This document shows, in pieces, positions 1 to 64,000 of a stretch of 64,000 nt of DNA. The notes below the pieces were generated by a model. The model was not told the DNA's origin. It saw only the letters and a list, made by a program, of their open reading frames with translations, and searched no databases. Source of the stretch: an uncultured delta proteobacterium. GTDB lineage: Bacteria > Myxococcota > Myxococcia > Myxococcales > Myxococcaceae. The DNA lies in contig CAWCKH010000004.1 in NCBI GenBank assembly GCA_963796055.1, positions 2,368,001 through 2,432,000 on the forward strand, in the 5' to 3' direction. A program made the translations under genes and the position numbers. The number at the start of each line of letters is the position of its first letter. Positions within the stretch are counted from its first letter, which is position 1.

Positions 1-382
1 TTCCGGCTCCCACGGTCTCTTCGTCGGCGAGCTGGTGCCCGGCGTCGAGCACAGCCTCCAGATCCGCCGCGCCGGCTACAAGCCGGTGGACACCAGGGTG
101 AGCGCACGGAGCGCGGAGGAGCCGGTGGAGCTGCGCACCACGCTCGAGCCTTTGGAGTTCCCTCTCCTGGTCACCTCGGCGCCGCCGGGCGCGGTCGTCT
201 TCAGCGGCGAGAGGCTGCTCGGCGTGACCCCGCTCGCCACCCGCGTCCCGGCCACCGCCTCGGCGCTCACCATCCGCAAGCGCTGCTTCGAGACGGCGCA
301 GGTGCCGCTGCGCCTGCCGGCGGAGCCGGGAGCCCGGATCCCGGTCCGGGCGGCGCTGCGCAAGGTGCCCGGCTGCCGTTAG
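1..382 (+). CDS. PEGA-domain protein, C-terminal part (5' truncated by window edge)
   Basis: Frame is open from base 2 to TAG at 380-382. PEGA-like segments HSLQIRRAGYKP and LLVTSAPPGAVVF..LGVTPL. Confidence 0.7.
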   Translation, partial: SGSHGLFVGELVPGVEHSLQIRRAGYKPVDTRVSARSAEEPVELRTTLEPLEFPLLVTSAPPGAVVFSGERLLGVTPLATRVPATASALTIRKRCFETAQVPLRLPAEPGARIPVRAALRKVPGCR

Positions 383-781
383 GTCAGGGCCGCGGCATCC
401 GTTAGGTCAGGGCCGCGGCGTTCGGTAGGTCAGGGCCGCGGCTCCCGTTAGGTCAGGGCCGCGGCGTTCGGTAGGTCAGGGCCGCGGCATCCGTTGGGTC
501 AAGGCCGCGGCGCTCGGTACCGTCAGGAGCCCCGGCGTCGGGTAGGTCGGGGCCGCGGCATCCGTTAGGTCAGGGCCGCGGCGTTCGGTACCGTCAGGAG
601 CCCCGGCGTCGGGTAGGTCGGGGCCGCGGCATCCGTTAGGTCAGGGCCGCGGCGTTCGGTACCGTCAGGAGCCCCGGCGTCGGGTAGGTCGGGGCCGCGG
701 CATCCGTTAGGTCAGGGCCGCGGCGTTCGGTATCGTCAGGAGCCCCGGCGTCGGGTAGGTCAGGGCCGCGGCATCCGTTAG
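377..781. repeat. Intergenic tandem repeat: 17 units of 23/25 bp with a 71-bp higher-order period
   Basis: Units such as CGTTAGGTCAGGGCCGCGGCGTT and GGGTAGGTCGGGGCCGCGGCATC (23 bp) and CGGTACCGTCAGGAGCCCCGGCGTC (25 bp) read directly from the sequence. Confidence 0.95.
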
Positions 782-794
782 AGTCGGGCCCCCG

Positions 795-2540
795 ATGGCT
801 CCCCGCACCCGCAAGGCCACCGACCCGCTGGCCGACCTGCCGCCCTGGGCGCAGAAGCTGGCCCAAGCCTACTACACCAAGACCGTCAGCACCTTCCTGC
901 TCCACGGCGCGGTGCGAGATCTTCAGCCGCTCGGCCCCCCGGACGACCGCTCGTACGGCCCACTGAAGCAGTTCCTCACCGAGGAGCTCTTCGGGGGGCG
1001 GAGCCACGTGCTGCACTACGACCGCTCCAGCGGCATCCGCGCCGCCACGCCGGACTCGCAGAAGGACTTCACGCGGACCCTGAGCGCCTACGACACGCTC
1101 TACGGAACGGATTACGCCAAGGTGCTGCCCCGCGACCCAGGCCGGGCGTTGCAGATCCTCGAGAACTACCTGCGGATGCGCCTCTCCGACGGGCGGTCGC
1201 TGGCGCTGGTCATCGACTTCGCCGAGACGCTGGCCCCGGGCGGGGAGATGGGCAGCCTCTCCGGCGAGGACCGCTTCGCCCTCGCCACCCTGGTGAAGTG
1301 GGCGAGCGATCCGCAGTTCCTCGCCGGCGACCTCTCCATCGTGCTGCTGGTGGAGAACCTGGCGGAGATCTCCGGGCGGCTGTCGCGCAACCCCTACGTG
1401 GCCGGCATCGAGCTGCCGTTGCCGACCGAGGAGGAGCGGCAGGACTACGTGCAGTGGAAGCTGCAGGGCAAGCGGCTGGCCTCGGTGTCCGAGATTGCTG
1501 CGCCGGCGCTGGCCAAGATGAGCGCCGGGCTGTCCCGCATCAACCTCGACCGGATCCTCACCGAGGCGGTGGAGCGGGAGGTGCGGATCACCCCGGAGCT
1601 CCTGAAGGAGAAGAAGAAGGAGCTGATCCAGGCCGAATGTCATGGGTTGCTCGAGTTCATCGAGCCCGCCCACACCCTGGACTCGGTGGCCGGCCACGCC
1701 CGGGCCAAGGAGATGCTCCGGCAGGCGGCGGCGGCGCTGAGGAAGGGGCGCATCGAGGTGCTCCCCATGGGCTACCTGGTCTCCGGTCCGGTGGGGACGG
1801 GGAAGACGTTCCTCGCCACCTGCTTCGCCGGGGAGATCGGCATCCCCTGCGTGAAGTTCCTCAACTTCCGCAGCCAGTGGCAGGGGGTGACCGAGGCCAA
1901 CGTGGAGAAGATCTTCAACCTCCTCAAGGCGCTCTGGCCGGTGGCGGTGATGGTGGACGAGGCGGACGCCTTCCTCGGCAACCGCGAGGCCTCGGGCGAC
2001 TCCGGGACCTCCAGCCGGGTGTTCGCCTCCATCGCCTCGTTCATGGGGAACACCGAGTACCGGGGGAAGATCGTCTGGTTCCTCCTCACCGCCCGGCCGG
2101 ATCTCTTGCCGGTGGACCTCAAGCGCCAGGGGAGGGCCGAGGAGCACCTGGCGCTCTTCTACCCGCAGAACGACGCCGAGCGTGACGAGCTGGCCAGGGT
2201 GGTCTCGAAGAAGGTGAAGGTTGCCCTGCAGCTCCCGTCATTCGCCGCGCTGCTCCCCGCCGGGGCGCAGATGTCCGGGGCGGACATCGAGGCGGTGCTG
2301 GTTCGCTCCAAGTTCCGCGCCCTGGCGCATGGGCGCGAGGAGCCCACCGAGGAGGACGTGCGGGCCGTGGTTTCGGACTTCGTGCCTCCGTCGTACCCGC
2401 TGGAGATCGAGCTGCAGAACCTGGCCGCGGTGCAGGAGTGCACCAGCCGGGAGCTGTTGCCCGAGGTCTACCGGACGATGGAGCGGGACACCGTCACCCG
2501 GCGCATCCGCGAGCTGAAGATGCTGCTCGAGGAACGCTGA
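795..2540 (+). CDS. AAA+ ATPase (Ycf46/SpoVK-like: degenerate N-terminal AAA plus intact C-terminal AAA)
   Basis: Walker A GPVGTGKT, Walker B VMVDEAD, second region of homology TARPDLLPVDLKRQGR. Confidence 0.85.
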   Translation: MAPRTRKATDPLADLPPWAQKLAQAYYTKTVSTFLLHGAVRDLQPLGPPDDRSYGPLKQFLTEELFGGRSHVLHYDRSSGIRAATPDSQKDFTRTLSAYDTLYGTDYAKVLPRDPGRALQILENYLRMRLSDGRSLALVIDFAETLAPGGEMGSLSGEDRFALATLVKWASDPQFLAGDLSIVLLVENLAEISGRLSRNPYVAGIELPLPTEEERQDYVQWKLQGKRLASVSEIAAPALAKMSAGLSRINLDRILTEAVEREVRITPELLKEKKKELIQAECHGLLEFIEPAHTLDSVAGHARAKEMLRQAAAALRKGRIEVLPMGYLVSGPVGTGKTFLATCFAGEIGIPCVKFLNFRSQWQGVTEANVEKIFNLLKALWPVAVMVDEADAFLGNREASGDSGTSSRVFASIASFMGNTEYRGKIVWFLLTARPDLLPVDLKRQGRAEEHLALFYPQNDAERDELARVVSKKVKVALQLPSFAALLPAGAQMSGADIEAVLVRSKFRALAHGREEPTEEDVRAVVSDFVPPSYPLEIELQNLAAVQECTSRELLPEVYRTMERDTVTRRIRELKMLLEER

Positions 2541-2564
2541 GCACTGTCCGGGGGCCGAGCGGCG

Positions 2565-5312
2565 TCATCCACCGGTGGCCGCACGCGTCGGGCGGGGAGC
2601 GGCGAAGAACCGCTCCAGCTCCGGCACCTCTCGCGTCCGCTGCGCGATGCAGAGGTCCAGCTTCTCCAGCGCCAGGGCGAACCGCCGCGGCCCGCCGAGG
2701 ACCGACGTGACGCGATGTCCGAACACCCGCTCGGCCTCGGCGCGCTCGTCCGCGCTGCACGACTCGCCGGCCAGGGTGAAGAACCGGCTCAGTCCACCGC
2801 GAGGCATCAGGGCCACCAGCGCGTCCCAGGAGCGGTCGATTCCGGCGAGCGTCCGGGAGCGGCCGACGGGCGAGTCGGTCGGCGGCTGGCTCTTCTTCCA
2901 CTTTTCACCCACCAGCAGCTGGGCGATCTCCCGGGGGTCCAGACGCCCGGAGGTGGCCAGCGCCACGTTCTGGTCGAGCAGCTCCGGGGCACGGGTGCTG
3001 GCGAGGCCCTCGAGGAGCCAGTCCCGGGTGTCGATGTCCCGGGTGCGGTCCAGCCGCTGCACCAGGGCCTGGTGGAGGTCACGCCCGCCGAACCTTCCGG
3101 CCGTCTGCAGCACCGGCGACACCATCTCCGGGGCGACCGCCCGCGGCCGCGAGAGCCAGGCCTCGGCCAGCGCGCGGGCCTCGGCCACCAGCTGTGGGTC
3201 CTCGCCCCGCCGGGCCACGAAGCTGGTGGTCTGGGGCCGGGTGAGCTGCACCTCGTCGTCCTCGGCCGGCTTGCTGCGGAACCCGAGCGCCCGCGCCCGT
3301 GGCCCGAACACCCGGCGGACCCAGGCCGCGTACGCCGGGCCGAGCCGCCCGGCGAGGAAGTCCTCGCGCACCGTGGCCAGCTTGATGGCCGCCTCGACCA
3401 CGTGGTGCTCACGGGCGGCGGCGTGGCGGGCGGCCAGCTGCAGCCCCTCGGCGCGCGAGATGGCTCCGCCCCGCACCAGCGCCTCGGTGTCCCCGAGCAA
3501 CCCCACCCGCTCGGCGTCGTCCAGCTTGCCCGAGCGGACCAGCCGGGCGCGCCAGGCGGGGTCGAGCTGGAGGCGGTAGTACCCGGCGTACCCGGCGTTG
3601 GGGAGCACCCAGTCGGGACAGGCCCGCGGCTCGAGCGTCATCTCTGCGCTCGGGGTGTCGAGCAGGGTGCAGCGGGTCTGCTCCTTTCCTCCCGTGCTCC
3701 AGCGGGTGCAGACGGGGATCTGCCACACCCCGGCCCGTGTCCCGGTGGAGCCCGCGGGCAGCCATCGATCCTGCGCCAGCTGCAGCACCGCCCCCTGGGC
3801 GCCGCAGCGCACGGTGGCCTGGATCCGCGGAACCCCCGGGTGGTCCAGGAAGGTGTCGAACGCCGGCGCCACGTCGCGTCCGGCGGCCTCGGAGATGGCG
3901 CGGAGGAAGTCGTGGGCGGTGGCGTTTCCATCGGCGTGCGTCCGCACGTACCGCTGGATGCCGCGCCGGAAGGTCTCCGGGCCCACCCACTGCTCGAACA
4001 TCCGGAGCACCGCCGCGCCCTTCTCGTAGGTGATGGAGTCGAAGGCGTTCTTCACGTCGTCGTAGCTGTGGACCGGCTGGCGAACGACCCGGGCGCTCAC
4101 CAGGGCGTCGGTCTCCGCCGCCACGTTCCGCTGGTCGACCCGCTCCGCGGCCATGCCCCACGCCGGCGCCCACTGCTCGATGACCTTGGTCTCCATCCAG
4201 GTGGCGAAGGCCTCGTTGAGCCAGATGTCGTCCCACCACGCGGCGGTGACCAGGTCTCCGAACCATTGGTGCGCGAACTCGTGCGCCGCCACCTTGGCGT
4301 AGATGCGCCGCCGCTCCACCCGGTCCTGCCCGGGTCGGGTGAGCACGAGCGTCTCGCGGAAGGTGACCAGCCCCACGTTCTCCATCGCTCCGAACTGGAC
4401 GGTGAAGGGGATCGCGAGCACGTCGAGCTTCTCGTAGGGGTAGGAAATGCCGAAGTAGTCTTCGAGGCCCTCGAGGATCTCCGGGGTCACCCGGGCCGCC
4501 CACGCCGCCTCGTGTGCCCGTCCCCGCGGGGCGATGATCCGGACTGGAACCCGTCTCTTGCCCGCGGGGCGCGCTTCCTCCATCTCGAAGGGACCCACCC
4601 CGAAGGCCACCAGGTACGAGGGTAGCGGCCGCGTCGGGCGGAACCGCACCTCCTTGAGGCCCTCGCCCACCGGGGTCTCGCTGGCCACCGGCGTGTTGGA
4701 GACCGCGGTCAGCCCCACCGGGACCCGCAGGGTCAGCTCCCAGGGAATCTTCGCCGACGGCTCGTCCACGCACGGAAACGCCCGGCGGGCATCCGTGGAC
4801 TCGAACTGGGTGAAGGCGTACCAGTCCCCGCCGCTCTGCTGGCGGAAGATGCCCGAGTCCTCCTGGGTGAACTGCGTGCCCCGGAACTCGAGCACCAGGG
4901 TGAGGGGACCCGGGGGGAGCTGCCGCGGAAAGCGCAGCGCGACCCGCTGGTCGTCGCGCACCACCGGCTCGGCCCGCACCTCGTCGGTGCCGACCCGGGC
5001 GCCCGCCGAGGTGACCTCCAGCGCATCGGTGTTGAGCCACACCACGTCACTGGCCGCGTCCAGCGTGCCGTCGATCTCGGTGCGTCCGGAGAAGCCCGGG
5101 GCCGAGGGAAGCACGGTGAGGGACACCCGCTGGCTCGAGGGGCGGAAGGTGCGCGGGAGCCGGATGCCGTCCGGCGCCACGAGCGGGGGCGGGGGCGGGG
5201 GAGTGGCCACTGCCTGGGGCTGGGCCGTGGGCGCGCGCGGCGCGGTGCCGCGGTCGGCCGCGCAGGCCGCCAGCAGCAGTGCACCGAGGAGGATCGGGAG
5301 GCGGAAGCTCAT
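2565..5312 (-). CDS. M1 family aminopeptidase, lipoprotein
   Basis: GAMEN exopeptidase motif, HEFAH-x18-E zinc motif, ITYEKG. Lipobox LAAC after MSFRLPILLG. Start placed at ATG 5312. Confidence 0.92.
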   Translation of the reverse strand: MSFRLPILLGALLLAACAADRGTAPRAPTAQPQAVATPPPPPPLVAPDGIRLPRTFRPSSQRVSLTVLPSAPGFSGRTEIDGTLDAASDVVWLNTDALEVTSAGARVGTDEVRAEPVVRDDQRVALRFPRQLPPGPLTLVLEFRGTQFTQEDSGIFRQQSGGDWYAFTQFESTDARRAFPCVDEPSAKIPWELTLRVPVGLTAVSNTPVASETPVGEGLKEVRFRPTRPLPSYLVAFGVGPFEMEEARPAGKRRVPVRIIAPRGRAHEAAWAARVTPEILEGLEDYFGISYPYEKLDVLAIPFTVQFGAMENVGLVTFRETLVLTRPGQDRVERRRIYAKVAAHEFAHQWFGDLVTAAWWDDIWLNEAFATWMETKVIEQWAPAWGMAAERVDQRNVAAETDALVSARVVRQPVHSYDDVKNAFDSITYEKGAAVLRMFEQWVGPETFRRGIQRYVRTHADGNATAHDFLRAISEAAGRDVAPAFDTFLDHPGVPRIQATVRCGAQGAVLQLAQDRWLPAGSTGTRAGVWQIPVCTRWSTGGKEQTRCTLLDTPSAEMTLEPRACPDWVLPNAGYAGYYRLQLDPAWRARLVRSGKLDDAERVGLLGDTEALVRGGAISRAEGLQLAARHAAAREHHVVEAAIKLATVREDFLAGRLGPAYAAWVRRVFGPRARALGFRSKPAEDDEVQLTRPQTTSFVARRGEDPQLVAEARALAEAWLSRPRAVAPEMVSPVLQTAGRFGGRDLHQALVQRLDRTRDIDTRDWLLEGLASTRAPELLDQNVALATSGRLDPREIAQLLVGEKWKKSQPPTDSPVGRSRTLAGIDRSWDALVALMPRGGLSRFFTLAGESCSADERAEAERVFGHRVTSVLGGPRRFALALEKLDLCIAQRTREVPELERFFAAPRPTRAATGG

Positions 5313-5365
5313 GAAGGGCGCGCACTCTGGCACGACCTGCCCAGCGCGCAACCGCCGAATGTCCG

Positions 5366-7288
5366 TCAGTCCGCGGGTCCCCCGACCCGGAGGTTGAGCC
5401 CCGGACGGAGGGAGCGGGCGTGGCGGATGCGGTTCCAGCGCTTCAGGTCGTCCACGCTGACGCCGTACTGCTGGGCCACGCTCCACAGCGTCTCGCCCTC
5501 GGCGAGCTGGTGCATCCCGGGCTTTGCGCCGGCAGGTGGCGCAGGGGTGGACGCCACCGGAGGATGCACGGCAGTGGGAGGAGCGTCGGCCTGGGCCACC
5601 AGCTTCGCCGGGGAAGCCTCGGCCGGCGCGGCGCCGGGGCCGGGCCAGACGGTCAGCACGGTGCCGACCTGGAGCCCTCTCCGGGCCTTCCTTCCGAGCG
5701 TGTTCCAGGCCTGGACCTGGTCCACCGTCACGCCGAATCGCTGGGCGATGGTCCACAGCGAGTCGCCGCTCTGGACCCCGTACTGGACGCGGGTCTTGCC
5801 GTCCACGACCTCGGTCTTGACCGTCCCCTGCGCCAGCAGGCGGGGTGGACCGATGCGCGTGCCGGCGGGGACCTCCTCCTCGGGCGCCGGCGCGACGTAC
5901 CCCTGGGCGCGAGCCCGGGCCACCTGCCGCTCCAGGCCGTGCCCGGCGTCGGCCAGCGCGCGGGCGGAGGGCACCGGGACGGCCAGCTCGCTGTTGATCC
6001 GCAGGGTCTTCGCGCTGCGGAGCCGGTTGAACTGGAGGATGGCCTCGGGGGCCGAGTGGTACTGCAGCGCGATGCGCGAGAGCGTGTCGCCCTTGCGCAC
6101 GTGGTGGATGCGGTAGGTGAGCCGCTCGCCGGCGGGGATGCGCGCCAGTCCGGCGATCACCGTGTCCCGGGTCCCCCGCGGGACGCGGACCAGGTAGGGG
6201 CGGGCAGCGGAGGCGGGGGGAGTGCACCAGCGGCGCAGCTCGGGATTCAGCTCCCGGATGGTCTCGGTGCTGGTCCCCGCGGCCCGGGCCACCACGTCGA
6301 GGTCGGTGGGTTCCACCACCGGCACCTCGTCGAACTCGAGCGGCTGCTGGAACTCGAACTCGTCCTCGCTGAACCCGAACGCACGGGGGTGCTTGGCCAC
6401 CAGCGCGCAGGCGATGAGCTTGGGGACGTAGTGCTTGGTCTCCTTGGCCAGCCCCTTGCCGTCGCTGAGCGCCCAGAAGTCGCGGGTCCCTCGGCGCTCC
6501 ATCGTCCGACGGAGCTTCTCGCCGCCGGCGTTGTAACCGGCCCAGGCGAGGTACCAGTGGCCCAGCGCTCCGTGGAGCTCGGTCAGGTAGCGGCCCGCGG
6601 CCACGGTAGCCTTCAGCGGGTCGCGCCGCTCGTCCACCCAGAAGTCCTGCTTGAGACCGAAGCGGCGGCCGGTGCTGGAGATGAACTGCCAGGGCCCGGC
6701 GGCCCGGGCCCAGGAGGTGGCGCCGGGGGAGAAGCCGCTCTCAATCATCGCCAGATAGACCGTGTCCCGCGGGAGCCCGCCGCGCTCGAGCAGCGGGGTC
6801 ATCATCGGGATGTACCGCGTGGAGCGGGACATCCACTTGCGGAACCACTTGCGGCCCGGGCCCTGGAAGAACTGGATGTACTGGGCCACCGTGGGCTGCA
6901 TCTCGATGGGGATGTCGTACTCGGGGGCGATGGCGCCCACGTCGAAGGTGGAGAGGTCGGTGACCAGCCCCAGGTTCACCACCGGCTCGCCGGCGGAGAG
7001 CTCCTCCGCGCCGTCCTCGAGGCGGGCCCGGAGGGGGCTGGCGGTGCCGAGGGCGCGGACCGAGCGCAGCACCTCGGGGCTGGGCTTCGCCGCCGGATCG
7101 AGGACCGCGTCCTCGAGGGCCCGCATCTCCTCCAGCTCCTCCGAGGCCGGCTCGTCGTCGGCGTCGATGTCGTCGGAGGTACGTCCGGGGTTCACCGCCT
7201 GCGCCGGTGCGCGCGGCGGCGCGGTCGGCGACGCCTCGGGGGCGGCCGCGCCGCTGCTGAGCATCAGAAGGACGAAGGGGAGCGACAA
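5366..7288 (-). CDS. LysM-domain lytic transglycosylase (MltD-like)
   Basis: SLT motifs IESGF, AAGPWQF, AGYNAG, ETKHYV and three LysM repeats (VRKGDTL, VQSGDSL, LAEGETL). Start uncertain (TTG 7288 or ATG 7264). Confidence 0.9.
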   Translation of the reverse strand: MSLPFVLLMLSSGAAAPEASPTAPPRAPAQAVNPGRTSDDIDADDEPASEELEEMRALEDAVLDPAAKPSPEVLRSVRALGTASPLRARLEDGAEELSAGEPVVNLGLVTDLSTFDVGAIAPEYDIPIEMQPTVAQYIQFFQGPGRKWFRKWMSRSTRYIPMMTPLLERGGLPRDTVYLAMIESGFSPGATSWARAAGPWQFISSTGRRFGLKQDFWVDERRDPLKATVAAGRYLTELHGALGHWYLAWAGYNAGGEKLRRTMERRGTRDFWALSDGKGLAKETKHYVPKLIACALVAKHPRAFGFSEDEFEFQQPLEFDEVPVVEPTDLDVVARAAGTSTETIRELNPELRRWCTPPASAARPYLVRVPRGTRDTVIAGLARIPAGERLTYRIHHVRKGDTLSRIALQYHSAPEAILQFNRLRSAKTLRINSELAVPVPSARALADAGHGLERQVARARAQGYVAPAPEEEVPAGTRIGPPRLLAQGTVKTEVVDGKTRVQYGVQSGDSLWTIAQRFGVTVDQVQAWNTLGRKARRGLQVGTVLTVWPGPGAAPAEASPAKLVAQADAPPTAVHPPVASTPAPPAGAKPGMHQLAEGETLWSVAQQYGVSVDDLKRWNRIRHARSLRPGLNLRVGGPAD

Positions 7289-7325
7289 ACGAACCTCGAA
7301 TGGTAGGCGGGCCGCCGGAGAGGGG

Positions 7326-8852
7326 TCAACGCCGCGTCGCGGTGCTGGGGGCGGCGCCGTGTCCCGGACCGAGCACCCGGGGAAGGTAGGTCGGATAATC
7401 GAAATGAATGCTGTTCTCGGCGGTGTGGCATCCCACACACACGCTGGGACCCGGCCTGGGGCGCAGCACGGACTTCTCGGTGCCGTCGAGGACGTGGATC
7501 GAACCCGGGCCGTGGCAGTTCTCGCAGCCCACGTTCTTGCGGTCTTCCACCTGGTCCACCCGGCACACACCCCCGGACTGCTGGAAGCCGATGACGTGGC
7601 AGGCGACGCAGTCCAGCCGGTACTGCTTCTGGACCGACTCGAGCGTGGCGTACGCCCGGGCGTGCCCGGTCTTGTCGTAGACCGCGAACGGGTCCGGATG
7701 GCAGCTCCGGCACGCTTCGTTGCCGACGTACGCTGCCTCACCCCGGGCAGGGGGAGGGCAGGGCTGGCCGTGCTCCTTCGCCCAGGCGAGGTTGAGCTGG
7801 GCCACGTCCCGGTCGTAGTCGGCGATGATCTTCTGCACTCCGGGGTCCTCGGGCAGCGCCGCCTCCACCGGGACGAAGCGCACGGTGAACGTCCCGGGCT
7901 GGAGCGCGGTTGCCTGGGCCTGGGAGGCGAGCTGCTCGCGCCGCAGCACCAGCTCGTGGAGCCGGGCGTCGAGGAGCCGCTTGCGCTCGGGCGATAGGCC
8001 GAGCGTCCCCAGCTCGCGCCGGAGCAGCTCCAGCCGCTGCCCCTGCGCGTTGAACTCCCGCTCGATGTCGCCCTGTCCGCGCGCGAGCTGGAGGGCGGCG
8101 CCGTCCGGGCCGGGGCTCGCGTCCACCCGGAGGATGGAACGGCCGCGGCTTTGGACCTGGGCCACCGGGACCGAGCCCCGGAGCAGCCGGCCGTCCTCCC
8201 ACTCTGCCCCGATGGTCTCCGGGGCCTGGGCGGCGACGACCAGGTCCACGCCCTCGCCGGTGTGCACCTCGCCCGGAGCGCCGCCGAAGAGCCCGAGCAC
8301 GAAGCGGGCGCCCGCGCCCCGGGTCTTCACCGCGCCCTCGGTCAGCTCGGCGGTGGTGGTGGCTGACACCACGCCCACCTTCCACCGCCCGGCATCGAGC
8401 AGCCGCGTTTGGCCGGGACCGAGCTCGGGCAGCCCGAGCGTGCGGCGGAAGTCCGGCCCCAGCGCGTCGTCCAGCGGCCCGGCGAACAGCGCGCCGATCC
8501 GCATCGCGCGGTACGAGGCGGCGATGGCCTGGGCCCGCCGCCGCTCGCCCACCGCCTCGTCGGCAGCGAAGCCGGTGCGCTCGAACAGGGCATCCCCCGC
8601 GTCGACGAAGAGCGCCGGCAGCCCGGAGGCCCGCGTCTTCCCGATGACCGCGGCGGTCTTTCCCAGCCCGCCGCGCATCGCCTCGCTGCATCCGCAGGGG
8701 GCGATCTGCCCCCGCACGTCCGCGGTGACGAAGATCGCGAACCGCGTGGCGGCCGGTGATCCCCCGGCCGCGGGCGCCGGAGGGCCTCCCGGTCCTCCCC
8801 GGGTACAGGCGACGAGCAGTGTGGCTGCAATGAAGACCGAGCGGAGCTGCAA
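7326..8852 (-). CDS. Lipoprotein with UshA/5'-nucleotidase-like N-terminus and tetraheme cytochrome c (c554-like) C-terminus
   Basis: Four CxxCH motifs (CRSCH, CVACH, CENCH, CVGCH). N-terminal TADVRGQIAPCGC..GG..VDAGD. Lipobox LVAC. Start uncertain. Confidence 0.8.
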   Translation of the reverse strand: MQLRSVFIAATLLVACTRGGPGGPPAPAAGGSPAATRFAIFVTADVRGQIAPCGCSEAMRGGLGKTAAVIGKTRASGLPALFVDAGDALFERTGFAADEAVGERRRAQAIAASYRAMRIGALFAGPLDDALGPDFRRTLGLPELGPGQTRLLDAGRWKVGVVSATTTAELTEGAVKTRGAGARFVLGLFGGAPGEVHTGEGVDLVVAAQAPETIGAEWEDGRLLRGSVPVAQVQSRGRSILRVDASPGPDGAALQLARGQGDIEREFNAQGQRLELLRRELGTLGLSPERKRLLDARLHELVLRREQLASQAQATALQPGTFTVRFVPVEAALPEDPGVQKIIADYDRDVAQLNLAWAKEHGQPCPPPARGEAAYVGNEACRSCHPDPFAVYDKTGHARAYATLESVQKQYRLDCVACHVIGFQQSGGVCRVDQVEDRKNVGCENCHGPGSIHVLDGTEKSVLRPRPGPSVCVGCHTAENSIHFDYPTYLPRVLGPGHGAAPSTATRR

Positions 8853-8973
8853 AGTTCCGTCCGCGCAGGGACGGCCCCGTCTACCACTGCGGGCTGGACG
8901 CACGCGAGTCGTTGACAGACCGCCGAGGGAATTGGTTTGAGCGGGGCCCTTGGCGCCGCCCCCTGCAGATCCG

Positions 8974-9213
8974 ATGAAGCTTCCGCTCGAGGAGCTGCTC
9001 TACCTGCGTCTGGGAGAGTTCCTCGACCAGCTCCATGGCCGGAAGGTGCCGGAGCTGTACCGCGTGCTCCTGGACCAGGTGGACCGGGCCGTGCTCCGCC
9101 AGGCGCTGGAGCGCAGCGAGGGCCAGCTCTCGGCAGCCGCCTCCTTCCTCGGCGTGGACCGGAACACCCTGGCCCGCAAGGTGAAACGGCTCAAGGTTCG
9201 CGGCCGGACCTGA
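8974..9213 (+). CDS. Stand-alone Fis-like DNA-binding protein
   Basis: LYRVLLDQVDRAVLRQAL..GQLSAAASFLGVDRNTLARKV matches the Fis HTH. Confidence 0.85.
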   Translation: MKLPLEELLYLRLGEFLDQLHGRKVPELYRVLLDQVDRAVLRQALERSEGQLSAAASFLGVDRNTLARKVKRLKVRGRT

Positions 9214-9269
9214 GGCCGGGAACGCCCCTGGCCTCCGGAGCCCGGCATGTTCATCGTTTGGGGCTGCCC

Positions 9270-10859
9270 ATGATGCGACCGCTCGCCCTCACCTTCACCG
9301 CGGGGCTGCTGCTGCTCGCAGCGCCTGCGCGCGCGCTGAACGATGGTCTCGGCCCCCCGCAGCAGGAGCTGGATCGGGACTCTCCCCTGGCCACGGTGCA
9401 GGGTTTCCTGACCGCTGCCCACCATGGGGACTACGGAACCGCGGCCTACTACCTGGCGCTGGACTGGCTCGCCCGGGAGAAGCAGAAGACCGAGGGGCCG
9501 CGGCTGGCGCGCCGGCTCCGGTTCGTGCTCGACCGGAAGCTGTTCATCGACCTCGGGGCGGTCAGCAAGGACCCGCAAGGGGACCCGGCGAAGGCCGGTT
9601 ACGACCAGCTCGGCACCATCCGGCTGGACAAGCAGAACGTCCCCATCCGGGTGAGCAAGTACGAGGTCGACGGCAAACCCGTCTGGCTCTTCAGCACGGT
9701 CACCGTGCGCGCGGTGGATGCGCTCTACGAAGCCTACGGCCCGCCCCTGGGAGAGATGCTGCCCGAGGTGCTCTTCTCCAAGGCGCTGGCAGGGCTCGAG
9801 CTCTGGCAATGGGTGGGTCTCATCCTCGCCTTCGTCGCGGCGCTCCTCTTCGGGTGGTTGCTGGAGCAGCTGGGGCTGGCGGCTCTCGGGCGCGTGGCGC
9901 GGATGACCCGCGTGGGCTGGGACGACCAGCTGGTGCAGTCGGCGCGCGGGCCGCTGCGGCTGCCCCTCTGGGCCTTCGTACTGAGCGTGGCCACTGCGCC
10001 GCTTCTGCTCCCGCCGGTGTGGGCCCACGGCATCAGCGTGCTCAACCGGTCGCTGCTGGTCATCACCACGGCCTGGTTCGCGCTGCGCTTCCTCGACCTC
10101 GCCTCGGGCGTGGTGGAGAGCCGGGTGGCCAAGGCGCACGAGAACGTGGCCAACGCCCGCGCGGTGCGCACCCAGCTGGCGGTGCTGCGCCGGGTGCTGG
10201 TGGCGGTGGTGTGGATCTTCGCCACCGCCGCGCTGCTGATGCAGTTCACCGTGGTGCGGACGGTGGGGGTCTCGCTGCTCGCCTCCGCCGGCGTGGCGGG
10301 CGTGGTGCTGGGCATCGCGGCCCAGAAGTCCATCGGCGCGCTGCTCGCCGGGATCCAGCTCTCCATCACCCAGCCCGTCCGCATCGGCGACTCGGTGATC
10401 GTCGAGGGCGAGTTCGGCACGGTCGAGGAGATCAGCCTCACCTTCTTGGTGGTCCGCACCTGGGACCTGCGACGGCTGCTCATCCCGGTGGCCCAGTTCC
10501 TGGAGAAGCCCTTCCAGAACTGGAGCAAGGGTGGGGTGGAGATGCTCGGGCCGGTGGTCCTCCAGGTCGACTGGACCACCGACGTGGACGCGGTCCGCAA
10601 GGAGCTGGCCCGGGTGCTCGCCACCGAGGGCAAGGGCATGTGGGATGGGAAGCTGGCGAACGTCCAGGTGGTGGACTCCACCGAGCGGACGATGCACCTC
10701 CGGGTCCTGGTCGGGGGCTACGTGGACACCCTCTTCGACTTCCGCTGCCTCGTCCGGGAGCGGCTCATCACCTTCCTGCGGCGGACGCCGGCGTGGCTGC
10801 CACACGCTCGGGTGGAGCAGGACGGGGTCCCGCTCGTGCCCCGGGGGCCGGCGGCCTGA
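9270..10859 (+). CDS. MscS-family mechanosensitive channel with periplasmic N-terminal domain
   Basis: SLLASAGVAGVVLGIAAQ..QPVRIGD..GTVEEI..FQNWS, a signal peptide and several TM helices. Confidence 0.9.
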   Translation: MMRPLALTFTAGLLLLAAPARALNDGLGPPQQELDRDSPLATVQGFLTAAHHGDYGTAAYYLALDWLAREKQKTEGPRLARRLRFVLDRKLFIDLGAVSKDPQGDPAKAGYDQLGTIRLDKQNVPIRVSKYEVDGKPVWLFSTVTVRAVDALYEAYGPPLGEMLPEVLFSKALAGLELWQWVGLILAFVAALLFGWLLEQLGLAALGRVARMTRVGWDDQLVQSARGPLRLPLWAFVLSVATAPLLLPPVWAHGISVLNRSLLVITTAWFALRFLDLASGVVESRVAKAHENVANARAVRTQLAVLRRVLVAVVWIFATAALLMQFTVVRTVGVSLLASAGVAGVVLGIAAQKSIGALLAGIQLSITQPVRIGDSVIVEGEFGTVEEISLTFLVVRTWDLRRLLIPVAQFLEKPFQNWSKGGVEMLGPVVLQVDWTTDVDAVRKELARVLATEGKGMWDGKLANVQVVDSTERTMHLRVLVGGYVDTLFDFRCLVRERLITFLRRTPAWLPHARVEQDGVPLVPRGPAA

Positions 10860-11005
10860 GCCCCAGGGTCGGGCCGGGCCCGCTGCTCACGGCTGACCCA
10901 CCCCGTCCCAGCTGTCGGCTGGCATGGGGCGGCGCATCCCCTCGGGAATGCACGGCTTCTCTGGCAGAGCGTCGCTGGCCCGGGACGTGAAAGGCACCGG
11001 AGGGC

Positions 11006-11242
11006 ATGAAGCCCTCCCCTCACGCCAACGCCGTCGTCCAGGCTCTGGTCGCATGTCGCGCGCGCCGTGAGCTGAAGGGTACCGAGCGCGACACGCCCGA
11101 GGAGCGCCAGGCGATGAAGGCCCAGCTGTGGGCCCGCCTCGATGCCCGGCTCTCCACCTGGGACCCGAGCGCCGAGACGATGGCGCAGTGGGCGCTCCAC
11201 GTGCTCAGCGCGCCCAGCGAGCCGGAGCAGCGCGTCGCCTGA
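11006..11242 (+). CDS. Small hypothetical protein
   Basis: 78-aa ORF with GGAGG RBS and GC3-rich codons. Confidence 0.6.
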   Translation: MKPSPHANAVVQALVACRARRELKGTERDTPEERQAMKAQLWARLDARLSTWDPSAETMAQWALHVLSAPSEPEQRVA

Positions 11243-11400
11243 GCAGGCCTCAACGCGCCCGGAGAACGCCGCGCGGTTGCGCCAGCGGCTCCAGGCGGTG
11301 AGCAGCAGGTGTCGTTTCGTTTCCTGTCGTGAAGGCATGGCCGCCATGCGCCCCGGACGGGATAACCCGGGGGGGTGGCCCGTGTTCGGTGAGGCGGAGG

Positions 11401-11592
11401 ATGTCCGCCATGCCGACCGACCCGTCGTCCCCCGCGGAGACACCGCCGAGCCGACCCGAGCGGCGAATCCTCGCGCGCGCGGTCGGGGTGTGGTGGGTGC
11501 AGCAACTGCTCGAGGTCGCCCGTCGTAGACGTGCGAGCAGGCAGGCGCCCGAGGACGGGGACCTGCCGCACCCGGCGACCACGACACGCTGA
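11401..11592 (+). CDS. Possible small hypothetical protein
   Basis: Fills an intergenic gap, GGAGG upstream of ATG 11410. No family recognised. Confidence 0.3.
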   Translation: MSAMPTDPSSPAETPPSRPERRILARAVGVWWVQQLLEVARRRRASRQAPEDGDLPHPATTTR

Positions 11593-11673
11593 CCGGTCCT
11601 CGTTGCGGGTACAGCTGGCGCGTGCGCGCGCTCGTTCGGCCCACCGAGATTCCGTGCGACAGTCAGGTGCGCC

Positions 11674-13851
11674 ATGCCGATGCGAGAAGGCGACATCCTG
11701 GACGACCGGTTCGAGCTCGGCCGCACGGTTGCAGCTGGCGGGATGGGCGTGGTCTTCCGGGCGATGGATCGTCACACCGGCACGCTGGTCGCGGTGAAGA
11801 CGCTTCGCGGAGTGGAGGGGGCCGAGCGCTTCCGGCGCGAGGTGCAGGTGCTCTCGAGCCTGCACCACCCGGGCATCGTGGCCTATCTCGGCCACGGCTG
11901 TGCCGGGGACGAGCTCTATCTGGTGATGGAGTGGCTGGAAGGCGAGGACCTCGGGGCGCGGCTGACGGGCGCCCTGGTGACCGTCGACGAGGCGGTTGGC
12001 GTCGGAGTCCAGGTTGCCTCCGCCCTGGCCGCTGCCCACGCCCAGGGAGTCGTCCACCGGGACATCAAGCCGTCCAACGTCTTCCTCGCCGACTGGCGCC
12101 TCGATCGGGTCAAGCTGCTCGACTGCGGGATCGCCCGCCACGGCGCTGCATCGACCCTCACCGAGCTGGGGATGGTGGTCGGGACGCCGGCGTACATGGC
12201 ACCCGAGCAGGCCCGTGGAGAGCGGGAGATCGACGCCCGCGCCGACGTCTACGCGCTCGGAGCGCTCCTCTTCCATTGCCTCACCGGCCGGCCACCCTTC
12301 GAGGCGGATGCCCGCGAGGGGCTCCTGGCGGCGGTGATCCACGGACCGGTGCCTCTGGTGGGCGAGTTCGTGCAGGTGGCGCCCCGGCTCGAAGACCTGG
12401 TCGCGCGGATGCTGGACAAGGACCCCCACCGCCGCCCGTCCGACGGGTGCGAGGCGTGGGCGGAGCTGACGGCCCTCGGCTCCACCTCGGGACCCTTGCT
12501 CTCCGCCACCGTCGCGGCGAGCAGCATCCCGGCGCGGGATCAGCCGGCGGTGGCCGGCGCGCGCGCGGTCCCCTCCTCGGTCGCAGTGCTCCCGTTCCAT
12601 GACATGAGCGCGGGACGAGACCAAGCGTACATCTGCGAGGGCATCGCCGAGGAGCTGATCAACACCCTCACCTCGCTCCAGGGGCTCCGGGTGGCGGCGC
12701 GGAGCAGCGCGTTCGCCCTCCGCGCGCCCGACGCCGACGCTCGCAGCGTGGGCCGACGGCTCGGGGTGGACGCGGTGCTCGAGGGCGGGGTCCGGAAGGC
12801 GGGGAATCGCCTCCGCGTCACAGTGCAGCTGGTGGACGTCGCCGACGGTTCCCCTCGCTGGGCACACCGCTTCGAGGGGACGCTGGACCAGGTGTTCGAG
12901 ATCCAGGACCAGATCGCCACCAGTGTCGCCACCGCGCTGCGGGGAATGCTGAGCAGCGAAGAGCGTGAGGCGCTGCGGCGGCCCGAGGCGCGGGTCGAGG
13001 CGTACGAGCACTTCCTCCGCGGCCGACAGCTCCTCCACAACCAGACCAGCACCTCGTTCGGGCACGCGGAGCGGGAATTCCAGCGGGCGATCGAGATCGA
13101 TCCCGGCTATGCGCCCGCCTTCTCCGGCCTGGCACAGGTCTACATGTGGCAGGTCGAATGGCTCGGCCGCGGCGCCGGCGCGCAGGAGGCAGCAGATCGT
13201 GCAAGCCGCCGTGCGCTCGAGCTCGGTCCCGAGCTGGCGGAGTCCCACATCGCCCGGGGAGCGTTCCTGGCGAGCGTGCACGACTACGAGGGAGCAGAGC
13301 AGGCGTACCAGGAAGCGCTCCGTCTCAATCCTCGCTCGTTCGAGGCGCACTACCTCTACGCGCGGGCCTGCGTTCCCGCCGGAAAGTTCGAGCGGGCCCT
13401 GGAGCTCTTCCTGCGCGGGGCCGAGCTCCGCCCCGAGGACTACCAGTGCATGGCGATCGTCGAGCTCCCACTGCTGGCGCTCCATCGGTTCGAGGAGGCC
13501 GGGGAGGCACGCCGGGAGGCCCTCCGCCGGATCGAGCGGAACCTGGAGCTGGATCCCTGGGATCCACGGGCGCTGATCCTCGGCGCCATCAGCCTGGTCT
13601 CGGAAGGTCAGCCGGACCGCGGATTCGAGTGGGCGGCGCGCGCGCTGGAGCTGGCCCCGGACGACCCGGCCACGCTGATCAACGCCGGGTGCATGTACCT
13701 GCGCGTAGGGATGAAGGAGGAGGCGCTGGCCTGCCTGGAGAAAAGCTTCGGGCGTGGGTACGGAAAGGGTGACTGGGTGAAGAACGATCCCGACTACGAC
13801 CCCATCCGAGGCGATCCGCGCTTCGAGGCGATGATCGCCAAGCTGGCCTGA
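11674..13851 (+). CDS. Ser/Thr protein kinase with TolB-like domain and TPRs
   Basis: GGMGVV, VAVK, HRDIKPSN, GTPAYMAPE. SVAVLPF..GIAEELINTL TolB-like segment. C-terminal TPRs. Confidence 0.92.
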   Translation: MPMREGDILDDRFELGRTVAAGGMGVVFRAMDRHTGTLVAVKTLRGVEGAERFRREVQVLSSLHHPGIVAYLGHGCAGDELYLVMEWLEGEDLGARLTGALVTVDEAVGVGVQVASALAAAHAQGVVHRDIKPSNVFLADWRLDRVKLLDCGIARHGAASTLTELGMVVGTPAYMAPEQARGEREIDARADVYALGALLFHCLTGRPPFEADAREGLLAAVIHGPVPLVGEFVQVAPRLEDLVARMLDKDPHRRPSDGCEAWAELTALGSTSGPLLSATVAASSIPARDQPAVAGARAVPSSVAVLPFHDMSAGRDQAYICEGIAEELINTLTSLQGLRVAARSSAFALRAPDADARSVGRRLGVDAVLEGGVRKAGNRLRVTVQLVDVADGSPRWAHRFEGTLDQVFEIQDQIATSVATALRGMLSSEEREALRRPEARVEAYEHFLRGRQLLHNQTSTSFGHAEREFQRAIEIDPGYAPAFSGLAQVYMWQVEWLGRGAGAQEAADRASRRALELGPELAESHIARGAFLASVHDYEGAEQAYQEALRLNPRSFEAHYLYARACVPAGKFERALELFLRGAELRPEDYQCMAIVELPLLALHRFEEAGEARREALRRIERNLELDPWDPRALILGAISLVSEGQPDRGFEWAARALELAPDDPATLINAGCMYLRVGMKEEALACLEKSFGRGYGKGDWVKNDPDYDPIRGDPRFEAMIAKLA

Positions 13852-13890
13852 GGGGTGAAGGCGGCCAGCCTCGCCTTCGGCTCCGAGGGG

Positions 13891-15050
<1,160 letters not shown>

Positions 15051-15089
15051 TGAGGGCCTTCCAGTCGCCTCGAAGGGAAGGAGGGAACC

Positions 15090-15437
15090 ATGAAGTTCAC
15101 CCGCTACTCCTTCGGCACGCTCCGTGTCGACGGGGACGAGTACGACCACGACCTCATCATCGACCGCGGCGAGGTCCGGGAGCGGGACAAGCGCCCGTCG
15201 AAGAAATACCGATCGCTCTACGGCCACACGCCGCTGTCGCTCGACGAGGACATCCCCTGGAAGTGCAAGCGCCTGGTGGTCGGGACCGGCGGGGGGGCGT
15301 TGCCGATCATGGACGAGGTCCGCCGCGAGGCGAAACGGCGGCACGTCGAGCTGATCGCCCTACCCACGGAGAAAGCACTCGAGCTGCTCGCCCACGGCTC
15401 CGCCCGGACCAACGCCATCCTCCACCTCACCTGCTAG
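15090..15437 (+). CDS. Mth938/NDUFAF3-like domain protein
   Basis: YSFGTLRVDG.EYDHDLII..LVVGTG..ILHLTC. Confidence 0.85.
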   Translation: MKFTRYSFGTLRVDGDEYDHDLIIDRGEVRERDKRPSKKYRSLYGHTPLSLDEDIPWKCKRLVVGTGGGALPIMDEVRREAKRRHVELIALPTEKALELLAHGSARTNAILHLTC

Positions 15438-15481
15438 GGATGAACGCTCCGGTGCTGACTCCGAGCAGTCACCGACCAGGG

Positions 15482-15940
15482 TCAAATTGCGCCGAGCTGA
15501 AGGAGCAGCTCTCGGTGTAATCGTCGGCGCTCGGAGCTGAGCGGGAGATCGGCGAGGATCAACCGGCGCTGAGCTTCCTCGTTCTCGGCGACCAGTCTCG
15601 CCAGCCGACCCAGCATCCGGGGAAGGTAGGTCGACTTCTCGTGGCAGAGCTGCGCCCAGACCCCCTCGGTCTGCTCCAGAATCCTCTCGCGGTTCCGGCG
15701 AACCCGACCGAGGAACTTCTCGAGCTCCCGGTTGTCCTCGCAGAGCACCAGCAACTTCCAGTCCGCGACCAGATGTCGCTCCAGCCTGACCCGGTACGCC
15801 CCGAACCGCTTCCTGGCCGTCTCGAACGAGCCAGCGGCGGCGAGCGTCCCGACGTCGACCAGGGCGACGCGTAGCTGGTGGTGCTCGGACTCGAGCTGTC
15901 GCCAGATTTGACTCTCGATGGAGGAGTCTGGAGTCCTCAC
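15482..15940 (-). CDS. Hypothetical all-helical protein, hemerythrin-like (degenerate)
   Basis: LESEHHQL..F..Y...LERH pattern resembles hemerythrin helices 1-2, but the later metal ligands are missing. Confidence 0.5.
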   Translation of the reverse strand: MRTPDSSIESQIWRQLESEHHQLRVALVDVGTLAAAGSFETARKRFGAYRVRLERHLVADWKLLVLCEDNRELEKFLGRVRRNRERILEQTEGVWAQLCHEKSTYLPRMLGRLARLVAENEEAQRRLILADLPLSSERRRLHRELLLQLGAI

Positions 15941-15971
15941 CTACGTCGCCACCCTTTCACGAAGGACGTCG

Positions 15972-15987
15972 GGCAAGAACCACGCCA
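15972..15987 (-). promoter_or_regulatory. Putative sigma-54 -24/-12 promoter
   Basis: TGGCGTGGTTCTTGCC (GG-N10-GC), about 32 nt upstream of the 15940 start. Confidence 0.65.
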
Positions 15988-16020
15988 GCTGAAGAAACTA
16001 CCCGTGCGAACCGCGACGGA

Positions 16021-16066
16021 CGGCAGAGCTTGCGCATGCAAGCAGGCGGCGACGCATGTCCTGCGC
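16021..16066. promoter_or_regulatory. Two GCGCA-N5-TGCGC-like palindromes
   Basis: CGGCAGAGCTTGCGC (16021-16035) and ACGCATGTCCTGCGC (16052-16066), between divergent genes. Confidence 0.65.
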
Positions 16067-16122
16067 ACTCGGTCCGGTTGGGCGATGGCACGCCCGGTCC
16101 GCCATCGCGGAGCCTGCGTCGG

Positions 16123-16138
16123 TGGTCCATCCGATGCA
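16123..16138 (+). promoter_or_regulatory. Putative sigma-54 promoter
   Basis: TGGTCCATCCGATGCA, upstream of the CBS gene at 16179. Confidence 0.6.
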
Positions 16139-16178
16139 AATCATGGCTTCACTTCGCGCTTCGCTCTCGGAGGTCGCC

Positions 16179-16655
16179 ATGAGGCTGATGGAAATCATGA
16201 CCACGGACGTGCGGACCGCCTCGGCGACGGAAGATGCGGAGAAGGCGTTCCAGCGAATGCGTAATGGGCGAATCCGGCATCTCGTCGTGATGAACGGACG
16301 CCGGGTGGTGGGCGTGCTCTCGGAACGGGACGTCGGTGGGTCGCGCGGCAGCGGAGTGCGCGCTGGCAAGACCGTGGGCGAGCTGATGTCGGGCCAGGCC
16401 ATCACCGCCTCTCCGACGACGACCGTTCGTCAGGCGGCGAATCTGCTCCGCGCTCGGAACATCGGCTGCCTGCCCATCGTCGAGGATGGCGAGCTCGAAG
16501 GGATCGTCACCGTGACGGACGTGCTGGAGCTCCTGGGCAGGCAGACCCAGCTCTCGCCCACTGCCAGCTCCCGGTTCAAGCCGCAACACGGCTCCAAGTG
16601 GAAGCCGATTCGCCGAGTGGCGCGCTCCCAGCGTCCACCCTTGTTCCCGAGGTAG
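16179..16655 (+). CDS. CBS-pair protein
   Basis: EIMTT..IRHLVV..VGVLSERD and ELMS..IGCLPIV..GIVTVTD. GGAGG RBS. Confidence 0.9.
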   Translation: MRLMEIMTTDVRTASATEDAEKAFQRMRNGRIRHLVVMNGRRVVGVLSERDVGGSRGSGVRAGKTVGELMSGQAITASPTTTVRQAANLLRARNIGCLPIVEDGELEGIVTVTDVLELLGRQTQLSPTASSRFKPQHGSKWKPIRRVARSQRPPLFPR

Positions 16656-16657
16656 TC

Positions 16658-17326
16658 GTGAACGGTTTCGTCGATCGCGAAGACGCGGGCCGCAGGCTGG
16701 CGGCGCAGCTCAGCTCCTACGCGGCCGAGCGTCCCATCGTTCTGGCTCTTCCCCGAGGGGGCGTTCCGGTGGGTTACGAGATTGCCCGGGCGCTGCATGC
16801 ACCGCTCGACGTGTGGGTGGTCAGGAAGGTCGGGGTTCCCTGGCATCCCGAGCTCGGCGCCGGCGCCGTGGCCGAAGGAGGATACGTCCATCTCAACCAG
16901 GACGTCCTCGAGCACATCGGGCTTTCGGAGGCAGAGCTCGCCAAGATCGTCCAGAGCAAGCAGCGCGAGGTCCAAGAGCGGGTGCGGCTGTTCCGGGGGG
17001 ATCACCCGCCGCCAGTCCTTCGCGACCGAACGGTCATCGTGGTCGACGACGGGATCGCGACCGGTGGCACGGTGCACGCCGCGATTCGGTCGATCCGCGC
17101 GCAGGGGCCGAAGGCGATCGTGCTCGCGGTGCCGGTGGCCAGTCCCGAGGTGGTCGAAGTGCTCGGACGCGAAGTGGACGGTCTCGTTTGCTTGCGAATG
17201 CCCCCTGACCTCTACGCCATCGGCGTCTGGTACGTGAACTTCAGCCAGGTCTCGGATGACCAGGTAGCCCGTCTCCTCGACCGCGCTCGGCGGGACCAGA
17301 CCGAGGCCCAGGATGCCGTCGCCTGA
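16658..17326 (+). CDS. Phosphoribosyltransferase family protein
   Basis: FVDREDAGRRLA..LALPRGGVPV..VIVVDDGIATGGT PRPP-binding motif. Confidence 0.9.
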   Translation: MNGFVDREDAGRRLAAQLSSYAAERPIVLALPRGGVPVGYEIARALHAPLDVWVVRKVGVPWHPELGAGAVAEGGYVHLNQDVLEHIGLSEAELAKIVQSKQREVQERVRLFRGDHPPPVLRDRTVIVVDDGIATGGTVHAAIRSIRAQGPKAIVLAVPVASPEVVEVLGREVDGLVCLRMPPDLYAIGVWYVNFSQVSDDQVARLLDRARRDQTEAQDAVA

Positions 17327-17990
17327 GAGCGGAGCCCGCAAGGAGAGCCTGGTCATCCCTGCCGGCGGAGTGGAGGTCGAAGGCGACCTGACGATTCCTG
17401 ACGGTGCGCGCGGGCTCGTCCTGTTCGCTCACGGAAGTGGCAGCAGCCGCAAGAGCACGAGGAATCGGTTTGTGGCGCAGGTGCTCCGCGAACGAGAGCT
17501 CGGAACCCTGCTCTTCGACCTCTTGACCGCCGCCGAGGAGAGGCGAGACGCCATCGATGCCCACCTGCGCTTCGACATCCCGCTGCTCGCGAGCCGCCTC
17601 GGTGAGGTCACGGACCGGATGCGACAGTCTGGTCCCGGCAGGGAGCTTTCCATCGGTTACTTCGGGGCGAGCACCGGTGCAGCGGCAGCATTGATCGCGG
17701 CGGCAGAGCGCCCCCGCGACATCGGTGCCGTCGTCTCCCGGGGTGGTCGGCCAGACCTCGCCATTGAGGCACTCGCTCGCGTCCGCGCACCAACGCTGCT
17801 CATCGTCGGTGGCGCGGACACGACGGTGCTCGAGCTGAACCGCGAGGCGCTGGCGCGGATCCCGGGGCCCAAGCAGCTCACGGTGATTCCGGGAGCGACC
17901 CATCTCTTCGAGGAACCCGGTGCTCTGGAAACGGTGGCTCGCCTCGCGGGGGATTGGTTCGTGGAGCACCTGGGAACGCCGCCGGTCTGA
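17313..17990 (+). CDS. Dienelactone hydrolase-family alpha/beta hydrolase
   Basis: LFAHGSGSSR, GYFGASTG, VSRGGRPDLA, GATHLFEEPG. Confidence 0.9.
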   Translation: MPSPESGARKESLVIPAGGVEVEGDLTIPDGARGLVLFAHGSGSSRKSTRNRFVAQVLRERELGTLLFDLLTAAEERRDAIDAHLRFDIPLLASRLGEVTDRMRQSGPGRELSIGYFGASTGAAAALIAAAERPRDIGAVVSRGGRPDLAIEALARVRAPTLLIVGGADTTVLELNREALARIPGPKQLTVIPGATHLFEEPGALETVARLAGDWFVEHLGTPPV

Positions 17991-18027
17991 GCGAGGCTGC
18001 CCGACTCTTCCATCGTTTGCCCGAGGT

Positions 18028-19230
18028 TCAGGGCTCCGACTGCCGGAGTGCTTCCCGGGAGCGGAACGGCTGGCGCTGCGTTCGTCGCCCCTGGCGAACC
18101 GCGGTCTCGAACATCACCAGCTCGCCGATGTTCTCCGGGGTGACGATTCCGAGGACTTCCTTGTCCACCGTGACCACGAGGGTGGACGGCTCGTGCTGGC
18201 CGAACCTGCTCAGCGCGCGTTCGAGCATCTCTCCGGGCTCGGCCGTTCCGAAGTCACGGTGCATGAAGTCCTCGACGGGAGCGGTCTTCCCGGCCTCGGC
18301 CAGGCCACGGACGAGATCGGCTCGGGTCAGGACCCCGACTGCTCGATGCTCCTCGACGACTGGAAAGTCCTGCTGGAACCCAGCCAGGGTCAGCTCCACG
18401 GCTCTGGAGAGAGGCTCCCGACGTCCGACGACCTGAAAGTCGGTGATCATCGCGTTCTGGACGGGCACGCCAGCGAGGGCCGATCTCAGCTGGACGAGCG
18501 AGGACTCATGCTGTGCGCCCATCCAGACGAAGAGCGCAATCAAGACCAGCACCGGATTGAACAGCAATCCGAGCAGCCCGAAGACCAGCGCGATGGCCTG
18601 TCCCAACCGAGCCGCCACCTCGGTTGCCCGGGCGTAGGGCATCCGCAGAGCAAGGGCTGCTCGAAGGACCCGTCCTCCATCCATGGGGAAGGCCGGGATC
18701 AGGTTGAAGACGGCCAGCGAGACGTTGATCCACATGAAGGTCGTGAGGAAGGGACCGCCGCCCGCTGACGCGCCCGAAAACCCCACCGGGCCGCCCGTGG
18801 CGCGGAGGATGCCGAATAGGCCCAGAGCGATGACCAGGTTGGTGAACGGACCGGCGAGGGCCACCAGCAGCTCTTGACCTGGCTTCTCGGGCAGTCTCTC
18901 TAGGCTCGAAACCCCACCGATCGGCAGCAGGATGATCTCTCGAGTCCGGATGCCGAACCGACGAGCGGTCAGCGCATGGCTGAGCTCGTGGAGGACGACG
19001 GTGCCGAAGACGGCCACGATGAGGCCCAGACCGCGAAGCGCCGCCTGGACTCCCCCCTGCAGCAGTGAGGTGAGCCCCACCCAGAGCAGCAGGAGGAAGA
19101 ACGTGGCATGAACATAGAGGGTGATGCCAAAGGGTCGGCCGATCTTCCAGGACCAGCGCCGTCGCGACCCGTCCAGGGCCGGTTCTTGGAGCCCGCTCGT
19201 TTCTTTGCCTGGTGGTTCGCTGCCGGTCAC
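18028..19230 (-). CDS. Site-2 protease (M50) with CBS domains
   Basis: HELSH zinc motif, NLIPAFPMDGGR, C-terminal CBS pair. Confidence 0.92.
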   Translation of the reverse strand: MTGSEPPGKETSGLQEPALDGSRRRWSWKIGRPFGITLYVHATFFLLLLWVGLTSLLQGGVQAALRGLGLIVAVFGTVVLHELSHALTARRFGIRTREIILLPIGGVSSLERLPEKPGQELLVALAGPFTNLVIALGLFGILRATGGPVGFSGASAGGGPFLTTFMWINVSLAVFNLIPAFPMDGGRVLRAALALRMPYARATEVAARLGQAIALVFGLLGLLFNPVLVLIALFVWMGAQHESSLVQLRSALAGVPVQNAMITDFQVVGRREPLSRAVELTLAGFQQDFPVVEEHRAVGVLTRADLVRGLAEAGKTAPVEDFMHRDFGTAEPGEMLERALSRFGQHEPSTLVVTVDKEVLGIVTPENIGELVMFETAVRQGRRTQRQPFRSREALRQSEP

Positions 19231-19619
19231 GGTCCAAACGCCTGACGGGATGCGCGGAGAAAATCCGTTTCGGTCACGATGCCCATCAAGTGCCCATCGC
19301 TGCCAACGACGGGGAGCGACCCGATCTGGTTGTCCAGAAGCAGGTCGATCGCGGTATGGGCCGGTGTGTCAGCCGTGACCGTGACCAGCTTCCTGGTCAT
19401 GTACTCGCCGACGCGCACCCGTTTCTTGCCCTTCGCCAATGCCTGGAGCACGTCCCGCGCCGACAGGATCCCGACGAGGTTGCCCTTCTCGTCGACGACG
19501 GGGACGTGCCGCATCCCCCCCAGCTTCATCTCCGCCTCGGCGGCACCGACCGAATCGCTGTCGCGAACAGTGACCAGCGCGGTCGACATCAGGCTCTCGA
19601 CCTTCATCGTGGCTGCCAT
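19227..19619 (-). CDS. CBS-pair protein
   Basis: MKVESLMST..MRHVPVVD..VGILSARD and YMTR..IGSLPVV..GIVTETD. Confidence 0.9.
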   Translation of the reverse strand: MAATMKVESLMSTALVTVRDSDSVGAAEAEMKLGGMRHVPVVDEKGNLVGILSARDVLQALAKGKKRVRVGEYMTRKLVTVTADTPAHTAIDLLLDNQIGSLPVVGSDGHLMGIVTETDFLRASRQAFGP

Positions 19620-19632
19620 GGTGTTCTCCGAG

Positions 19633-19702
19633 TGCAAGACAAGGACCCATCCCTGCGCTGAGCGGCCCAGCGGGGATGTGACTGGCCGCGCAAAGCTTGC
19701 GC
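19633..19702 (-). promoter_or_regulatory. Putative sigma-54 promoter plus perfect GCGCA-N5-TGCGC site
   Basis: GGGTCCTTGTCTTGCA (19648-19633, minus strand) and GCGCAAAGCTTGCGC (19688-19702). Confidence 0.7.
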
Positions 19703-19987
19703 GTCTAGTGATCCCTCTGAGAGGCCGCGCGGAGTGACCCCAGCGAGTGCTGGTCCGTGGCGCAGGTCTTGCCTGGAAACGGTTGCGGCTCGAATCGAGC
19801 TGGCGCGCGCGGCGCGGGACGCGCTCTTCCTCCCCCGGCGCGCCCACGGTGCCGAGTCCCGCGTTGGGGCCAGCTGCACAGGAAGCGGCCCAGAGACAGA
19901 GCAGGGCGAGACAGAGGAGCAGGGCGCGTGACCGGCGCTCTGGGAAGCCGCCCGATGCAGGTCTGGTGTTCATGCCTGATCTCGGTC

Positions 19988-21742
19988 TCAGAGCGACGCT
20001 CTGAGCTCGTTGGGCGTGCCGAGGTGACGGTGCCCGTGCAGCCTCCCCTCGAGCTGTCGCAGACCAAGCGTGTTCAGGACGTCTCCGCGCTCGAGCCACC
20101 CGCGGCGAGCCATCCAGACCCCATAGCGTAGGTTGCCCAGCTGGCTGGCGTGGTGGGCGTCGGTGGAAATGACCATGGCGACACCCGCCTCCTTGGCCAG
20201 CCGGCAATGCTTGTCATCGAGGTCCAGTCGCTCCGGCATGGCGTTGACTTCGAGCGCCACCCGTTGCTCGCGGGCGACCTCCAGCACCTTCTCGAAGTCG
20301 AAGGCATAGGCGTCCCGCAGCCCGAGCTGACGTCCGCTGGGGTGCCCGAGCACGTCGACGACCCCCGAGCGCATCGCGGCGATCATCCGCTGGGTGATCT
20401 TCCTGGGTGGGTCGGTGAAATGAGAATGGATGCTGGCCACGACGCAGTCGAGCCCGCGCAGGACGTCGAGCGGCAGGTCCAGCGTTCCGTCCTGGAGGAT
20501 GTCCACCTCGACCCCGGTCAGCAGGCCAGGCGCATCCTTTCGTTGCAGACCGAAGCGCTTGATCGCGAGCGCGTGTGCGCGCATCTGGGCAGGGCCGAGA
20601 CCGAGCGGCCGCGACTTCGAGTGATCGGTGATCGCCAGGTACTCCCGCCCGAGGCGTCCTGCCTCCTTGCAGAGCTCCTCGAGAGACGAGTGGCCATCGG
20701 AGGAGGCCTCGGAGTGGACGTGCAGGTCTCCTCGGACGTCCTTCTCCTCGATCAGCCGGGGCAGGCGTCCCTCCTCCGCGGCCTCGAGCTCGCCCGCGCC
20801 TTCACGCAGCTCGGGCGGAATCCAGGGCAGCCCCACCGCCCGGTAGACGTCCTGTTCGGTTTCGCCTCCGAGCCGCTTCCCTTGGCGGTCGAAGACGCCG
20901 TACTCGCTGAGCTTGAGGCCACGCCGCATGGCCCGGGTCCGAAGCTCGATGTTGTGGGCCTTGCTGCCGGTGAAGTAGTGCAACGCAGCTCCGAACGACT
21001 CGGGTGGCAGGATCCGCAGATCGGCCTGGAGCCCGCTCTTGAGACGGGCGGTGCACTTGGTCGGGCCAGTCGCGGTCAGTGCCTCCACTTCGGGCGCGTC
21101 CCGGAACGCGCGGATGACCTCGTCCGCGCTCGCGGCCGAGACCAGGAGATCGATGTCTCCGATCGTCTCCCGTCTGCGACGGATGCTGCCGGCCACCTCG
21201 GCGGCGCGGACGTGCGGCACCTTGCGCAGCCGCTCCGCAATCGACTCCGCGGTCGCCAGCGCTCGATGGAGGGGAACTCTGCCCTTGCGTGCCTGGTATC
21301 GACCCAGCGCGAGCAGGATCGCCGCCACCCTCTTGGCTCCCATCCGGGGAAGCCTCTCCATCGACCCGTCCCGGCACGCCTTCTCCAGGGCCGCGAGCTC
21401 CTTCACGTGCAGTCGCTTCCAGGCCAGAGAAGCCGTCTTCGGACCGATTCCCTCCACCCTCAAGAGCTCCAGCACCCCCGGGGGGACCTTCGCCAGCAGC
21501 TGGTCGTGCTCGCGAAAGCGACCGGTGCTCAGCAGCTCCTCGATGTGCGCGGCGATGCGTTCGCCGATCGAGGGAAGCTCGGTCAGCTTCCCCTCTCGCC
21601 ACAGCTCGGAGACGGGGGTGGGGAGGAGATCCACGATCTGTGCGGCCTGCCGATACGCGCGTGCCTTGAAAGCGTTTCCGCCGGTCAGCTCGAGCAGATC
21701 GGCCACCTCGGCGAGGACCTGGGCAACGTCGGCGTTCTCCAT
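19988..21742 (-). CDS. polX: DNA polymerase X with PHP domain
   Basis: FKARAY, AGSIRR..GDIDLL, DLR, YFTGSKAHN. PHP motifs DLHVHS, ITDHS, STDAH. Confidence 0.93.
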   Translation of the reverse strand: MENADVAQVLAEVADLLELTGGNAFKARAYRQAAQIVDLLPTPVSELWREGKLTELPSIGERIAAHIEELLSTGRFREHDQLLAKVPPGVLELLRVEGIGPKTASLAWKRLHVKELAALEKACRDGSMERLPRMGAKRVAAILLALGRYQARKGRVPLHRALATAESIAERLRKVPHVRAAEVAGSIRRRRETIGDIDLLVSAASADEVIRAFRDAPEVEALTATGPTKCTARLKSGLQADLRILPPESFGAALHYFTGSKAHNIELRTRAMRRGLKLSEYGVFDRQGKRLGGETEQDVYRAVGLPWIPPELREGAGELEAAEEGRLPRLIEEKDVRGDLHVHSEASSDGHSSLEELCKEAGRLGREYLAITDHSKSRPLGLGPAQMRAHALAIKRFGLQRKDAPGLLTGVEVDILQDGTLDLPLDVLRGLDCVVASIHSHFTDPPRKITQRMIAAMRSGVVDVLGHPSGRQLGLRDAYAFDFEKVLEVAREQRVALEVNAMPERLDLDDKHCRLAKEAGVAMVISTDAHHASQLGNLRYGVWMARRGWLERGDVLNTLGLRQLEGRLHGHRHLGTPNELRASL

Positions 21743-21768
21743 CGACGGAGGCCTCCATCTCTCGGCCC

Positions 21769-21878
21769 TGCAAACACGGCACCATCCGGATGCGGGTCCC
21801 GGTCAGTGGAGTGGCAGTGCAGGATCTGCGCAGGGTACCGCCCTCGACGGCTCAGCTCGCCGGGGAGGGTTTCTTGCA
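21769..21878. promoter_or_regulatory. Divergent sigma-54-type promoters flanking a central GCGCA-N5-TGCGC-like site
   Basis: TGGTGCCGTGTTTGCA (21784-21769, minus), GTGCAGGATCTGCGC (21817-21831), GGGAGGGTTTCTTGCA (21863-21878, plus). Confidence 0.7.
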
Positions 21879-21914
21879 CGTCTTCCGACGGAACCCTCAC
21901 CCGGGAGGTCCGCA

Positions 21915-22502
21915 ATGCAGGTGCCTCTCCAAATCAGTCATCTTCACGCTGCTCCCTCGGAACCACTCGACAAGCTCATCCGGGAGCGAGCGGCCGAGCT
22001 GGAGCAGTTCTATCCACGCATTACCGGCTGCCATGTCTGGATCGAGCACCCCGGTCAGCACCATCGAAGAGGCAAGGGCGCGCACTTTCGGGTGCGCATC
22101 GAGCTCTCCGTTCCCAGCAAGAAGCTCGTCGTCTCCCGGGACCCGGCGGCTCATCGGCCCAACGAGGATGTGTACCTGGCGACGAGCGAGGCCTTTCACG
22201 AGATGCGCCGGCAGCTCCAGGATTACGCGCGCCTGCAACGTGGCGACGTGAAGGCCAGCATCCGGCCTCCGCATGCCCGAGTGGCGCGGCTGCATCCCGA
22301 AGAGGGCTTCGGGTTTCTGGAGACTGCCGACGGGCGCGAGATCTACTTCCATCGTGCCAGCGTGCTGGGCGGTGGATTCGATCGGCTCACCGTCGGGAGC
22401 GAGGTTCGGTTCTCCGAGGAGCCCGGTGAGAAGGGTCCACAAGCGAGCTCGGTTCAGCTGGCGGGGGAGGCCCACGCGCCCGGGGATGAACCGGGGAGCT
22501 GA
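21915..22502 (+). CDS. HPF/RaiA ribosome-associated protein fused to a cold-shock domain
   Basis: MQVPLQIS..RITGCHVWIEHP..FRVRIELSVP..DVYLA, then EGFGFLETADGREIYFHR..GEKGPQAS. Confidence 0.9.
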   Translation: MQVPLQISHLHAAPSEPLDKLIRERAAELEQFYPRITGCHVWIEHPGQHHRRGKGAHFRVRIELSVPSKKLVVSRDPAAHRPNEDVYLATSEAFHEMRRQLQDYARLQRGDVKASIRPPHARVARLHPEEGFGFLETADGREIYFHRASVLGGGFDRLTVGSEVRFSEEPGEKGPQASSVQLAGEAHAPGDEPGS

Positions 22503-22554
22503 AGCGAGCCTCCACATCGCCCCAGCGCGGCGCGCCAGCGGCCACCGCCCGTCA

Positions 22555-24532
22555 TCACTTCATCGGGTGAGCACGGCGCCCCGCAGAGCCTTCGAGGGGA
22601 AGAGGGTGCACCCCTTGAGGCCCTTTCTGTTCGCCAGGTCGAAGAGGGGTTCCACCCCGCTGCTCACGTTGCCGGCCAGAAGGCTGATGGTCCGGGTCCC
22701 GCTGGAGGGGCGTGGGCCGCGTAGGAGGCCTGACTCCCGGAGCGGGTCGACGATGGGGCGGGGGATTCCCTGATGAGTGCTGCGCGCGCTGGCCGGAGTG
22801 CCGCGCCCTCCCTGCTCGCTGCCGGTACATCTCGAGGATCTCCTCATCCGTGGTCGCGTCCTGCGGCCCCTTGTCCGGGCGCCAGCGGCCGGTGAAGCGC
22901 GGGAACCGCAGGGCGAGCCCCATCCCCTCGGGAAGCTCCGCCCGGCCCGCGGTGTGTGTCGGGCTGCGGGTGATCTCCCCGCCGAGCACCTCCAGAACCA
23001 CCACCGGTTCGAACCAGACGTCGGCCTTCAAGCTCCAGTCCAATCGAGGATCGGGTTCCGCTCGCTCGTATCGGCGCATCCGTCGCGGAAGCGCGGCCAG
23101 CTCCTCGTCGCTGAACCCTGTTCCGCACTTGCAGACCGTGCGAAAGACGTCGCTTCGCGGATCGTAGGAGGCCAGGAGAAGTGCACCGTACGTGCCGGCT
23201 CGTCGACCCTTCCCGTGGAGTGCCCCCACCACCACCAGGTCGAGCGGTTCCTTCATCTCGGCCCGGTATTCCCGCTTGAGCTTGATCCACTGCCAGCCCC
23301 GGGCCCCGGCGCGGTACGTCCCCTCGGCGTCCTTGCAGACCAGGCCTTCACATCCAGCGCGGAGCGCTTGATGAAAGAACGCGTCGAGCTCCTCGGGCGT
23401 GTGAGCCTCGCGGCTGGTGGCGAGGCGAACCTCATTCCCGAGGACCAGCAGACGCTCGAGCTCTCTACGCCGGATCCGGAGCGGACTCGAGGTGAGGTCC
23501 TTGCCGTCGACCAGCAGCACGTCGAAGAGGAACAAGACCGTCGGGATCCGCTCCACGGCCTCGGCGACGCCATGCTTCCGTCGCCGCGGCATCAGCTGCT
23601 GGAAGGGGAGCAACCTCCCCGTCTTCCGGTCGACGGCCACGACCTCGCCCTCGACGATCAGCTGTCTCGCTCCAAGTGAGCGGCGGGCCGCATCCACGAC
23701 GTCCGGGTACTGCTCGGTGACCCTCTCCAGACGTCGGGAGATGAGCTCGACGTGCTCGCCGTTGCGATGGATCTGGAGCCGTTCGCCGTCGTACTTGTAC
23801 TCGGCAATGCAGCGATTGCCGAGCTTGGCGACGATGTCCTCCACGCTGTACAGGCGCTCGGCGAGCATCGGACGGATGGGCTTGTCGACCGTGGCTCGGA
23901 TCTCCTCCAGCGCCCGTGGCCCCCGCTCCGCAAGGGCCCTCGCCGCGGAGGCGAGATTCTGCGGTCAAGTTGTAGGCCCGCTCCGCGTTCGCCGGCGGTG
24001 CACCGAAGGCCTCGACCAGACCCTCGAGCACGGTGGCATCGCCCACGCCGATCCGGAGCCGCCCGGTCACCGTCCGCAGCAGATAGCGCGCCTCCAGAGG
24101 GGTGGCTCTGGTGAGAAGCGCGCGCAGGAGATCCAGCTTCAGCGACTGGGAGCCCTTTCCGGCCAGCAGTGCGATGCGCTCGAAGGACCCGTAGACCTCC
24201 TCGACCGAGAGCGGCGGGGCAACGGCCTGGTGGGCTTGCATCAAGTGCTGGGCGGCGTCGCCCAGATCTCCCCGGCGCCGAGCCTCACGGGAGACCGCCA
24301 GGTCCGAGGTCCCCGCAGCTGCCGCCACTGCCCGGAGCGCCAGCTTCTCGCCCAGCCCGAGTTCCACTCCTTCCCAGTCGGGCCTCAGCTTGCCCTGAAT
24401 CAGGAAGACGACCTTGGCGATGACCCGAGCCGGTGTGTGGGCGAGGAGGCGCGCCAGCTCGGCGGTGACCTGCAGCCGGGAGCCAGTGCTCTCGATCCGG
24501 GAGTAGACCTCGGTGAGACTCCTGTAGAGCAT
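22555..24532 (-). pseudogene. ATP-dependent DNA ligase with a +1 frameshift near 23957
   Basis: N-terminal DNA-binding domain from ATG 24532 (..LRIGVGD..AYNLT). Catalytic KYDG, EGLVCK, WIKLK and LRFPRF motifs are in another frame. Removing one base restores AYNLTADLA..PIRPMLAE. Confidence 0.88.
22560..22750 (-). pseudogene. Collapsed remnant of a class II (NrdJ/NrdZ-like) ribonucleotide reductase
   Basis: TISLLAGNVSSGVEPLF joined directly to DLANRKGLKGCTLF..RGAVL. Confidence 0.7.
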
Positions 24533-24556
24533 CGGTCGACCTTCAGAGCTGACGCG

Positions 24557-24705
24557 TGCATGGGGCGCGCCGGAACACCGGATGCGCCGATGAAGTCTGC
24601 CCGCAGAGATTGCGCGAACAGCACGGGAGGATTCGGGGTCGAATTCAGCTCTGCCGCTGCAGACGGAGGCATCGCTCACGCGTCCAAGTTGGAACGATCG
24701 TTGCT
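24557..24705. promoter_or_regulatory. Divergent sigma-54-type promoters with a GCGCA-N5-TGCGC-like site
   Basis: CGGCGCGCCCCATGCA (24572-24557, minus), CCGCAGAGATTGCGC (24601-24615), TGGAACGATCGTTGCT (24690-24705, plus). Confidence 0.7.
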
Positions 24706-24751
24706 CCTCGCTGATTGCCCGGATTGGCACGGGCCTCACAAGGAGTGATTT

Positions 24752-25243
24752 ATGTCCAGCATCACTGTGCGCCGGGAAGGCGGCGCGAAGCATCCGGCCC
24801 CCGTCGTCTCCACGCCCGATTTCTTCAGCCCGATTCGCGACCTCATCGAGCCGTTCAAGCGGCTGGCCCTCGCACCCTTCGGCGACTTTCGGTTCGTCTC
24901 GTTCGTTCCAGCCTTCGAGATCAAGGAGACCAAGGAAGGCTATCTGTTCACGGCCGACGTCCCGGGCGTGGAGCAAGCGAATCTCGAGATCTCCGTGACC
25001 GGCAATCGACTCACGGTGAGCGGGAAGCGCGAGGAGGCGAAGGAGGAACGCGGCGAGAGCTTCTACGCCTGCGAGCGCAGCTACGGAAGCTTCACCCGTT
25101 CCTTCAGCCTGCCGGAGGGAAGCGACGTGGAACACATCCACGCGGATCTGAAGGCAGGCGTCCTGACCATCAGCGTTCCGAAGAATCCGGAGATCAAGAC
25201 CAAGAAGGTCGAGATCAAGGCGGAGCAGGCGGCCAAGGCCTGA
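24752..25243 (+). CDS. Hsp20/alpha-crystallin small heat-shock protein
   Basis: FEIKET..ADVPG..ERSYGSFTRSFSLP..ADLKAGVLTISVPK. Confidence 0.93.
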   Translation: MSSITVRREGGAKHPAPVVSTPDFFSPIRDLIEPFKRLALAPFGDFRFVSFVPAFEIKETKEGYLFTADVPGVEQANLEISVTGNRLTVSGKREEAKEERGESFYACERSYGSFTRSFSLPEGSDVEHIHADLKAGVLTISVPKNPEIKTKKVEIKAEQAAKA

Positions 25244-25300
25244 GGAAGAGGAGTGTAGGGGACCGGTCGGGAGGTACACCTCGACGAACTCGGAGCGCTG

Positions 25301-26200
25301 ATGAGGAAGAGCATCGTCTGTGGGCCGGAGATGGCCCACATGGGTTCGGCACTCGCCCGTGAGCTCGGCGAGCCACTCTGTCAGGCGATGGTCGAACATT
25401 TCCCTGACGGGGAGCTGCACGTCGTCTTGCCCGAGCGGGTGGCTGGACACGAGGTGTTCCTGGTCCAGTCCCTCGTTTCACCAGCGGGGGAGCGGCTCAT
25501 CGAGCTGAGCCTGCTTGCCGACGCCTGTCGGCGCGCGCGCGCCAGCAGTCTGACGTTGTTCCTCCCGTACTTTGCCTACGCGCGGCAGGATCGGTGTACC
25601 CGAGACGGCGAGGCGCTCGGTGGAGAGGTGCTGGCGGGGCTCGTCTCCAGAGCGGGTTTCGACCGGATCCTCGCCGTCGACCTTCACTCCGACGCGGCCC
25701 TGGGCTGGTTCCGAGCACCGCTGCAGCACCTGAGCGTGGTGACCGACCTGGCCGAGTCGCTGCGCGCGTCGTTGCCCTCGGCCTCAGTCGTGGTCTCACC
25801 GGACCTCGGAGGGGCGAAGCGGGCGGAGCGGGTGGCAAAGCGCCTCGAAAGACCGCTTGCGATCGTTCACAAGACTCGAGGCGAACGAGGGGTGGTGGTC
25901 CACCAGGTTCTGGGAGACGTGCGAGGTCGTGCCGTTCTCATCGTCGACGACCTCATCTCCACCGGAGGGACGATCGAGGCGGCGACCACGGCGCTGCGTC
26001 AGGCCCAGTGCGAACCGAGTGTCACGGTTCTGGCAACGCATGCCTTGCTCGTGGGCGATGCAGTCGACCGTCTCCGGAGGACCGGGATCAGGTGTCTCAT
26101 CCACTCAGATTCCGTACCCCCCAGGGCGCTCCCCTTTCCGGAGATCGCCGTGCCGCTCGCTCCGATCGTCGCCTCTGCCATCCGCCGCGACACCTTCTGA
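25301..26200 (+). CDS. prs: Ribose-phosphate pyrophosphokinase
   Basis: FPDGE, PYFAYARQDR, VDLHS, VSPDLGG, IVDDLISTGGT. Confidence 0.9.
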   Translation: MRKSIVCGPEMAHMGSALARELGEPLCQAMVEHFPDGELHVVLPERVAGHEVFLVQSLVSPAGERLIELSLLADACRRARASSLTLFLPYFAYARQDRCTRDGEALGGEVLAGLVSRAGFDRILAVDLHSDAALGWFRAPLQHLSVVTDLAESLRASLPSASVVVSPDLGGAKRAERVAKRLERPLAIVHKTRGERGVVVHQVLGDVRGRAVLIVDDLISTGGTIEAATTALRQAQCEPSVTVLATHALLVGDAVDRLRRTGIRCLIHSDSVPPRALPFPEIAVPLAPIVASAIRRDTF

Positions 26201-26230
26201 CGAAGTCCAGACGACGCATTCGTCCCGGCG

Positions 26231-26470
26231 TCACGCCCGGTCGCGCATCTCGCGGATTCCCTCGGCCGAAGCGCAATGGGCAGAGCAGAACATCTGGGTG
26301 CCCTTCTCCATGCCGTGGCCGAGGATCCGGACGTGGCAGTGGGCGCACCGCGGAGCGAGCGCTTCGATGGCGCACTCGAACGAGTCAAAGGTGTGAGTTT
26401 TCCCCTGGACGACGACCTGGAAGGCCTTGTCGTAGTCGTTCCTGCAGACCTCGCATTTCTGCGCTTGCAT
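26231..26470 (-). CDS. Prokaryotic metallothionein-like Cys-rich protein
   Basis: CEVC..YDKAF..FDSFECAI..CAHC..GHG..FCSAHCA. Confidence 0.85.
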   Translation of the reverse strand: MQAQKCEVCRNDYDKAFQVVVQGKTHTFDSFECAIEALAPRCAHCHVRILGHGMEKGTQMFCSAHCASAEGIREMRDRA

Positions 26471-26544
26471 GGTGATTCCTCTCTGTCACTCGGCCGCAAC
26501 CGGATGAACCGGCCCGGCCCTCGGCGACGAGCAGCTCCGGGGCC

Positions 26545-26815
26545 TCAGGCGCTCGGGCGAGGTGTCGGCACGCTCGACCGCGGTGCGCTGATTGCTGCAA
26601 CCGTCCCCGCCACTTCCTCGGGCGTGACCCCGTTGACGGTCTTGCTGCTCCGGAGGCGATGCGCGAGATCGTTCACGGTGACGATTCCCTTCAGGGCTCC
26701 CGTGCCGTCGACCACCGGGATGTCCTGTTCCCACATCTTCTTTCGCAGCCTGTTGCAGCGAATCCTCCGGCCGGCACGTGACCAGTCGCTTGCTCATGAT
26801 CTCCTCAACGCGCAT
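26545..26815 (-). pseudogene. CBS-pair pseudogene (frameshift plus internal deletion)
   Basis: MRVEEIMSKRLVTCRPEDSLQQAA, extra base near 26742, then KMWEQD fused to IPVVD..GIVTVNDLA. Too short for a CBS pair. Confidence 0.75.
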
Positions 26816-26915
26816 GACGGACCTCCTTTTCCGGTCGTCAAGCGGGTGTACTGCTCCGCCATCGGTTGGCCTCCCGCATGCAGCGTCAACGGTGCAGCTC
26901 CAGCGGGTCCTGCGA

Positions 26916-26961
26916 CCGCAAACCCTGCGGAGGAAGGGGTTATTTTCTGCAGAGATTGCGT
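26916..26961. promoter_or_regulatory. Two GCGCA-N5-TGCGC-like sites upstream of groEL
   Basis: CCGCAAACCCTGCGG (26916-26930) and CTGCAGAGATTGCGT (26947-26961). Confidence 0.55.
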
Positions 26962-27001
26962 TTCTTCTCCCCCGCACCGGAGTCGTGACCAGGTGTGAAT
27001 C

Positions 27002-28618
27002 ATGACGGCCAAACATCTCCTCTTCCGGACCACTGCCCAGGAGAAGGTCCTCCGAGGCCTCTCCCAGCTGGCCGACGCGGTCCGGGTCACCCTCGGACCC
27101 ACGGCCAAGGCCATCCTCATCGAGCGAAAGTGGGGACGGCCGCTGGTGAGTGATGACGGGGTGACCATTGCCAAGGAGTTCGAGCTCGAGGACCCGGAGG
27201 AGAACCTGGGCGTCCAGCTGGGCCGAGAGCCTGCGGAGCGCACCCAGGCGGCGGTGGGGGACGGAACGACCACCGCCACCCTCCTGACCCATGCCCTGGT
27301 TGCCGAAGGCTGGCGCAACGTGGTCGCCGGGGCGAGCGCGATCGAGCTGAAGCGTGGCCTCGAGCACGGGCTGGCCCTGGTGGTGGCCGGGCTGAAGGGT
27401 GTGTCTCGCCCGGTCCAGAGCCGGAAGGAGAAGGCGCAGGTCGCGACCATCTCCGCGCACGGCGATACGACCATCGGCAACCTGGTTGCTGACGCGATCG
27501 AGAAGGTGGGCGGGGAGGGCGTGATCTCGGTGGAGGAGGCGAAGGGGACGGAGACCGCACTCGAGGTGGTGGAGGGAATGCAGTTCGACCAGGGCTACCT
27601 CTCACCCTACTTCGTGACCGATGCCGAGCGGATGGAGTGCGTGCTCCAGGACGCGATGGTGCTCCTCTACGGCAAGCGGATCTCCACCCTCGAGGGCTTG
27701 GTCCCGGTCCTGGAGCAGGTGGTGAAGACCGGTCGGTCTCTGCTGGTCGTGGCCGAGGACGTGGACGGCGAGGCGCTGGCCACGCTGGTGGTGAACAAGG
27801 TCCGGGGGACGCTGCACTGCGCGGCGGTGAAGGCCCCGGGCTTCGGCGACCGGCGGAAGGCCCTGCTCGAGGACATGGCCGTTCTCACCGGCGGCCAGGT
27901 GCTGGCGGAGGAGCTGGGCGTGAAGCTGGAGACGGTCAACCTCTCCATGCTCGGGAGGGTCCAGCGCGTGGTGCTGGACCGGGAGCACACCACGCTCGTG
28001 GGCGGGGCCGGGGACAAGCAGGCGATCCAGGCCCGACTGGAACAGCTTCGCCGGGAGATCAAACGAACCACCTCCGACTACGACAAGGAGAAGCTCCAGG
28101 AACGGCTGGGTAAGCTCGCCGGCGGGGTGGCGGTCATCCGGGTGGGCGCTGCCTCCGAGACCGAGCTGAAGAGCCGGAAGGACGCTTTCGATGACGCGAT
28201 CAACTCCACCCGCGCCGCGGTGGCGGAGGGGATTGTCCCCGGGGCAGGGCTGGCCTTCCTCCGAGCCCGCGAACTCCTGTCGAAGGAGGAGCCGAAGCTC
28301 GAGGGAGACCGGCGCACCGCGGTGCGGATCCTCGGGACGGCGCTGGAGATCATCACCCGGCAGATTGCCCAGAACTCTGGAATGGACCCGGGCGTGGTGG
28401 TGGACCGGATGCGCAGCGGGACGGGGAGCTTCGGACTGGATGCCTCCCGAGGAGCGTACGTCGACCTCACCGAGGCCGGGGTCATCGACGCCACCAAGGT
28501 GCTCCGGGTCGCGCTGGAGAACGCGGTTTCCACCGCCGGCGTGCTCCTCTTGGCCGAGGGGACCATGACCGAAGTCCGCTCCAAGAAGGACGAGGAGAAG
28601 GCGCCGCTCACCGAGTAG
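27002..28618 (+). CDS. groEL: Chaperonin GroEL (no adjacent groES)
   Basis: VTLGP, DGVTIAKE, GDGTTTAT, EGMQFD.GY.SPYF, KAPGFGDRRK, KLAGGVAVI. Confidence 0.95.
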   Translation: MTAKHLLFRTTAQEKVLRGLSQLADAVRVTLGPTAKAILIERKWGRPLVSDDGVTIAKEFELEDPEENLGVQLGREPAERTQAAVGDGTTTATLLTHALVAEGWRNVVAGASAIELKRGLEHGLALVVAGLKGVSRPVQSRKEKAQVATISAHGDTTIGNLVADAIEKVGGEGVISVEEAKGTETALEVVEGMQFDQGYLSPYFVTDAERMECVLQDAMVLLYGKRISTLEGLVPVLEQVVKTGRSLLVVAEDVDGEALATLVVNKVRGTLHCAAVKAPGFGDRRKALLEDMAVLTGGQVLAEELGVKLETVNLSMLGRVQRVVLDREHTTLVGGAGDKQAIQARLEQLRREIKRTTSDYDKEKLQERLGKLAGGVAVIRVGAASETELKSRKDAFDDAINSTRAAVAEGIVPGAGLAFLRARELLSKEEPKLEGDRRTAVRILGTALEIITRQIAQNSGMDPGVVVDRMRSGTGSFGLDASRGAYVDLTEAGVIDATKVLRVALENAVSTAGVLLLAEGTMTEVRSKKDEEKAPLTE

Positions 28619-29906
28619 CTGCGAGGGGAGCGAGGCGCGGTCCGGGTCTCCCGGCGCCCCCTCCCTGTTCAGCAGTCGCCATCCCGCAGTTCCGGCTCGG
28701 GTTGCGGCGTTCTCCGTCAGCCCCGGAGCACTCCGCAGCAAGGGCGTTCCGAGCGCTCCTCGTGGTCGCTCTCGCGGCGGCCGCCGGGCCGGCGTCTCCA
28801 CGCTCGATGTAGACCCACAGTGCCTGGAGCCCTGCGGGTCCAGGCAGAATCCCGTGCCAGCCCTCGGGCAACTCGGGCGGTGCCCAGCGGAAGAGCCAGG
28901 CGGCATCCGCGGGCGAGAGATTGATGCAGCCGTGAGAGACCGCGGTCCCGAAGCGATCGTGCCAGTTGGCTCCATGGAGTGCGGTCTCTTCACCAAAAAA
29001 GAGGGAGTGGGGAACCTCTTCCACCAGGTAGGCGGCTCGGCGGCCGCGCATCTCCCCGTGCCGGAGCTTCAGCCAGACCCGGAAGAGCCCGGTCGGCGTT
29101 TCCCAGCCCCGCTTCCCGGTGGACACCAGGGTCGCGAAGACGAGGTGGTCACCCTCATACGCGGTGAGCACCTGCTCGAGCGCGTCCACGTGCACCCAGC
29201 GTTCCTGTGGGCCGATGCCGGCAGGTCGCGGATGCGCATGCGAAAGGCGAACCGCGTCTCGGGGGAGGGTTCCGCGAGACGTCTGGACCTTGGAGCCGAT
29301 GGAGATCACCTCGAGCGCCGTGTAGCGCTCCAGCACCACCGTGGCTCCCTTCGGATCGTCTGGCGCGTGCACCCGAACTCGGCGCAGCACCCACGCCAGC
29401 TCCGGGGGCGGCTCGGAGACTCCTTCAAGGGCGCTTCCGACAAGGAGCTTCACATCCGCTCGAGCAAGGAAGGTCCCATCCGGGCGTTCCAACCATTCGC
29501 TCGGACCGGCCGTGGGAGGCTTGAAGGCGAGGACATGTCCCCGGGCATGGTGACCGACGACTCTGGCCTCGCTTGACGCGCTGGAGTGAACCTCCGCCGA
29601 GCGGGCAATGACGCGCCCGTAGAGATAGTCGAAGGGCTCCCCGGTGCCCTCCGGGGGGGCCGCCGCCAAATATCGGCTGCGCACCGCCCCGAAGGGGTGA
29701 AGCAGAGTCCAGCCCTCGGGTGCCCCGCTCTCCTCGGCCACCTGCACCCGCTCTCCCCGCTCCAGCAGCCCGATGACCGGGCTGGTCGCACTCGGCGACT
29801 GCCGAATGTAGGCACGCTCCACGTCGAGCCAGGCCTCCGATGCCTCTGCGGCAACAGAGAGAAGCATCAAGACCGCAACCGGGGACCAGACCAAGGCTCT
29901 CTCCAA
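28608..29906 (-). CDS. L,D-transpeptidase (YkuD) with N-terminal SH3-like domain
   Basis: TLVSTG..TPTG.F..ALHG..FG..SHGCINL and a signal peptide. Confidence 0.88.
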   Translation of the reverse strand: MERALVWSPVAVLMLLSVAAEASEAWLDVERAYIRQSPSATSPVIGLLERGERVQVAEESGAPEGWTLLHPFGAVRSRYLAAAPPEGTGEPFDYLYGRVIARSAEVHSSASSEARVVGHHARGHVLAFKPPTAGPSEWLERPDGTFLARADVKLLVGSALEGVSEPPPELAWVLRRVRVHAPDDPKGATVVLERYTALEVISIGSKVQTSRGTLPRDAVRLSHAHPRPAGIGPQERWVHVDALEQVLTAYEGDHLVFATLVSTGKRGWETPTGLFRVWLKLRHGEMRGRRAAYLVEEVPHSLFFGEETALHGANWHDRFGTAVSHGCINLSPADAAWLFRWAPPELPEGWHGILPGPAGLQALWVYIERGDAGPAAAARATTRSARNALAAECSGADGERRNPSRNCGMATAEQGGGAGRPGPRLAPLAATR

Positions 29907-29931
29907 GAGGAGTGGCGTTGGGTCTCCCTGG

Positions 29932-30073
29932 TGCGAAGGCCGTGCCGCGTCCGGGCTTCATCCAGCGCCGCGTGGCGGGCAAGTCACGCGTTGCTGAAAC
30001 CCTCCGCTCGAACGCGCAGGCTTTGCGTGAGCCGTCACCACGGATGAACCGGCTCTCTGGCATGGGTGATGCT
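29932..30073. promoter_or_regulatory. Divergent sigma-54-type promoters with a GCGCA-N5-TGCGC-like site
   Basis: CGGCACGGCCTTCGCA (29947-29932, minus), GCGCAGGCTTTGCGT (30014-30028), TGGCATGGGTGATGCT (30058-30073, plus). Confidence 0.7.
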
Positions 30074-30114
30074 CTTCAGGGTGGCGAATCGCTAACCGAG
30101 AAAGGGACACCGAC

Positions 30115-30768
30115 ATGAGAACCGATGCAGACCTGCAGAGGGCAGTGCAAGAGGAGCTCTCGTTCGAGCCGACCATCGTCGCCACCGACATCGGGGTCAC
30201 GGTCAAGAATGGGATTGTCACCCTCTTCGGGACGGTTCCTGATTACACCAGCAAGTTGGCGGCCGAGAGGGCGGCAGAGCGCGTCGCCGGCGTGCGTGCG
30301 CTGGCCAAGGATCTCACTGTAAAGCTGCCCGGAGAGAGTCGGCGCTCGGACTCGGAGATCGCCGAGGCAGCGCTGAAGGCGTTTGCCTGGGACGTGCAGG
30401 TCCCAGAAAAGCGTCTCACGTTGGAGGTACAGAACGGGTTCGTGACGCTCAAGGGTGAGGTGAACTGGTATTTCCAGAGGAAGGCGGCCGAGGAGAACGT
30501 ACGGAAGCTGACCGGTGTCGTCGGGGTCAGCAATCAGATCACGATCAAGCCGAACCTCACCGCAAAGGAGGTCCGGTCGAAGATCGAATCGGCACTTCAG
30601 CGGCGGGCAGTCCGTGATGCCCGGCAAATCATCGTCGACGTGGAGGGCCGAACGGTCACCCTACGCGGTGAGGTTCACTCCTGGGCGGAGCGGGAAGACG
30701 CAGAGCTCGCTGCCTGGGCGGCGGAAGGAATTTCCGAGGTGCGCGACGAGATCCGGATTCGACCCTGA
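30115..30768 (+). CDS. Triple BON-domain protein
   Basis: Three repeats of D..L/I..V.V..G.VTL.G.V..A..GV..V. Confidence 0.92.
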   Translation: MRTDADLQRAVQEELSFEPTIVATDIGVTVKNGIVTLFGTVPDYTSKLAAERAAERVAGVRALAKDLTVKLPGESRRSDSEIAEAALKAFAWDVQVPEKRLTLEVQNGFVTLKGEVNWYFQRKAAEENVRKLTGVVGVSNQITIKPNLTAKEVRSKIESALQRRAVRDARQIIVDVEGRTVTLRGEVHSWAEREDAELAAWAAEGISEVRDEIRIRP

Positions 30769-30808
30769 GCCGCAAGGACTCGGGCTCATGCCCGGCAAGG
30801 AGATACCC

Positions 30809-31183
30809 ATGAGGGTCGAACAGCTCATGTCCCATCCGGTACGCACCTGCTCGGCGAGCGACATGCTCGATCGCGCGGCTCGAATCATGTGGGGCACGAC
30901 GTGGGGTGCATCATCGTCGAGTCGGATGGTCGGGGTAGATGGGATCATCACCGGTCGCGACATCTGCATGGCCGGCCGCTTCGCCGGCAGGGCACTCTGG
31001 GAGATCCCGGTTGGCGAGGTGATGTCCCGTCCGGTGGAGACGGTTCACTGGCCGAGATCTGTGACCCGACTGACTCGACGACAGATCTTTCCTGGCAGCG
31101 AAGGTGATTCGTCCTCGCGCTTAGCAATCGGCGCCATCACCTTCGCTGCGTCCGTCGCCTTGTTCCAGAAGCGCCTCGGCTAA
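30809..31183 (+). pseudogene. CBS-pair pseudogene
   Basis: MRVEQLMS..TC..AARIMW. The HDVGCIIV segment lies in another frame. GIITGRDICMA..EVMSRPVETV follows, then similarity is lost. Confidence 0.75.
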
Positions 31184-31231
31184 GCGCCGCGTGAGCCCAC
31201 CCGCGCAAGTGAGCAGATAGGATCGCGCTCC

Positions 31232-31246
31232 ACGCAAGTCTTGCGC
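31232..31246. promoter_or_regulatory. GCGCA-N5-TGCGC-like site
   Basis: ACGCAAGTCTTGCGC, upstream of the gene at 31330. Confidence 0.6.
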
Positions 31247-31329
31247 ACAGGATTCGCAGACTGCGCCTGGTCTCCAGCACTTGCCGCGCATGCCTGATGC
31301 ATTCATGTGCGGAGGAAGAAGGTGTCGCC

Positions 31330-31608
31330 ATGACCATGTTCGCATTCCTGAGCTGGATCGTGCTCGGAGCGGTGCTCGGAGCGGTGCTCGCGACAGTCTG
31401 GAAGGAACGAGGACTTACCCTGGCCTGGGGGACCGCGATCGGCGGGGTCGGCGGAGTGGTGGGCGGGTTGATCGCTCGGTTCGTCTTCCCGGCCGGGGCG
31501 GTCTTCGACGGGTTGGCGCTGGCCGCTGCCCTCGTGGGTGCAGTGGTGGCCATGTTCATCGCCAAGTCCCGCGTGGAGCACACGGACCGGCCAGGCGCCA
31601 CGGTCTGA
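31330..31608 (+). CDS. GlsB/YeaQ/YmgE-family stress membrane protein
   Basis: LSWIVLGAVLG.LA..G.VGGVVGG.I..ALVGAVV, three TM helices. Confidence 0.75.
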   Translation: MTMFAFLSWIVLGAVLGAVLATVWKERGLTLAWGTAIGGVGGVVGGLIARFVFPAGAVFDGLALAAALVGAVVAMFIAKSRVEHTDRPGATV

Positions 31609-31682
31609 TCTGAGCAGGCGCCCGGGCGACTGGAACGGGACGCTGACGGTGCTTGGCTTCGAAGGGGTGACGTGTCCTTCCG

Positions 31683-33116
31683 TCACCCCTTGAGCACGCC
31701 CCACGGTCGCAGACGGGCGACCTTGCGTGCGATGCCCGCCCGCGCGACGACGTCCACCACCCGCTCCACGTCCTTGTACGCCAGCGGCGCCTCCTCGGCG
31801 AGCTCGGCATTCGAAGGGCAGCGGACCACGATACCCTGCGCTTCGAGCTCCTTGCGCAGGGCGTGGCCTTCCACGCGCCGCTTCGCCGCGTGGCGGCTGA
31901 GCGCGCGCCCCGCTCCGTGGCAGCAGCTGCCAAACGAGACCTCGTCCGAGCCGGCCGTCCCCACCAGCACGAAGGTCCGCGTCCCCATGCTCCCGGGAAC
32001 GAAGACCGGCTGACCCACGCCCTGGTAGCGCGCCGGCAGCTCGGGGTTGCCCGGCCCGAAGGCGCGGGTGGCTCCCTTCCTGTGGACGCAGAGACGCCGG
32101 CCGGCGTGCTCCTCGAGCTTGGCGATGTTGTGCGCCACGTCGTAGACGAGCTCCATCCGGGCGTCTCCACAGCCGCCGAGGATCCGCTCGGCGACCGTCC
32201 GCGCTCGGTGGCTGAGCACCTGGCGATTGGACCAGGCGAAGTTGGCCGCGGCGCACATCGCCGCGAAGTAGCTCTGCCCTTCCGGAGAGGAGAGCGGCGC
32301 GCACGCCAGCTGACGATCCGGCAGCTCGATGCCGAACCGCGCGAGCGAGGCGTCCATCGTGCGCACCGCGTCGGTGCAGACCTGATGCCCGAGACCTCGG
32401 GAGCCGGTGTGGATGAGGATCGTCATCTGGCCCGCGAAGAGGCCGAGGGCCGCGGCCGCTTTGTCGTCGAACACCGTCTCCACCTCCTCGACCTCGAGGA
32501 AGTGGTTGCCGCCTCCCAGGGTTCCCAGCTGGTCACGCCCGCGCTCCCTGGCCCGGGCAGAGACGGCGGAAGGATCTGCAGCGGCCAGCCGGCCTCCGGA
32601 TTCGATCCGCTCCAGGTCCTCCCGCGTCCCCAGGCCGAGCGAGCCGACGACGTACGGACAACCGTCGCTGAGGACCCGATCGAGCTCCTGGTCCGACAGG
32701 GAGAGCCGTCCATGCCGGCCGTAGCCAGTGGGAATGCTCCTGCTCAGCTCGTGGACGAACGTCTCCAGCCGGGCGCCGATCTGCGCCCGGGTCAGCCGGG
32801 AGGCCAGGAGACGGACGCCGCAGTTGATGTCGAAGCCGATGCCTCCAGGAGAGATGACCCCATCGGGGATCAAGGTGGCCGCGACGCCTCCGACCGGGAA
32901 GCCGTACCCCTCGTGCATGTCCGGCATGCCGACCGCTCGGCCCCAGGTCCCGGGCAAGGTGGTGACGTTGATGAGCTGGTGCAGGCTCTGGTCGCGCGCG
33001 ATCTGGGTCATCAGCTCCCGGTCGGCGATGATCCGCGCCGGAACGTGCATCCCCGGAGCGGCCCCCTTGGGGATCTCGAAGACCACCTCGGAGATCTGAA
33101 CGGGGAGCGGATCCAT
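31683..33116 (-). CDS. rtcB: RNA-splicing ligase RtcB
   Basis: MPDMHEGYGFPVG, GFDINCG, GGGNHF, HTGSRG, HNIAK, HRKGAT, PGSMG, HGAGR, EEAP.AYK. Confidence 0.95.
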   Translation of the reverse strand: MDPLPVQISEVVFEIPKGAAPGMHVPARIIADRELMTQIARDQSLHQLINVTTLPGTWGRAVGMPDMHEGYGFPVGGVAATLIPDGVISPGGIGFDINCGVRLLASRLTRAQIGARLETFVHELSRSIPTGYGRHGRLSLSDQELDRVLSDGCPYVVGSLGLGTREDLERIESGGRLAAADPSAVSARARERGRDQLGTLGGGNHFLEVEEVETVFDDKAAAALGLFAGQMTILIHTGSRGLGHQVCTDAVRTMDASLARFGIELPDRQLACAPLSSPEGQSYFAAMCAAANFAWSNRQVLSHRARTVAERILGGCGDARMELVYDVAHNIAKLEEHAGRRLCVHRKGATRAFGPGNPELPARYQGVGQPVFVPGSMGTRTFVLVGTAGSDEVSFGSCCHGAGRALSRHAAKRRVEGHALRKELEAQGIVVRCPSNAELAEEAPLAYKDVERVVDVVARAGIARKVARLRPWGVLKG

Positions 33117-33126
33117 CGGTCGTTCC

Positions 33127-33540
33127 TCACACGTCGAGCACGACGCTCGCCTGCCAGGTGCCGCCGCGGTTCTCCACGAAGAGGCCGTGGAGCGTCGCGG
33201 CCTTCACCTGAGTCCGGAGCCCCTCGGGAGACACGCCGGCGACCGCCGCCTGCATCTCGTCTTTGCCGACCCGCTCCACGCGAAAGCGGGTGAAGACCTG
33301 CTTCGAGGTTTCCGAGAGGAAGATGAGCTCGTTGAGCCACTCCACCAGGAGCGCCGCTCGATCTCGCGCCCGCACCGAGAGCCGCTGCTCGGCCCCCGGG
33401 GTGGTCGTGGCCGGGAGCTCTCCCAGCATGATCTCCGCCAGAGCCCGTCCGGCCTCGACGAAGAGCTCCTCGAGGGACGACGCGCTCAGCACCAGCCGGA
33501 CCTCGCCGGTGTGCTCCTCGAAGCGATGGTCCGCGGCCAT
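33127..33540 (-). CDS. Archease
   Basis: FEEHTGE..LLVEWLNEL..VKAATLH..VVLDV, directly upstream of rtcB. Confidence 0.92.
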   Translation of the reverse strand: MAADHRFEEHTGEVRLVLSASSLEELFVEAGRALAEIMLGELPATTTPGAEQRLSVRARDRAALLVEWLNELIFLSETSKQVFTRFRVERVGKDEMQAAVAGVSPEGLRTQVKAATLHGLFVENRGGTWQASVVLDV

Positions 33541-33544
33541 GGGC

Positions 33545-34363
33545 TCAGCCCCACCGGAAGGTCGCGTAGAGGAGCACCAGCGGCCCGGTGAAGAGCACCG
33601 AGTCCACCCGGTCGAGCACTCCTCCATGCCCCGGGATGAGATGGCCGGAGGTCTTCACGCCCCGCGCGCGCTTGAGCAGTGACTTGCTCAGGTCTCCCAG
33701 TGGACCGAACACGGAGGTGAGGATGGCCACGACCGCGGCGTCCTTCCAGGAGAGTTGCACCAGGCGGGCAAGACACGCGGCCTCGGCGACGGCCAGCGCC
33801 CCGACGAAACCGCACCACCAGCCTTCCCAGGTCTTGCCAGGGCTGACCCGCGGTGCGAGGTGGTGCCGCCCGAAGCGGCGCCCTCCGAAATAGGCAGCGG
33901 CATCGTTGGTCGCCGCTGCCGCCAGCAGGCAGAGCACCCACCCCCGCCCTTGCTCCAGCTCGCGCAGTGCAGGCAGCGCCAGCAGAGACCCACCGCAGAA
34001 CACCGTCCCCGAGACCAGGGCCGATGCTCTCTGCGCGCCCTGGGCCGCATCGCCGCGCAGGACGTTCCAGGACCAGCTCAGGATCGAGATGCCCAGGACC
34101 AGCGCCGCGGCGATGCCCCAGCGTGGAGCAGAGGAGGGGAGCACCGGGAGGGCGGCGCTGGCGATGACGGCGAGCCACGCGTCGGGCCCGAGCCGTCCAA
34201 GCGCGAGCCGGAAGAACTCGAAGGACGCCAGAGCGGCGACAATCGCCACGCCGATTGCGAAGGGAAGACCTCCCAGCCAGACCAGCCCGATGACCGGAGG
34301 GATCAGGACCGCGGCGGCCAGAAGTCTCCGTCCGAGCTCGCGGTCTCGCGGCGCGGTCTCCAC
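33545..34363 (-). CDS. cdsA: Phosphatidate cytidylyltransferase
   Basis: DAAAYFGGR.FG..LAPRVSPGKTWEG..GDLSKS.LKR..GVK.SG.LIPGHGGVLDRVDS. Start uncertain (34363 or 34402). Confidence 0.88.
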   Translation of the reverse strand: METAPRDRELGRRLLAAAVLIPPVIGLVWLGGLPFAIGVAIVAALASFEFFRLALGRLGPDAWLAVIASAALPVLPSSAPRWGIAAALVLGISILSWSWNVLRGDAAQGAQRASALVSGTVFCGGSLLALPALRELEQGRGWVLCLLAAAATNDAAAYFGGRRFGRHHLAPRVSPGKTWEGWWCGFVGALAVAEAACLARLVQLSWKDAAVVAILTSVFGPLGDLSKSLLKRARGVKTSGHLIPGHGGVLDRVDSVLFTGPLVLLYATFRWG

Positions 34364-34383
34364 GCTCGCTTCCGTCTCCGATG

Positions 34384-34614
34384 TCAGTCCCCGAGAGACC
34401 ACGGTTCCGTCGTGGGTCCGGTCCTCGGCACCCACGCCCCGTCGCTCTTGACGTAGGAACGCTTCACCGCCGCCCAGGCGATGCGGTGCGACATCGCGTC
34501 CTCGCCCCACCGCTCCCAGGCGTGGTTGAACGCGGCCCGGTAGATGTCCTGAGCATGCTCCGGGAGATGAGCTCGGACCCCGGCCGGGAGATCTTCGTTG
34601 CTGGCATAGGGCAT
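34384..34614 (-). CDS. chaB: ChaB-family protein
   Basis: MPY..DLP..V..LPEHAQDIY.AAFN.AW..HRIAWAAVKR.Y.K. Confidence 0.9.
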   Translation of the reverse strand: MPYASNEDLPAGVRAHLPEHAQDIYRAAFNHAWERWGEDAMSHRIAWAAVKRSYVKSDGAWVPRTGPTTEPWSLGD

Positions 34615-34641
34615 CGGCGCGCCTCCGTGCCGGAGCAAACG

Positions 34642-34719
34642 TGCATCGCGCGAGCCATGCCGATGGCTGGAGACTCCTGCTTCGGCAGCCCGCGTCCGAG
34701 GTGAGCGCATTTCTTGCGC
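34642..34719 (-). promoter_or_regulatory. Putative sigma-54 promoter plus perfect GCGCA-N5-TGCGC site
   Basis: TGGCTCGCGCGATGCA (34657-34642, minus) and GCGCATTTCTTGCGC (34705-34719). Confidence 0.72.
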
Positions 34720-34948
34720 GCATTCCATGCTCCGGCGTTTCCAGCCCCAGCTGGTCTGACCGAGTCTCTCGCTCTCTCCGTGCACGTGAGCGACAAGCGG
34801 AATTGCTGCGATGGCTGTGCCAGAGCTGTCGGATCCATGGCCACGCAATGAAGGACAGGTCATGCGACGGAGCGGGAGGGCAATGGTGCCTCCGGCTTCC
34901 TGATTGCTCATTTGCAACCTCGTCACCGAGCGCGGTCCTCGTCGCAAG

Positions 34949-34964
34949 CGGCACGGCCAGTGCA
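34949..34964 (+). promoter_or_regulatory. Putative sigma-54 promoter
   Basis: CGGCACGGCCAGTGCA, upstream of the ATG at 35016. Confidence 0.6.
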
Positions 34965-35015
34965 GCCCCTCTTCATGCGTCCTCGCGAGCGCAACGCCTG
35001 AACAAGGAGAAGGCC

Positions 35016-35903
35016 ATGCGTCCATTCTTCGAAGGAACCCGGCCCGGGCGCGTCGTCGGTGCTGGCACCGCCGAGTTCGAGCTGCCCGTCCTGTATTTCC
35101 GCGATGACTCGTTTGGTGCCCTGTTCACCGCCGACCTCGCGCGGCTCCGGGCGGCGATGCCGAGCCAGAAGCTGTACCCCGTGCCACATTCCACGCCGGG
35201 TCGCGGGCTGGTCTACATCGGCTGCTACGACTACCTCGACACGAGCGTCGGTCCCTACGGGGAGGTGGCGGTGGCCGTCCCGGCGGTGTACGGGCGGCGT
35301 CCTCCGCCGCTGCTTCCCTCGGTGTTCGAGGGCCGGTGGCCAGGCTTCGGAGCCGTGATCCTGCATTTGCCGGTGACCACCCGCCTGACGCGAGACGGCG
35401 GGCGTGCCTACTGGGGCTACGCCAAGTTCGTCGCCGACATGCGGTTCCAGAGCAACCCCGAGTTCCAGGAGTGCCGTCTGGATGAGGGCGGAAAGCACAT
35501 CCTCACGCTTCGGGTGGTGAAGCGCGGGCCCCCGCTGCCGGACAGACGCCCGCTCATCACCTACTCGGTGAAGGACGGGGCGCTTCTCCGGACCACGATC
35601 CCCCAGTCAACCATCGTCCGCACGGCGCTCGGTACCGGTGGGTCGTCCTTGCAGCTCGGTGACTCCCATCCGGTCGCGTCCTCGATCCACGAGCTGGGGA
35701 TCGATCCCCGTCCAGTGATGACCCGCTCCTACCTCGACCGGAGCGCGATTCTTCCGGAGGGGGAGGTCGTGGAGCAGAGCGTCCGGCCCCTGGAGGGTTA
35801 CCTGGGCGCGGAGAGGGAGGAGGGCGAGTTGCTGACCACGCACTTGCCCACGGCGGTTCCTCCGCCCAGCGCGCCCGAGATGCGCGCGGGAGCGAGCGAC
35901 TGA
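35016..35903 (+). CDS. Acetoacetate decarboxylase-family protein
   Basis: LPVLYFRDD..YDYLDTSVGPYGEV..LHLPVT..GR.YWGYAK. AAGGAG RBS. Confidence 0.8.
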   Translation: MRPFFEGTRPGRVVGAGTAEFELPVLYFRDDSFGALFTADLARLRAAMPSQKLYPVPHSTPGRGLVYIGCYDYLDTSVGPYGEVAVAVPAVYGRRPPPLLPSVFEGRWPGFGAVILHLPVTTRLTRDGGRAYWGYAKFVADMRFQSNPEFQECRLDEGGKHILTLRVVKRGPPLPDRRPLITYSVKDGALLRTTIPQSTIVRTALGTGGSSLQLGDSHPVASSIHELGIDPRPVMTRSYLDRSAILPEGEVVEQSVRPLEGYLGAEREEGELLTTHLPTAVPPPSAPEMRAGASD

Positions 35904-35980
35904 TTGGGGGTGCCGCGCAATGCTCCGCGTGCGTCACGCCTGGCGAGCAGCACACCAGGAGCACAACGATCCGTGACGGC

Positions 35981-37531
35981 TCAGTCTTGGGAGGGAGGAA
36001 GCCGACGCAAGTTCAGCTTCTTCATCTTGCTCTGCAGGGTGGACGGCTTCAGCCCGAGGACCTCCGCCGCACCGCCCGGCCCGTAGATCCGCCCCCGCGT
36101 CGCCTGGAGCACGCGGGTGATGTGCTGGCGGGTGGCCTCCGCCAGGGTGGGCAAGTCGCCGTCCCGCGGCCGGCCCTCGCGGCGCCTCCGTCCCGGCAGG
36201 TCGATGACCTCGGGGCCGAGCTCCTCACCCGCGGCAAGGATCAGCGCGCGCTCGAGGACGTTGGCCAGCTCGCGCACGTTCCCCGGCCAGTCATGGGCCT
36301 CGAGCCGCGCCAGCGCCTCGGGGGTGAGCCGCCGCACCGTCTTCCCGGTGCGCCGGGCCAGACCCTCGAGCAATCCCTCGGCGAGCGGCGCCACGTCCTC
36401 GCGGCGCTCGCGCAAGGGCGGCAGCTCCAGTGGAAACACGTCGAGCAGGTAGAAGAGGTCCTCGCGGAACCGCCCGGCTGCCACCGCGGCCTCGAGGTCG
36501 GCATGGGTCGCGGCCAGCACGCGCACGTCCACCCGGACGGCGCGGTCGCTCCCCACCGGCTCGAACTCGCCGTCCTGCAGCACCCGGAGCAGCCGGGTCT
36601 GGAGGGCCGGGGGCAGCTCCGAGACCTCGTCGAGGAACAGCGTGCCGCCATTGGCCACCACCAGCCGTCCAGGACGGGCGCGGCCGGCGCCGGCGAACGC
36701 TCCCTCCACGTGGCCGAACAGCTCGAGCTCCAGCGCGCCCTCCGGGACCGGGGCGCAGCTCAGGGAGACGAAGGGGTGGTCGGCCCGGGCCGACCAGGCG
36801 TGGATGGCGCGGGCCAGGCGCTCCTTGCCGCTCCCCGGCTCGCCGCGGATGAGCACCGGGGTCTGCGCCCGGGCCACCTGGCGCGCGCGGCGCAGCAGAG
36901 CGTGCATCGCAGGGCTGCGCAGCCTGGCATCCAGCTCCCGTCGGCCGCCGAGCTCCTCCTCGAGCAGCTTGGCGTGGGCGTGGTCCTGCTGGTGGAGCCG
37001 CTCCAGGGTGACCGTCTTGCCCGCCCCCTGGATGGCCATCGCCAGGAGCTGCGCGTAGACCTCGACCAGGTTGACCACCGGCGGCGGGTAGACCTCGCAC
37101 ACGCTGCGGTCCAGGGTGAGCACGCCCAGCGTCTGATCTCCGGCCACGAGGGGAGCCACCAGGCAGGCGTGTCCCGGCGGAAGGTCCAGCACGTGGTCGA
37201 ACGGGTCTCCATCGCCGTGGCGATGGTCTGCCTCGAGAAACGTGCGCGCCCGTCTCGTCTCCAGCGCCTCGCGGATCGAAGGGAACTCCTCGAGCTGGAG
37301 CGCGTGGTGGCGGACGCGATCGTCGGCGAGGGGACCACGGGCGGCCCGCACCACCAGCCGGCCCTGCTCGAGCACGAACACCGTTGCCAGATCGTACGGT
37401 GCCACACGGGCCAGCCAGTCGAGGCCGCGGCGGAGCACCTCGTCCACGGCCTGCTCGGAGCCCACCAGCGTGGCCAGCTCCTGGAGGTCGCGGGCGAGAT
37501 CCACCGGCTGAAGGGAAGCGGCCGCGGTCAT
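35981..37531 (-). CDS. GAF-AAA-Fis sigma-54 activator (NorR-like)
   Basis: GAF motif DPFD..HAC..LTLD, Walker A GEPGSGKE, GAFAGA, LFLDEV, FREDLFY, WPGNVREL, C-terminal HTH. Confidence 0.9.
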   Translation of the reverse strand: MTAAASLQPVDLARDLQELATLVGSEQAVDEVLRRGLDWLARVAPYDLATVFVLEQGRLVVRAARGPLADDRVRHHALQLEEFPSIREALETRRARTFLEADHRHGDGDPFDHVLDLPPGHACLVAPLVAGDQTLGVLTLDRSVCEVYPPPVVNLVEVYAQLLAMAIQGAGKTVTLERLHQQDHAHAKLLEEELGGRRELDARLRSPAMHALLRRARQVARAQTPVLIRGEPGSGKERLARAIHAWSARADHPFVSLSCAPVPEGALELELFGHVEGAFAGAGRARPGRLVVANGGTLFLDEVSELPPALQTRLLRVLQDGEFEPVGSDRAVRVDVRVLAATHADLEAAVAAGRFREDLFYLLDVFPLELPPLRERREDVAPLAEGLLEGLARRTGKTVRRLTPEALARLEAHDWPGNVRELANVLERALILAAGEELGPEVIDLPGRRRREGRPRDGDLPTLAEATRQHITRVLQATRGRIYGPGGAAEVLGLKPSTLQSKMKKLNLRRLPPSQD

Positions 37532-37554
37532 GGGCCGACTCTAACCGGTCGACC

Positions 37555-37611
37555 ACCGATGTGCCGGTGAATTCGCCCCTCTGCCGCCGCCGTCGGTACC
37601 GATATTACGGT
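37555..37611. promoter_or_regulatory. Tandem ACCG-N6-CGGT palindromes (candidate activator sites)
   Basis: ACCGATGTGCCGGT (37555-37568) and ACCGATATTACGGT (37598-37611), 43 bp apart. Confidence 0.55.
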
Positions 37612-37753
37612 GGTCATGGGCCTTAGTAAAGTGGGCAAGTAGATGATTTGCTTGCGTTTTGACATCACGCACCGCATCAAGATGGGGTTGGCTGGCGCCA
37701 GCCGGCTTCCAGGCCATCGAACAACCGAAAGACCACGAAGGAGCACAAGGACA

Positions 37754-38308
37754 ATGCTGACCGTTGGAGACAAGTTTCCCGAGTACAACCTCAAGGCGGT
37801 GGTGAGCCTGGAGAAGGGGAAGGAGTTCAAGGACATCACCCACAAGGACTCCCCGGGCAAGTGGAAGGTCGTCTTCTTCTGGCCGATGGACTTCACGTTC
37901 ATCTGTCCGACGGAGATCGCCGAGTTCGGAAAGCAGAACGGCCAGTTCCTCGAGCGCGACGCTCAGGTCCTCGGCGCGAGCACCGACACCCACTTCGTCC
38001 ACCTCGCCTGGCGGAAGGACCATCCGGATCTCCGGAACCTCCCCTTCCCGATGCTGGCGGACACCAGGCGCGAGCTGTCGACCCAGCTGGGCATCCTCCA
38101 CAAGACCGACGGCGTGCCGCTCCGGGCGACCTTCATCGTCGATCCCGAGGGCATCATCCGCTGGGCGAGCGTGAACGACCTCAGCGTGGGCCGGAGCGTC
38201 CCCGAGGTGCTCCGCGTGCTCGACGGCCTGCAGACCGACGAGCTCTGCCCCTGCAACTGGAAGCAGGGCGACGAGACCCTCAGCCAGAAGCTGAAGAAGG
38301 CCAGCTGA
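37754..38308 (+). CDS. ahpC: 2-Cys peroxiredoxin AhpC
   Basis: FFWPMDFTFICPTE and DELCPCNW. Confidence 0.93.
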   Translation: MLTVGDKFPEYNLKAVVSLEKGKEFKDITHKDSPGKWKVVFFWPMDFTFICPTEIAEFGKQNGQFLERDAQVLGASTDTHFVHLAWRKDHPDLRNLPFPMLADTRRELSTQLGILHKTDGVPLRATFIVDPEGIIRWASVNDLSVGRSVPEVLRVLDGLQTDELCPCNWKQGDETLSQKLKKAS

Positions 38309-38826
38309 TGAATGCGCTGGAGTCCCTCCGCAACGCCATCCCCGACGCGGCGAAGGATCTCCGGCTGAACCTGGGCGGCGTCCTGCAGCCGGGGACGCTG
38401 ACCAAGGAGCAGATCTGGGGCACGGCGGTGGCCTGCGCCATCGCCAGCCGGAATCCGCAGCTGCGCCAGGCCACGCTGGAGGATGCGCTGACCCACGTCT
38501 CCGCCGAGGTGGTGGAGGACGGGAAGGCCGCCGCGGCGCTGATGGGGATGAACAACGTGTACTACCGCTTCCGGCACATGGTGGGCCGGGACGAGTACGC
38601 CCAGAAGCCTGCCCGGCTGCGGATGCAGCGGCTGGCGCAGGTGGCCACCAACAAGACCGACTTCGAGCTCTTCTGCCTCGCGGTGAGCGCGATCAACGGC
38701 TGCGAGAGCTGCATCCGCTCGCACGAGCGGGTGGTCCTCGAGGGCGGGTTGACCGAGGACCACGTCAACGACGCGGTCCGCATCGCCGCCACCTTCCACG
38801 GGGCGGCGGTCGCGCTGGAGATGTGA
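38308..38826 (+). CDS. ahpD: Alkyl hydroperoxide reductase AhpD
   Basis: AKDLRLNL..MGMNNVYYRF..AVSAINGCESCIRSH. Translationally coupled to ahpC (TGATG). Confidence 0.93.
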   Translation: MNALESLRNAIPDAAKDLRLNLGGVLQPGTLTKEQIWGTAVACAIASRNPQLRQATLEDALTHVSAEVVEDGKAAAALMGMNNVYYRFRHMVGRDEYAQKPARLRMQRLAQVATNKTDFELFCLAVSAINGCESCIRSHERVVLEGGLTEDHVNDAVRIAATFHGAAVALEM

Positions 38827-38880
38827 CGCGGAAACGGGGCGCGGCATGCGAGGCTGTCCCGGATGCCTGCCCGGGACTCG

Positions 38881-39615
38881 ATGCGATCCATGCGGCCCGT
38901 CCTCGCCCTGCTCGTCCTCGCCCTGGTGGGCGGCGCCCTGGCCCGGTATGTCGCGGGCGTGGGCGCCGGAGCACGCAGCACTGCCGCGGTGGTGGTCACC
39001 TTCGGTGACTCGCTGACCGAGGGCTCCGGGTTCACCCATCCCTGGCCGGAGGTGCTCGCCCGGCGGCTACGGGCCCGCGGTGGCCAGCGCCCGGTCACGG
39101 TGGTCAACGCCGGGATCGGTGGCAACCGTCTCCTCCGCGACGGCTACGGCGAGAGCGGGCTCGCCCGGTTCGAGCGCGACGTCCTGGCCCGCCCGGGCGT
39201 GCGCTGGGTCACGGTTCTCGCCGGCATCAACGACCTCGGCTTTCCTGGCGGCGTCGAGCCGGACGCCCCCCGGGTGACCGCGGAGGAGCTCATCGCTGCC
39301 CATCGCCAGCTCATCGCCCGTGCCCACGCGGTCGGGGTGAAGGTCTACGTCGGCACGCTTCTTCCGTTCGAGGGTACCGACAGCCCGGGGTTTTTCGCTC
39401 CGGACAAGGAGCGAGCACGGCAGGCGGTGAACGCCTGGATCCGGACCTCCGGCGAGCCCGACGCGGTCATCGACTTCGAGGCCATCACCCGGGACCCGGA
39501 CCATCCGACGCGGCTCCGCCCCGCCCACGACAGCGGCGACCACCTGCACCCCAACGCCGCCGGGCACCGCGCGATGGGCGAGGCCGTCGATCTCGGTCTG
39601 TTCAGGGACGAGTGA
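38881..39615 (+). CDS. SGNH/GDSL hydrolase
   Basis: FGDSLT, NAGIGGN, GIND, GDHLHPN. Confidence 0.9.
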   Translation: MRSMRPVLALLVLALVGGALARYVAGVGAGARSTAAVVVTFGDSLTEGSGFTHPWPEVLARRLRARGGQRPVTVVNAGIGGNRLLRDGYGESGLARFERDVLARPGVRWVTVLAGINDLGFPGGVEPDAPRVTAEELIAAHRQLIARAHAVGVKVYVGTLLPFEGTDSPGFFAPDKERARQAVNAWIRTSGEPDAVIDFEAITRDPDHPTRLRPAHDSGDHLHPNAAGHRAMGEAVDLGLFRDE

Positions 39616-39643
39616 CGGATGGCGCCAGGCCCTGGGTCCCCGC

Positions 39644-41170
39644 TCACGGTTTCCGTCCGCTCCCCGGGAAGAAGAGCTCGACCCGCGTGCCCTGACCCGC
39701 GCGGCTGTGGAGGTGGACGGTCCCGTGATGGGCCTCGACCGCCTGGCGCACGAACGCCAGGCCCAGCCCGGTCCCTCCGGGCTTGGTCGTGAAGTGCTCC
39801 TCGAAGGCCCGGTCGAGGACCCGGGCCTCCATGCCGTGCCCGGTATCCTCGATCTGGATGCGCACGCCCGGAGCCGGGGTCTGGACCGCCTCGTTCCGGA
39901 TGGTGAGCGTGCCGCCTCCGGGCATCGCCTCGATCGCGTTCCGGACGAGGTTGTGCACGATGACCGAGAAGACCTCCTCGTCCAGCAGGGCCTCGAACGG
40001 GCCGGCGCCGAGCAGGGTCCGCAGCTCGATCTGCTGTCTCGCGAGATGGTCGGCTGGCAGCTCCCGCTCGAGGAGCGCGCGGGTGTCGACCAGCCTCGGC
40101 TCGAGCTTCATCCCCCCCAGCCGTCGGTAGCGACCGATCACCGCCTTCATTCGCTGCACTTGAAGCCCCAGCCGCTCGAGCTGCTGGCTGTGGCGCTCGA
40201 GGACCACCGCTCCCGGAGCCAGGTCGTGGCGGAGGAGGTCCACCGTGCCGTCCAGCGCTGCCAGCGGATTCAGGAGGTCGTGCGCGAGCTGATCCGACAT
40301 CCGCCCCAGGGTGACGAGCGGGACGAGCTGCCGGGCCGCGCGCTGCCCCCTGCGCCAGAGCGGGAGAGCGAGGCCCAGGATCAAGGTGATGGCGGCGAGC
40401 GAGGCGAAGAGCTGTACCGCCGGACGGGGCGGGAGCGCGCGGAAGGCGGAGACGAGCACCGCGGTCGCCACCAGCGCGAGAACGATCGCGACCAGGGTTC
40501 GCTGGGTGGGCGGGGCCTCGTCCAGCAGGCGGAGCCGGAGCGCCACCACCAGCAGCACGCCATTCCCGGCGAGCATCCCCAGCGTCGCCAGGCGCGGCAT
40601 CGTTGCGCCCGCCCCGGCGAGCAGACCGGTGAGACCTCCCGCGCAGGCCACGCCGAGTCCGGCGGTGAGCATGAGCGTCCGGTCCCGTTCCACGCCGCGC
40701 GGCAGGCGCCGCAGGTAGGTGAGGAGCAGCCCGAGGAGGGCGGCGATGGCCGGCACGAGGAGGACCAGGAAGGTCGCCGACCACCACGGACCGAGCACCA
40801 GGATGCGCACCGGCTGGAGGAAGAAGGCCAGGACGCCCAGGGAGGAGAGCAGGCCGGAGCCGGCGTAGGCCACGCGCAGCCAGCGACGGAGCCTCCTCCG
40901 CTGGCCGACGAAGGTGACCACGAACGCCAGCGCCAGGGCAGCCGTCCAGGGAGAGGCGCTGGCACCGAGCCAGTGCCAGGTGAGCTGGCCCGAGACCGAG
41001 TACGCGAACTCGGCGAACGTCCAGGTGCCGAGGCCGAGGCTGAGCACCCCGGCGAGCGTGGCAAGCCGATCCGGATCGCGCCGGGTCAGCGCCACGCCGG
41101 CGGCCAGGAACTCGCCGGTGCACGCCACGAGGGCGATCCACTGGTCGGCCGTCCAGGCAGGAATAGGCAT
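39644..41170 (-). CDS. Membrane-bound sensor histidine kinase
   Basis: Multi-TM N-terminus, LAHDLLNPL, NLVRNA, DTGHG, FTTK, GTGLGL. Confidence 0.9.
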   Translation of the reverse strand: MPIPAWTADQWIALVACTGEFLAAGVALTRRDPDRLATLAGVLSLGLGTWTFAEFAYSVSGQLTWHWLGASASPWTAALALAFVVTFVGQRRRLRRWLRVAYAGSGLLSSLGVLAFFLQPVRILVLGPWWSATFLVLLVPAIAALLGLLLTYLRRLPRGVERDRTLMLTAGLGVACAGGLTGLLAGAGATMPRLATLGMLAGNGVLLVVALRLRLLDEAPPTQRTLVAIVLALVATAVLVSAFRALPPRPAVQLFASLAAITLILGLALPLWRRGQRAARQLVPLVTLGRMSDQLAHDLLNPLAALDGTVDLLRHDLAPGAVVLERHSQQLERLGLQVQRMKAVIGRYRRLGGMKLEPRLVDTRALLERELPADHLARQQIELRTLLGAGPFEALLDEEVFSVIVHNLVRNAIEAMPGGGTLTIRNEAVQTPAPGVRIQIEDTGHGMEARVLDRAFEEHFTTKPGGTGLGLAFVRQAVEAHHGTVHLHSRAGQGTRVELFFPGSGRKP

Positions 41171-41314
41171 GCGCCGTCCGAGGCCCCGAAACCCGAAAAG
41201 CCGGACACCCGTCTCGAGGTCCGGCGGAGCATCTCACTCCGGCGACGTTCCCGCCGCGGCCGTCACAGCCGGGAGTTGTCGCTCCCCCCTCGGGGCCCGG
41301 CCGGGCCCGGGTGC

Positions 41315-41821
41315 TCAGCGCTTGCGGAAGCCGACGGCGAGGAACCGACAACCCTCGGCGCCGGCGCGTCCCCAGTGTGCCTCGCCGAGCCGCACCCCAT
41401 GGGCATCCCCGGGGAGGAGCGTGGCGGTGACCTCGCGACCATCCCCCAGCACCGTGGTCATCCTCAGTTGCCCCTCGAGCACGTAGTAGACCTCCTCGGT
41501 CGCCGCGTGCCGGTGAAGCCCGATGGCCGCACCGGGCTCGAGCCGGGCGTCGATCATCAGCTCCAGGCCGCCGTGGAACAGGCCCTCCTCGAGCCCAGCC
41601 TCCTCCGAGAACACCCAGGTGGCGTGGTCTCTGCCGTGCCCCCGCCGCTCCTCACCCTCGGGGAAAGCGCGGTTCTCGTGCACCGCGTTGTACACCACGC
41701 GGGCCATCGCTCCGGAGCGCTTGTTGATCGCCGGCCCGAGCGGCTCGGCGTAGACCCGGGCGCCCGGGACGTGGAACTGCTCGCCGGTGGGGATCTCCGG
41801 CGGCGGGGGGCGGCGGGCCAT
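41315..41821 (-). CDS. Cupin-domain protein
   Basis: LEPGAAIGLHRH..EEVYYVLEG..PGD..H. Confidence 0.8.
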   Translation of the reverse strand: MARRPPPPEIPTGEQFHVPGARVYAEPLGPAINKRSGAMARVVYNAVHENRAFPEGEERRGHGRDHATWVFSEEAGLEEGLFHGGLELMIDARLEPGAAIGLHRHAATEEVYYVLEGQLRMTTVLGDGREVTATLLPGDAHGVRLGEAHWGRAGAEGCRFLAVGFRKR

Positions 41822-41847
41822 CGAGGCTCCAGCTTAGCCGGGGCGGG

Positions 41848-42675
41848 TCAAGGCAGCAGTTCGTCGGTGTATACGCCGGCGATCCCCTCGGCCCCCAGGG
41901 CCGCCGCTTCGGCGGGATCGTTGATGGTGTGGGTGAGGAGCGGGACTTGTCCGCACAACGCGGCGCAGGCTTCCATCACCTCGGCCCGGGTGACGGTCAG
42001 GGCAAGCAGCGAGGCGCGGCCGGCGAACCGGCGCAGAATCCACCAGGGGTAGCCGCTCCGATAGGTGGTGAAGATGGGCGCGGCAAATCCGCCTGCCCGT
42101 GCCGGCCCGTACTCGTCGAGCCGGTAGATCTGAGGATGGATATGCTCTCGCAGCGGCTGCGGAGCCGCTCCGAGCCGCCGGAGGAGGATGGCGTTCTCTC
42201 CCTTGGTGTCGGTGATCAGCCGGGCGTCGCCGTGACGACCGAACCAGACCAGCACCTGGTCGAGGGTCGGCACGCGGAAGGGCGTGTCCGCCGGCTGGCC
42301 TCGCGGGAGGCCGCGGCCGATCGCGTCCAGGGGGACGCCCGCGACTTGGTGGGCCTGCTGCCAGTCGTGGACCGCCCACCACTCGCCGTCGGAGTCCGGG
42401 AGGAAGTCCATCTCGAACCAGCGAACGCCGCGGGCGTAGTTCTGATCTAGCGCCTCCAGGGCATTGGTGTAGCGCAGAGCGCCGAGGGCTCCGCCGGCGT
42501 GTGCGATGCGGGCGGGCGCTGCGATGTGCAGTGCCGGGGGTGCGGGGGGGAGCCTGGTGAGCTCCCAGGTGCCCTGGACCATCCACCGCGCGCTCCGCAG
42601 GGCCGGCCTCAGCGCCCAGCCGGTCGCGACCACCAGGATGGCGAGGAGAAGCGCGCGCTCAACGCGCCGACGCAT
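41848..42675 (-). CDS. Glycerophosphodiester phosphodiesterase-like protein
   Basis: IAHAGG..YTNALEAL..FEMDF..HDW..ITDTK..HTIN..GVYTD. Confidence 0.75.
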   Translation of the reverse strand: MRRRVERALLLAILVVATGWALRPALRSARWMVQGTWELTRLPPAPPALHIAAPARIAHAGGALGALRYTNALEALDQNYARGVRWFEMDFLPDSDGEWWAVHDWQQAHQVAGVPLDAIGRGLPRGQPADTPFRVPTLDQVLVWFGRHGDARLITDTKGENAILLRRLGAAPQPLREHIHPQIYRLDEYGPARAGGFAAPIFTTYRSGYPWWILRRFAGRASLLALTVTRAEVMEACAALCGQVPLLTHTINDPAEAAALGAEGIAGVYTDELLP

Positions 42676-44173
42676 CGAGGCAGTCCTCGAGGAACCGGTG
42701 CAGCGCCGGGAGTTCGTAGGTGCCGGGCAGCGCCTGCACCGGACGGCCTTCCCGGGTGAGCGGCGCGAGGGCCCCGTCCGCAGCGAGCACGCCGAGGAGC
42801 ATCGGGACCGCGTGTTCCTCCGCGCCGTCGCCCGAGTCGAACAGGTCCGAGGGATGGTCGCTGTAGAGCGCCACCAGGGTCGTCGCGTCGCGGGGCAACG
42901 CCCGGAGGAACGTGCCCAGGGCGGCGTCGGCGTAGCCCACCGAGTGGAGGTACCGTGTCATCACCGGCGCGCTTTCCAATGGCCCGCCGGGGATGACCAG
43001 ATCGTAGGGCGCGTGGGTGGACAGGGTGATGAGGAAGTGCACCGCCCTCCGCTCCGCCGGGATGCGCGCGGCGACGTAGCGAAAGAGGTCGCCGTCGGCC
43101 CGTCCCCAGCGAGAGAACTCCGTCTCGGGAATGGATTCGGAGGTATGGAAGTCCGCCCCGAGTGAGGAGAAGAAGGGTCCCCGGTTCCAGAAGTTGGGGT
43201 CGTTGCCGTGGTAGGCGTGGAAGGCGAAGCCCCGCGCGGCAGCGTGCACCGGCAGGGTCTCCGAGCGGTGGTCCCAGCCGACCCGGTAGACCGGGGCGCC
43301 GGAGAGTGGACGCAGCCCGGTGAGGAGCTGGAAGTCGGCGCTCGAGCTCCCGGACACCGACGTGCGCTGGGAGTTGAGCCGACCGCGGGTGGTCGTCTCC
43401 CACAGCCGGAGGAGCACCGGAGCGACCTCTGGCCGGAGGGCCTCCACGTCCAGGCTCTCCATCTGGATGATGAGCAGCCGGTCGACGACCACGGGGTCCA
43501 GCGGGATCGCCGCGGCAGCGTTCTCCGCCGCGTCCCGGCGCAGCTCGGCGAGCACGGCTGCCCTGTTGCCTCCGCGCAGCAGCTCCAGCCCGTCGAGCGT
43601 GGCCGCGGTCTCCAGGCCGTGGGTCCGGACCAGGTCGCGATACTCGGAGAAGCGGAGCATGTCCCGGGTCTGGTAACGGAGGAACGACCGGCCCTGGAGC
43701 AGGGCGAAGAGCCCGGCGGCGGCCAGCGTCGCCAGGCGCAGGTCACGCCCTCGAGGCGAGGGCCCGCGGGCCAGCCAGCCGAGGGCGAACACCGCCGCCG
43801 CAATGCCCCAGGGGACCTCGTGCCAGCCCGGCAGCGGGACCTCGGAGATCTCCTCGAGGTTCATGAAGAGCGCCCCGGGGCGCGGAGGGAGATGGAAGTG
43901 CGAGCCGTGCCAGGCCACGACGGTCCAGGTGAGGCCGTACAGCCCCCAGACCACCAGGAAGCTCCGTCCGCGGAGCGCCTCGCGGGCGACCGAGACGATC
44001 AGCATCGCGCTGCTGAAGCCCATCGCCAGGGGCACCACCCAGGAGCCGGCACCGTGCCCGAGCACCGGTTGGAGGTGAAACACCAGCACCAGGCAGGGCA
44101 GCAGCGCGAGCGTCGAGCGGAGGACGACCTCCCGCCACCACTCCGGTCGGGCGGCGGTGACGAGGGAGAGCAT
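42659..44173 (-). CDS. LTA synthase/sulfatase-like membrane protein
   Basis: N-terminal TMs, IIQMESLD, SSADF..TG, HGN..FWNR, TLSTHAPY, YSDH. Confidence 0.75.
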   Translation of the reverse strand: MLSLVTAARPEWWREVVLRSTLALLPCLVLVFHLQPVLGHGAGSWVVPLAMGFSSAMLIVSVAREALRGRSFLVVWGLYGLTWTVVAWHGSHFHLPPRPGALFMNLEEISEVPLPGWHEVPWGIAAAVFALGWLARGPSPRGRDLRLATLAAAGLFALLQGRSFLRYQTRDMLRFSEYRDLVRTHGLETAATLDGLELLRGGNRAAVLAELRRDAAENAAAAIPLDPVVVDRLLIIQMESLDVEALRPEVAPVLLRLWETTTRGRLNSQRTSVSGSSSADFQLLTGLRPLSGAPVYRVGWDHRSETLPVHAAARGFAFHAYHGNDPNFWNRGPFFSSLGADFHTSESIPETEFSRWGRADGDLFRYVAARIPAERRAVHFLITLSTHAPYDLVIPGGPLESAPVMTRYLHSVGYADAALGTFLRALPRDATTLVALYSDHPSDLFDSGDGAEEHAVPMLLGVLAADGALAPLTREGRPVQALPGTYELPALHRFLEDCLDASAR

Positions 44174-44405
44174 CGTCGAAGCCTGGGCAGCGGGGCCCGG
44201 CTCCCCTTGACCGGCGAGGTGATGGGCAGGACGGATGGGGTCTTCCTCCGGCGAGAGGCGGGACACTAGTGGGAAGCCCGGAGGAGGCCAACGCGCCTCC
44301 CCCCGGGTCGGGCCGTCACCACGCCGACCGCGCGGGAGCCCTGGTGCGCGGGGCGGCCGGCGGTGTTTCATCCCCCGCTGCGGGCTCCTCCCGCCAGGAG
44401 ACGAC

Positions 44406-44942
44406 ATGGGAATTCTCCGCCGGCTCCTTCGGGGCCGCGGCAGCTCGCCCGGGTCCGGTCCGGCTGCTCAGTTCACCGGGGCCGAGGCGGTCGCCAGGTG
44501 GCGGTACCTGCTCGCCACCACGCCTCCGGAGGCGCTGTCGGCTGCCCACGCCGATGGGCTGGCTGCGGTCGGGGACAATCCCCGGGCCGAGGTGCTGCAG
44601 CGGCTGCGCGCGGCGCTCTCGGTGCTCGAGCCAGGGGAGGTCGTCCCTGCCGACCCGGCGGTGCTGATGCGCGCGGCGACACGCGCTGAACGACGTGTTC
44701 CCGGGTTCCTCGAACGCGCGCTGGCCACCGATGCGCGGGGGCGGCAGCTGCTCGCCGGGCTCGCCGCAGCGGTGGTGGGCAGTTCCGCCGGGGCGCCCTT
44801 CCTCCGCGGCTACGAGCCCGGGCTCGGCGGCGAAGCGCTCGCCGACCGGCGGGCGCCCGACTTCGACGTCGAGACTCCGGACCCGTCCGGACAGGGGACG
44901 GCGCACGACGACCTGCACGACGACCTGGACGACGAGGACTGA
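44406..44942 (+). CDS. Hypothetical protein with acidic C-terminus
   Basis: AGGAG RBS, RWRYLLATTPPE..AH segment, D-rich tail. Confidence 0.6.
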   Translation: MGILRRLLRGRGSSPGSGPAAQFTGAEAVARWRYLLATTPPEALSAAHADGLAAVGDNPRAEVLQRLRAALSVLEPGEVVPADPAVLMRAATRAERRVPGFLERALATDARGRQLLAGLAAAVVGSSAGAPFLRGYEPGLGGEALADRRAPDFDVETPDPSGQGTAHDDLHDDLDDED

Positions 44943-44955
44943 GACGGTCGGCCGG

Positions 44956-45423
44956 TTAGGGTGCCGTCGACTCGGCGGGGCGCACCTCGGACACGGCCGG
45001 CCGGTACGGGCGGAGGATGGCATCCCCCACCGGCGCTCCGGCGCGCGTCTCGATCCGGAAACGGTGGGGCTCTCCTCTCCAGAGGAGGTTGTGGAGCCCG
45101 CCGATGAAACGAAATCCCTCCGAGGCCAGGTCGATGTCCACCCGCCCCGTACGCCAGGACACGCGTCGCGTTCCGCGGACCGGGGAGGTCAGACCATCGA
45201 GCGATACCTCGCCCTCGGTCTCCATCGCGCCCGACTCGAGCAGCCGGCGCGCGCTGGCTGCGGTGTGCCGCAACACCAGCTCGATCGGCCGATCCAGCGC
45301 CTCGCCATCGCGGCGCCAGGTGCCCTGCAGGGTCTCGGTGAAATCCACCGCCCCCTTCGCGGAGAGCCGTCGGGCCCAGTCCGGCAGGAGCATCAGCGCC
45401 TCGGCGCGCGACGATGTCATCAC
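44956..45423 (-). CDS. Hypothetical protein
   Basis: 155-aa ORF with GGAGG RBS that fills the intergenic gap. Confidence 0.55.
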   Translation of the reverse strand: MMTSSRAEALMLLPDWARRLSAKGAVDFTETLQGTWRRDGEALDRPIELVLRHTAASARRLLESGAMETEGEVSLDGLTSPVRGTRRVSWRTGRVDIDLASEGFRFIGGLHNLLWRGEPHRFRIETRAGAPVGDAILRPYRPAVSEVRPAESTAP

Positions 45424-45624
45424 GACAGGAACCTCCCCTTGGGCACAGCAGGGGAGAGCAGACCACTTCGGGGGCGTGGGTTGTCAACGGACGTACCCCC
45501 AGTGAACCACTCCTGCAGTGCGGCGTGCGGCAGGGACGCGCGGAATGTCAGTGAGTCCCAAGTGTTGCGGGGCCCGAGGCGAGGAACTTAGAGTCCGCCG
45601 CCCGCACAAGCCCAGGAGCGACTT

Positions 45625-46614
<990 letters not shown>

Positions 46615-46622
46615 AGCAGCCG

Positions 46623-46864
46623 AGTGCCTCGACCCGGCTGTAGTGAGCACAGCGAGATGGCAGAGACCGAAGCGAGACGGCGCACACGAGGCATGAGCAG
46701 CGGAGGCGTGCCTCGTGGCAGTGAGCCTGGACGCGCCGCGCCCCTGCGCGGCCCCGCGAGCCTCCCCCTGGTGCCGGGGACGTCGAGCAGCGCAGAGCCG
46801 AGTCTGCGCGTCGAAGCGAGAGGATCGGCCATCGCCGCGGTCAGTACGGCCGGGTCGAGGCACT
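46623..46864. mobile_element. MITE-like element (242 bp) with terminal inverted repeats
   Basis: Left end AGTGCCTCGACCCGGCTGTA versus reverse complement of right end AGTGCCTCGACCCGGCCGTA (19/20). No credible ORF. Confidence 0.7.
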
Positions 46865-46866
46865 AG

Positions 46867-47748
46867 ATGCTTCCCCGGGAGCTCATCCGGCGGATCCGCC
46901 GCCTGGAGATCGCCACCCGCCAGGTCGTCTCCGCGCTCCTGGCCGGCCAGTACCACTCCGTCTTCAAGGGGCGGGGGATGGCGTTCAGCGAGGTGAGGCC
47001 CTACCAGCCGGGCGACGACATCCGATCGATCGACTGGAACGTGACCGCGCGCACCAGCGCCCCGCACGTGAAGGTCTTCACCGAGGAGCGCGAGCTCACC
47101 GTGGTCCTCCTGGTCGACGTGTCGGCCTCGGAGGAGTTCGGCTCGCGGGGGACGCGCAAGTCGGAGATGGCGGCCGAGGTCGCGGCCCAGATCGCCTTCT
47201 CGGCCATCGCCAACAACGACCGGGTGGGCCTGCTGCTCTTCAGCGACCGGGTGGAGAAGGTGATTCCCCCGCGCAAGGGCAGAAAGCACGTGCTGCGGCT
47301 GGTGAGCGACATCCTCTCCTTCCGGCCCGAGGGGAAGGGGACCGACCTGTCGCTGGCCCTGGGCTGGCTGTCGCGGGTGACGAAACGGCGGACGGTGCTC
47401 TTCGTCGTCTCCGACTTCCTGCTCGAGGGCGTAGAGGCCCCGCTGCGCACCGCGCGGATGAAGCACGACGTGGTCCCGGTGGTGTTGCGCGACCCGATGG
47501 AGGAGGCCTTCCCCGCGCTGGGGCTGGTGGAGGTGGAGGACCCCGAGACGGGCGAGCGCGCGCTGGTGGACAGCGCCTCTCCCGCAGTCCAGAGGGCGTT
47601 CCAGGCGGCGGTGGCCCACGCCCGGGCCGAGCGCACCCGGGTGTTCCGCAAGCTCGAGCTGGACTCGGTGGAGCTCCGCGCCGGCGAGGACCACGGGGAG
47701 GCGCTGGTCCGCTTCTTCCGCGCCCGGGCCCGGAGGCTGGCGGCGTGA
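46867..47748 (+). CDS. DUF58 protein
   Basis: GQYHSVFKGRGMAFSEVRPYQPGDDIRSIDWNVTAR..EERE..VDVSAS. Confidence 0.92.
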   Translation: MLPRELIRRIRRLEIATRQVVSALLAGQYHSVFKGRGMAFSEVRPYQPGDDIRSIDWNVTARTSAPHVKVFTEERELTVVLLVDVSASEEFGSRGTRKSEMAAEVAAQIAFSAIANNDRVGLLLFSDRVEKVIPPRKGRKHVLRLVSDILSFRPEGKGTDLSLALGWLSRVTKRRTVLFVVSDFLLEGVEAPLRTARMKHDVVPVVLRDPMEEAFPALGLVEVEDPETGERALVDSASPAVQRAFQAAVAHARAERTRVFRKLELDSVELRAGEDHGEALVRFFRARARRLAA

Positions 47749-48827
47749 GCGCGGGGCGACGTTCCGGGGCACGCCATCCGGGCGCGAGCGCTCCGGCCCC
47801 GGCCGCTCTGCGCGGGGCGATGGGCCTCGGCGCGCTGCTCCTCCTCGCCGCTCCGCTGCCGCTGCTGGCACAGCCGGCGCCGGGCGCTCCCGTCGCCGGG
47901 GCGCAGGACGCCGGCCCGGAGCGCACGGTGCAGCCGCTCTCGGTGGACCGCCAGGTCATCCCCGAGACGGTGCGGCTGGGCGAGCCGTTCGTCTACCGGC
48001 TCACCGTTCACCATCCACCCGGGCAGCGCTGGGAATTGCGGACCCCGCGCGACCTCGGCGGCTACGAGGTCCTGGAGCAGAGCCGCACGCGCTCCGACGC
48101 CAAGACCGAGAGCACCACCACCTACTTGCTGAAGATGGCGCTCTTCGAGCTCGGCAGCCACGTGCTCCCCACCCTGACCTTCGACGTGGTGGACGCCTCG
48201 GGCGCCGGGGTCGCCCGTATCGACGGCCCGGACATCGAGGGGAAGAGCAGCCTTCCCAAGGACGCCGACCAGCTCGGCGCGAAGCTGGAGGACATCAAGC
48301 CCAACGAGGACGTGCCGGTCCGCAGTCTGCGACTGCTGTGGTGGCTCGCCGGCGCAGCGGCGCTCGCCGCCCTCCTCTGGTTTGCCCGCCGCGCCTGGCT
48401 CTCCCGGCCGAGGCGGGCCGCTCCCGCCGCGCCGCTGCTCCCGCTGGAGGAGCGGACGCTGCAGGCGCTGGGCGCGCTGGAGGCGGAGGGGCTTCCCCAG
48501 CGCGGGCTGCAGCGGGAGTTCCACTTCCGGCTCAACGCGCTGGTCCGTGCCTACCTCGGCGAACGCTTCGCCTTCGACGCGCTGGAGTGCACCAGCGGCG
48601 AGCTGCTCCGTGAGGTGGAGCGGCGCGGGCTGCCCGGCGTGGACCCGGATGGGCTCCGGCGCTTCGTGGATCAGTGCGACGTCGCCCGGTACGCGCGGGG
48701 GGAGGTCCCGGTCCCGGCCTGCGCCGGCGCGCTGGCGTTCGCCCGGGCGCTGGTCGAGGCCACCCGCCTGCGGCCCCCGCCCACGGCTCCCGGCCCGCCG
48801 CCAGCGCCGGAGGTCGCGCCGGCGTGA
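47745..48827 (+). CDS. Bat-operon membrane protein (BatD-like/hypothetical)
   Basis: Operon position, signal peptide, LEDIKP followed by a TM helix, RAYL..RF..ALE.T..E. Confidence 0.7.
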   Translation: MSAGRRSGARHPGASAPAPAALRGAMGLGALLLLAAPLPLLAQPAPGAPVAGAQDAGPERTVQPLSVDRQVIPETVRLGEPFVYRLTVHHPPGQRWELRTPRDLGGYEVLEQSRTRSDAKTESTTTYLLKMALFELGSHVLPTLTFDVVDASGAGVARIDGPDIEGKSSLPKDADQLGAKLEDIKPNEDVPVRSLRLLWWLAGAAALAALLWFARRAWLSRPRRAAPAAPLLPLEERTLQALGALEAEGLPQRGLQREFHFRLNALVRAYLGERFAFDALECTSGELLREVERRGLPGVDPDGLRRFVDQCDVARYARGEVPVPACAGALAFARALVEATRLRPPPTAPGPPPAPEVAPA

Positions 48828-49834
48828 CGGCGTTCACCTGGAAGAGCCCGGAGGCGTTCTGGCTCCTGCTGCTGGTGCCGCTGGTGGGCGCCTGCTCGGT
48901 GTGGGCCGCCCGGCAGCGTCTGGCGGCGCTGCGCTACCCGGTCGCCCGGGCCCTGGCCGCGGGAGGCCCGGGGTTCCGGGGCATCCTCCGCCAGGGCCTC
49001 CCGCTCCTCCGGATGGCGGCGGTCGCCCTGGCCGTGGTCGCGCTGGCCAGACCGCAGTCGGTGGGGGCCCGGGTGAGGGACCTCTCGGTGGAGGGCATCG
49101 ACATCATGATCGCCCTCGACCTCTCCACCTCGATGGAGGCCGCCGACTTCCGGCCGAACAACCGGATCTTCGTGGCCAAGGAGACCTTGAACGAGGTCCT
49201 CTCCAGGCGGGTGAACGACCGCATCGGCCTGGTGGTCTTCGCCGGCGCGGCTTACACCCAGGCGCCGCTCACCCTCGACTACGGCGTGCTCCGCGAGGTG
49301 GTGAAGCAGCTCCGGACCCGGGTCCTCGAGGACGGAACGGCGATCGGCGACGCGCTGGCGGTCTCGCTCAACCGCCTCCGCGACTCGGATGCGAAGAGCA
49401 AGGTGGTGATTCTCATCACCGACGGCGACAACAACGCCGGGCGCATCTCTCCGCTCGACGCCGCGGGGATGGCCAGGGCGCTGCACATCCCGGTGTTCAC
49501 CATCCTGGTGGGCAAGGGCGGAAAGGTGCCCTTCCCCGACGGCACCGACCTGTTCGGGAACACCAGCTACCGGGAGCTGGAGATCGCCATCAACCCCAGG
49601 CTGCTCCAGCAGATCTCCAGAACCACCGGCGCCGAGTACTACCGGGCGACCGACCGTGAATCGCTCCGCGCTGGCCTGAGCGCCGTCCTCGACCGGCTGG
49701 ACAAGAGCAAGCTCCTCGAGGGCGGAGCGTCCGCCAACTCCAAGGAGGAGTTCCCCCCCTTCCTGCTCGCCGCCTTCGTCTGCGCGGGGCTGGAGCTGCT
49801 GCTGCGTTCCACCGTGCTCCGGGTGTTCCCGTGA
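48824..49834 (+). CDS. batA: BatA-like VWA-domain protein
   Basis: ALARPQ, MIDAS motif DLSTSM, DRIGLVVF, GTAIGD, ITDG. Confidence 0.85.
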   Translation: MTAFTWKSPEAFWLLLLVPLVGACSVWAARQRLAALRYPVARALAAGGPGFRGILRQGLPLLRMAAVALAVVALARPQSVGARVRDLSVEGIDIMIALDLSTSMEAADFRPNNRIFVAKETLNEVLSRRVNDRIGLVVFAGAAYTQAPLTLDYGVLREVVKQLRTRVLEDGTAIGDALAVSLNRLRDSDAKSKVVILITDGDNNAGRISPLDAAGMARALHIPVFTILVGKGGKVPFPDGTDLFGNTSYRELEIAINPRLLQQISRTTGAEYYRATDRESLRAGLSAVLDRLDKSKLLEGGASANSKEEFPPFLLAAFVCAGLELLLRSTVLRVFP

Positions 49835-51750
49835 GCGCACCCACCGCCTGGCACCTCACCGTGCTCGGGTACCCGGTGGGGCTGGGCGCCCCGGAGTGGC
49901 TCCTGCTCGGCCTGGTGGCACTGGTGGTGGGAGGGCTGGCGGCGGCGGCGGCCGTCCGGCGGCGCGCGCGGGTGCGGCGGCTCCTCGGCGAGCGGCTGGG
50001 GGACAGCCTCGCCCCCGGGGTGGAGGTGGCCCGGCCGGTGGTGCGGGCGCTCTCCACCGGCCTGTCGCTCCTCCTCTTCTCCCTGGCGCTGGCCCAGCCG
50101 CAGTGCGGGAGCCGCGCCGAGCTGACCAGGAAGCGGGGCATCGACGTGGTGGTGGCGCTCGACGCCAGCAAGTCGATGCGCGCGCGCGACGTGCTCCCCA
50201 GCCGGCTGGAGCGGGCCAAGCTGGAGCTGTCCACCCTGCTCGACGAGCTGAAGGGCGACCGGGTGGCCATCGTGGCCTTCGCCGGGGACGCCTTCGTGCA
50301 GTGTCCGCTCACCTCGGACTACGCCGCGGCCAAGCTCTTTCTCAAGGCCATCGACCCCGAGCAGATGCAGGAGGGCGGGACCAACATCGGGGCAGCGCTG
50401 CTCACCGCGCTGCGTGTCTTGGAAGGCGCCGACCGGGGGGCGAAGGACCGGGTGGTGGTGCTGCTCTCGGACGGCGAGGACCTCTCGGGCGAGGTGGGCG
50501 AGGCCATCGAGGCCCTCAAGGCGGCGGGGATCAAGGTCTTCACCGTCGGCATCGGAAGCACCACCGGCGAGCCCATCCCGGTGCTCGACAAGCAGGGCGA
50601 GCGCGCGGGGTACATGAAGGACCCGACGACGGGTCAGACGGTGCTGAGCAAGCTGGACGAGGCCGGCCTCGAGTCCATCGCCCAGGCCACCGGCGGCGAG
50701 TACTTCCACCGGAGCGGCGCGGTGGCCGTCCCCGAGGTCGCCGCCCGCATCGACCGGCTCCAGAAGACCGAGCTCGAGAGCCGAATCACCATCCGCTACG
50801 ACGAGCGGTTCCAGGCATTCCTCCTCCCCGGGCTGGTGCTCCTGGTCCTGGCCATGCTCGCGGGCGCACCGTGGCGGCGGCGTGGCACGGGCGGGCTGCT
50901 CGGCGCAGCGCTGTTGCTTCTCGCCCCGCCGGCGCGGGCGCTCGGCCCGTTCGAGGCCAACCCCCCCGGGGTGGAGCGGGGGCTCAAGGCCTACGACGAC
51001 GGCCGCTTCGAGGACGCGCTGCGCGCGTTCACCGCTGCCGAACAGGAGGCGCCCGGGCACCCCGCGCTGGAGTACAACCGGGGCAACGCGCTGTACCGGC
51101 TGGGGCGGTACGACGAGGCGAGAGAGGCGTACCGGCGGGCGGCCGAGGCCGCGGGTACGTCGCTCAAGGAACGAGACCTGTACAACATGGGCAACGCCCT
51201 GGCGCAGCTCGGTGACACCCAGGGCGCCATCACCGCCTACCGGAAGGCGCTGGTGCTCGAGCCGCGCGACGAGGCGGCCCGGCACAACCTCGAGGTGCTG
51301 CTCCGGAAGATTCCGCCACCGAAGTCACAGTCCGGTGATGGAGGGACGGACGGCGGGCGTCCGGATGGTGGGCCCCAGGACGGAGGCTCGGACGGCGGAC
51401 AGGGCGACGGAGGGCAGAGCGGGGACGGCGGGACGCAGCGCGGTGATGCCGGGACGCGCGGGGGTGGCGACGGCGGGCAGGCCGATGGCGGCTCCCGGGC
51501 GGAGCAGCAGCGCGCCCGAGGCGGCGGGCAGGATGGGGGACCGGACGCGGGCCAGCGCCCGGAGGAGCCCGACGGCGGCGCGCCGGAGCCGGAGGCGCTC
51601 CGGGACGGTGGGGTGGGCAGGGCCGGAGGGTTCGACCGGAGCGAGGCCGAGCGGCTGCTCGATGCCATGCGACAGAACGAAAGGAATCTGCAGCTCTGGC
51701 GGTTCCAGCAGAAGAAGAGGCAAAGAAAGCCCAATGAGAAGGACTGGTAG
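49831..51750 (+). CDS. BatB/BatC-like fusion (VWA + TPR + DGG low-complexity tail)
   Basis: DASKSM MIDAS motif, TPRs (YNRGNALY, YNMGNAL), DGG repeats, C-terminal KDW. Confidence 0.85.
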   Translation: MSAPTAWHLTVLGYPVGLGAPEWLLLGLVALVVGGLAAAAAVRRRARVRRLLGERLGDSLAPGVEVARPVVRALSTGLSLLLFSLALAQPQCGSRAELTRKRGIDVVVALDASKSMRARDVLPSRLERAKLELSTLLDELKGDRVAIVAFAGDAFVQCPLTSDYAAAKLFLKAIDPEQMQEGGTNIGAALLTALRVLEGADRGAKDRVVVLLSDGEDLSGEVGEAIEALKAAGIKVFTVGIGSTTGEPIPVLDKQGERAGYMKDPTTGQTVLSKLDEAGLESIAQATGGEYFHRSGAVAVPEVAARIDRLQKTELESRITIRYDERFQAFLLPGLVLLVLAMLAGAPWRRRGTGGLLGAALLLLAPPARALGPFEANPPGVERGLKAYDDGRFEDALRAFTAAEQEAPGHPALEYNRGNALYRLGRYDEAREAYRRAAEAAGTSLKERDLYNMGNALAQLGDTQGAITAYRKALVLEPRDEAARHNLEVLLRKIPPPKSQSGDGGTDGGRPDGGPQDGGSDGGQGDGGQSGDGGTQRGDAGTRGGGDGGQADGGSRAEQQRARGGGQDGGPDAGQRPEEPDGGAPEPEALRDGGVGRAGGFDRSEAERLLDAMRQNERNLQLWRFQQKKRQRKPNEKDW

Positions 51751-53572
51751 CCACCTCGCCACCGCCGTCGCCCTGCTGCTCGCCGGCTCCGCCCTGGCTG
51801 CGGACGCGCCGGTGGTCACCCAGGAGGTGGACCGCACCGAGGTGGGGACCGACGACATCTTCGTCCTCACCGTGCGGGCCGTCGACGCGCCCTCGGGCTC
51901 CTCGCTCCAGCTGCCGGACACCCCGTCGGTGGAGACCATCGGTACCAGCCGGGGCGTGGAGAGCAGCGTCCGGTTCGGCGGCGGAGGCCCCCGGGTGCAG
52001 CAGATCTCCACGCTCCGGGTCCGGATGCGCGCGCTCAAGCCCGGCAAGCTGGTGCTTCCTCCGGCGGAGCTCCACGCCTCCAGCGGGGTGTTCAAGTCGC
52101 AGTCCGTCACGATGCAGGTCAAGGCCGGCCATGTGCCGGATCCGAACGGTGGGGCGCGGCCGCGGCCGGACCCGCTGGGGATGAGCCCCTTCGGTGGAAG
52201 CGACGACGACAACCCATTCGACGTGTTCCGTCGACGCCAGCAGGCCGCAGGCGAGCGAGACCTCTTCCTCCGCGGCGAGCTGGACAAGAAGGAGGTCTAC
52301 CAGGGCGAGCAGGCCACCTTGTCCCTGTGGATCTACGCCCGCGTCGACCTGAGCCGGGTGGACGCGGTCACCATGCCCAGGCTGGACGGGTTCTGGACCG
52401 AGGACGTGGACACGCCGAAGGAGCTCACCGGCGAGACCCGCACCGTGGACGGGGTGGCCTACCGCGCCTATCTCCTGAGGCGGCTGGCCCTGTTCCCGGT
52501 GAAATCCGGTGCGCGGGAGATCGGCCCGGTCGAGGCGGACATCACCACCGGCTTCCTGTTCGCCGGCCGCCGCGAGCACCGTGCCTCGCAGCCGCTCACC
52601 TTGAAGGTGAAGCCGCTGCCTGCAGGCGCGCCGCCCGGGTTCCAGTCCAGCGCGGTGGGGTCCTGGGCGCTCACCGCCGAGCTGACCTCCGGCCGCACCG
52701 AGCTGGGCACGCCGGTGACCCTCCGTCTGACCGTGGAGGGGCGCGGCAACGTGAAGGATCTGGTGTTGCCGCGGCCGGTGCTGCCGCCCGCGCTCAAGCT
52801 CTACGAGCCCACCAGCACCGACAAGACCTCCACCGTCCGGGGGCGGATCCAGGGACGCCGGACGCAGGAGTTTCTCGTCCTGCCGCAGCAGACCGGCACG
52901 TTCGAGATTCCCCCGCTGGAGCTGGCCTACTTCGACCCGGAGAGCCAGCGGTACGAGCGCACCCGGACCGCGCCGCTCACCCTCGCCGTGGTGCCCGGTG
53001 CCGGGGCCAGCGCGGTGGCCGCCACGCCCGGCCGGAGCGACGAGCCCACGGCCCGCAACGTGCTGAACGCGAGCGCGCTGCGGCCGCTTCGCGTCTCGGC
53101 GGTGCTGGACCGGCCGCCGCCGCCATGGCGCGGGGGGTGGTTCCTGGCGCTGCTCGGGCTGCCGCCGCTGGCCCTCGTCGGGGCGCTGGCCGGACAGGCG
53201 GTGCAGCGACACCGGGCGCGATCGGACCCACGCGGAGAGCGACGGCGCCGGGAGCAGCGTGCGCGCGGACGGCTGGCCGCGCTCCGGACGTCGGGACCCG
53301 AGGTGGACGACGCGGCGTTCTCGGCCGAGGTGGACGCGGCGGTGACCGACCTACTCTCGCTGCGGCTGGGGATGCCGGTCACCGGGCTGACGCGGGAGGC
53401 GCTGCGGGCGCGGCTCGCCGGGGCGGGCGCTTCGCCCGAGCTCCAGGCCCGGGTGGCACGGGTCCAGGATGCTTGCGACGAGGTCCGCTTCGCGCCCGGC
53501 GCCGCGCGGATGGACCGCGCGCTGGTGCTCGCCGACACCGAGGCGCTGGCCGGCGGCTGGGAGGAGGCCTGA
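51734..53572 (+). CDS. batD: BatD-family protein
   Basis: Signal peptide, VYQGEQ, ALFP..SG, VKPLP..F..AVG, G.GN, YFDP and a C-terminal TM helix. Confidence 0.85.
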   Translation: MRRTGSHLATAVALLLAGSALAADAPVVTQEVDRTEVGTDDIFVLTVRAVDAPSGSSLQLPDTPSVETIGTSRGVESSVRFGGGGPRVQQISTLRVRMRALKPGKLVLPPAELHASSGVFKSQSVTMQVKAGHVPDPNGGARPRPDPLGMSPFGGSDDDNPFDVFRRRQQAAGERDLFLRGELDKKEVYQGEQATLSLWIYARVDLSRVDAVTMPRLDGFWTEDVDTPKELTGETRTVDGVAYRAYLLRRLALFPVKSGAREIGPVEADITTGFLFAGRREHRASQPLTLKVKPLPAGAPPGFQSSAVGSWALTAELTSGRTELGTPVTLRLTVEGRGNVKDLVLPRPVLPPALKLYEPTSTDKTSTVRGRIQGRRTQEFLVLPQQTGTFEIPPLELAYFDPESQRYERTRTAPLTLAVVPGAGASAVAATPGRSDEPTARNVLNASALRPLRVSAVLDRPPPPWRGGWFLALLGLPPLALVGALAGQAVQRHRARSDPRGERRRREQRARGRLAALRTSGPEVDDAAFSAEVDAAVTDLLSLRLGMPVTGLTREALRARLAGAGASPELQARVARVQDACDEVRFAPGAARMDRALVLADTEALAGGWEEA

Positions 53573-54264
53573 TGGCCGGCGACTCCCAGCTGCTCTTCCA
53601 GCAGGGTCTGCAGGCCTATGGCCGGGGCGACGTGGCCGCCGCCGAGGACGCATTCCGCACGCTCGTCGAGCGGGGCCACGACGGCCCCGACGTCCTCTAC
53701 AACCTCGGCACCACCGCGCTGGCACAGGGAAAGATCGGGGAGGCGGTGTACGCGCTCGAGCAGGCGCGCCGGGCGGGGGGCGGCTCGGACGTCGATGCCA
53801 ACCTCACCATCGCCCGCGGCAAGCAGCTCGATCAGCTGGTGGGCGCGCAGGGCGAGGAGCCCTTCGTCGAGCGCGTCGCCGTGGCCACCTCTCCGGCCCT
53901 GGCGGGCGGGCTCTTCGCCGGGCTGTGGGCCCTGGGGTTCCTGCTGCTCGCCGCCCGGGTGGTCATGAGGCGCTGGCGGGGCTGGCTGGTCGGTGGGGCA
54001 GTCTCGGCGCTGGCGCTCAGCGCCCCGGCCGGGGCGGTCCTCGCCGCCCACCTCTATACCCAGGAGGCGGTGCGGGAGGGGGTGGTGCTCGCCCGGACGC
54101 TCCCCGTGCACGAGGTCCCCGAGGCGCGGAGCAAGGTGTCCTTCGAGCTCCACCCCGGGGTGAAGCTCCGGATGCTCGACCGCTCGGGGGACTTCGTCCG
54201 CGTGCGCCTCCCCAACGGTCTCGAGGGATGGACGGATCCCGCGGGGGTGTCCCCCCTGCGCTGA
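53572..54264 (+). CDS. BatE-like TPR + SH3 protein
   Basis: YNLG..G.A..LE.A..NL TPR, two TMs, FELHPG..VRLPNG.EGW. Confidence 0.82.
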   Translation: MAGDSQLLFQQGLQAYGRGDVAAAEDAFRTLVERGHDGPDVLYNLGTTALAQGKIGEAVYALEQARRAGGGSDVDANLTIARGKQLDQLVGAQGEEPFVERVAVATSPALAGGLFAGLWALGFLLLAARVVMRRWRGWLVGGAVSALALSAPAGAVLAAHLYTQEAVREGVVLARTLPVHEVPEARSKVSFELHPGVKLRMLDRSGDFVRVRLPNGLEGWTDPAGVSPLR

Positions 54265-54287
54265 GGGCCCTTGCGGTCGGAGAGGAC

Positions 54288-54701
54288 ATGCTACACCTCC
54301 TCCTCCGACCCCTCGTGGACCCCCGCTCTCCGTTCCGGATCCTGGTCGTGGAGGACGAGCCCGTCATCCGGGAGCTCGTGCGGAGCATGCTCGACGACGG
54401 GCAGGTGGTGGTGGAGACCGCGGGCAACGGCACCGAGGGACTCCGGCGGGCCCGCGAGTCTCGCTTCGACCTGGTGCTGCTGGACGTGGTGCTCCCCGGG
54501 ATGGACGGGCTCACGGTCTGCCGGATGCTCAAGGCGGACCCGACCACCGCCCCGGTTCCGCTCTACATGCTGACCGCCAAGACGCGGCGGAGCGACCTCG
54601 AGGCGGCGCTGGCCGCCGGGGCGAACGGGTACATCCACAAGCCGTTCCGCGGCTCCGAGCTGATGGAGCTGGTGGAGCGGCTGCGGACGGGGGAAGGCTA
54701 G
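54288..54701 (+). CDS. Single-domain response regulator
   Basis: ILVVEDE, LLDVVLPGMDG, MLTA, YIHKPF. Confidence 0.88.
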   Translation: MLHLLLRPLVDPRSPFRILVVEDEPVIRELVRSMLDDGQVVVETAGNGTEGLRRARESRFDLVLLDVVLPGMDGLTVCRMLKADPTTAPVPLYMLTAKTRRSDLEAALAAGANGYIHKPFRGSELMELVERLRTGEG

Positions 54702-55024
54702 GGGAGACGGGGGTGGAGGAAGCGGGCGAGGGCGAAGAGGTCGTCCCAGTCCAGCCCGTCGAACTCCAGCGCCACCCCGGTGGAGTCCTGGCGCACCACC
54801 GAGCAGCGCAGCTGCAGCGCCCGGTCACCGGGGAGTGGTAGGGCCACGATCAGCGACTGGCCCACCGGCGCCCGGAGCCCGAGAACGCGGAGGCCCGCGA
54901 GCGAGATGTCCTCGGCCACCGCCTGACGGAGCAGACCCGGCCCGCGGACCTCGACCGGCAGGTGGGCGGCGACGCGCGGATGCTGGCGTTCGCGGATGGA
55001 TCCGAGATCGGGTGTGTCCGGCAT
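54698..55024 (-). CDS. PilZ-domain protein
   Basis: ERQHPR (RxxxR) and DISLAG (DxSxxG). Confidence 0.85.
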   Translation of the reverse strand: MPDTPDLGSIRERQHPRVAAHLPVEVRGPGLLRQAVAEDISLAGLRVLGLRAPVGQSLIVALPLPGDRALQLRCSVVRQDSTGVALEFDGLDWDDLFALARFLHPRLP

Positions 55025-55263
55025 CGCGTGGCTCGGAGCGTGGACGTCCTTCAGGGCCCGAGTGTGAGGGAGGTTCGGCGGCCGGGCAACTTCCTGGGGG
55101 ACCCTCGTGCGGACCCGACCGCGCGTCGCCTCGGCGCGTCTCGCGTGCCGGGCGGTCCGTCCCGGGTCCCGGAGCCTCGGCCGGCCCGTTCTCCCCCGGG
55201 CCCGTGCCGGGCACGATCCGTGAATCGGCCGGGGTCAGGTCCCCACCGGGGGAGGAGGACGGG

Positions 55264-55656
55264 ATGGACACGCCAGTCATCACGGGAGCTGTGGGCGCGC
55301 AGCCGCCACAGAAGAAGGGCTTCGGGGACATCCTCGGGTCGGCGCTGGGCGGGTTCGCCCGTGGGGCCGGCAGCGCGATCTCGGTGCTCTCGCCGCCGGC
55401 GGCGCTGGTGGGGGGCATCGTCTCGGGGCTCGCCTCGGCGGTCTCCGCCATCGCCGGCGGCGGGAGTGCGCCACAGCCCATCCGCTCCGACGCCGATCTC
55501 CTGGCGCTCCTGTCGCAGCCCGGGGAGTTGAGCAGCCAGGACTACCTGCGCATCCAGCAGTACATGCAGGCGGAGGCGCAACAGTTCACCGCCGTGTCCA
55601 ACATCCTCAAGGTCAGGTCGGACTCGGCGAAGGCAGCGATCAACAACATCCGCTAG
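55264..55656 (+). CDS. T3SS-associated small protein, candidate needle/filament subunit
   Basis: GGAGG RBS, C-terminus YLRIQ..Q.FTAVSNILK..DSAKAAINNIR, first gene of the cluster. Confidence 0.55.
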   Translation: MDTPVITGAVGAQPPQKKGFGDILGSALGGFARGAGSAISVLSPPAALVGGIVSGLASAVSAIAGGGSAPQPIRSDADLLALLSQPGELSSQDYLRIQQYMQAEAQQFTAVSNILKVRSDSAKAAINNIR

Positions 55657-55658
55657 CC

Positions 55659-56036
55659 ATGGCCATCGAGCGCATCGGGACAGCGGGGGTCGTGCCCTCG
55701 CCGGAGCGGACGCGGGGTGCCGCGCCGGTCCGGTTCGAGGCGCGGCTCCGGGAGCGTCCGGCCTCGGTGCCCCGACTGGAGATCCAGCCGCGCCGGCTGG
55801 TCCCGGCCCAGCCGCCCCGGGTGGACCCCGGTGCCTGGCTGGGCCGGGTCGCCGCGGCGCAGGCCCGGATGGACCGCATCCTCGCCCTGGCCGCGTCCGG
55901 GCGGACCTTCTCGCCCGCGGAGCTCCTTTCGCTGCAGGCCGGCGTGGCCGAGGCCAGCCAGACGGTGGACCTCGCGGGCAAGCTGCTCGACCGGATCAGC
56001 GGCGGAGTGAAGGCGCTGCTCCAGACGCAGGTGTGA
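55659..56036 (+). CDS. sctI: T3SS inner-rod-like protein (SctI/YscI/HrpB)
   Basis: SPAELLSLQ..VDLAGKLLD..GGVKALLQTQ, directly upstream of sctJ. Confidence 0.7.
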   Translation: MAIERIGTAGVVPSPERTRGAAPVRFEARLRERPASVPRLEIQPRRLVPAQPPRVDPGAWLGRVAAAQARMDRILALAASGRTFSPAELLSLQAGVAEASQTVDLAGKLLDRISGGVKALLQTQV

Positions 56037-56827
56037 CGGTGCGCCGGCCACTGCTCGCGGTGCTGCTGCTGCTGCCGGAGATGGGCTGCTCCACGCGGGT
56101 GCAGCACGGGCTCGACGAGCGGCAGGCCAACGAGATTCAGACCGTGCTGGTGGAGCGCGGCTTCCGGGCGCGGAAGGTGGTGGAGGATGGCCGGCCTCCG
56201 ACCTGGGCGGTGGAGGTGGAGGCGGCCGACGCTGCCGACGCGGTGCGGGTGCTCGCCGAGCAGGGGCTGCCGCGCGCCCGGCCTGCAGGAGTGCGCGAGC
56301 TCCTGAAGCCGGGGCTCGTCCCGGACCCGGTGGAGCAGCACGCGCTGCTCCTCGAGGCGCAGTCCGGCGAGCTGGAGCGGACGCTCGAGGCCGTGGACGG
56401 GGTGGTGTCCGCCCGGGTGCATCTGGTCCGTCCTCAGCTTTCTCGAAATGGGGTGCCCAGCGCGCCGACCAAGGCGGCGGTCTACCTCCGGGCCCAGCCC
56501 GTGGCGACGGCGAAGATCGAGTCGATGAAGGACGAGCTCCGGGCGCTGGTGGCCGGCTCGGTCGAGGCGCTCGAGCCGGCGGCGGTGACCCTGGTCGTCT
56601 CCGAGGTCGTCTCCACCGTGCCGCGGCGCGCGCCAGCGCCGGTGCGGTCGGCGTGGGCGCCGGCCCTGCTCGGCGCCGGCGTGCTCGTGCTCGGTGGAGC
56701 GGCCGGCGGAGGCGCGCTCTGGTTGCGGCGTCGCGCCCGGCGCCGGGGCGTGCAGCCGCCCGGGCCCACGGGGCTTGCGCTCCGGCCGGTGGTCCAGGCG
56801 CCGCTCGTGCGCCGGGAGGCCGGTTGA
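56033..56827 (+). CDS. sctJ: T3SS inner-membrane ring lipoprotein SctJ
   Basis: GC lipobox, HGLDERQANE, GLP, ELERTL..DGVVSARVH, GSVE.L, C-terminal TM helix. Confidence 0.88.
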   Translation: MTVRRPLLAVLLLLPEMGCSTRVQHGLDERQANEIQTVLVERGFRARKVVEDGRPPTWAVEVEAADAADAVRVLAEQGLPRARPAGVRELLKPGLVPDPVEQHALLLEAQSGELERTLEAVDGVVSARVHLVRPQLSRNGVPSAPTKAAVYLRAQPVATAKIESMKDELRALVAGSVEALEPAAVTLVVSEVVSTVPRRAPAPVRSAWAPALLGAGVLVLGGAAGGGALWLRRRARRRGVQPPGPTGLALRPVVQAPLVRREAG

Positions 56828-56838
56828 GCCGTCGGGGG

Positions 56839-57357
56839 ATGCAGGTCGAGGGTCGGCGCTCGCCGGGTGCCGCTGCCGCGGAGAGTCGGGGGCGTGCCGG
56901 GAGCGAGTCCCGGGCGGGAGCCCCGGCCGGGGCTGACGGACTGGAGGACCTGGTGCGGATGGTCTCAGCGCTCGACGCTGAACGAGCCACTGCCCTGCTC
57001 TCGGGCCTCGCCGAGACGCTCCGCCCGCAGGCGCTCAGGCTGCTGGCGTGCATCGAGCGGAGCAGTCGGGCCGACCGTCACGCCGCCCTGGCGAGCGCCT
57101 TTGTGCCCCGGTGCACGGGACGCGCGCCGGTCGACGCCATCCCCGGTCTGCTCGGAGCCGAGGTGCGGAACCAGCTCGCTCCCGGAGCCGCTCCCACCGC
57201 GGCCTCCGGTCCGGAGGCCATGGTGCGCTGGTCCCGGCGCGTGGCGCTCGAGCTGGAGCGTGCCCCGACGATGCCGGGTCGAGCTGCGCTCCCGCCGGGC
57301 CGGCGCGAGTCGGGGGTCACTCCAGCGCCGGGGATGCGCTGTGGACGCAGGCGCTGA
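56839..57357 (+). CDS. Hypothetical protein in the SctK position
   Basis: ORF between sctJ and sctQ. No motif recognised. Confidence 0.5.
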   Translation: MQVEGRRSPGAAAAESRGRAGSESRAGAPAGADGLEDLVRMVSALDAERATALLSGLAETLRPQALRLLACIERSSRADRHAALASAFVPRCTGRAPVDAIPGLLGAEVRNQLAPGAAPTAASGPEAMVRWSRRVALELERAPTMPGRAALPPGRRESGVTPAPGMRCGRRR

Positions 57358-57580
57358 CCCAACGATGCGCGCACGGGGGTGACCCCCGAGCGCGGGCTGC
57401 ATGTACGCCGACGCCCGATGCAGGACGCGAGCGGCGACGCGTTCCGGCGACGCGAGAGCACGGTCCGGAGCCACCGGTGGATGCGCACCTCGACCGTCCC
57501 GGGGTATCGCCGGTCAGTCTCGCGGCCCGGACCCGAGCGCCGGAGCGCTCCCTCTCGCCGCGTCTGGCCCGTGACTCGCA

Positions 57581-58708
57581 ATGGCGGCGGGTTCGATGCG
57601 CGCGCTCTCCGCCCCGAGCACCCGCTGGCCGCTCGTCCGGCTCACCACCCGGAAGCTGGGCCGCGCACGTCTGCTCGTCGACCGACGCCCCGCGCTGCTG
57701 GCCGAGCTCGAGGCGCTCCGGGCGGCGGCCGCCCACGCCGTGACCGACGCGCTGGGCACCGAGGTCCAGCTCACCGCGCGGATGGCGGACACGCCGGTGG
57801 TGCCCGCGCGTGCGCTCGGACACGCGGCGCTCTTCTGCGTGGTGGCGCTCGGGGGGCCCGGCGTCGAGGCGGTGCTGGAGCTGGACCCCAGGCTCGCCGC
57901 CGGGCTCGCGGCCCGGCGCACCGGGGCCCCGGCTCCCGAGGTCCCGGTGCTCGCGGCGACGCGCTTCGAGCGCGCGCTCCTGGCGGAGCTGCTGCTCCGG
58001 CTGCTCGCGGCGCTGCGGGAGGTCCGGGAGCCGGAGTCCCGGTGGCGCCCGCGTCTGGTCGAGGTCGGCGCGGCCCGCGCCGAGGCCGAGCGGCGCCTGG
58101 GCTCCGGTCCGTCGCTCGTCGTCGAGCTGGGAGTGGAGTGTGCCGCGCTTCGCGGGCGCGCCGTGCTCCTCCTCTCCGAGCTGGCCCTGCGTGCCGTGGC
58201 CCTGGCGGTCCCCGGGCCTGTCGCCCCGCCGGGTCCGGTCGCCTCGCGGGTGCGCATCCTGTTCTCGCCGCGCGCTCGCTGCGGGGTGGTCTGGGCGCAC
58301 CAGCTCGCTTCCCTCGCCGGCTCGGCGGTGGTGCTCCCCGGCGCGCGGCTGGTGGACGGAGCGTTGCACGGGCCGCTGGCGCTGGTGCGGCCCGGAGCCG
58401 TCCTCCGCGGCGCGCTCTCCGGCGAGGGCTTTCGCCACTCCGGCGCCGAGCTGCTCCCGCCTTCTCTGGAGGTCACCCACGTGGATCCCGCACTGTCCGA
58501 ACTGCCGGTCGAGCTCGAGGTGGAGCTCGCGCGCGTTGCGCTGTCCCTCGCCGAGGTCTCTGCCCTCCAGCCCGGTGCGGTGGTCCCGCTCCGGGTGAGC
58601 GCCGGCGATCCGGTGTTCCTCCGCGCCGGAGACCGCCGTATCGCCCGGGCCGAGCTGGTGGAGGTGGAGGGCGAGGTCGCCGCCCGCGTCCTGGAGCTCG
58701 TGCCTTGA
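57581..58708 (+). CDS. sctQ: SctQ/FliM-FliN-family sorting platform protein
   Basis: C-terminal SpoA domain LPVELEVELAR..L.PGAVVPL..ARAELVEVEGEVAARV. Confidence 0.8.
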   Translation: MAAGSMRALSAPSTRWPLVRLTTRKLGRARLLVDRRPALLAELEALRAAAAHAVTDALGTEVQLTARMADTPVVPARALGHAALFCVVALGGPGVEAVLELDPRLAAGLAARRTGAPAPEVPVLAATRFERALLAELLLRLLAALREVREPESRWRPRLVEVGAARAEAERRLGSGPSLVVELGVECAALRGRAVLLLSELALRAVALAVPGPVAPPGPVASRVRILFSPRARCGVVWAHQLASLAGSAVVLPGARLVDGALHGPLALVRPGAVLRGALSGEGFRHSGAELLPPSLEVTHVDPALSELPVELEVELARVALSLAEVSALQPGAVVPLRVSAGDPVFLRAGDRRIARAELVEVEGEVAARVLELVP

Positions 58709-59016
58709 GTCTGGCCGTCCATGTCCGCCGCCCCATCGCGCTGCTCGCCCCCCTCGGTGGCGCGGCCCTCATGCTCCTGGTGCTGGGGCCGAACCTCCGC
58801 GGTGGCGCGGCCGCGCTGCTCGCTGCTTCGGCGACCCTGGCGATGCGGCTTCGGCCCGGCGTGTCCTCCCCCGCGGAGCCCCGACCGTTGCGCGTCCTCG
58901 AGCGGCTGCAGCTCGGACCACGCCTCACGGTGGTGCTGGTCGAGACCGCAGGGCGCCGTTACCTCGTCACCACCGGAGCCACGGTGACCCCGCTGCCGCT
59001 GGAGGGGCCGCCGTGA
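58705..59016 (+). CDS. FliO-like protein
   Basis: TM segment then LRVLERLQLGPR..VVLVE..GRRYLV. TTG start overlaps the sctQ stop. Confidence 0.65.
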   Translation: MSLAVHVRRPIALLAPLGGAALMLLVLGPNLRGGAAALLAASATLAMRLRPGVSSPAEPRPLRVLERLQLGPRLTVVLVETAGRRYLVTTGATVTPLPLEGPP

Positions 59017-59690
59017 GCCCGCTCCTCGCCGCGCCCATCCCGCTTCCCGAGCCGGGGGCGAACCCGGTGTCGCTGCTGCTGCTGCTCGCGGGGATGAGCC
59101 TCCTCCCCTTCCTGATGGTGATGGCCACCAGCTTCACCAAGATCAGCGTCGTTCTCTCGCTCACCCGCTCGGCGCTGGGGACGCAGCAGGCCCCGCCCAC
59201 GGTGGTGCTGACCGGGCTCGCCGCGGTGCTCTCGCTGGTGGTGATGAGCCCCGTCGCCGAGGCGATGCTCGCCCGCATTCACGGCGAGCGGCTGCCCTCG
59301 GTCCCGGGCCCGGAGCTGCTCCGGGTCGTCCAGAGCGCCGCCGAGCCGCTGCGTGCCTTCCTCGTCGAGCAGGGCAGCCCCGAGCTCCGGGCCGAGTTCG
59401 CCGCGCTCTCCCGTGAGCTCCACGGCGGCGCGGAGGTGTCGGAGAGCGACCTGGCGGTGGTGGCTCCGGCCTTCGTGCTCTCCGAGCTCAAGCAAGCCTT
59501 CCAGATCGGCTTCCTGGTCTTCCTTCCGTTCCTGGTGGTGGACATGGTGGTGGCCAACGTCCTGCTCGCGCTGGGGATGCAGTCGCTGTCGCCGTCGCAG
59601 GTGAGCCTCCCGTTCAAGGTCCTCCTCTTCGTTGCCGTGGACGGCTGGGCGCTGCTGGCCCGGAGCCTCGTCCAGGGGTACCGGGGATGA
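59013..59690 (+). CDS. sctR: Export apparatus SctR (FliP family)
   Basis: TSFTKISVVL..ALGTQQAPP..PAFVLSELK.AFQIGF..ANVLLALGM..LPFKVLLF..DGW. Confidence 0.93.
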   Translation: MSPLLAAPIPLPEPGANPVSLLLLLAGMSLLPFLMVMATSFTKISVVLSLTRSALGTQQAPPTVVLTGLAAVLSLVVMSPVAEAMLARIHGERLPSVPGPELLRVVQSAAEPLRAFLVEQGSPELRAEFAALSRELHGGAEVSESDLAVVAPAFVLSELKQAFQIGFLVFLPFLVVDMVVANVLLALGMQSLSPSQVSLPFKVLLFVAVDGWALLARSLVQGYRG

Positions 59691-59953
59691 GCATCGAGGC
59701 GCTCCTGGCCGTCGGGCGCGAGGCGCTGGTCCTGATGGTCCTCGCCTCCCTGCCGCCGGTGCTCGCGGGGCTGGTGGTGGGTGTTGGCATGGGGCTGCTC
59801 CAGGCGGTCACCCAGGTGCAGGAGGCGACGCTCTCGGTCGTTCCGCGCCTCTGCGCGGCGCTGCTCGCGCTGGCCGTCGCCTTCCCCTGGATCGGCGGAC
59901 AGCTGCTCCGCTTCACCGCCGCTCTCCTCCAGGCGGCGGGGTCCGTCCGGTGA
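59687..59953 (+). CDS. sctS: Export apparatus SctS (FliQ family)
   Basis: VG..GLLQAVTQVQEATLS.VPR. Confidence 0.9.
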   Translation: MSIEALLAVGREALVLMVLASLPPVLAGLVVGVGMGLLQAVTQVQEATLSVVPRLCAALLALAVAFPWIGGQLLRFTAALLQAAGSVR

Positions 59954-60717
59954 TCCGCGCCCTCGCCGCGCTGGCGGAGGCAGCCAGGCCCGAGCTGCTG
60001 GGCTGGGCGCTGGCGTCGATGCGGGTGCTGCCGGTGACACTGTTCTGCCCGGTGCTCGGCGGACAGCTGGTCTCCGCCCCGGTGCGGCTTGCCGTGGCGG
60101 GCTCCCTCGCGCTCACGCTCCGCCCGCTCGCCGGCCCGGTCACGGAGGCCTCGCTCGACTTCTTCGCCCGCTGTGGTCGGGAGGCCGCAGTGGGTCTCCT
60201 CGTCGGCCTGGGGGCCGCGCTCCCCTTCGACGCTGCGCGCATCGGGGGCCGACTGGTCGACCTGGTGCGTGGCACCTCGGCGGAGGCGGCTCTGCCCGTG
60301 GCTGGCCACCGCGAGTCGGCGACGGGCGACGTGCTGCACCAGCTGCTGGTGTCGCTCGCGCTGGCTGCGGGGGTGCTTCCGGTCATGGTCCGGGCGCTCG
60401 CCAGGAGCTACGTCCTCGTCCCGCTCGGCAGCGGCGGCGGGAGAACCGACGGCGCCCTCGCGCTGGCCGGGCTGGTGGGCGCGGCGCTCGCCACCGGGCT
60501 CTCGGTGGCGGCGCCCGTCGTCGCGCTGAGCTGGGCAACGGACGCCGCGGTCGGCCTCGTGCTGCGCGCCGCGCCGGGCCTGCCTGCGACCGAGCTGGCC
60601 ACCCCGGTGCGCATCCTCGGCGGGGCGACGGTGCTCTGGCTCTCGCTCGGGCTGGTGGCGGACCGGCTGCTCGCGCTCGCATCGGACGGCTGGCTCCCGG
60701 GAGTGCTGGGGCGATGA
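59950..60717 (+). CDS. sctT: Export apparatus SctT (FliR family)
   Basis: R..P..P.LG..VR..REAAVG..G.LVD..RG..AP..D..GL..RAAP. Confidence 0.85.
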   Translation: MIRALAALAEAARPELLGWALASMRVLPVTLFCPVLGGQLVSAPVRLAVAGSLALTLRPLAGPVTEASLDFFARCGREAAVGLLVGLGAALPFDAARIGGRLVDLVRGTSAEAALPVAGHRESATGDVLHQLLVSLALAAGVLPVMVRALARSYVLVPLGSGGGRTDGALALAGLVGAALATGLSVAAPVVALSWATDAAVGLVLRAAPGLPATELATPVRILGGATVLWLSLGLVADRLLALASDGWLPGVLGR

Positions 60718-61748
60718 GCGGCGACCGCAGCGAGGAGCCCACCCCGCGCCGGCTCCGCCAGGCCCGGGAGCGGGGCCAGGTGCCACGGAGCCGGCTCTTC
60801 TCGGGGAGCCTGGTGCTCGCCGGGGGAAGCACTGGCGCGGCGATGGGACTGGCCGGCGCCACCGACGCGCTCCGCACCTGGACGGTGCTGCTGCTGGTCC
60901 AGGGCACGGCGGTCCCCGCGGCCCTGCACCAGTCCCTCTGGCTGCTCGTCCGCGCCTGTGCCCCGGCGCTCGCCGGCGCGATGCTCGCCGCGGGCCTGGC
61001 CGGTCTCCTCGTTTCCGGCTGGGCTCCCTCCAGCGCGGTGCTCGTGCCGCGGCTGGAACGGCTCGACCCGCTGGCCGGACTGAAGCGCCTCTTCAGCTGG
61101 CGGACATTCTCCGAGCTCAGCCGGAGCCTGCTGTTCGCTGCGCTGCTCCTCGCCGTGCTCGCCGCCGGGGCCTGGACCCTCCTTCCGTCGGCGTTGCGGC
61201 TGCCGGGCGTCGCGAGACCGGCGGCGGGCCTGGTCCTGCTCCGCCCCGGGGCGCTGCGCGTCTGGACCGAGGCGCTGCTGCTCGCCCTGGCGGTGGGCGT
61301 GCTCGACCTCCTCCTCGCCCGGAGGAGGCATCGCCGTGCGCTGCGGATGAGCCGGGACGAGGTGCGGCGCGAGCACCGCGAGCAGGAGGGAGACCCACGC
61401 CATCGGGCCCACCGGCGGGCCGCGCACCGGCAGCTGCTGCTCGCCGGGCGGGTGCGCGGGGTGAAGGCCGCGTCGGTGGTGGTGGTGAACCCGATCCACG
61501 TCGCCGTCGCTCTGCGCTGGGCCCCGGAGGAGTGCGACGCGCCCTACCTGGTCGCCCGGGGGCGGGCGGACGAGGCGCGCGCCATCCGCGCCGAGGCACT
61601 CGCCCTGGGCATTCCCATCGTCCGTGACCTCGCGCTCGCCCGGGGGCTGGTCCACTACGACGTGGGCGAGGAGGTGCCGGAGGAGCTCTACCGCGCGGCG
61701 GCGGTGGTTCTGCAGCACGCGCTCGATCGCACCGAGGGCACACCATGA
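60714..61748 (+). CDS. sctU: Export switch protein SctU (FlhB family)
   Basis: RSEEPTPRRL.QARERGQVPRS, MSRDEV.RE..EGDP, NPIH cleavage site. Confidence 0.9.
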   Translation: MSGDRSEEPTPRRLRQARERGQVPRSRLFSGSLVLAGGSTGAAMGLAGATDALRTWTVLLLVQGTAVPAALHQSLWLLVRACAPALAGAMLAAGLAGLLVSGWAPSSAVLVPRLERLDPLAGLKRLFSWRTFSELSRSLLFAALLLAVLAAGAWTLLPSALRLPGVARPAAGLVLLRPGALRVWTEALLLALAVGVLDLLLARRRHRRALRMSRDEVRREHREQEGDPRHRAHRRAAHRQLLLAGRVRGVKAASVVVVNPIHVAVALRWAPEECDAPYLVARGRADEARAIRAEALALGIPIVRDLALARGLVHYDVGEEVPEELYRAAAVVLQHALDRTEGTP

Positions 61749-63784
61749 AGGCGCGCCTCCGGAATGTGCTCGCCGCGGCGCTCCGCCACCGGGCGCTGCT
61801 GCTGCCCTGCCTGGTGGCCGCCATCCTCGGCGCGCTGGTGGTGCCGCTGCCGAGCTGGCTGCTGGACCTGGGCCTGGCGCTGAATCTGGTTGCCGCCGCG
61901 GCGCTGCTGGTGGCGGCGCTGCGCGCCGGGGGGCCGCTGGAGCTGAGCGCCTTTCCCACCCTGCTCCTGGTGACCACGCTCTTCCGGCTGGCGCTGAACG
62001 TCTCCTCCACCCGGCTCGCCCTGGCCGACGGACACGCCGGGGCGGTCATCCAGGCGTTCGGCGAGTTCGTGGTGCAGGGCGACTACGTGGTGGGTGGCGT
62101 GGTGTTCGCCGTGGTGACCCTGGTGCAGTTCCTGGTGGTGGCCAAGGGCGCCGAGCGGGTGAGCGAGGTCGCGGCGCGCTTCACCCTCGATGCCATGCCG
62201 GGCAAGCAGATGGCCATCGACGCCGACCTCCGGGCTGGCCTCATCGACCAGACCGCCGCGCGCGAGCGCCGGCGGAGCCTGGAGCGCGAGTCGCAGATGT
62301 TCGGGGCGATGGACGGGGCGATGAAGTTCGTGAAGGGCGACGTGCTCGCCGGTCTGGTCATCGTGCTGGTGAACCTCGTCGGCGGGGTGCTGGTGGGCGT
62401 GCTCCAGCGCGGGCTCGACGCCCAGGGGGCCCTGGCCCGCTACGCGCTCATCGCCATCGGCGACGGGCTGGCGAGCCAGGTGCCCTCGCTCTGCATCGCG
62501 GTGGCCGCAGGGCTGGTGGTGACCCGCGTCGCGCCGGGCGAGGAGGGGCAGGGGCTCGGCGAGGACATCGGGCTGCAGCTCCTCGGTAGCCCGGGCGCGC
62601 CCTGGCTCCTGGCCGGGGTCGCCGGTGCGCTCTCGCTGGTGCCAGGGATGCCGCATCTCACATTCCTCGGCCTCGCCGGCGCGCTGCTCGTGCTCGGGCG
62701 CTGGTGGCGGCCCGGCGAGGCGTCTTCTCCCGAGGCTCCCGGGGAGCCGGTGGGCCCGCCCGCGACTCCGGGGAGCCCGGCCGAACAGGCCGAGCCCGCA
62801 ATGGGCGTGTCGCCGCTCGCGCTCGAGCTCGCGCCGGGATGGACCGAGGGGTCGTCGGGCGCGCGCCCGTTCCAGGACGCGCTCCGGCGGATGCGCGCGG
62901 CGCTCGAGGCCGAGCTCGGATTCCGGATGCCCGGGGTCCACGTCCGCGCCGGCGCCGCACTCCCCGAGGGGGCCTACCGCATCCTGGTGGACGAGGTTCC
63001 TGCCGCCGCCGGCCGTCTCCCCACCTCGGGGGTGCTGGTCCGGAGCGCCGCGGCAGAGCTGGGCTTCCTCTCGGTCGAGGCGGAGCCGCTGGAGGACCCG
63101 CTCACCGGCCGGCCGCTGGCGCGGGTGCCTGAGCCGGCGCGGGAGCGGCTGGAGCTCGCCGGGCTCGCGCCGCGCGCTCCGGCCGAGGTGGTGGTCGAAC
63201 ACCTGGCGAGCGTGGCCCGTCGCCACGCACCGGCGCTGCTGGGGCTCCAGGACGTGCAGCTGCTGCTCGACGGGCTCGAGGCTCGGTGCCCGGCGCTGGT
63301 CCACCCGGTGCTGGAGAAGGTGACCTTGCCCGTGCTGACGGACGTGCTCCGCCGCCTCCTGCACGAGGGGGTCAGCGTCCGGAACCTCCGGGGGGTGCTG
63401 GAGACGCTCGCCTCGCCGGGCATCGACGGCGACGCCGCGACCCTGGCCGAGCGGTGCCGCCAGGCGCTGGCGCGGTGGATCAGCCACCGGCACGCTCCCT
63501 CGGGAGCGCTCTTCGCCTGGCTGGTGGACCCGGCGCTCGAGGAAACCCTCCGCACCCGCACCGTGGACGGCGCGCCGGCGCTCGAGCCCGAACGGGTCCA
63601 GGCGCTGCTCGAGGCGGTGGCGGGGCTGGTCGAGGACGGCCGAGCGGTGCTCCTCGCCTCGGGCGACGTCCGCCGCCCGCTCCGGGCGCTGTGCGAGGGC
63701 GCGTTTCCGGAGGTCGCGGTGCTGGCCTATGCCGAGCTCGACCCGGCGCTCCGGGTCAAGCCGCTGGGAAGGCTCTCTGCCTAG
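61745..63784 (+). CDS. sctV: Export gate SctV (FlhA family)
   Basis: FPTLLL.TTLFRLALNVSSTR, KGAERVSEVAARFTLDAMPGKQMAIDADL, GAMDGAMKFVKGD. Confidence 0.95.
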   Translation: MKARLRNVLAAALRHRALLLPCLVAAILGALVVPLPSWLLDLGLALNLVAAAALLVAALRAGGPLELSAFPTLLLVTTLFRLALNVSSTRLALADGHAGAVIQAFGEFVVQGDYVVGGVVFAVVTLVQFLVVAKGAERVSEVAARFTLDAMPGKQMAIDADLRAGLIDQTAARERRRSLERESQMFGAMDGAMKFVKGDVLAGLVIVLVNLVGGVLVGVLQRGLDAQGALARYALIAIGDGLASQVPSLCIAVAAGLVVTRVAPGEEGQGLGEDIGLQLLGSPGAPWLLAGVAGALSLVPGMPHLTFLGLAGALLVLGRWWRPGEASSPEAPGEPVGPPATPGSPAEQAEPAMGVSPLALELAPGWTEGSSGARPFQDALRRMRAALEAELGFRMPGVHVRAGAALPEGAYRILVDEVPAAAGRLPTSGVLVRSAAAELGFLSVEAEPLEDPLTGRPLARVPEPARERLELAGLAPRAPAEVVVEHLASVARRHAPALLGLQDVQLLLDGLEARCPALVHPVLEKVTLPVLTDVLRRLLHEGVSVRNLRGVLETLASPGIDGDAATLAERCRQALARWISHRHAPSGALFAWLVDPALEETLRTRTVDGAPALEPERVQALLEAVAGLVEDGRAVLLASGDVRRPLRALCEGAFPEVAVLAYAELDPALRVKPLGRLSA

Positions 63785-63787
63785 CCC

Positions 63788-64000
63788 TCAGGCCGCGTCC
63801 TCGTCCGTCGACGAGCTCGAGCCGTCCACGCGGGTCGTGGTGGGCGTTGCCCGGTTCACGCGGTCGCGGAGCTCCTTGCCGGTCCGGAAGAGCAGCCCGC
63901 GCTTCGGCTTCACCGGGATGACCTGTCCCGTCTTGGGATTGCGGCCCTGGTACCCGTCGTAGTGCTTCACATGAAAGGCGCCAAGCCCGCGGATCTCGAT
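63788..64000 (-). CDS. IHF/HU-family DNA-binding protein (5' truncated by window edge)
   Basis: IEIRGLGAF..GRNPKTG..F.TGKELRDRVN. Confidence 0.9.
   Translation of the reverse strand: MEIRGLGAFHVKHYDGYQGRNPKTGQVIPVKPKRGLLFRTGKELRDRVNRATPTTTRVDGSSSSTDEDAA

What the first reader, a model, noticed from the sequence alone, without database searches (positions are those of the whole stretch)
15970..34970. Hidden regulon: recurrent GCGCA-N5-TGCGC palindrome paired with sigma-54 promoters across a 20-kb block
Seen in sequence: ten palindrome copies, all intergenic. Perfect copies are at 19688 and 34705; near-perfect copies are at 16021, 16052, 21817, 24601, 26916, 26947, 30014 and 31232. Eleven GG-N10-GC elements (most ending TTGC or ATGC) lie 14-52 nt upstream of start codons, at 15972, 16123, 19633, 21769, 21863, 24557, 24690, 29932, 30058, 34642 and 34949. 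Established: GG-N10-GC is the sigma-54 -24/-12 signature. As I recall, the low-oxygen NtrC-type activator NmpR of Myxococcus xanthus binds GCGCA-N5-TGCGC; this recollection needs checking. Inference: these genes of unrelated function form one low-oxygen/stress regulon. I cannot assign the activator in this window.
Basis: partly seen in the sequence, partly recalled or inferred. Interest (0 to 1): 0.85.

Follow-up and report, generated by a model that had tools for sequence, protein, structure and literature searches.

The report
Low-oxygen regulon island in a myxobacterium
A 20-kb cluster of stress and dormancy-type genes in an uncultured myxobacterium carries, in front of almost every gene group, the published DNA site of the low-oxygen activator NmpR next to a sigma-54-type promoter sequence, and the genome encodes NmpR with its heme sensor elsewhere, so the cluster is likely switched on when oxygen runs out, an enlarged version of a known system.

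Summary
The motif is real. All ten palindromes and eleven GG-N10-GC elements are at the stated positions. A matrix trained outside the window finds 8 sites in 2.1 kb of block intergenic DNA and none in 17 kb of coding DNA (0 of 500 shuffles reach 8). GCGCA-N5-TGCGC is the published NmpR site of Myxococcus xanthus. The regulon is genome-wide (hemN, PFOR, hydrogenase maturation, USPs); this block is its densest part. Its cargo (hemerythrin-like, CBS, Hsp20, BON, HPF-CSD, PRTase, M50-CBS protease, RtcB-archease, PolX) parallels the DosR and lxa low-oxygen gene sets. The same cargo in other Myxococcales mostly lacks the boxes (present in 3 of 18 regions), which suggests rewiring. Binding, start sites and hypoxic induction are untested. 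The scan found the same kind of island before in another genome (e1-7425301). Verdict: new variant of a known system.

The parts
15482..15940 (-). hemerythrin-like (HHE) protein gene
   Evidence: no Pfam hit; Atlas top cluster 0.97 with 16% of members PF01814, next two 90-95% PF01814
15972..15985 (-). sigma-54-like -24/-12 element facing the hemerythrin-like gene
   Evidence: kept in G006 and G010
16021..16035 (.). NmpR-type box, 2 mismatches, 8.7 bits; paired 31 bp from 16052
   Evidence: kept in G006, G010
16052..16066 (.). NmpR-type box, 1 mismatch, 14.4 bits
16123..16136 (+). sigma-54-like element facing CBS-PRTase-hydrolase genes
   Evidence: identical in G006, G010
16179..16655 (+). tandem CBS-domain protein
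   Evidence: PF00571
16658..17326 (+). phosphoribosyltransferase
   Evidence: PF00156
17313..17990 (+). alpha/beta hydrolase
   Evidence: PF12146, PF12697 weak
18028..19230 (-). M50 metalloprotease with CBS domains
   Evidence: PF02163 + PF00571
19227..19619 (-). tandem CBS-domain protein
   Evidence: PF00571
19633..19646 (-). sigma-54-like element facing the CBS and M50 genes
   Evidence: kept in G003
19688..19702 (.). NmpR-type box, perfect, 19.7 bits
   Evidence: boxes before the same gene in G003, G007, G001
19759..19772 (+). additional sigma-54-like element with no clear gene downstream (orphan)
19988..21742 (-). PolX-PHP DNA polymerase (second, island-type copy)
   Evidence: housekeeping paralog at 39% elsewhere in the genome
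21769..21782 (-). sigma-54-like element facing polX
21817..21831 (.). NmpR-type box, 1 mismatch, shared by divergent polX and hpf-csd
   Evidence: present in G006, G010, G003, G007
21863..21876 (+). sigma-54-like element facing hpf-csd
21915..22502 (+). S30AE/HPF plus cold-shock domain protein
   Evidence: PF02482 + PF00313
22555..24532 (-). ATP-dependent DNA ligase, split by a one-base frameshift near 23958 relative to G010 and G003
24557..24570 (-). sigma-54-like element facing the ligase gene
24601..24615 (.). NmpR-type box, 1 mismatch
   Evidence: box in the same spacer of both G010 copies
24690..24703 (+). sigma-54-like element facing hsp20-prs
24752..25243 (+). Hsp20/alpha-crystallin
   Evidence: PF00011
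25301..26200 (+). ribose-phosphate pyrophosphokinase-like protein
   Evidence: PF13793, PF00156, PF14572
26231..26470 (-). small Cys-rich protein, conserved in G006 and G010 (95-97%)
26486..26815 (-). CBS-domain pseudogene (about 200 bp deleted, frameshifted versus G006)
   Evidence: kept in G006, G010, G003
26916..26930 (.). NmpR-type box, 2 mismatches, 12.0 bits; paired 31 bp from 26947
26947..26961 (.). NmpR-type box, 3 mismatches, 11.2 bits
27002..28618 (+). extra GroEL/Cpn60 with no adjacent groES called
   Evidence: PF00118
28760..29870 (-). SH3 plus L,D-transpeptidase; ends approximate
   Evidence: PF03734, PF08239; 95% to G006
29932..29945 (-). sigma-54-like element ending TCGC, facing the transpeptidase
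   Evidence: kept in G006, changed in the C7 copy
30014..30028 (.). NmpR-type box, 1 mismatch, 16.7 bits
30058..30071 (+). sigma-54-like element facing the BON gene
   Evidence: identical in G006 and the C7 copy
30115..30768 (+). triple BON-domain protein
   Evidence: PF04972
30809..31183 (+). CBS-like remnant (about 180 bp deleted versus G006)
31232..31246 (.). NmpR-type box, 1 mismatch, 17.7 bits
31287..31300 (+). conserved CG-N10-GC element where a sigma-54 GG-N10-GC would be expected
31330..31608 (+). 92-aa hydrophobic protein, no Pfam hit
31683..33116 (-). RtcB RNA ligase
   Evidence: PF01139
33127..33540 (-). archease
   Evidence: PF01951
33545..34363 (-). cytidylyltransferase (CdsA family)
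   Evidence: PF01148
34384..34614 (-). ChaB-family protein, first gene of the likely chaB-cdsA-archease-rtcB operon
   Evidence: PF06150
34642..34655 (-). sigma-54-like element facing chaB
34705..34719 (.). NmpR-type box, perfect, 17.6 bits
   Evidence: boxes before chaB in G010, G007, G008
34949..34962 (+). sigma-54-like element facing the ADC-family gene; link to the boxes unproven
35016..35903 (+). acetoacetate-decarboxylase-family gene
   Evidence: PF06314; found in 1 of 12 other genus genomes

Best explanation
The palindromes match the published NmpR consensus and are likely enhancer sites through which this genome's NmpR, predicted to be phosphorylated via the heme sensor NmpU and hybrid kinase NmpS when oxygen falls, would activate the neighbouring sigma-54-type promoters of the block. 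Shown here: the sites, their enrichment and conservation, and the nmpR/nmpUTS and rpoN genes in the genome. Inferred from M. xanthus: with oxygen present, NmpU keeps NmpS off; without it, NmpS phosphorylates NmpR at D54, and NmpR oligomerises on one or two boxes (pairs 30-31 bp apart) and opens sigma-54 promoters about 20-110 bp away. Most boxes sit between divergent genes, so eight promoter regions would serve up to about thirteen transcription units. The predicted output is a survival programme for energy-starved cells: ribosome hibernation (HPF-CSD), RNA and DNA repair (RtcB-archease, PolX, ligase), chaperones (Hsp20, GroEL), adenylate-sensing CBS proteins, envelope proteins and a hemerythrin-like protein. 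Outside the block the same switch would turn on oxygen-independent heme synthesis, ferredoxin-linked pyruvate oxidation and hydrogenase. The block is a fluid, partly decaying cassette array whose modules keep their own promoters when they move.
For: The consensus, sigma-54 dependence and hypoxic induction are published (PMC11841059). Genome-wide, perfect N5 sites number 28 in 0.76 Mb intergenic vs 13 in 4.77 Mb coding DNA, while spacers 2-4 and 6-9 give 1-6 intergenic sites. 45 of 85 intergenic sites have a strong sigma-54-like element within 120 bp, vs 7/34, 4/28, 3/28 and 4/26 for other spacers and 15% for random intergenic positions. The only protoglobin gene is a protoglobin-HisKA-HATPase followed by a receiver protein and a receiver-kinase hybrid, divergent from an NtrC-type activator; its globin matches AfGcHK, PDB 5ohe, at E 2e-46. 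That activator is 308/450 identical to the NmpR in locus L202, which matches six of eight M. xanthus primers tested with 0-1 mismatch; the next paralog is about 50%. D54 and the heme His are kept. The matrix from this genome scores the two sites before the L202 nmpR operon at 16.8 and 19.7 bits. Footprint identity in sister genomes: core 162/186, arms 98/124, sigma-54 positions 136/180, spacer 77/155, other intergenic 2264/3894. Secondary sites peak at 30-31 bp (13 of 32), matching the 14-15 bp gap in the paper. Boxes are conserved before PFOR (5 of 5), hypF (5 of 5) and hemN (5 of 5) in sister genomes; hemN, hemerythrin, CBS and USP genes are target types in the paper.
Against: There are no binding, start-site or expression data; no RNA holder was listed. 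The recognition helix differs at two positions (STRTIQYRL vs SVRKIQYRL). No box of 5 bits or more lies around the short nmpR/nmpU spacer, so the autoregulation seen in M. xanthus is not evident. Six of the eight promoter regions carry one strong box, whereas M. xanthus NmpR needed two sites in EMSA. Helical phasing of box to promoter was not significant (p about 0.1). At groEL the box pair lies downstream of the sigma-54-like element. pfk keeps a box in only 2 of 5 relatives. No cbb3 operon, a main M. xanthus target, was identified. The genome has over 30 sigma-54 activators, and I excluded only one by its known site.
Confidence: 0.85

Rival explanations
1. The sites are real sigma-54 enhancers, but a different activator of this genome binds them, for example the GAF-type activator at the block edge (35981-37531), and the signal is general stress rather than oxygen.
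For: More than 30 sigma-54 activators are present. The cargo (Hsp20, BON, CsbD-like, GroEL) also fits general stress. The adjacent activator is also next to the block in G010.
Against: The adjacent activator is PexR-like: it is divergent from ahpC-ahpD and has the published PexR palindrome CACCG-N6-CGGTG at 37554. No other paralog shares the NmpR helix. Boxes also precede hemN, PFOR and hydrogenase genes.
Confidence: 0.08
2. NmpR binds these sites, but the island is largely vestigial here: single sites are too weak and the cargo is decaying, so it is not an active regulon in this strain.
For: The ligase is frameshifted, two CBS genes have internal deletions, the CBS-facing promoter near 26850 is damaged, and an atpD fragment lies at the edge. 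There is a degraded second copy on C7. The block was not found by DNA similarity in several genus genomes.
Against: Boxes and promoters are more conserved than flanking or spacer bases across species. Most genes are intact and 75-98% identical to G006/G010 copies. Single boxes are also the pattern before conserved core genes such as hemN.
Confidence: 0.05
3. Chance matches in GC-rich DNA.
For: The whole-window excess is modest, bare GG-N10-GC is common, and raw genome-wide counts are uninformative in many relatives.
Against: Spacer-specific and intergenic-specific enrichment, pairing with sigma-54-like elements, and cross-species conservation.
Confidence: 0.01

Closest known systems
NmpRSTU system and NmpR regulon of Myxococcus xanthus (PMC11841059, main text and Tables S1-S2 read; PMC6211767, search listing only)
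   Same: Same consensus, sigma-54-type promoters, 30-31 bp pair spacing, orthologous nmpR/U/T/S, and shared target types (CBS protein, USP, hemN, hemerythrin).
   Different: The published regulon has 7 promoters and 23 genes, found under strict rules. Here there are 68 intergenic sites of at least 13 bits, including fermentation and hydrogenase genes and a 20-kb cargo cluster. Many promoters have a single box, autoregulation is not evident, nmpR is divergent from nmpU, and no cbb3 operon was identified.
lxa locus of Burkholderia cenocepacia (PMC3721108, passages and part of Table 4 read)
   Same: A strain-variable cluster with one motif repeated at many intergenic points (17 there) and at unlinked genes. 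Cargo overlaps: small heat-shock protein and phospholipid-binding proteins; USPs and acetoacetyl-CoA reductase lie outside the block here.
   Different: The lxa motif is TGA-N6-TCA, of Anr/Fnr type. Here the motif is an enhancer of a sigma-54 activator, and no FNR box or FNR-type protein was found.
DosR dormancy regulon of Mycobacterium tuberculosis (PMC5309233 and PMC7801807, passages read)
   Same: Heme-sensor-driven hypoxia regulon organised in gene blocks. It shares annotated functions with this block: RtcB (Rv2631), a phosphoribosyltransferase (Rv0571c), a metalloprotease (Rv2625c), alpha-crystallin (Rv2031c), a ribosome-associated factor (Rv0079), USPs and a triacylglycerol synthase.
   Different: Unrelated sensor and regulator (DosR is not a sigma-54 activator; recalled). 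The overlap is by annotation in reviews; I did not align the proteins.
PexR of M. xanthus (PMC12754779, passages read)
   Same: The GAF activator at the block edge has PexR's context (ahpCD) and PexR's palindrome.
   Different: It has a different site and a peroxide signal, and it does not explain the GCGCA boxes.

Membership tests
NmpR regulon | GCGCA-N5-TGCGC sites with intact GCA-N5-TGC core in intergenic DNA | tested here: met
   10 of 10 listed sites keep the core; enrichment
NmpR regulon | sigma-54 element between site and start codon, and rpoN present | tested here: met
   six of eight promoter regions have a canonical element in that geometry; 31232 has CG-N10-GC, and the groEL element lies upstream of its boxes; rpoN found
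NmpR regulon | two sites per promoter, 14-15 bp apart | tested here: inconclusive
   pairs 31 bp start to start (16 bp gap) at 2 of 8 block promoters; genome-wide peak at 30-31 bp; the others are single
NmpR regulon | NmpR ortholog with receiver D54, AAA+ domain and conserved HTH | tested here: met
   68% to the L202 protein, D54 kept, V87 is I, two helix substitutions
NmpR regulon | nmpU (protoglobin kinase with heme His), nmpT and nmpS in one operon | tested here: met
   only one receiver stretch of NmpT scored in Pfam
NmpR regulon | autoregulation of nmpR and nmpU promoters | tested here: not met
   no site of 5 bits or more in C5:204700-205300; a property of the M. xanthus circuit, not needed for the targets
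NmpR regulon | direct binding and NmpR-dependent, hypoxia-induced transcription | not testable with these tools
   needs EMSA, reporters or RNA; no RNA holder listed
FNR/Anr regulon (lxa type) | TTGAT-N4-ATCAA-type boxes and an FNR-type regulator | tested here: not met
   0 intergenic matches; the two Crp-family proteins above cut-off have 1 and 2 cysteines (box pattern recalled)
PexR regulon | CACCG-N6-CGGTG repeats at target promoters | tested here: not met
   between 14000 and 38000 the pattern occurs only at 36335 (coding) and 37554 (ahpC promoter), not in the block
DosR regulon | DosS/DosR regulator and sequence orthology of cargo | not tested
   functional overlap taken from review tables; no protein alignment made
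Integrative genomic island | integrase, tRNA target, terminal repeats | tested here: not met
   no tRNA, no convincing terminal repeat, no integrase among the annotated genes; lower GC (67.6% vs 72-73%) and variable location are present

The most novel reading that the evidence does not exclude
In FNR-less Myxococcales, NmpR is the global anoxia switch, the functional equivalent of FNR or DosR but working through sigma-54 and a globin sensor. A mobile dormancy cassette set (RtcB-archease, HPF-CSD, PolX, ligase, Hsp20, PRTase, M50-CBS, BON) has been rewired promoter by promoter onto NmpR in some lineages while staying under other promoters in others. The same dormancy gene kit would then have been captured independently by three unrelated oxygen sensors (DosR, Fnr/Anr, NmpR).
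Probability: 0.4. Interest if true: 0.65.

Novelty: new variant of a known kind. Interest (0 to 1): 0.42.

Why it matters
The 2025 paper states that the genes Nmp regulates in anaerobically growing relatives are unknown. This genome gives a concrete, testable answer: a much larger regulon covering fermentation, hydrogenase and a dormancy-type cluster, with promoters that can be assayed in existing M. xanthus NmpR-ON strains. Co-regulation also points to low-oxygen roles for poorly understood genes (ChaB, a second PolX, RtcB-archease, a small Cys-rich protein). The motif and regulator themselves are published, and the scan has seen a similar island before, which limits the surprise.

Tried and rejected
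Helical phasing of box-to-promoter distance: a first test looked positive, but its control was unmatched; the matched test gave p about 0.1, so no claim is made. Raw motif counts in 61 genomes did not track nmpU presence and were uninformative. Sequencing runs: no RNA holder listed; DNA contigs were short, low in depth and did not settle whether the ligase frameshift is real. No Rfam match at gathering threshold in 13500-38000, no tRNA, no terminal repeats. The adjacent GAF activator was rejected as the regulator. FNR and CRP boxes gave 0 intergenic hits. A PDB sequence search with the CBS protein gave only generic CBS matches. The adc promoter could not be footprinted because the only relative copy is at a contig end. 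MAFFT misaligned some promoters (P4, G003 in P1, parts of P2 and P8); these were left in the footprint counts. Gene calls came from my own codon model, so some 'intergenic' labels outside the block may be missed genes. Literature searches found no paper on NmpR targets outside M. xanthus; the library lacks most subscription journals. Figures of PMC11841059, which show the individual sites, could not be seen.

Full report
Observation. Three palindromes have 2-3 mismatches, but all keep GCA-N5-TGC. Over the whole window the 1-mismatch pattern is only mildly enriched (19 vs 10.6). Restricted to the block, a matrix trained on 33 sites outside the window finds 8 sites of at least 11 bits in 2,111 intergenic bases and none in about 17 kb of coding DNA; 0 of 500 shuffles reach 8. 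That script omitted the last spacer, which holds the perfect site 34705. Sigma-54-like elements ending [A/T]TGC number 12 vs 2.5 expected, although bare GG-N10-GC is common.

The motif is published. PMC11841059 (main text read; Tables S1-S2; figures not visible) defines GCGCA-N5-TGCGC as the NmpR site. All bound sites have a perfect GCA-N5-TGC core, pairs are mostly 14-15 bp apart, activation needs the sigma-54 site, and the mxan_4236 reporter rises 6.5-fold in hypoxia. The regulon has 7 promoters and 23 genes, including a CBS protein, a USP, cbb3 oxidase, hemN and a hemerythrin. The authors say the targets in Anaeromyxobacter are unknown.

The activator is in the genome. The window lies on C4 of a 5.5-Mb, 71% GC genome. 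The only protoglobin gene is a protoglobin kinase followed by a receiver protein and a receiver-kinase hybrid, divergent from an NtrC-type activator on C5. The globin matches AfGcHK. The activator is 68% identical to the NmpR of locus L202, which matches six of eight primers from the paper with 0-1 mismatch; the nearest paralog is about 50%. D54 and the heme His are kept, V87 is I, and the recognition helix has two substitutions. NmpU homologs occur in 12 of 12 other genus genomes, and NmpR homologs in 122 of 151 family genomes searched. The host is therefore inferred to belong to an uncultured genus in the same family as Myxococcus. A full rpoN is present. No box lies at the nmpR/nmpU spacer, so autoregulation differs from M. 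xanthus or is absent.

The regulon is genome-wide. Perfect sites number 28 intergenic vs 13 coding, 13-fold denser per base, and only the N5 spacer shows this. 45 of 85 intergenic sites have a strong sigma-54-like element within 120 bp, against 11-21% for other spacers and 15% at random. Secondary sites peak at 30-31 bp. The block is the densest 20 kb (8 sites; 837 of 1,109 sliding windows have none). I annotated 111 and 44 of the 239 proteins near outside sites. They include hemN, hemG-like genes, pyruvate:ferredoxin oxidoreductase, a 2-oxoacid oxidoreductase, NiFe-hydrogenase and hyp genes, PPDK, phosphofructokinase, a decaheme cytochrome, acetoacetyl-CoA reductase, a WS/DGAT operon, USPs and a hemerythrin. 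Many other neighbours have no obvious oxygen link. Boxes are conserved before PFOR, hypF and hemN in 5 of 5 sister genomes each, and before pfk in 2 of 5. No FNR-type protein or FNR box was found. A cbb3 operon was not identified.

Anatomy of the block. Eight promoter regions, mostly divergent, precede: a hemerythrin-like gene and CBS-PRTase-hydrolase; CBS-M50 protease; PolX and HPF-CSD; ligase and Hsp20-PRPP synthetase; a CBS remnant and GroEL; L,D-transpeptidase and BON; a small membrane protein; and ChaB-CdsA-archease-RtcB. GC is 67.6% vs 72-73% in the flanks, and GC3 is mostly 0.78-0.85 vs a genome median of 0.92. The ligase is frameshifted and two CBS genes have internal deletions relative to relatives. 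A degraded copy lies on C7. No tRNA, terminal repeat or integrase was found. Three promoters are atypical. At groEL a conserved sigma-54-like element (26868) lies upstream of the box pair, while the CBS-facing element is damaged here but intact in relatives. At 31287 a conserved CG-N10-GC replaces GG-N10-GC. At 19759 an element faces no clear gene.

Conservation and mobility. Large parts of the block occur in G006, G010, G003 and G007, with fragments in others of the 12 genus genomes. Gene order is shuffled, yet boxes stay with their genes. Identity is 87% in box cores, 79% in arms and 76% at sigma-54 positions, against 50% in spacers and 58% in other intergenic DNA, with misaligned promoters left in the counts. 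G010 has a shortened block at the same locus. In G007 a chaB-archease-rtcB-polX module with its boxes sits at another chromosomal site, and in G003 part of the block has other neighbours.

Beyond the genus. Island-type PolX (56-67% identical, distinct from a 40-46% housekeeping paralog), HPF-CSD and RtcB-archease occur patchily across the order, often next to each other or to GroEL, Hsp20, USP, BON or PRTase. Outside the genus, a box lay within 300 bp upstream of HPF-CSD in 1 of 17 loci with upstream DNA, and of island-type PolX in 0 of 22 at 11 bits. Some of these genes are internal to operons, and 3 of 6 housekeeping PolX controls had hits of 11.6-13.5 bits without a sigma-54 element. Of 18 wider regions, 3 (G214, G027, G070) have box plus sigma-54 before cargo genes, G214 repeatedly, and 10 have no site of 12 bits or more. 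G053 lacks boxes at its HPF-CSD gene but has nmp genes with boxes nearby. Several unboxed genes show -10-like hexamers by eye (untested). This fits lineage-specific rewiring, but direction and number of events need trees that I did not build.

Rivals. The activator at the block edge is PexR-like, with the PexR palindrome before ahpC (PMC12754779, passages), and does not explain the boxes. Chance is excluded. A vestigial regulon is possible but opposed by the footprint. Helical phasing was not significant. No RNA holder was listed.

Comparison. It works like, and on every sequence-level feature except autoregulation and regular site pairing belongs to, the NmpR regulon. As a clustered low-oxygen locus with one repeated motif it parallels the Burkholderia lxa locus (PMC3721108, passages). 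Its cargo parallels the DosR regulon by annotation (PMC5309233 and PMC7801807, passages); I did not align those proteins. Searches found no description of NmpR targets outside M. xanthus; PMC12753109 and PMC12316311 (passages) add none. The scan reported the same kind of island in another genome (e1-7425301), an unchecked AI note that I saw after reaching this reading.

Verdict. Real, conserved and very likely an NmpR/sigma-54 low-oxygen regulon (0.85). It is a new variant of a known kind: the motif and regulator are published, while the enlarged anaerobic regulon, the dormancy-type cluster and the apparent rewiring were not found in print. Interest 0.42.

Noticed in passing
window 35981-37531 (-) and 37540-38826: GAF sigma-54 activator divergent from ahpC-ahpD, with a perfect CACCG-N6-CGGTG at 37554 and a near copy at about 37598: a likely PexR ortholog and site.
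   Followed up: partly
window 26848-26961: Back-to-back sigma-54-like elements; the groEL-facing one lies upstream of the NmpR box pair in four genomes, so it may be a downstream enhancer or a repression site.
   Followed up: partly
window 31287-31300; G000 C7:5820 region, C1:289331, C7:8242; L239, L261: A recurrent CG-N10-GC element (also readable as GCGCA-N7-TGCA) near boxes: 6 of 37 best elements genome-wide, 0.088 per site vs 0.019 at random. It may be a variant sigma-54 promoter.
   Followed up: partly
window 19759-19990: Orphan sigma-54-like element on the + strand with no clear gene downstream; G003 has an ORF-like stretch at the equivalent place.
   Followed up: partly
window 14541-15053: Fragment of an ATP synthase beta-type gene at the left edge of the block, also present in G010; a DUF498 gene follows.
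   Followed up: no
G000 C7:1-8300 (L164): Degraded second copy of parts of the block (87-91% DNA identity, many frameshifts) at a contig start.
   Followed up: partly
G000 C5:237691-238704: A second, split rpoN-like sequence below the family cut-off.
   Followed up: no
L002:7242 and L206:11584-11614: NmpR-type boxes between the 3' ends of nmpR and hsp20, present in two genomes with no called gene to serve; possibly a small gene or RNA.
   Followed up: no
G000 C4:1939289: A 13.8-bit box without a sigma-54 element before the operon holding an alternative complex III-like and heme-copper oxidase gene set; possibly repression.
   Followed up: no
window 26231-26470 (-): 79-aa Cys-rich protein, 95-97% conserved in G006 and G010 and seen before archease-rtcB in G229; Atlas neighbours are unnamed or 'putative metallothionein'.
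   Followed up: partly
L295 (G214:C140:1-11233): A box-rich cluster with rtcB, archease, PRTase, hydrolase, CBS and groEL in a different family of the order.
   Followed up: partly
L120, L121 (G010 C62, C61); L124 (G003 C48): G010 has two copies of the polX/hpf/ligase/hsp20 module, and one promoter is nearly identical to that of G003, which hints at recent exchange or binning overlap.
   Followed up: no
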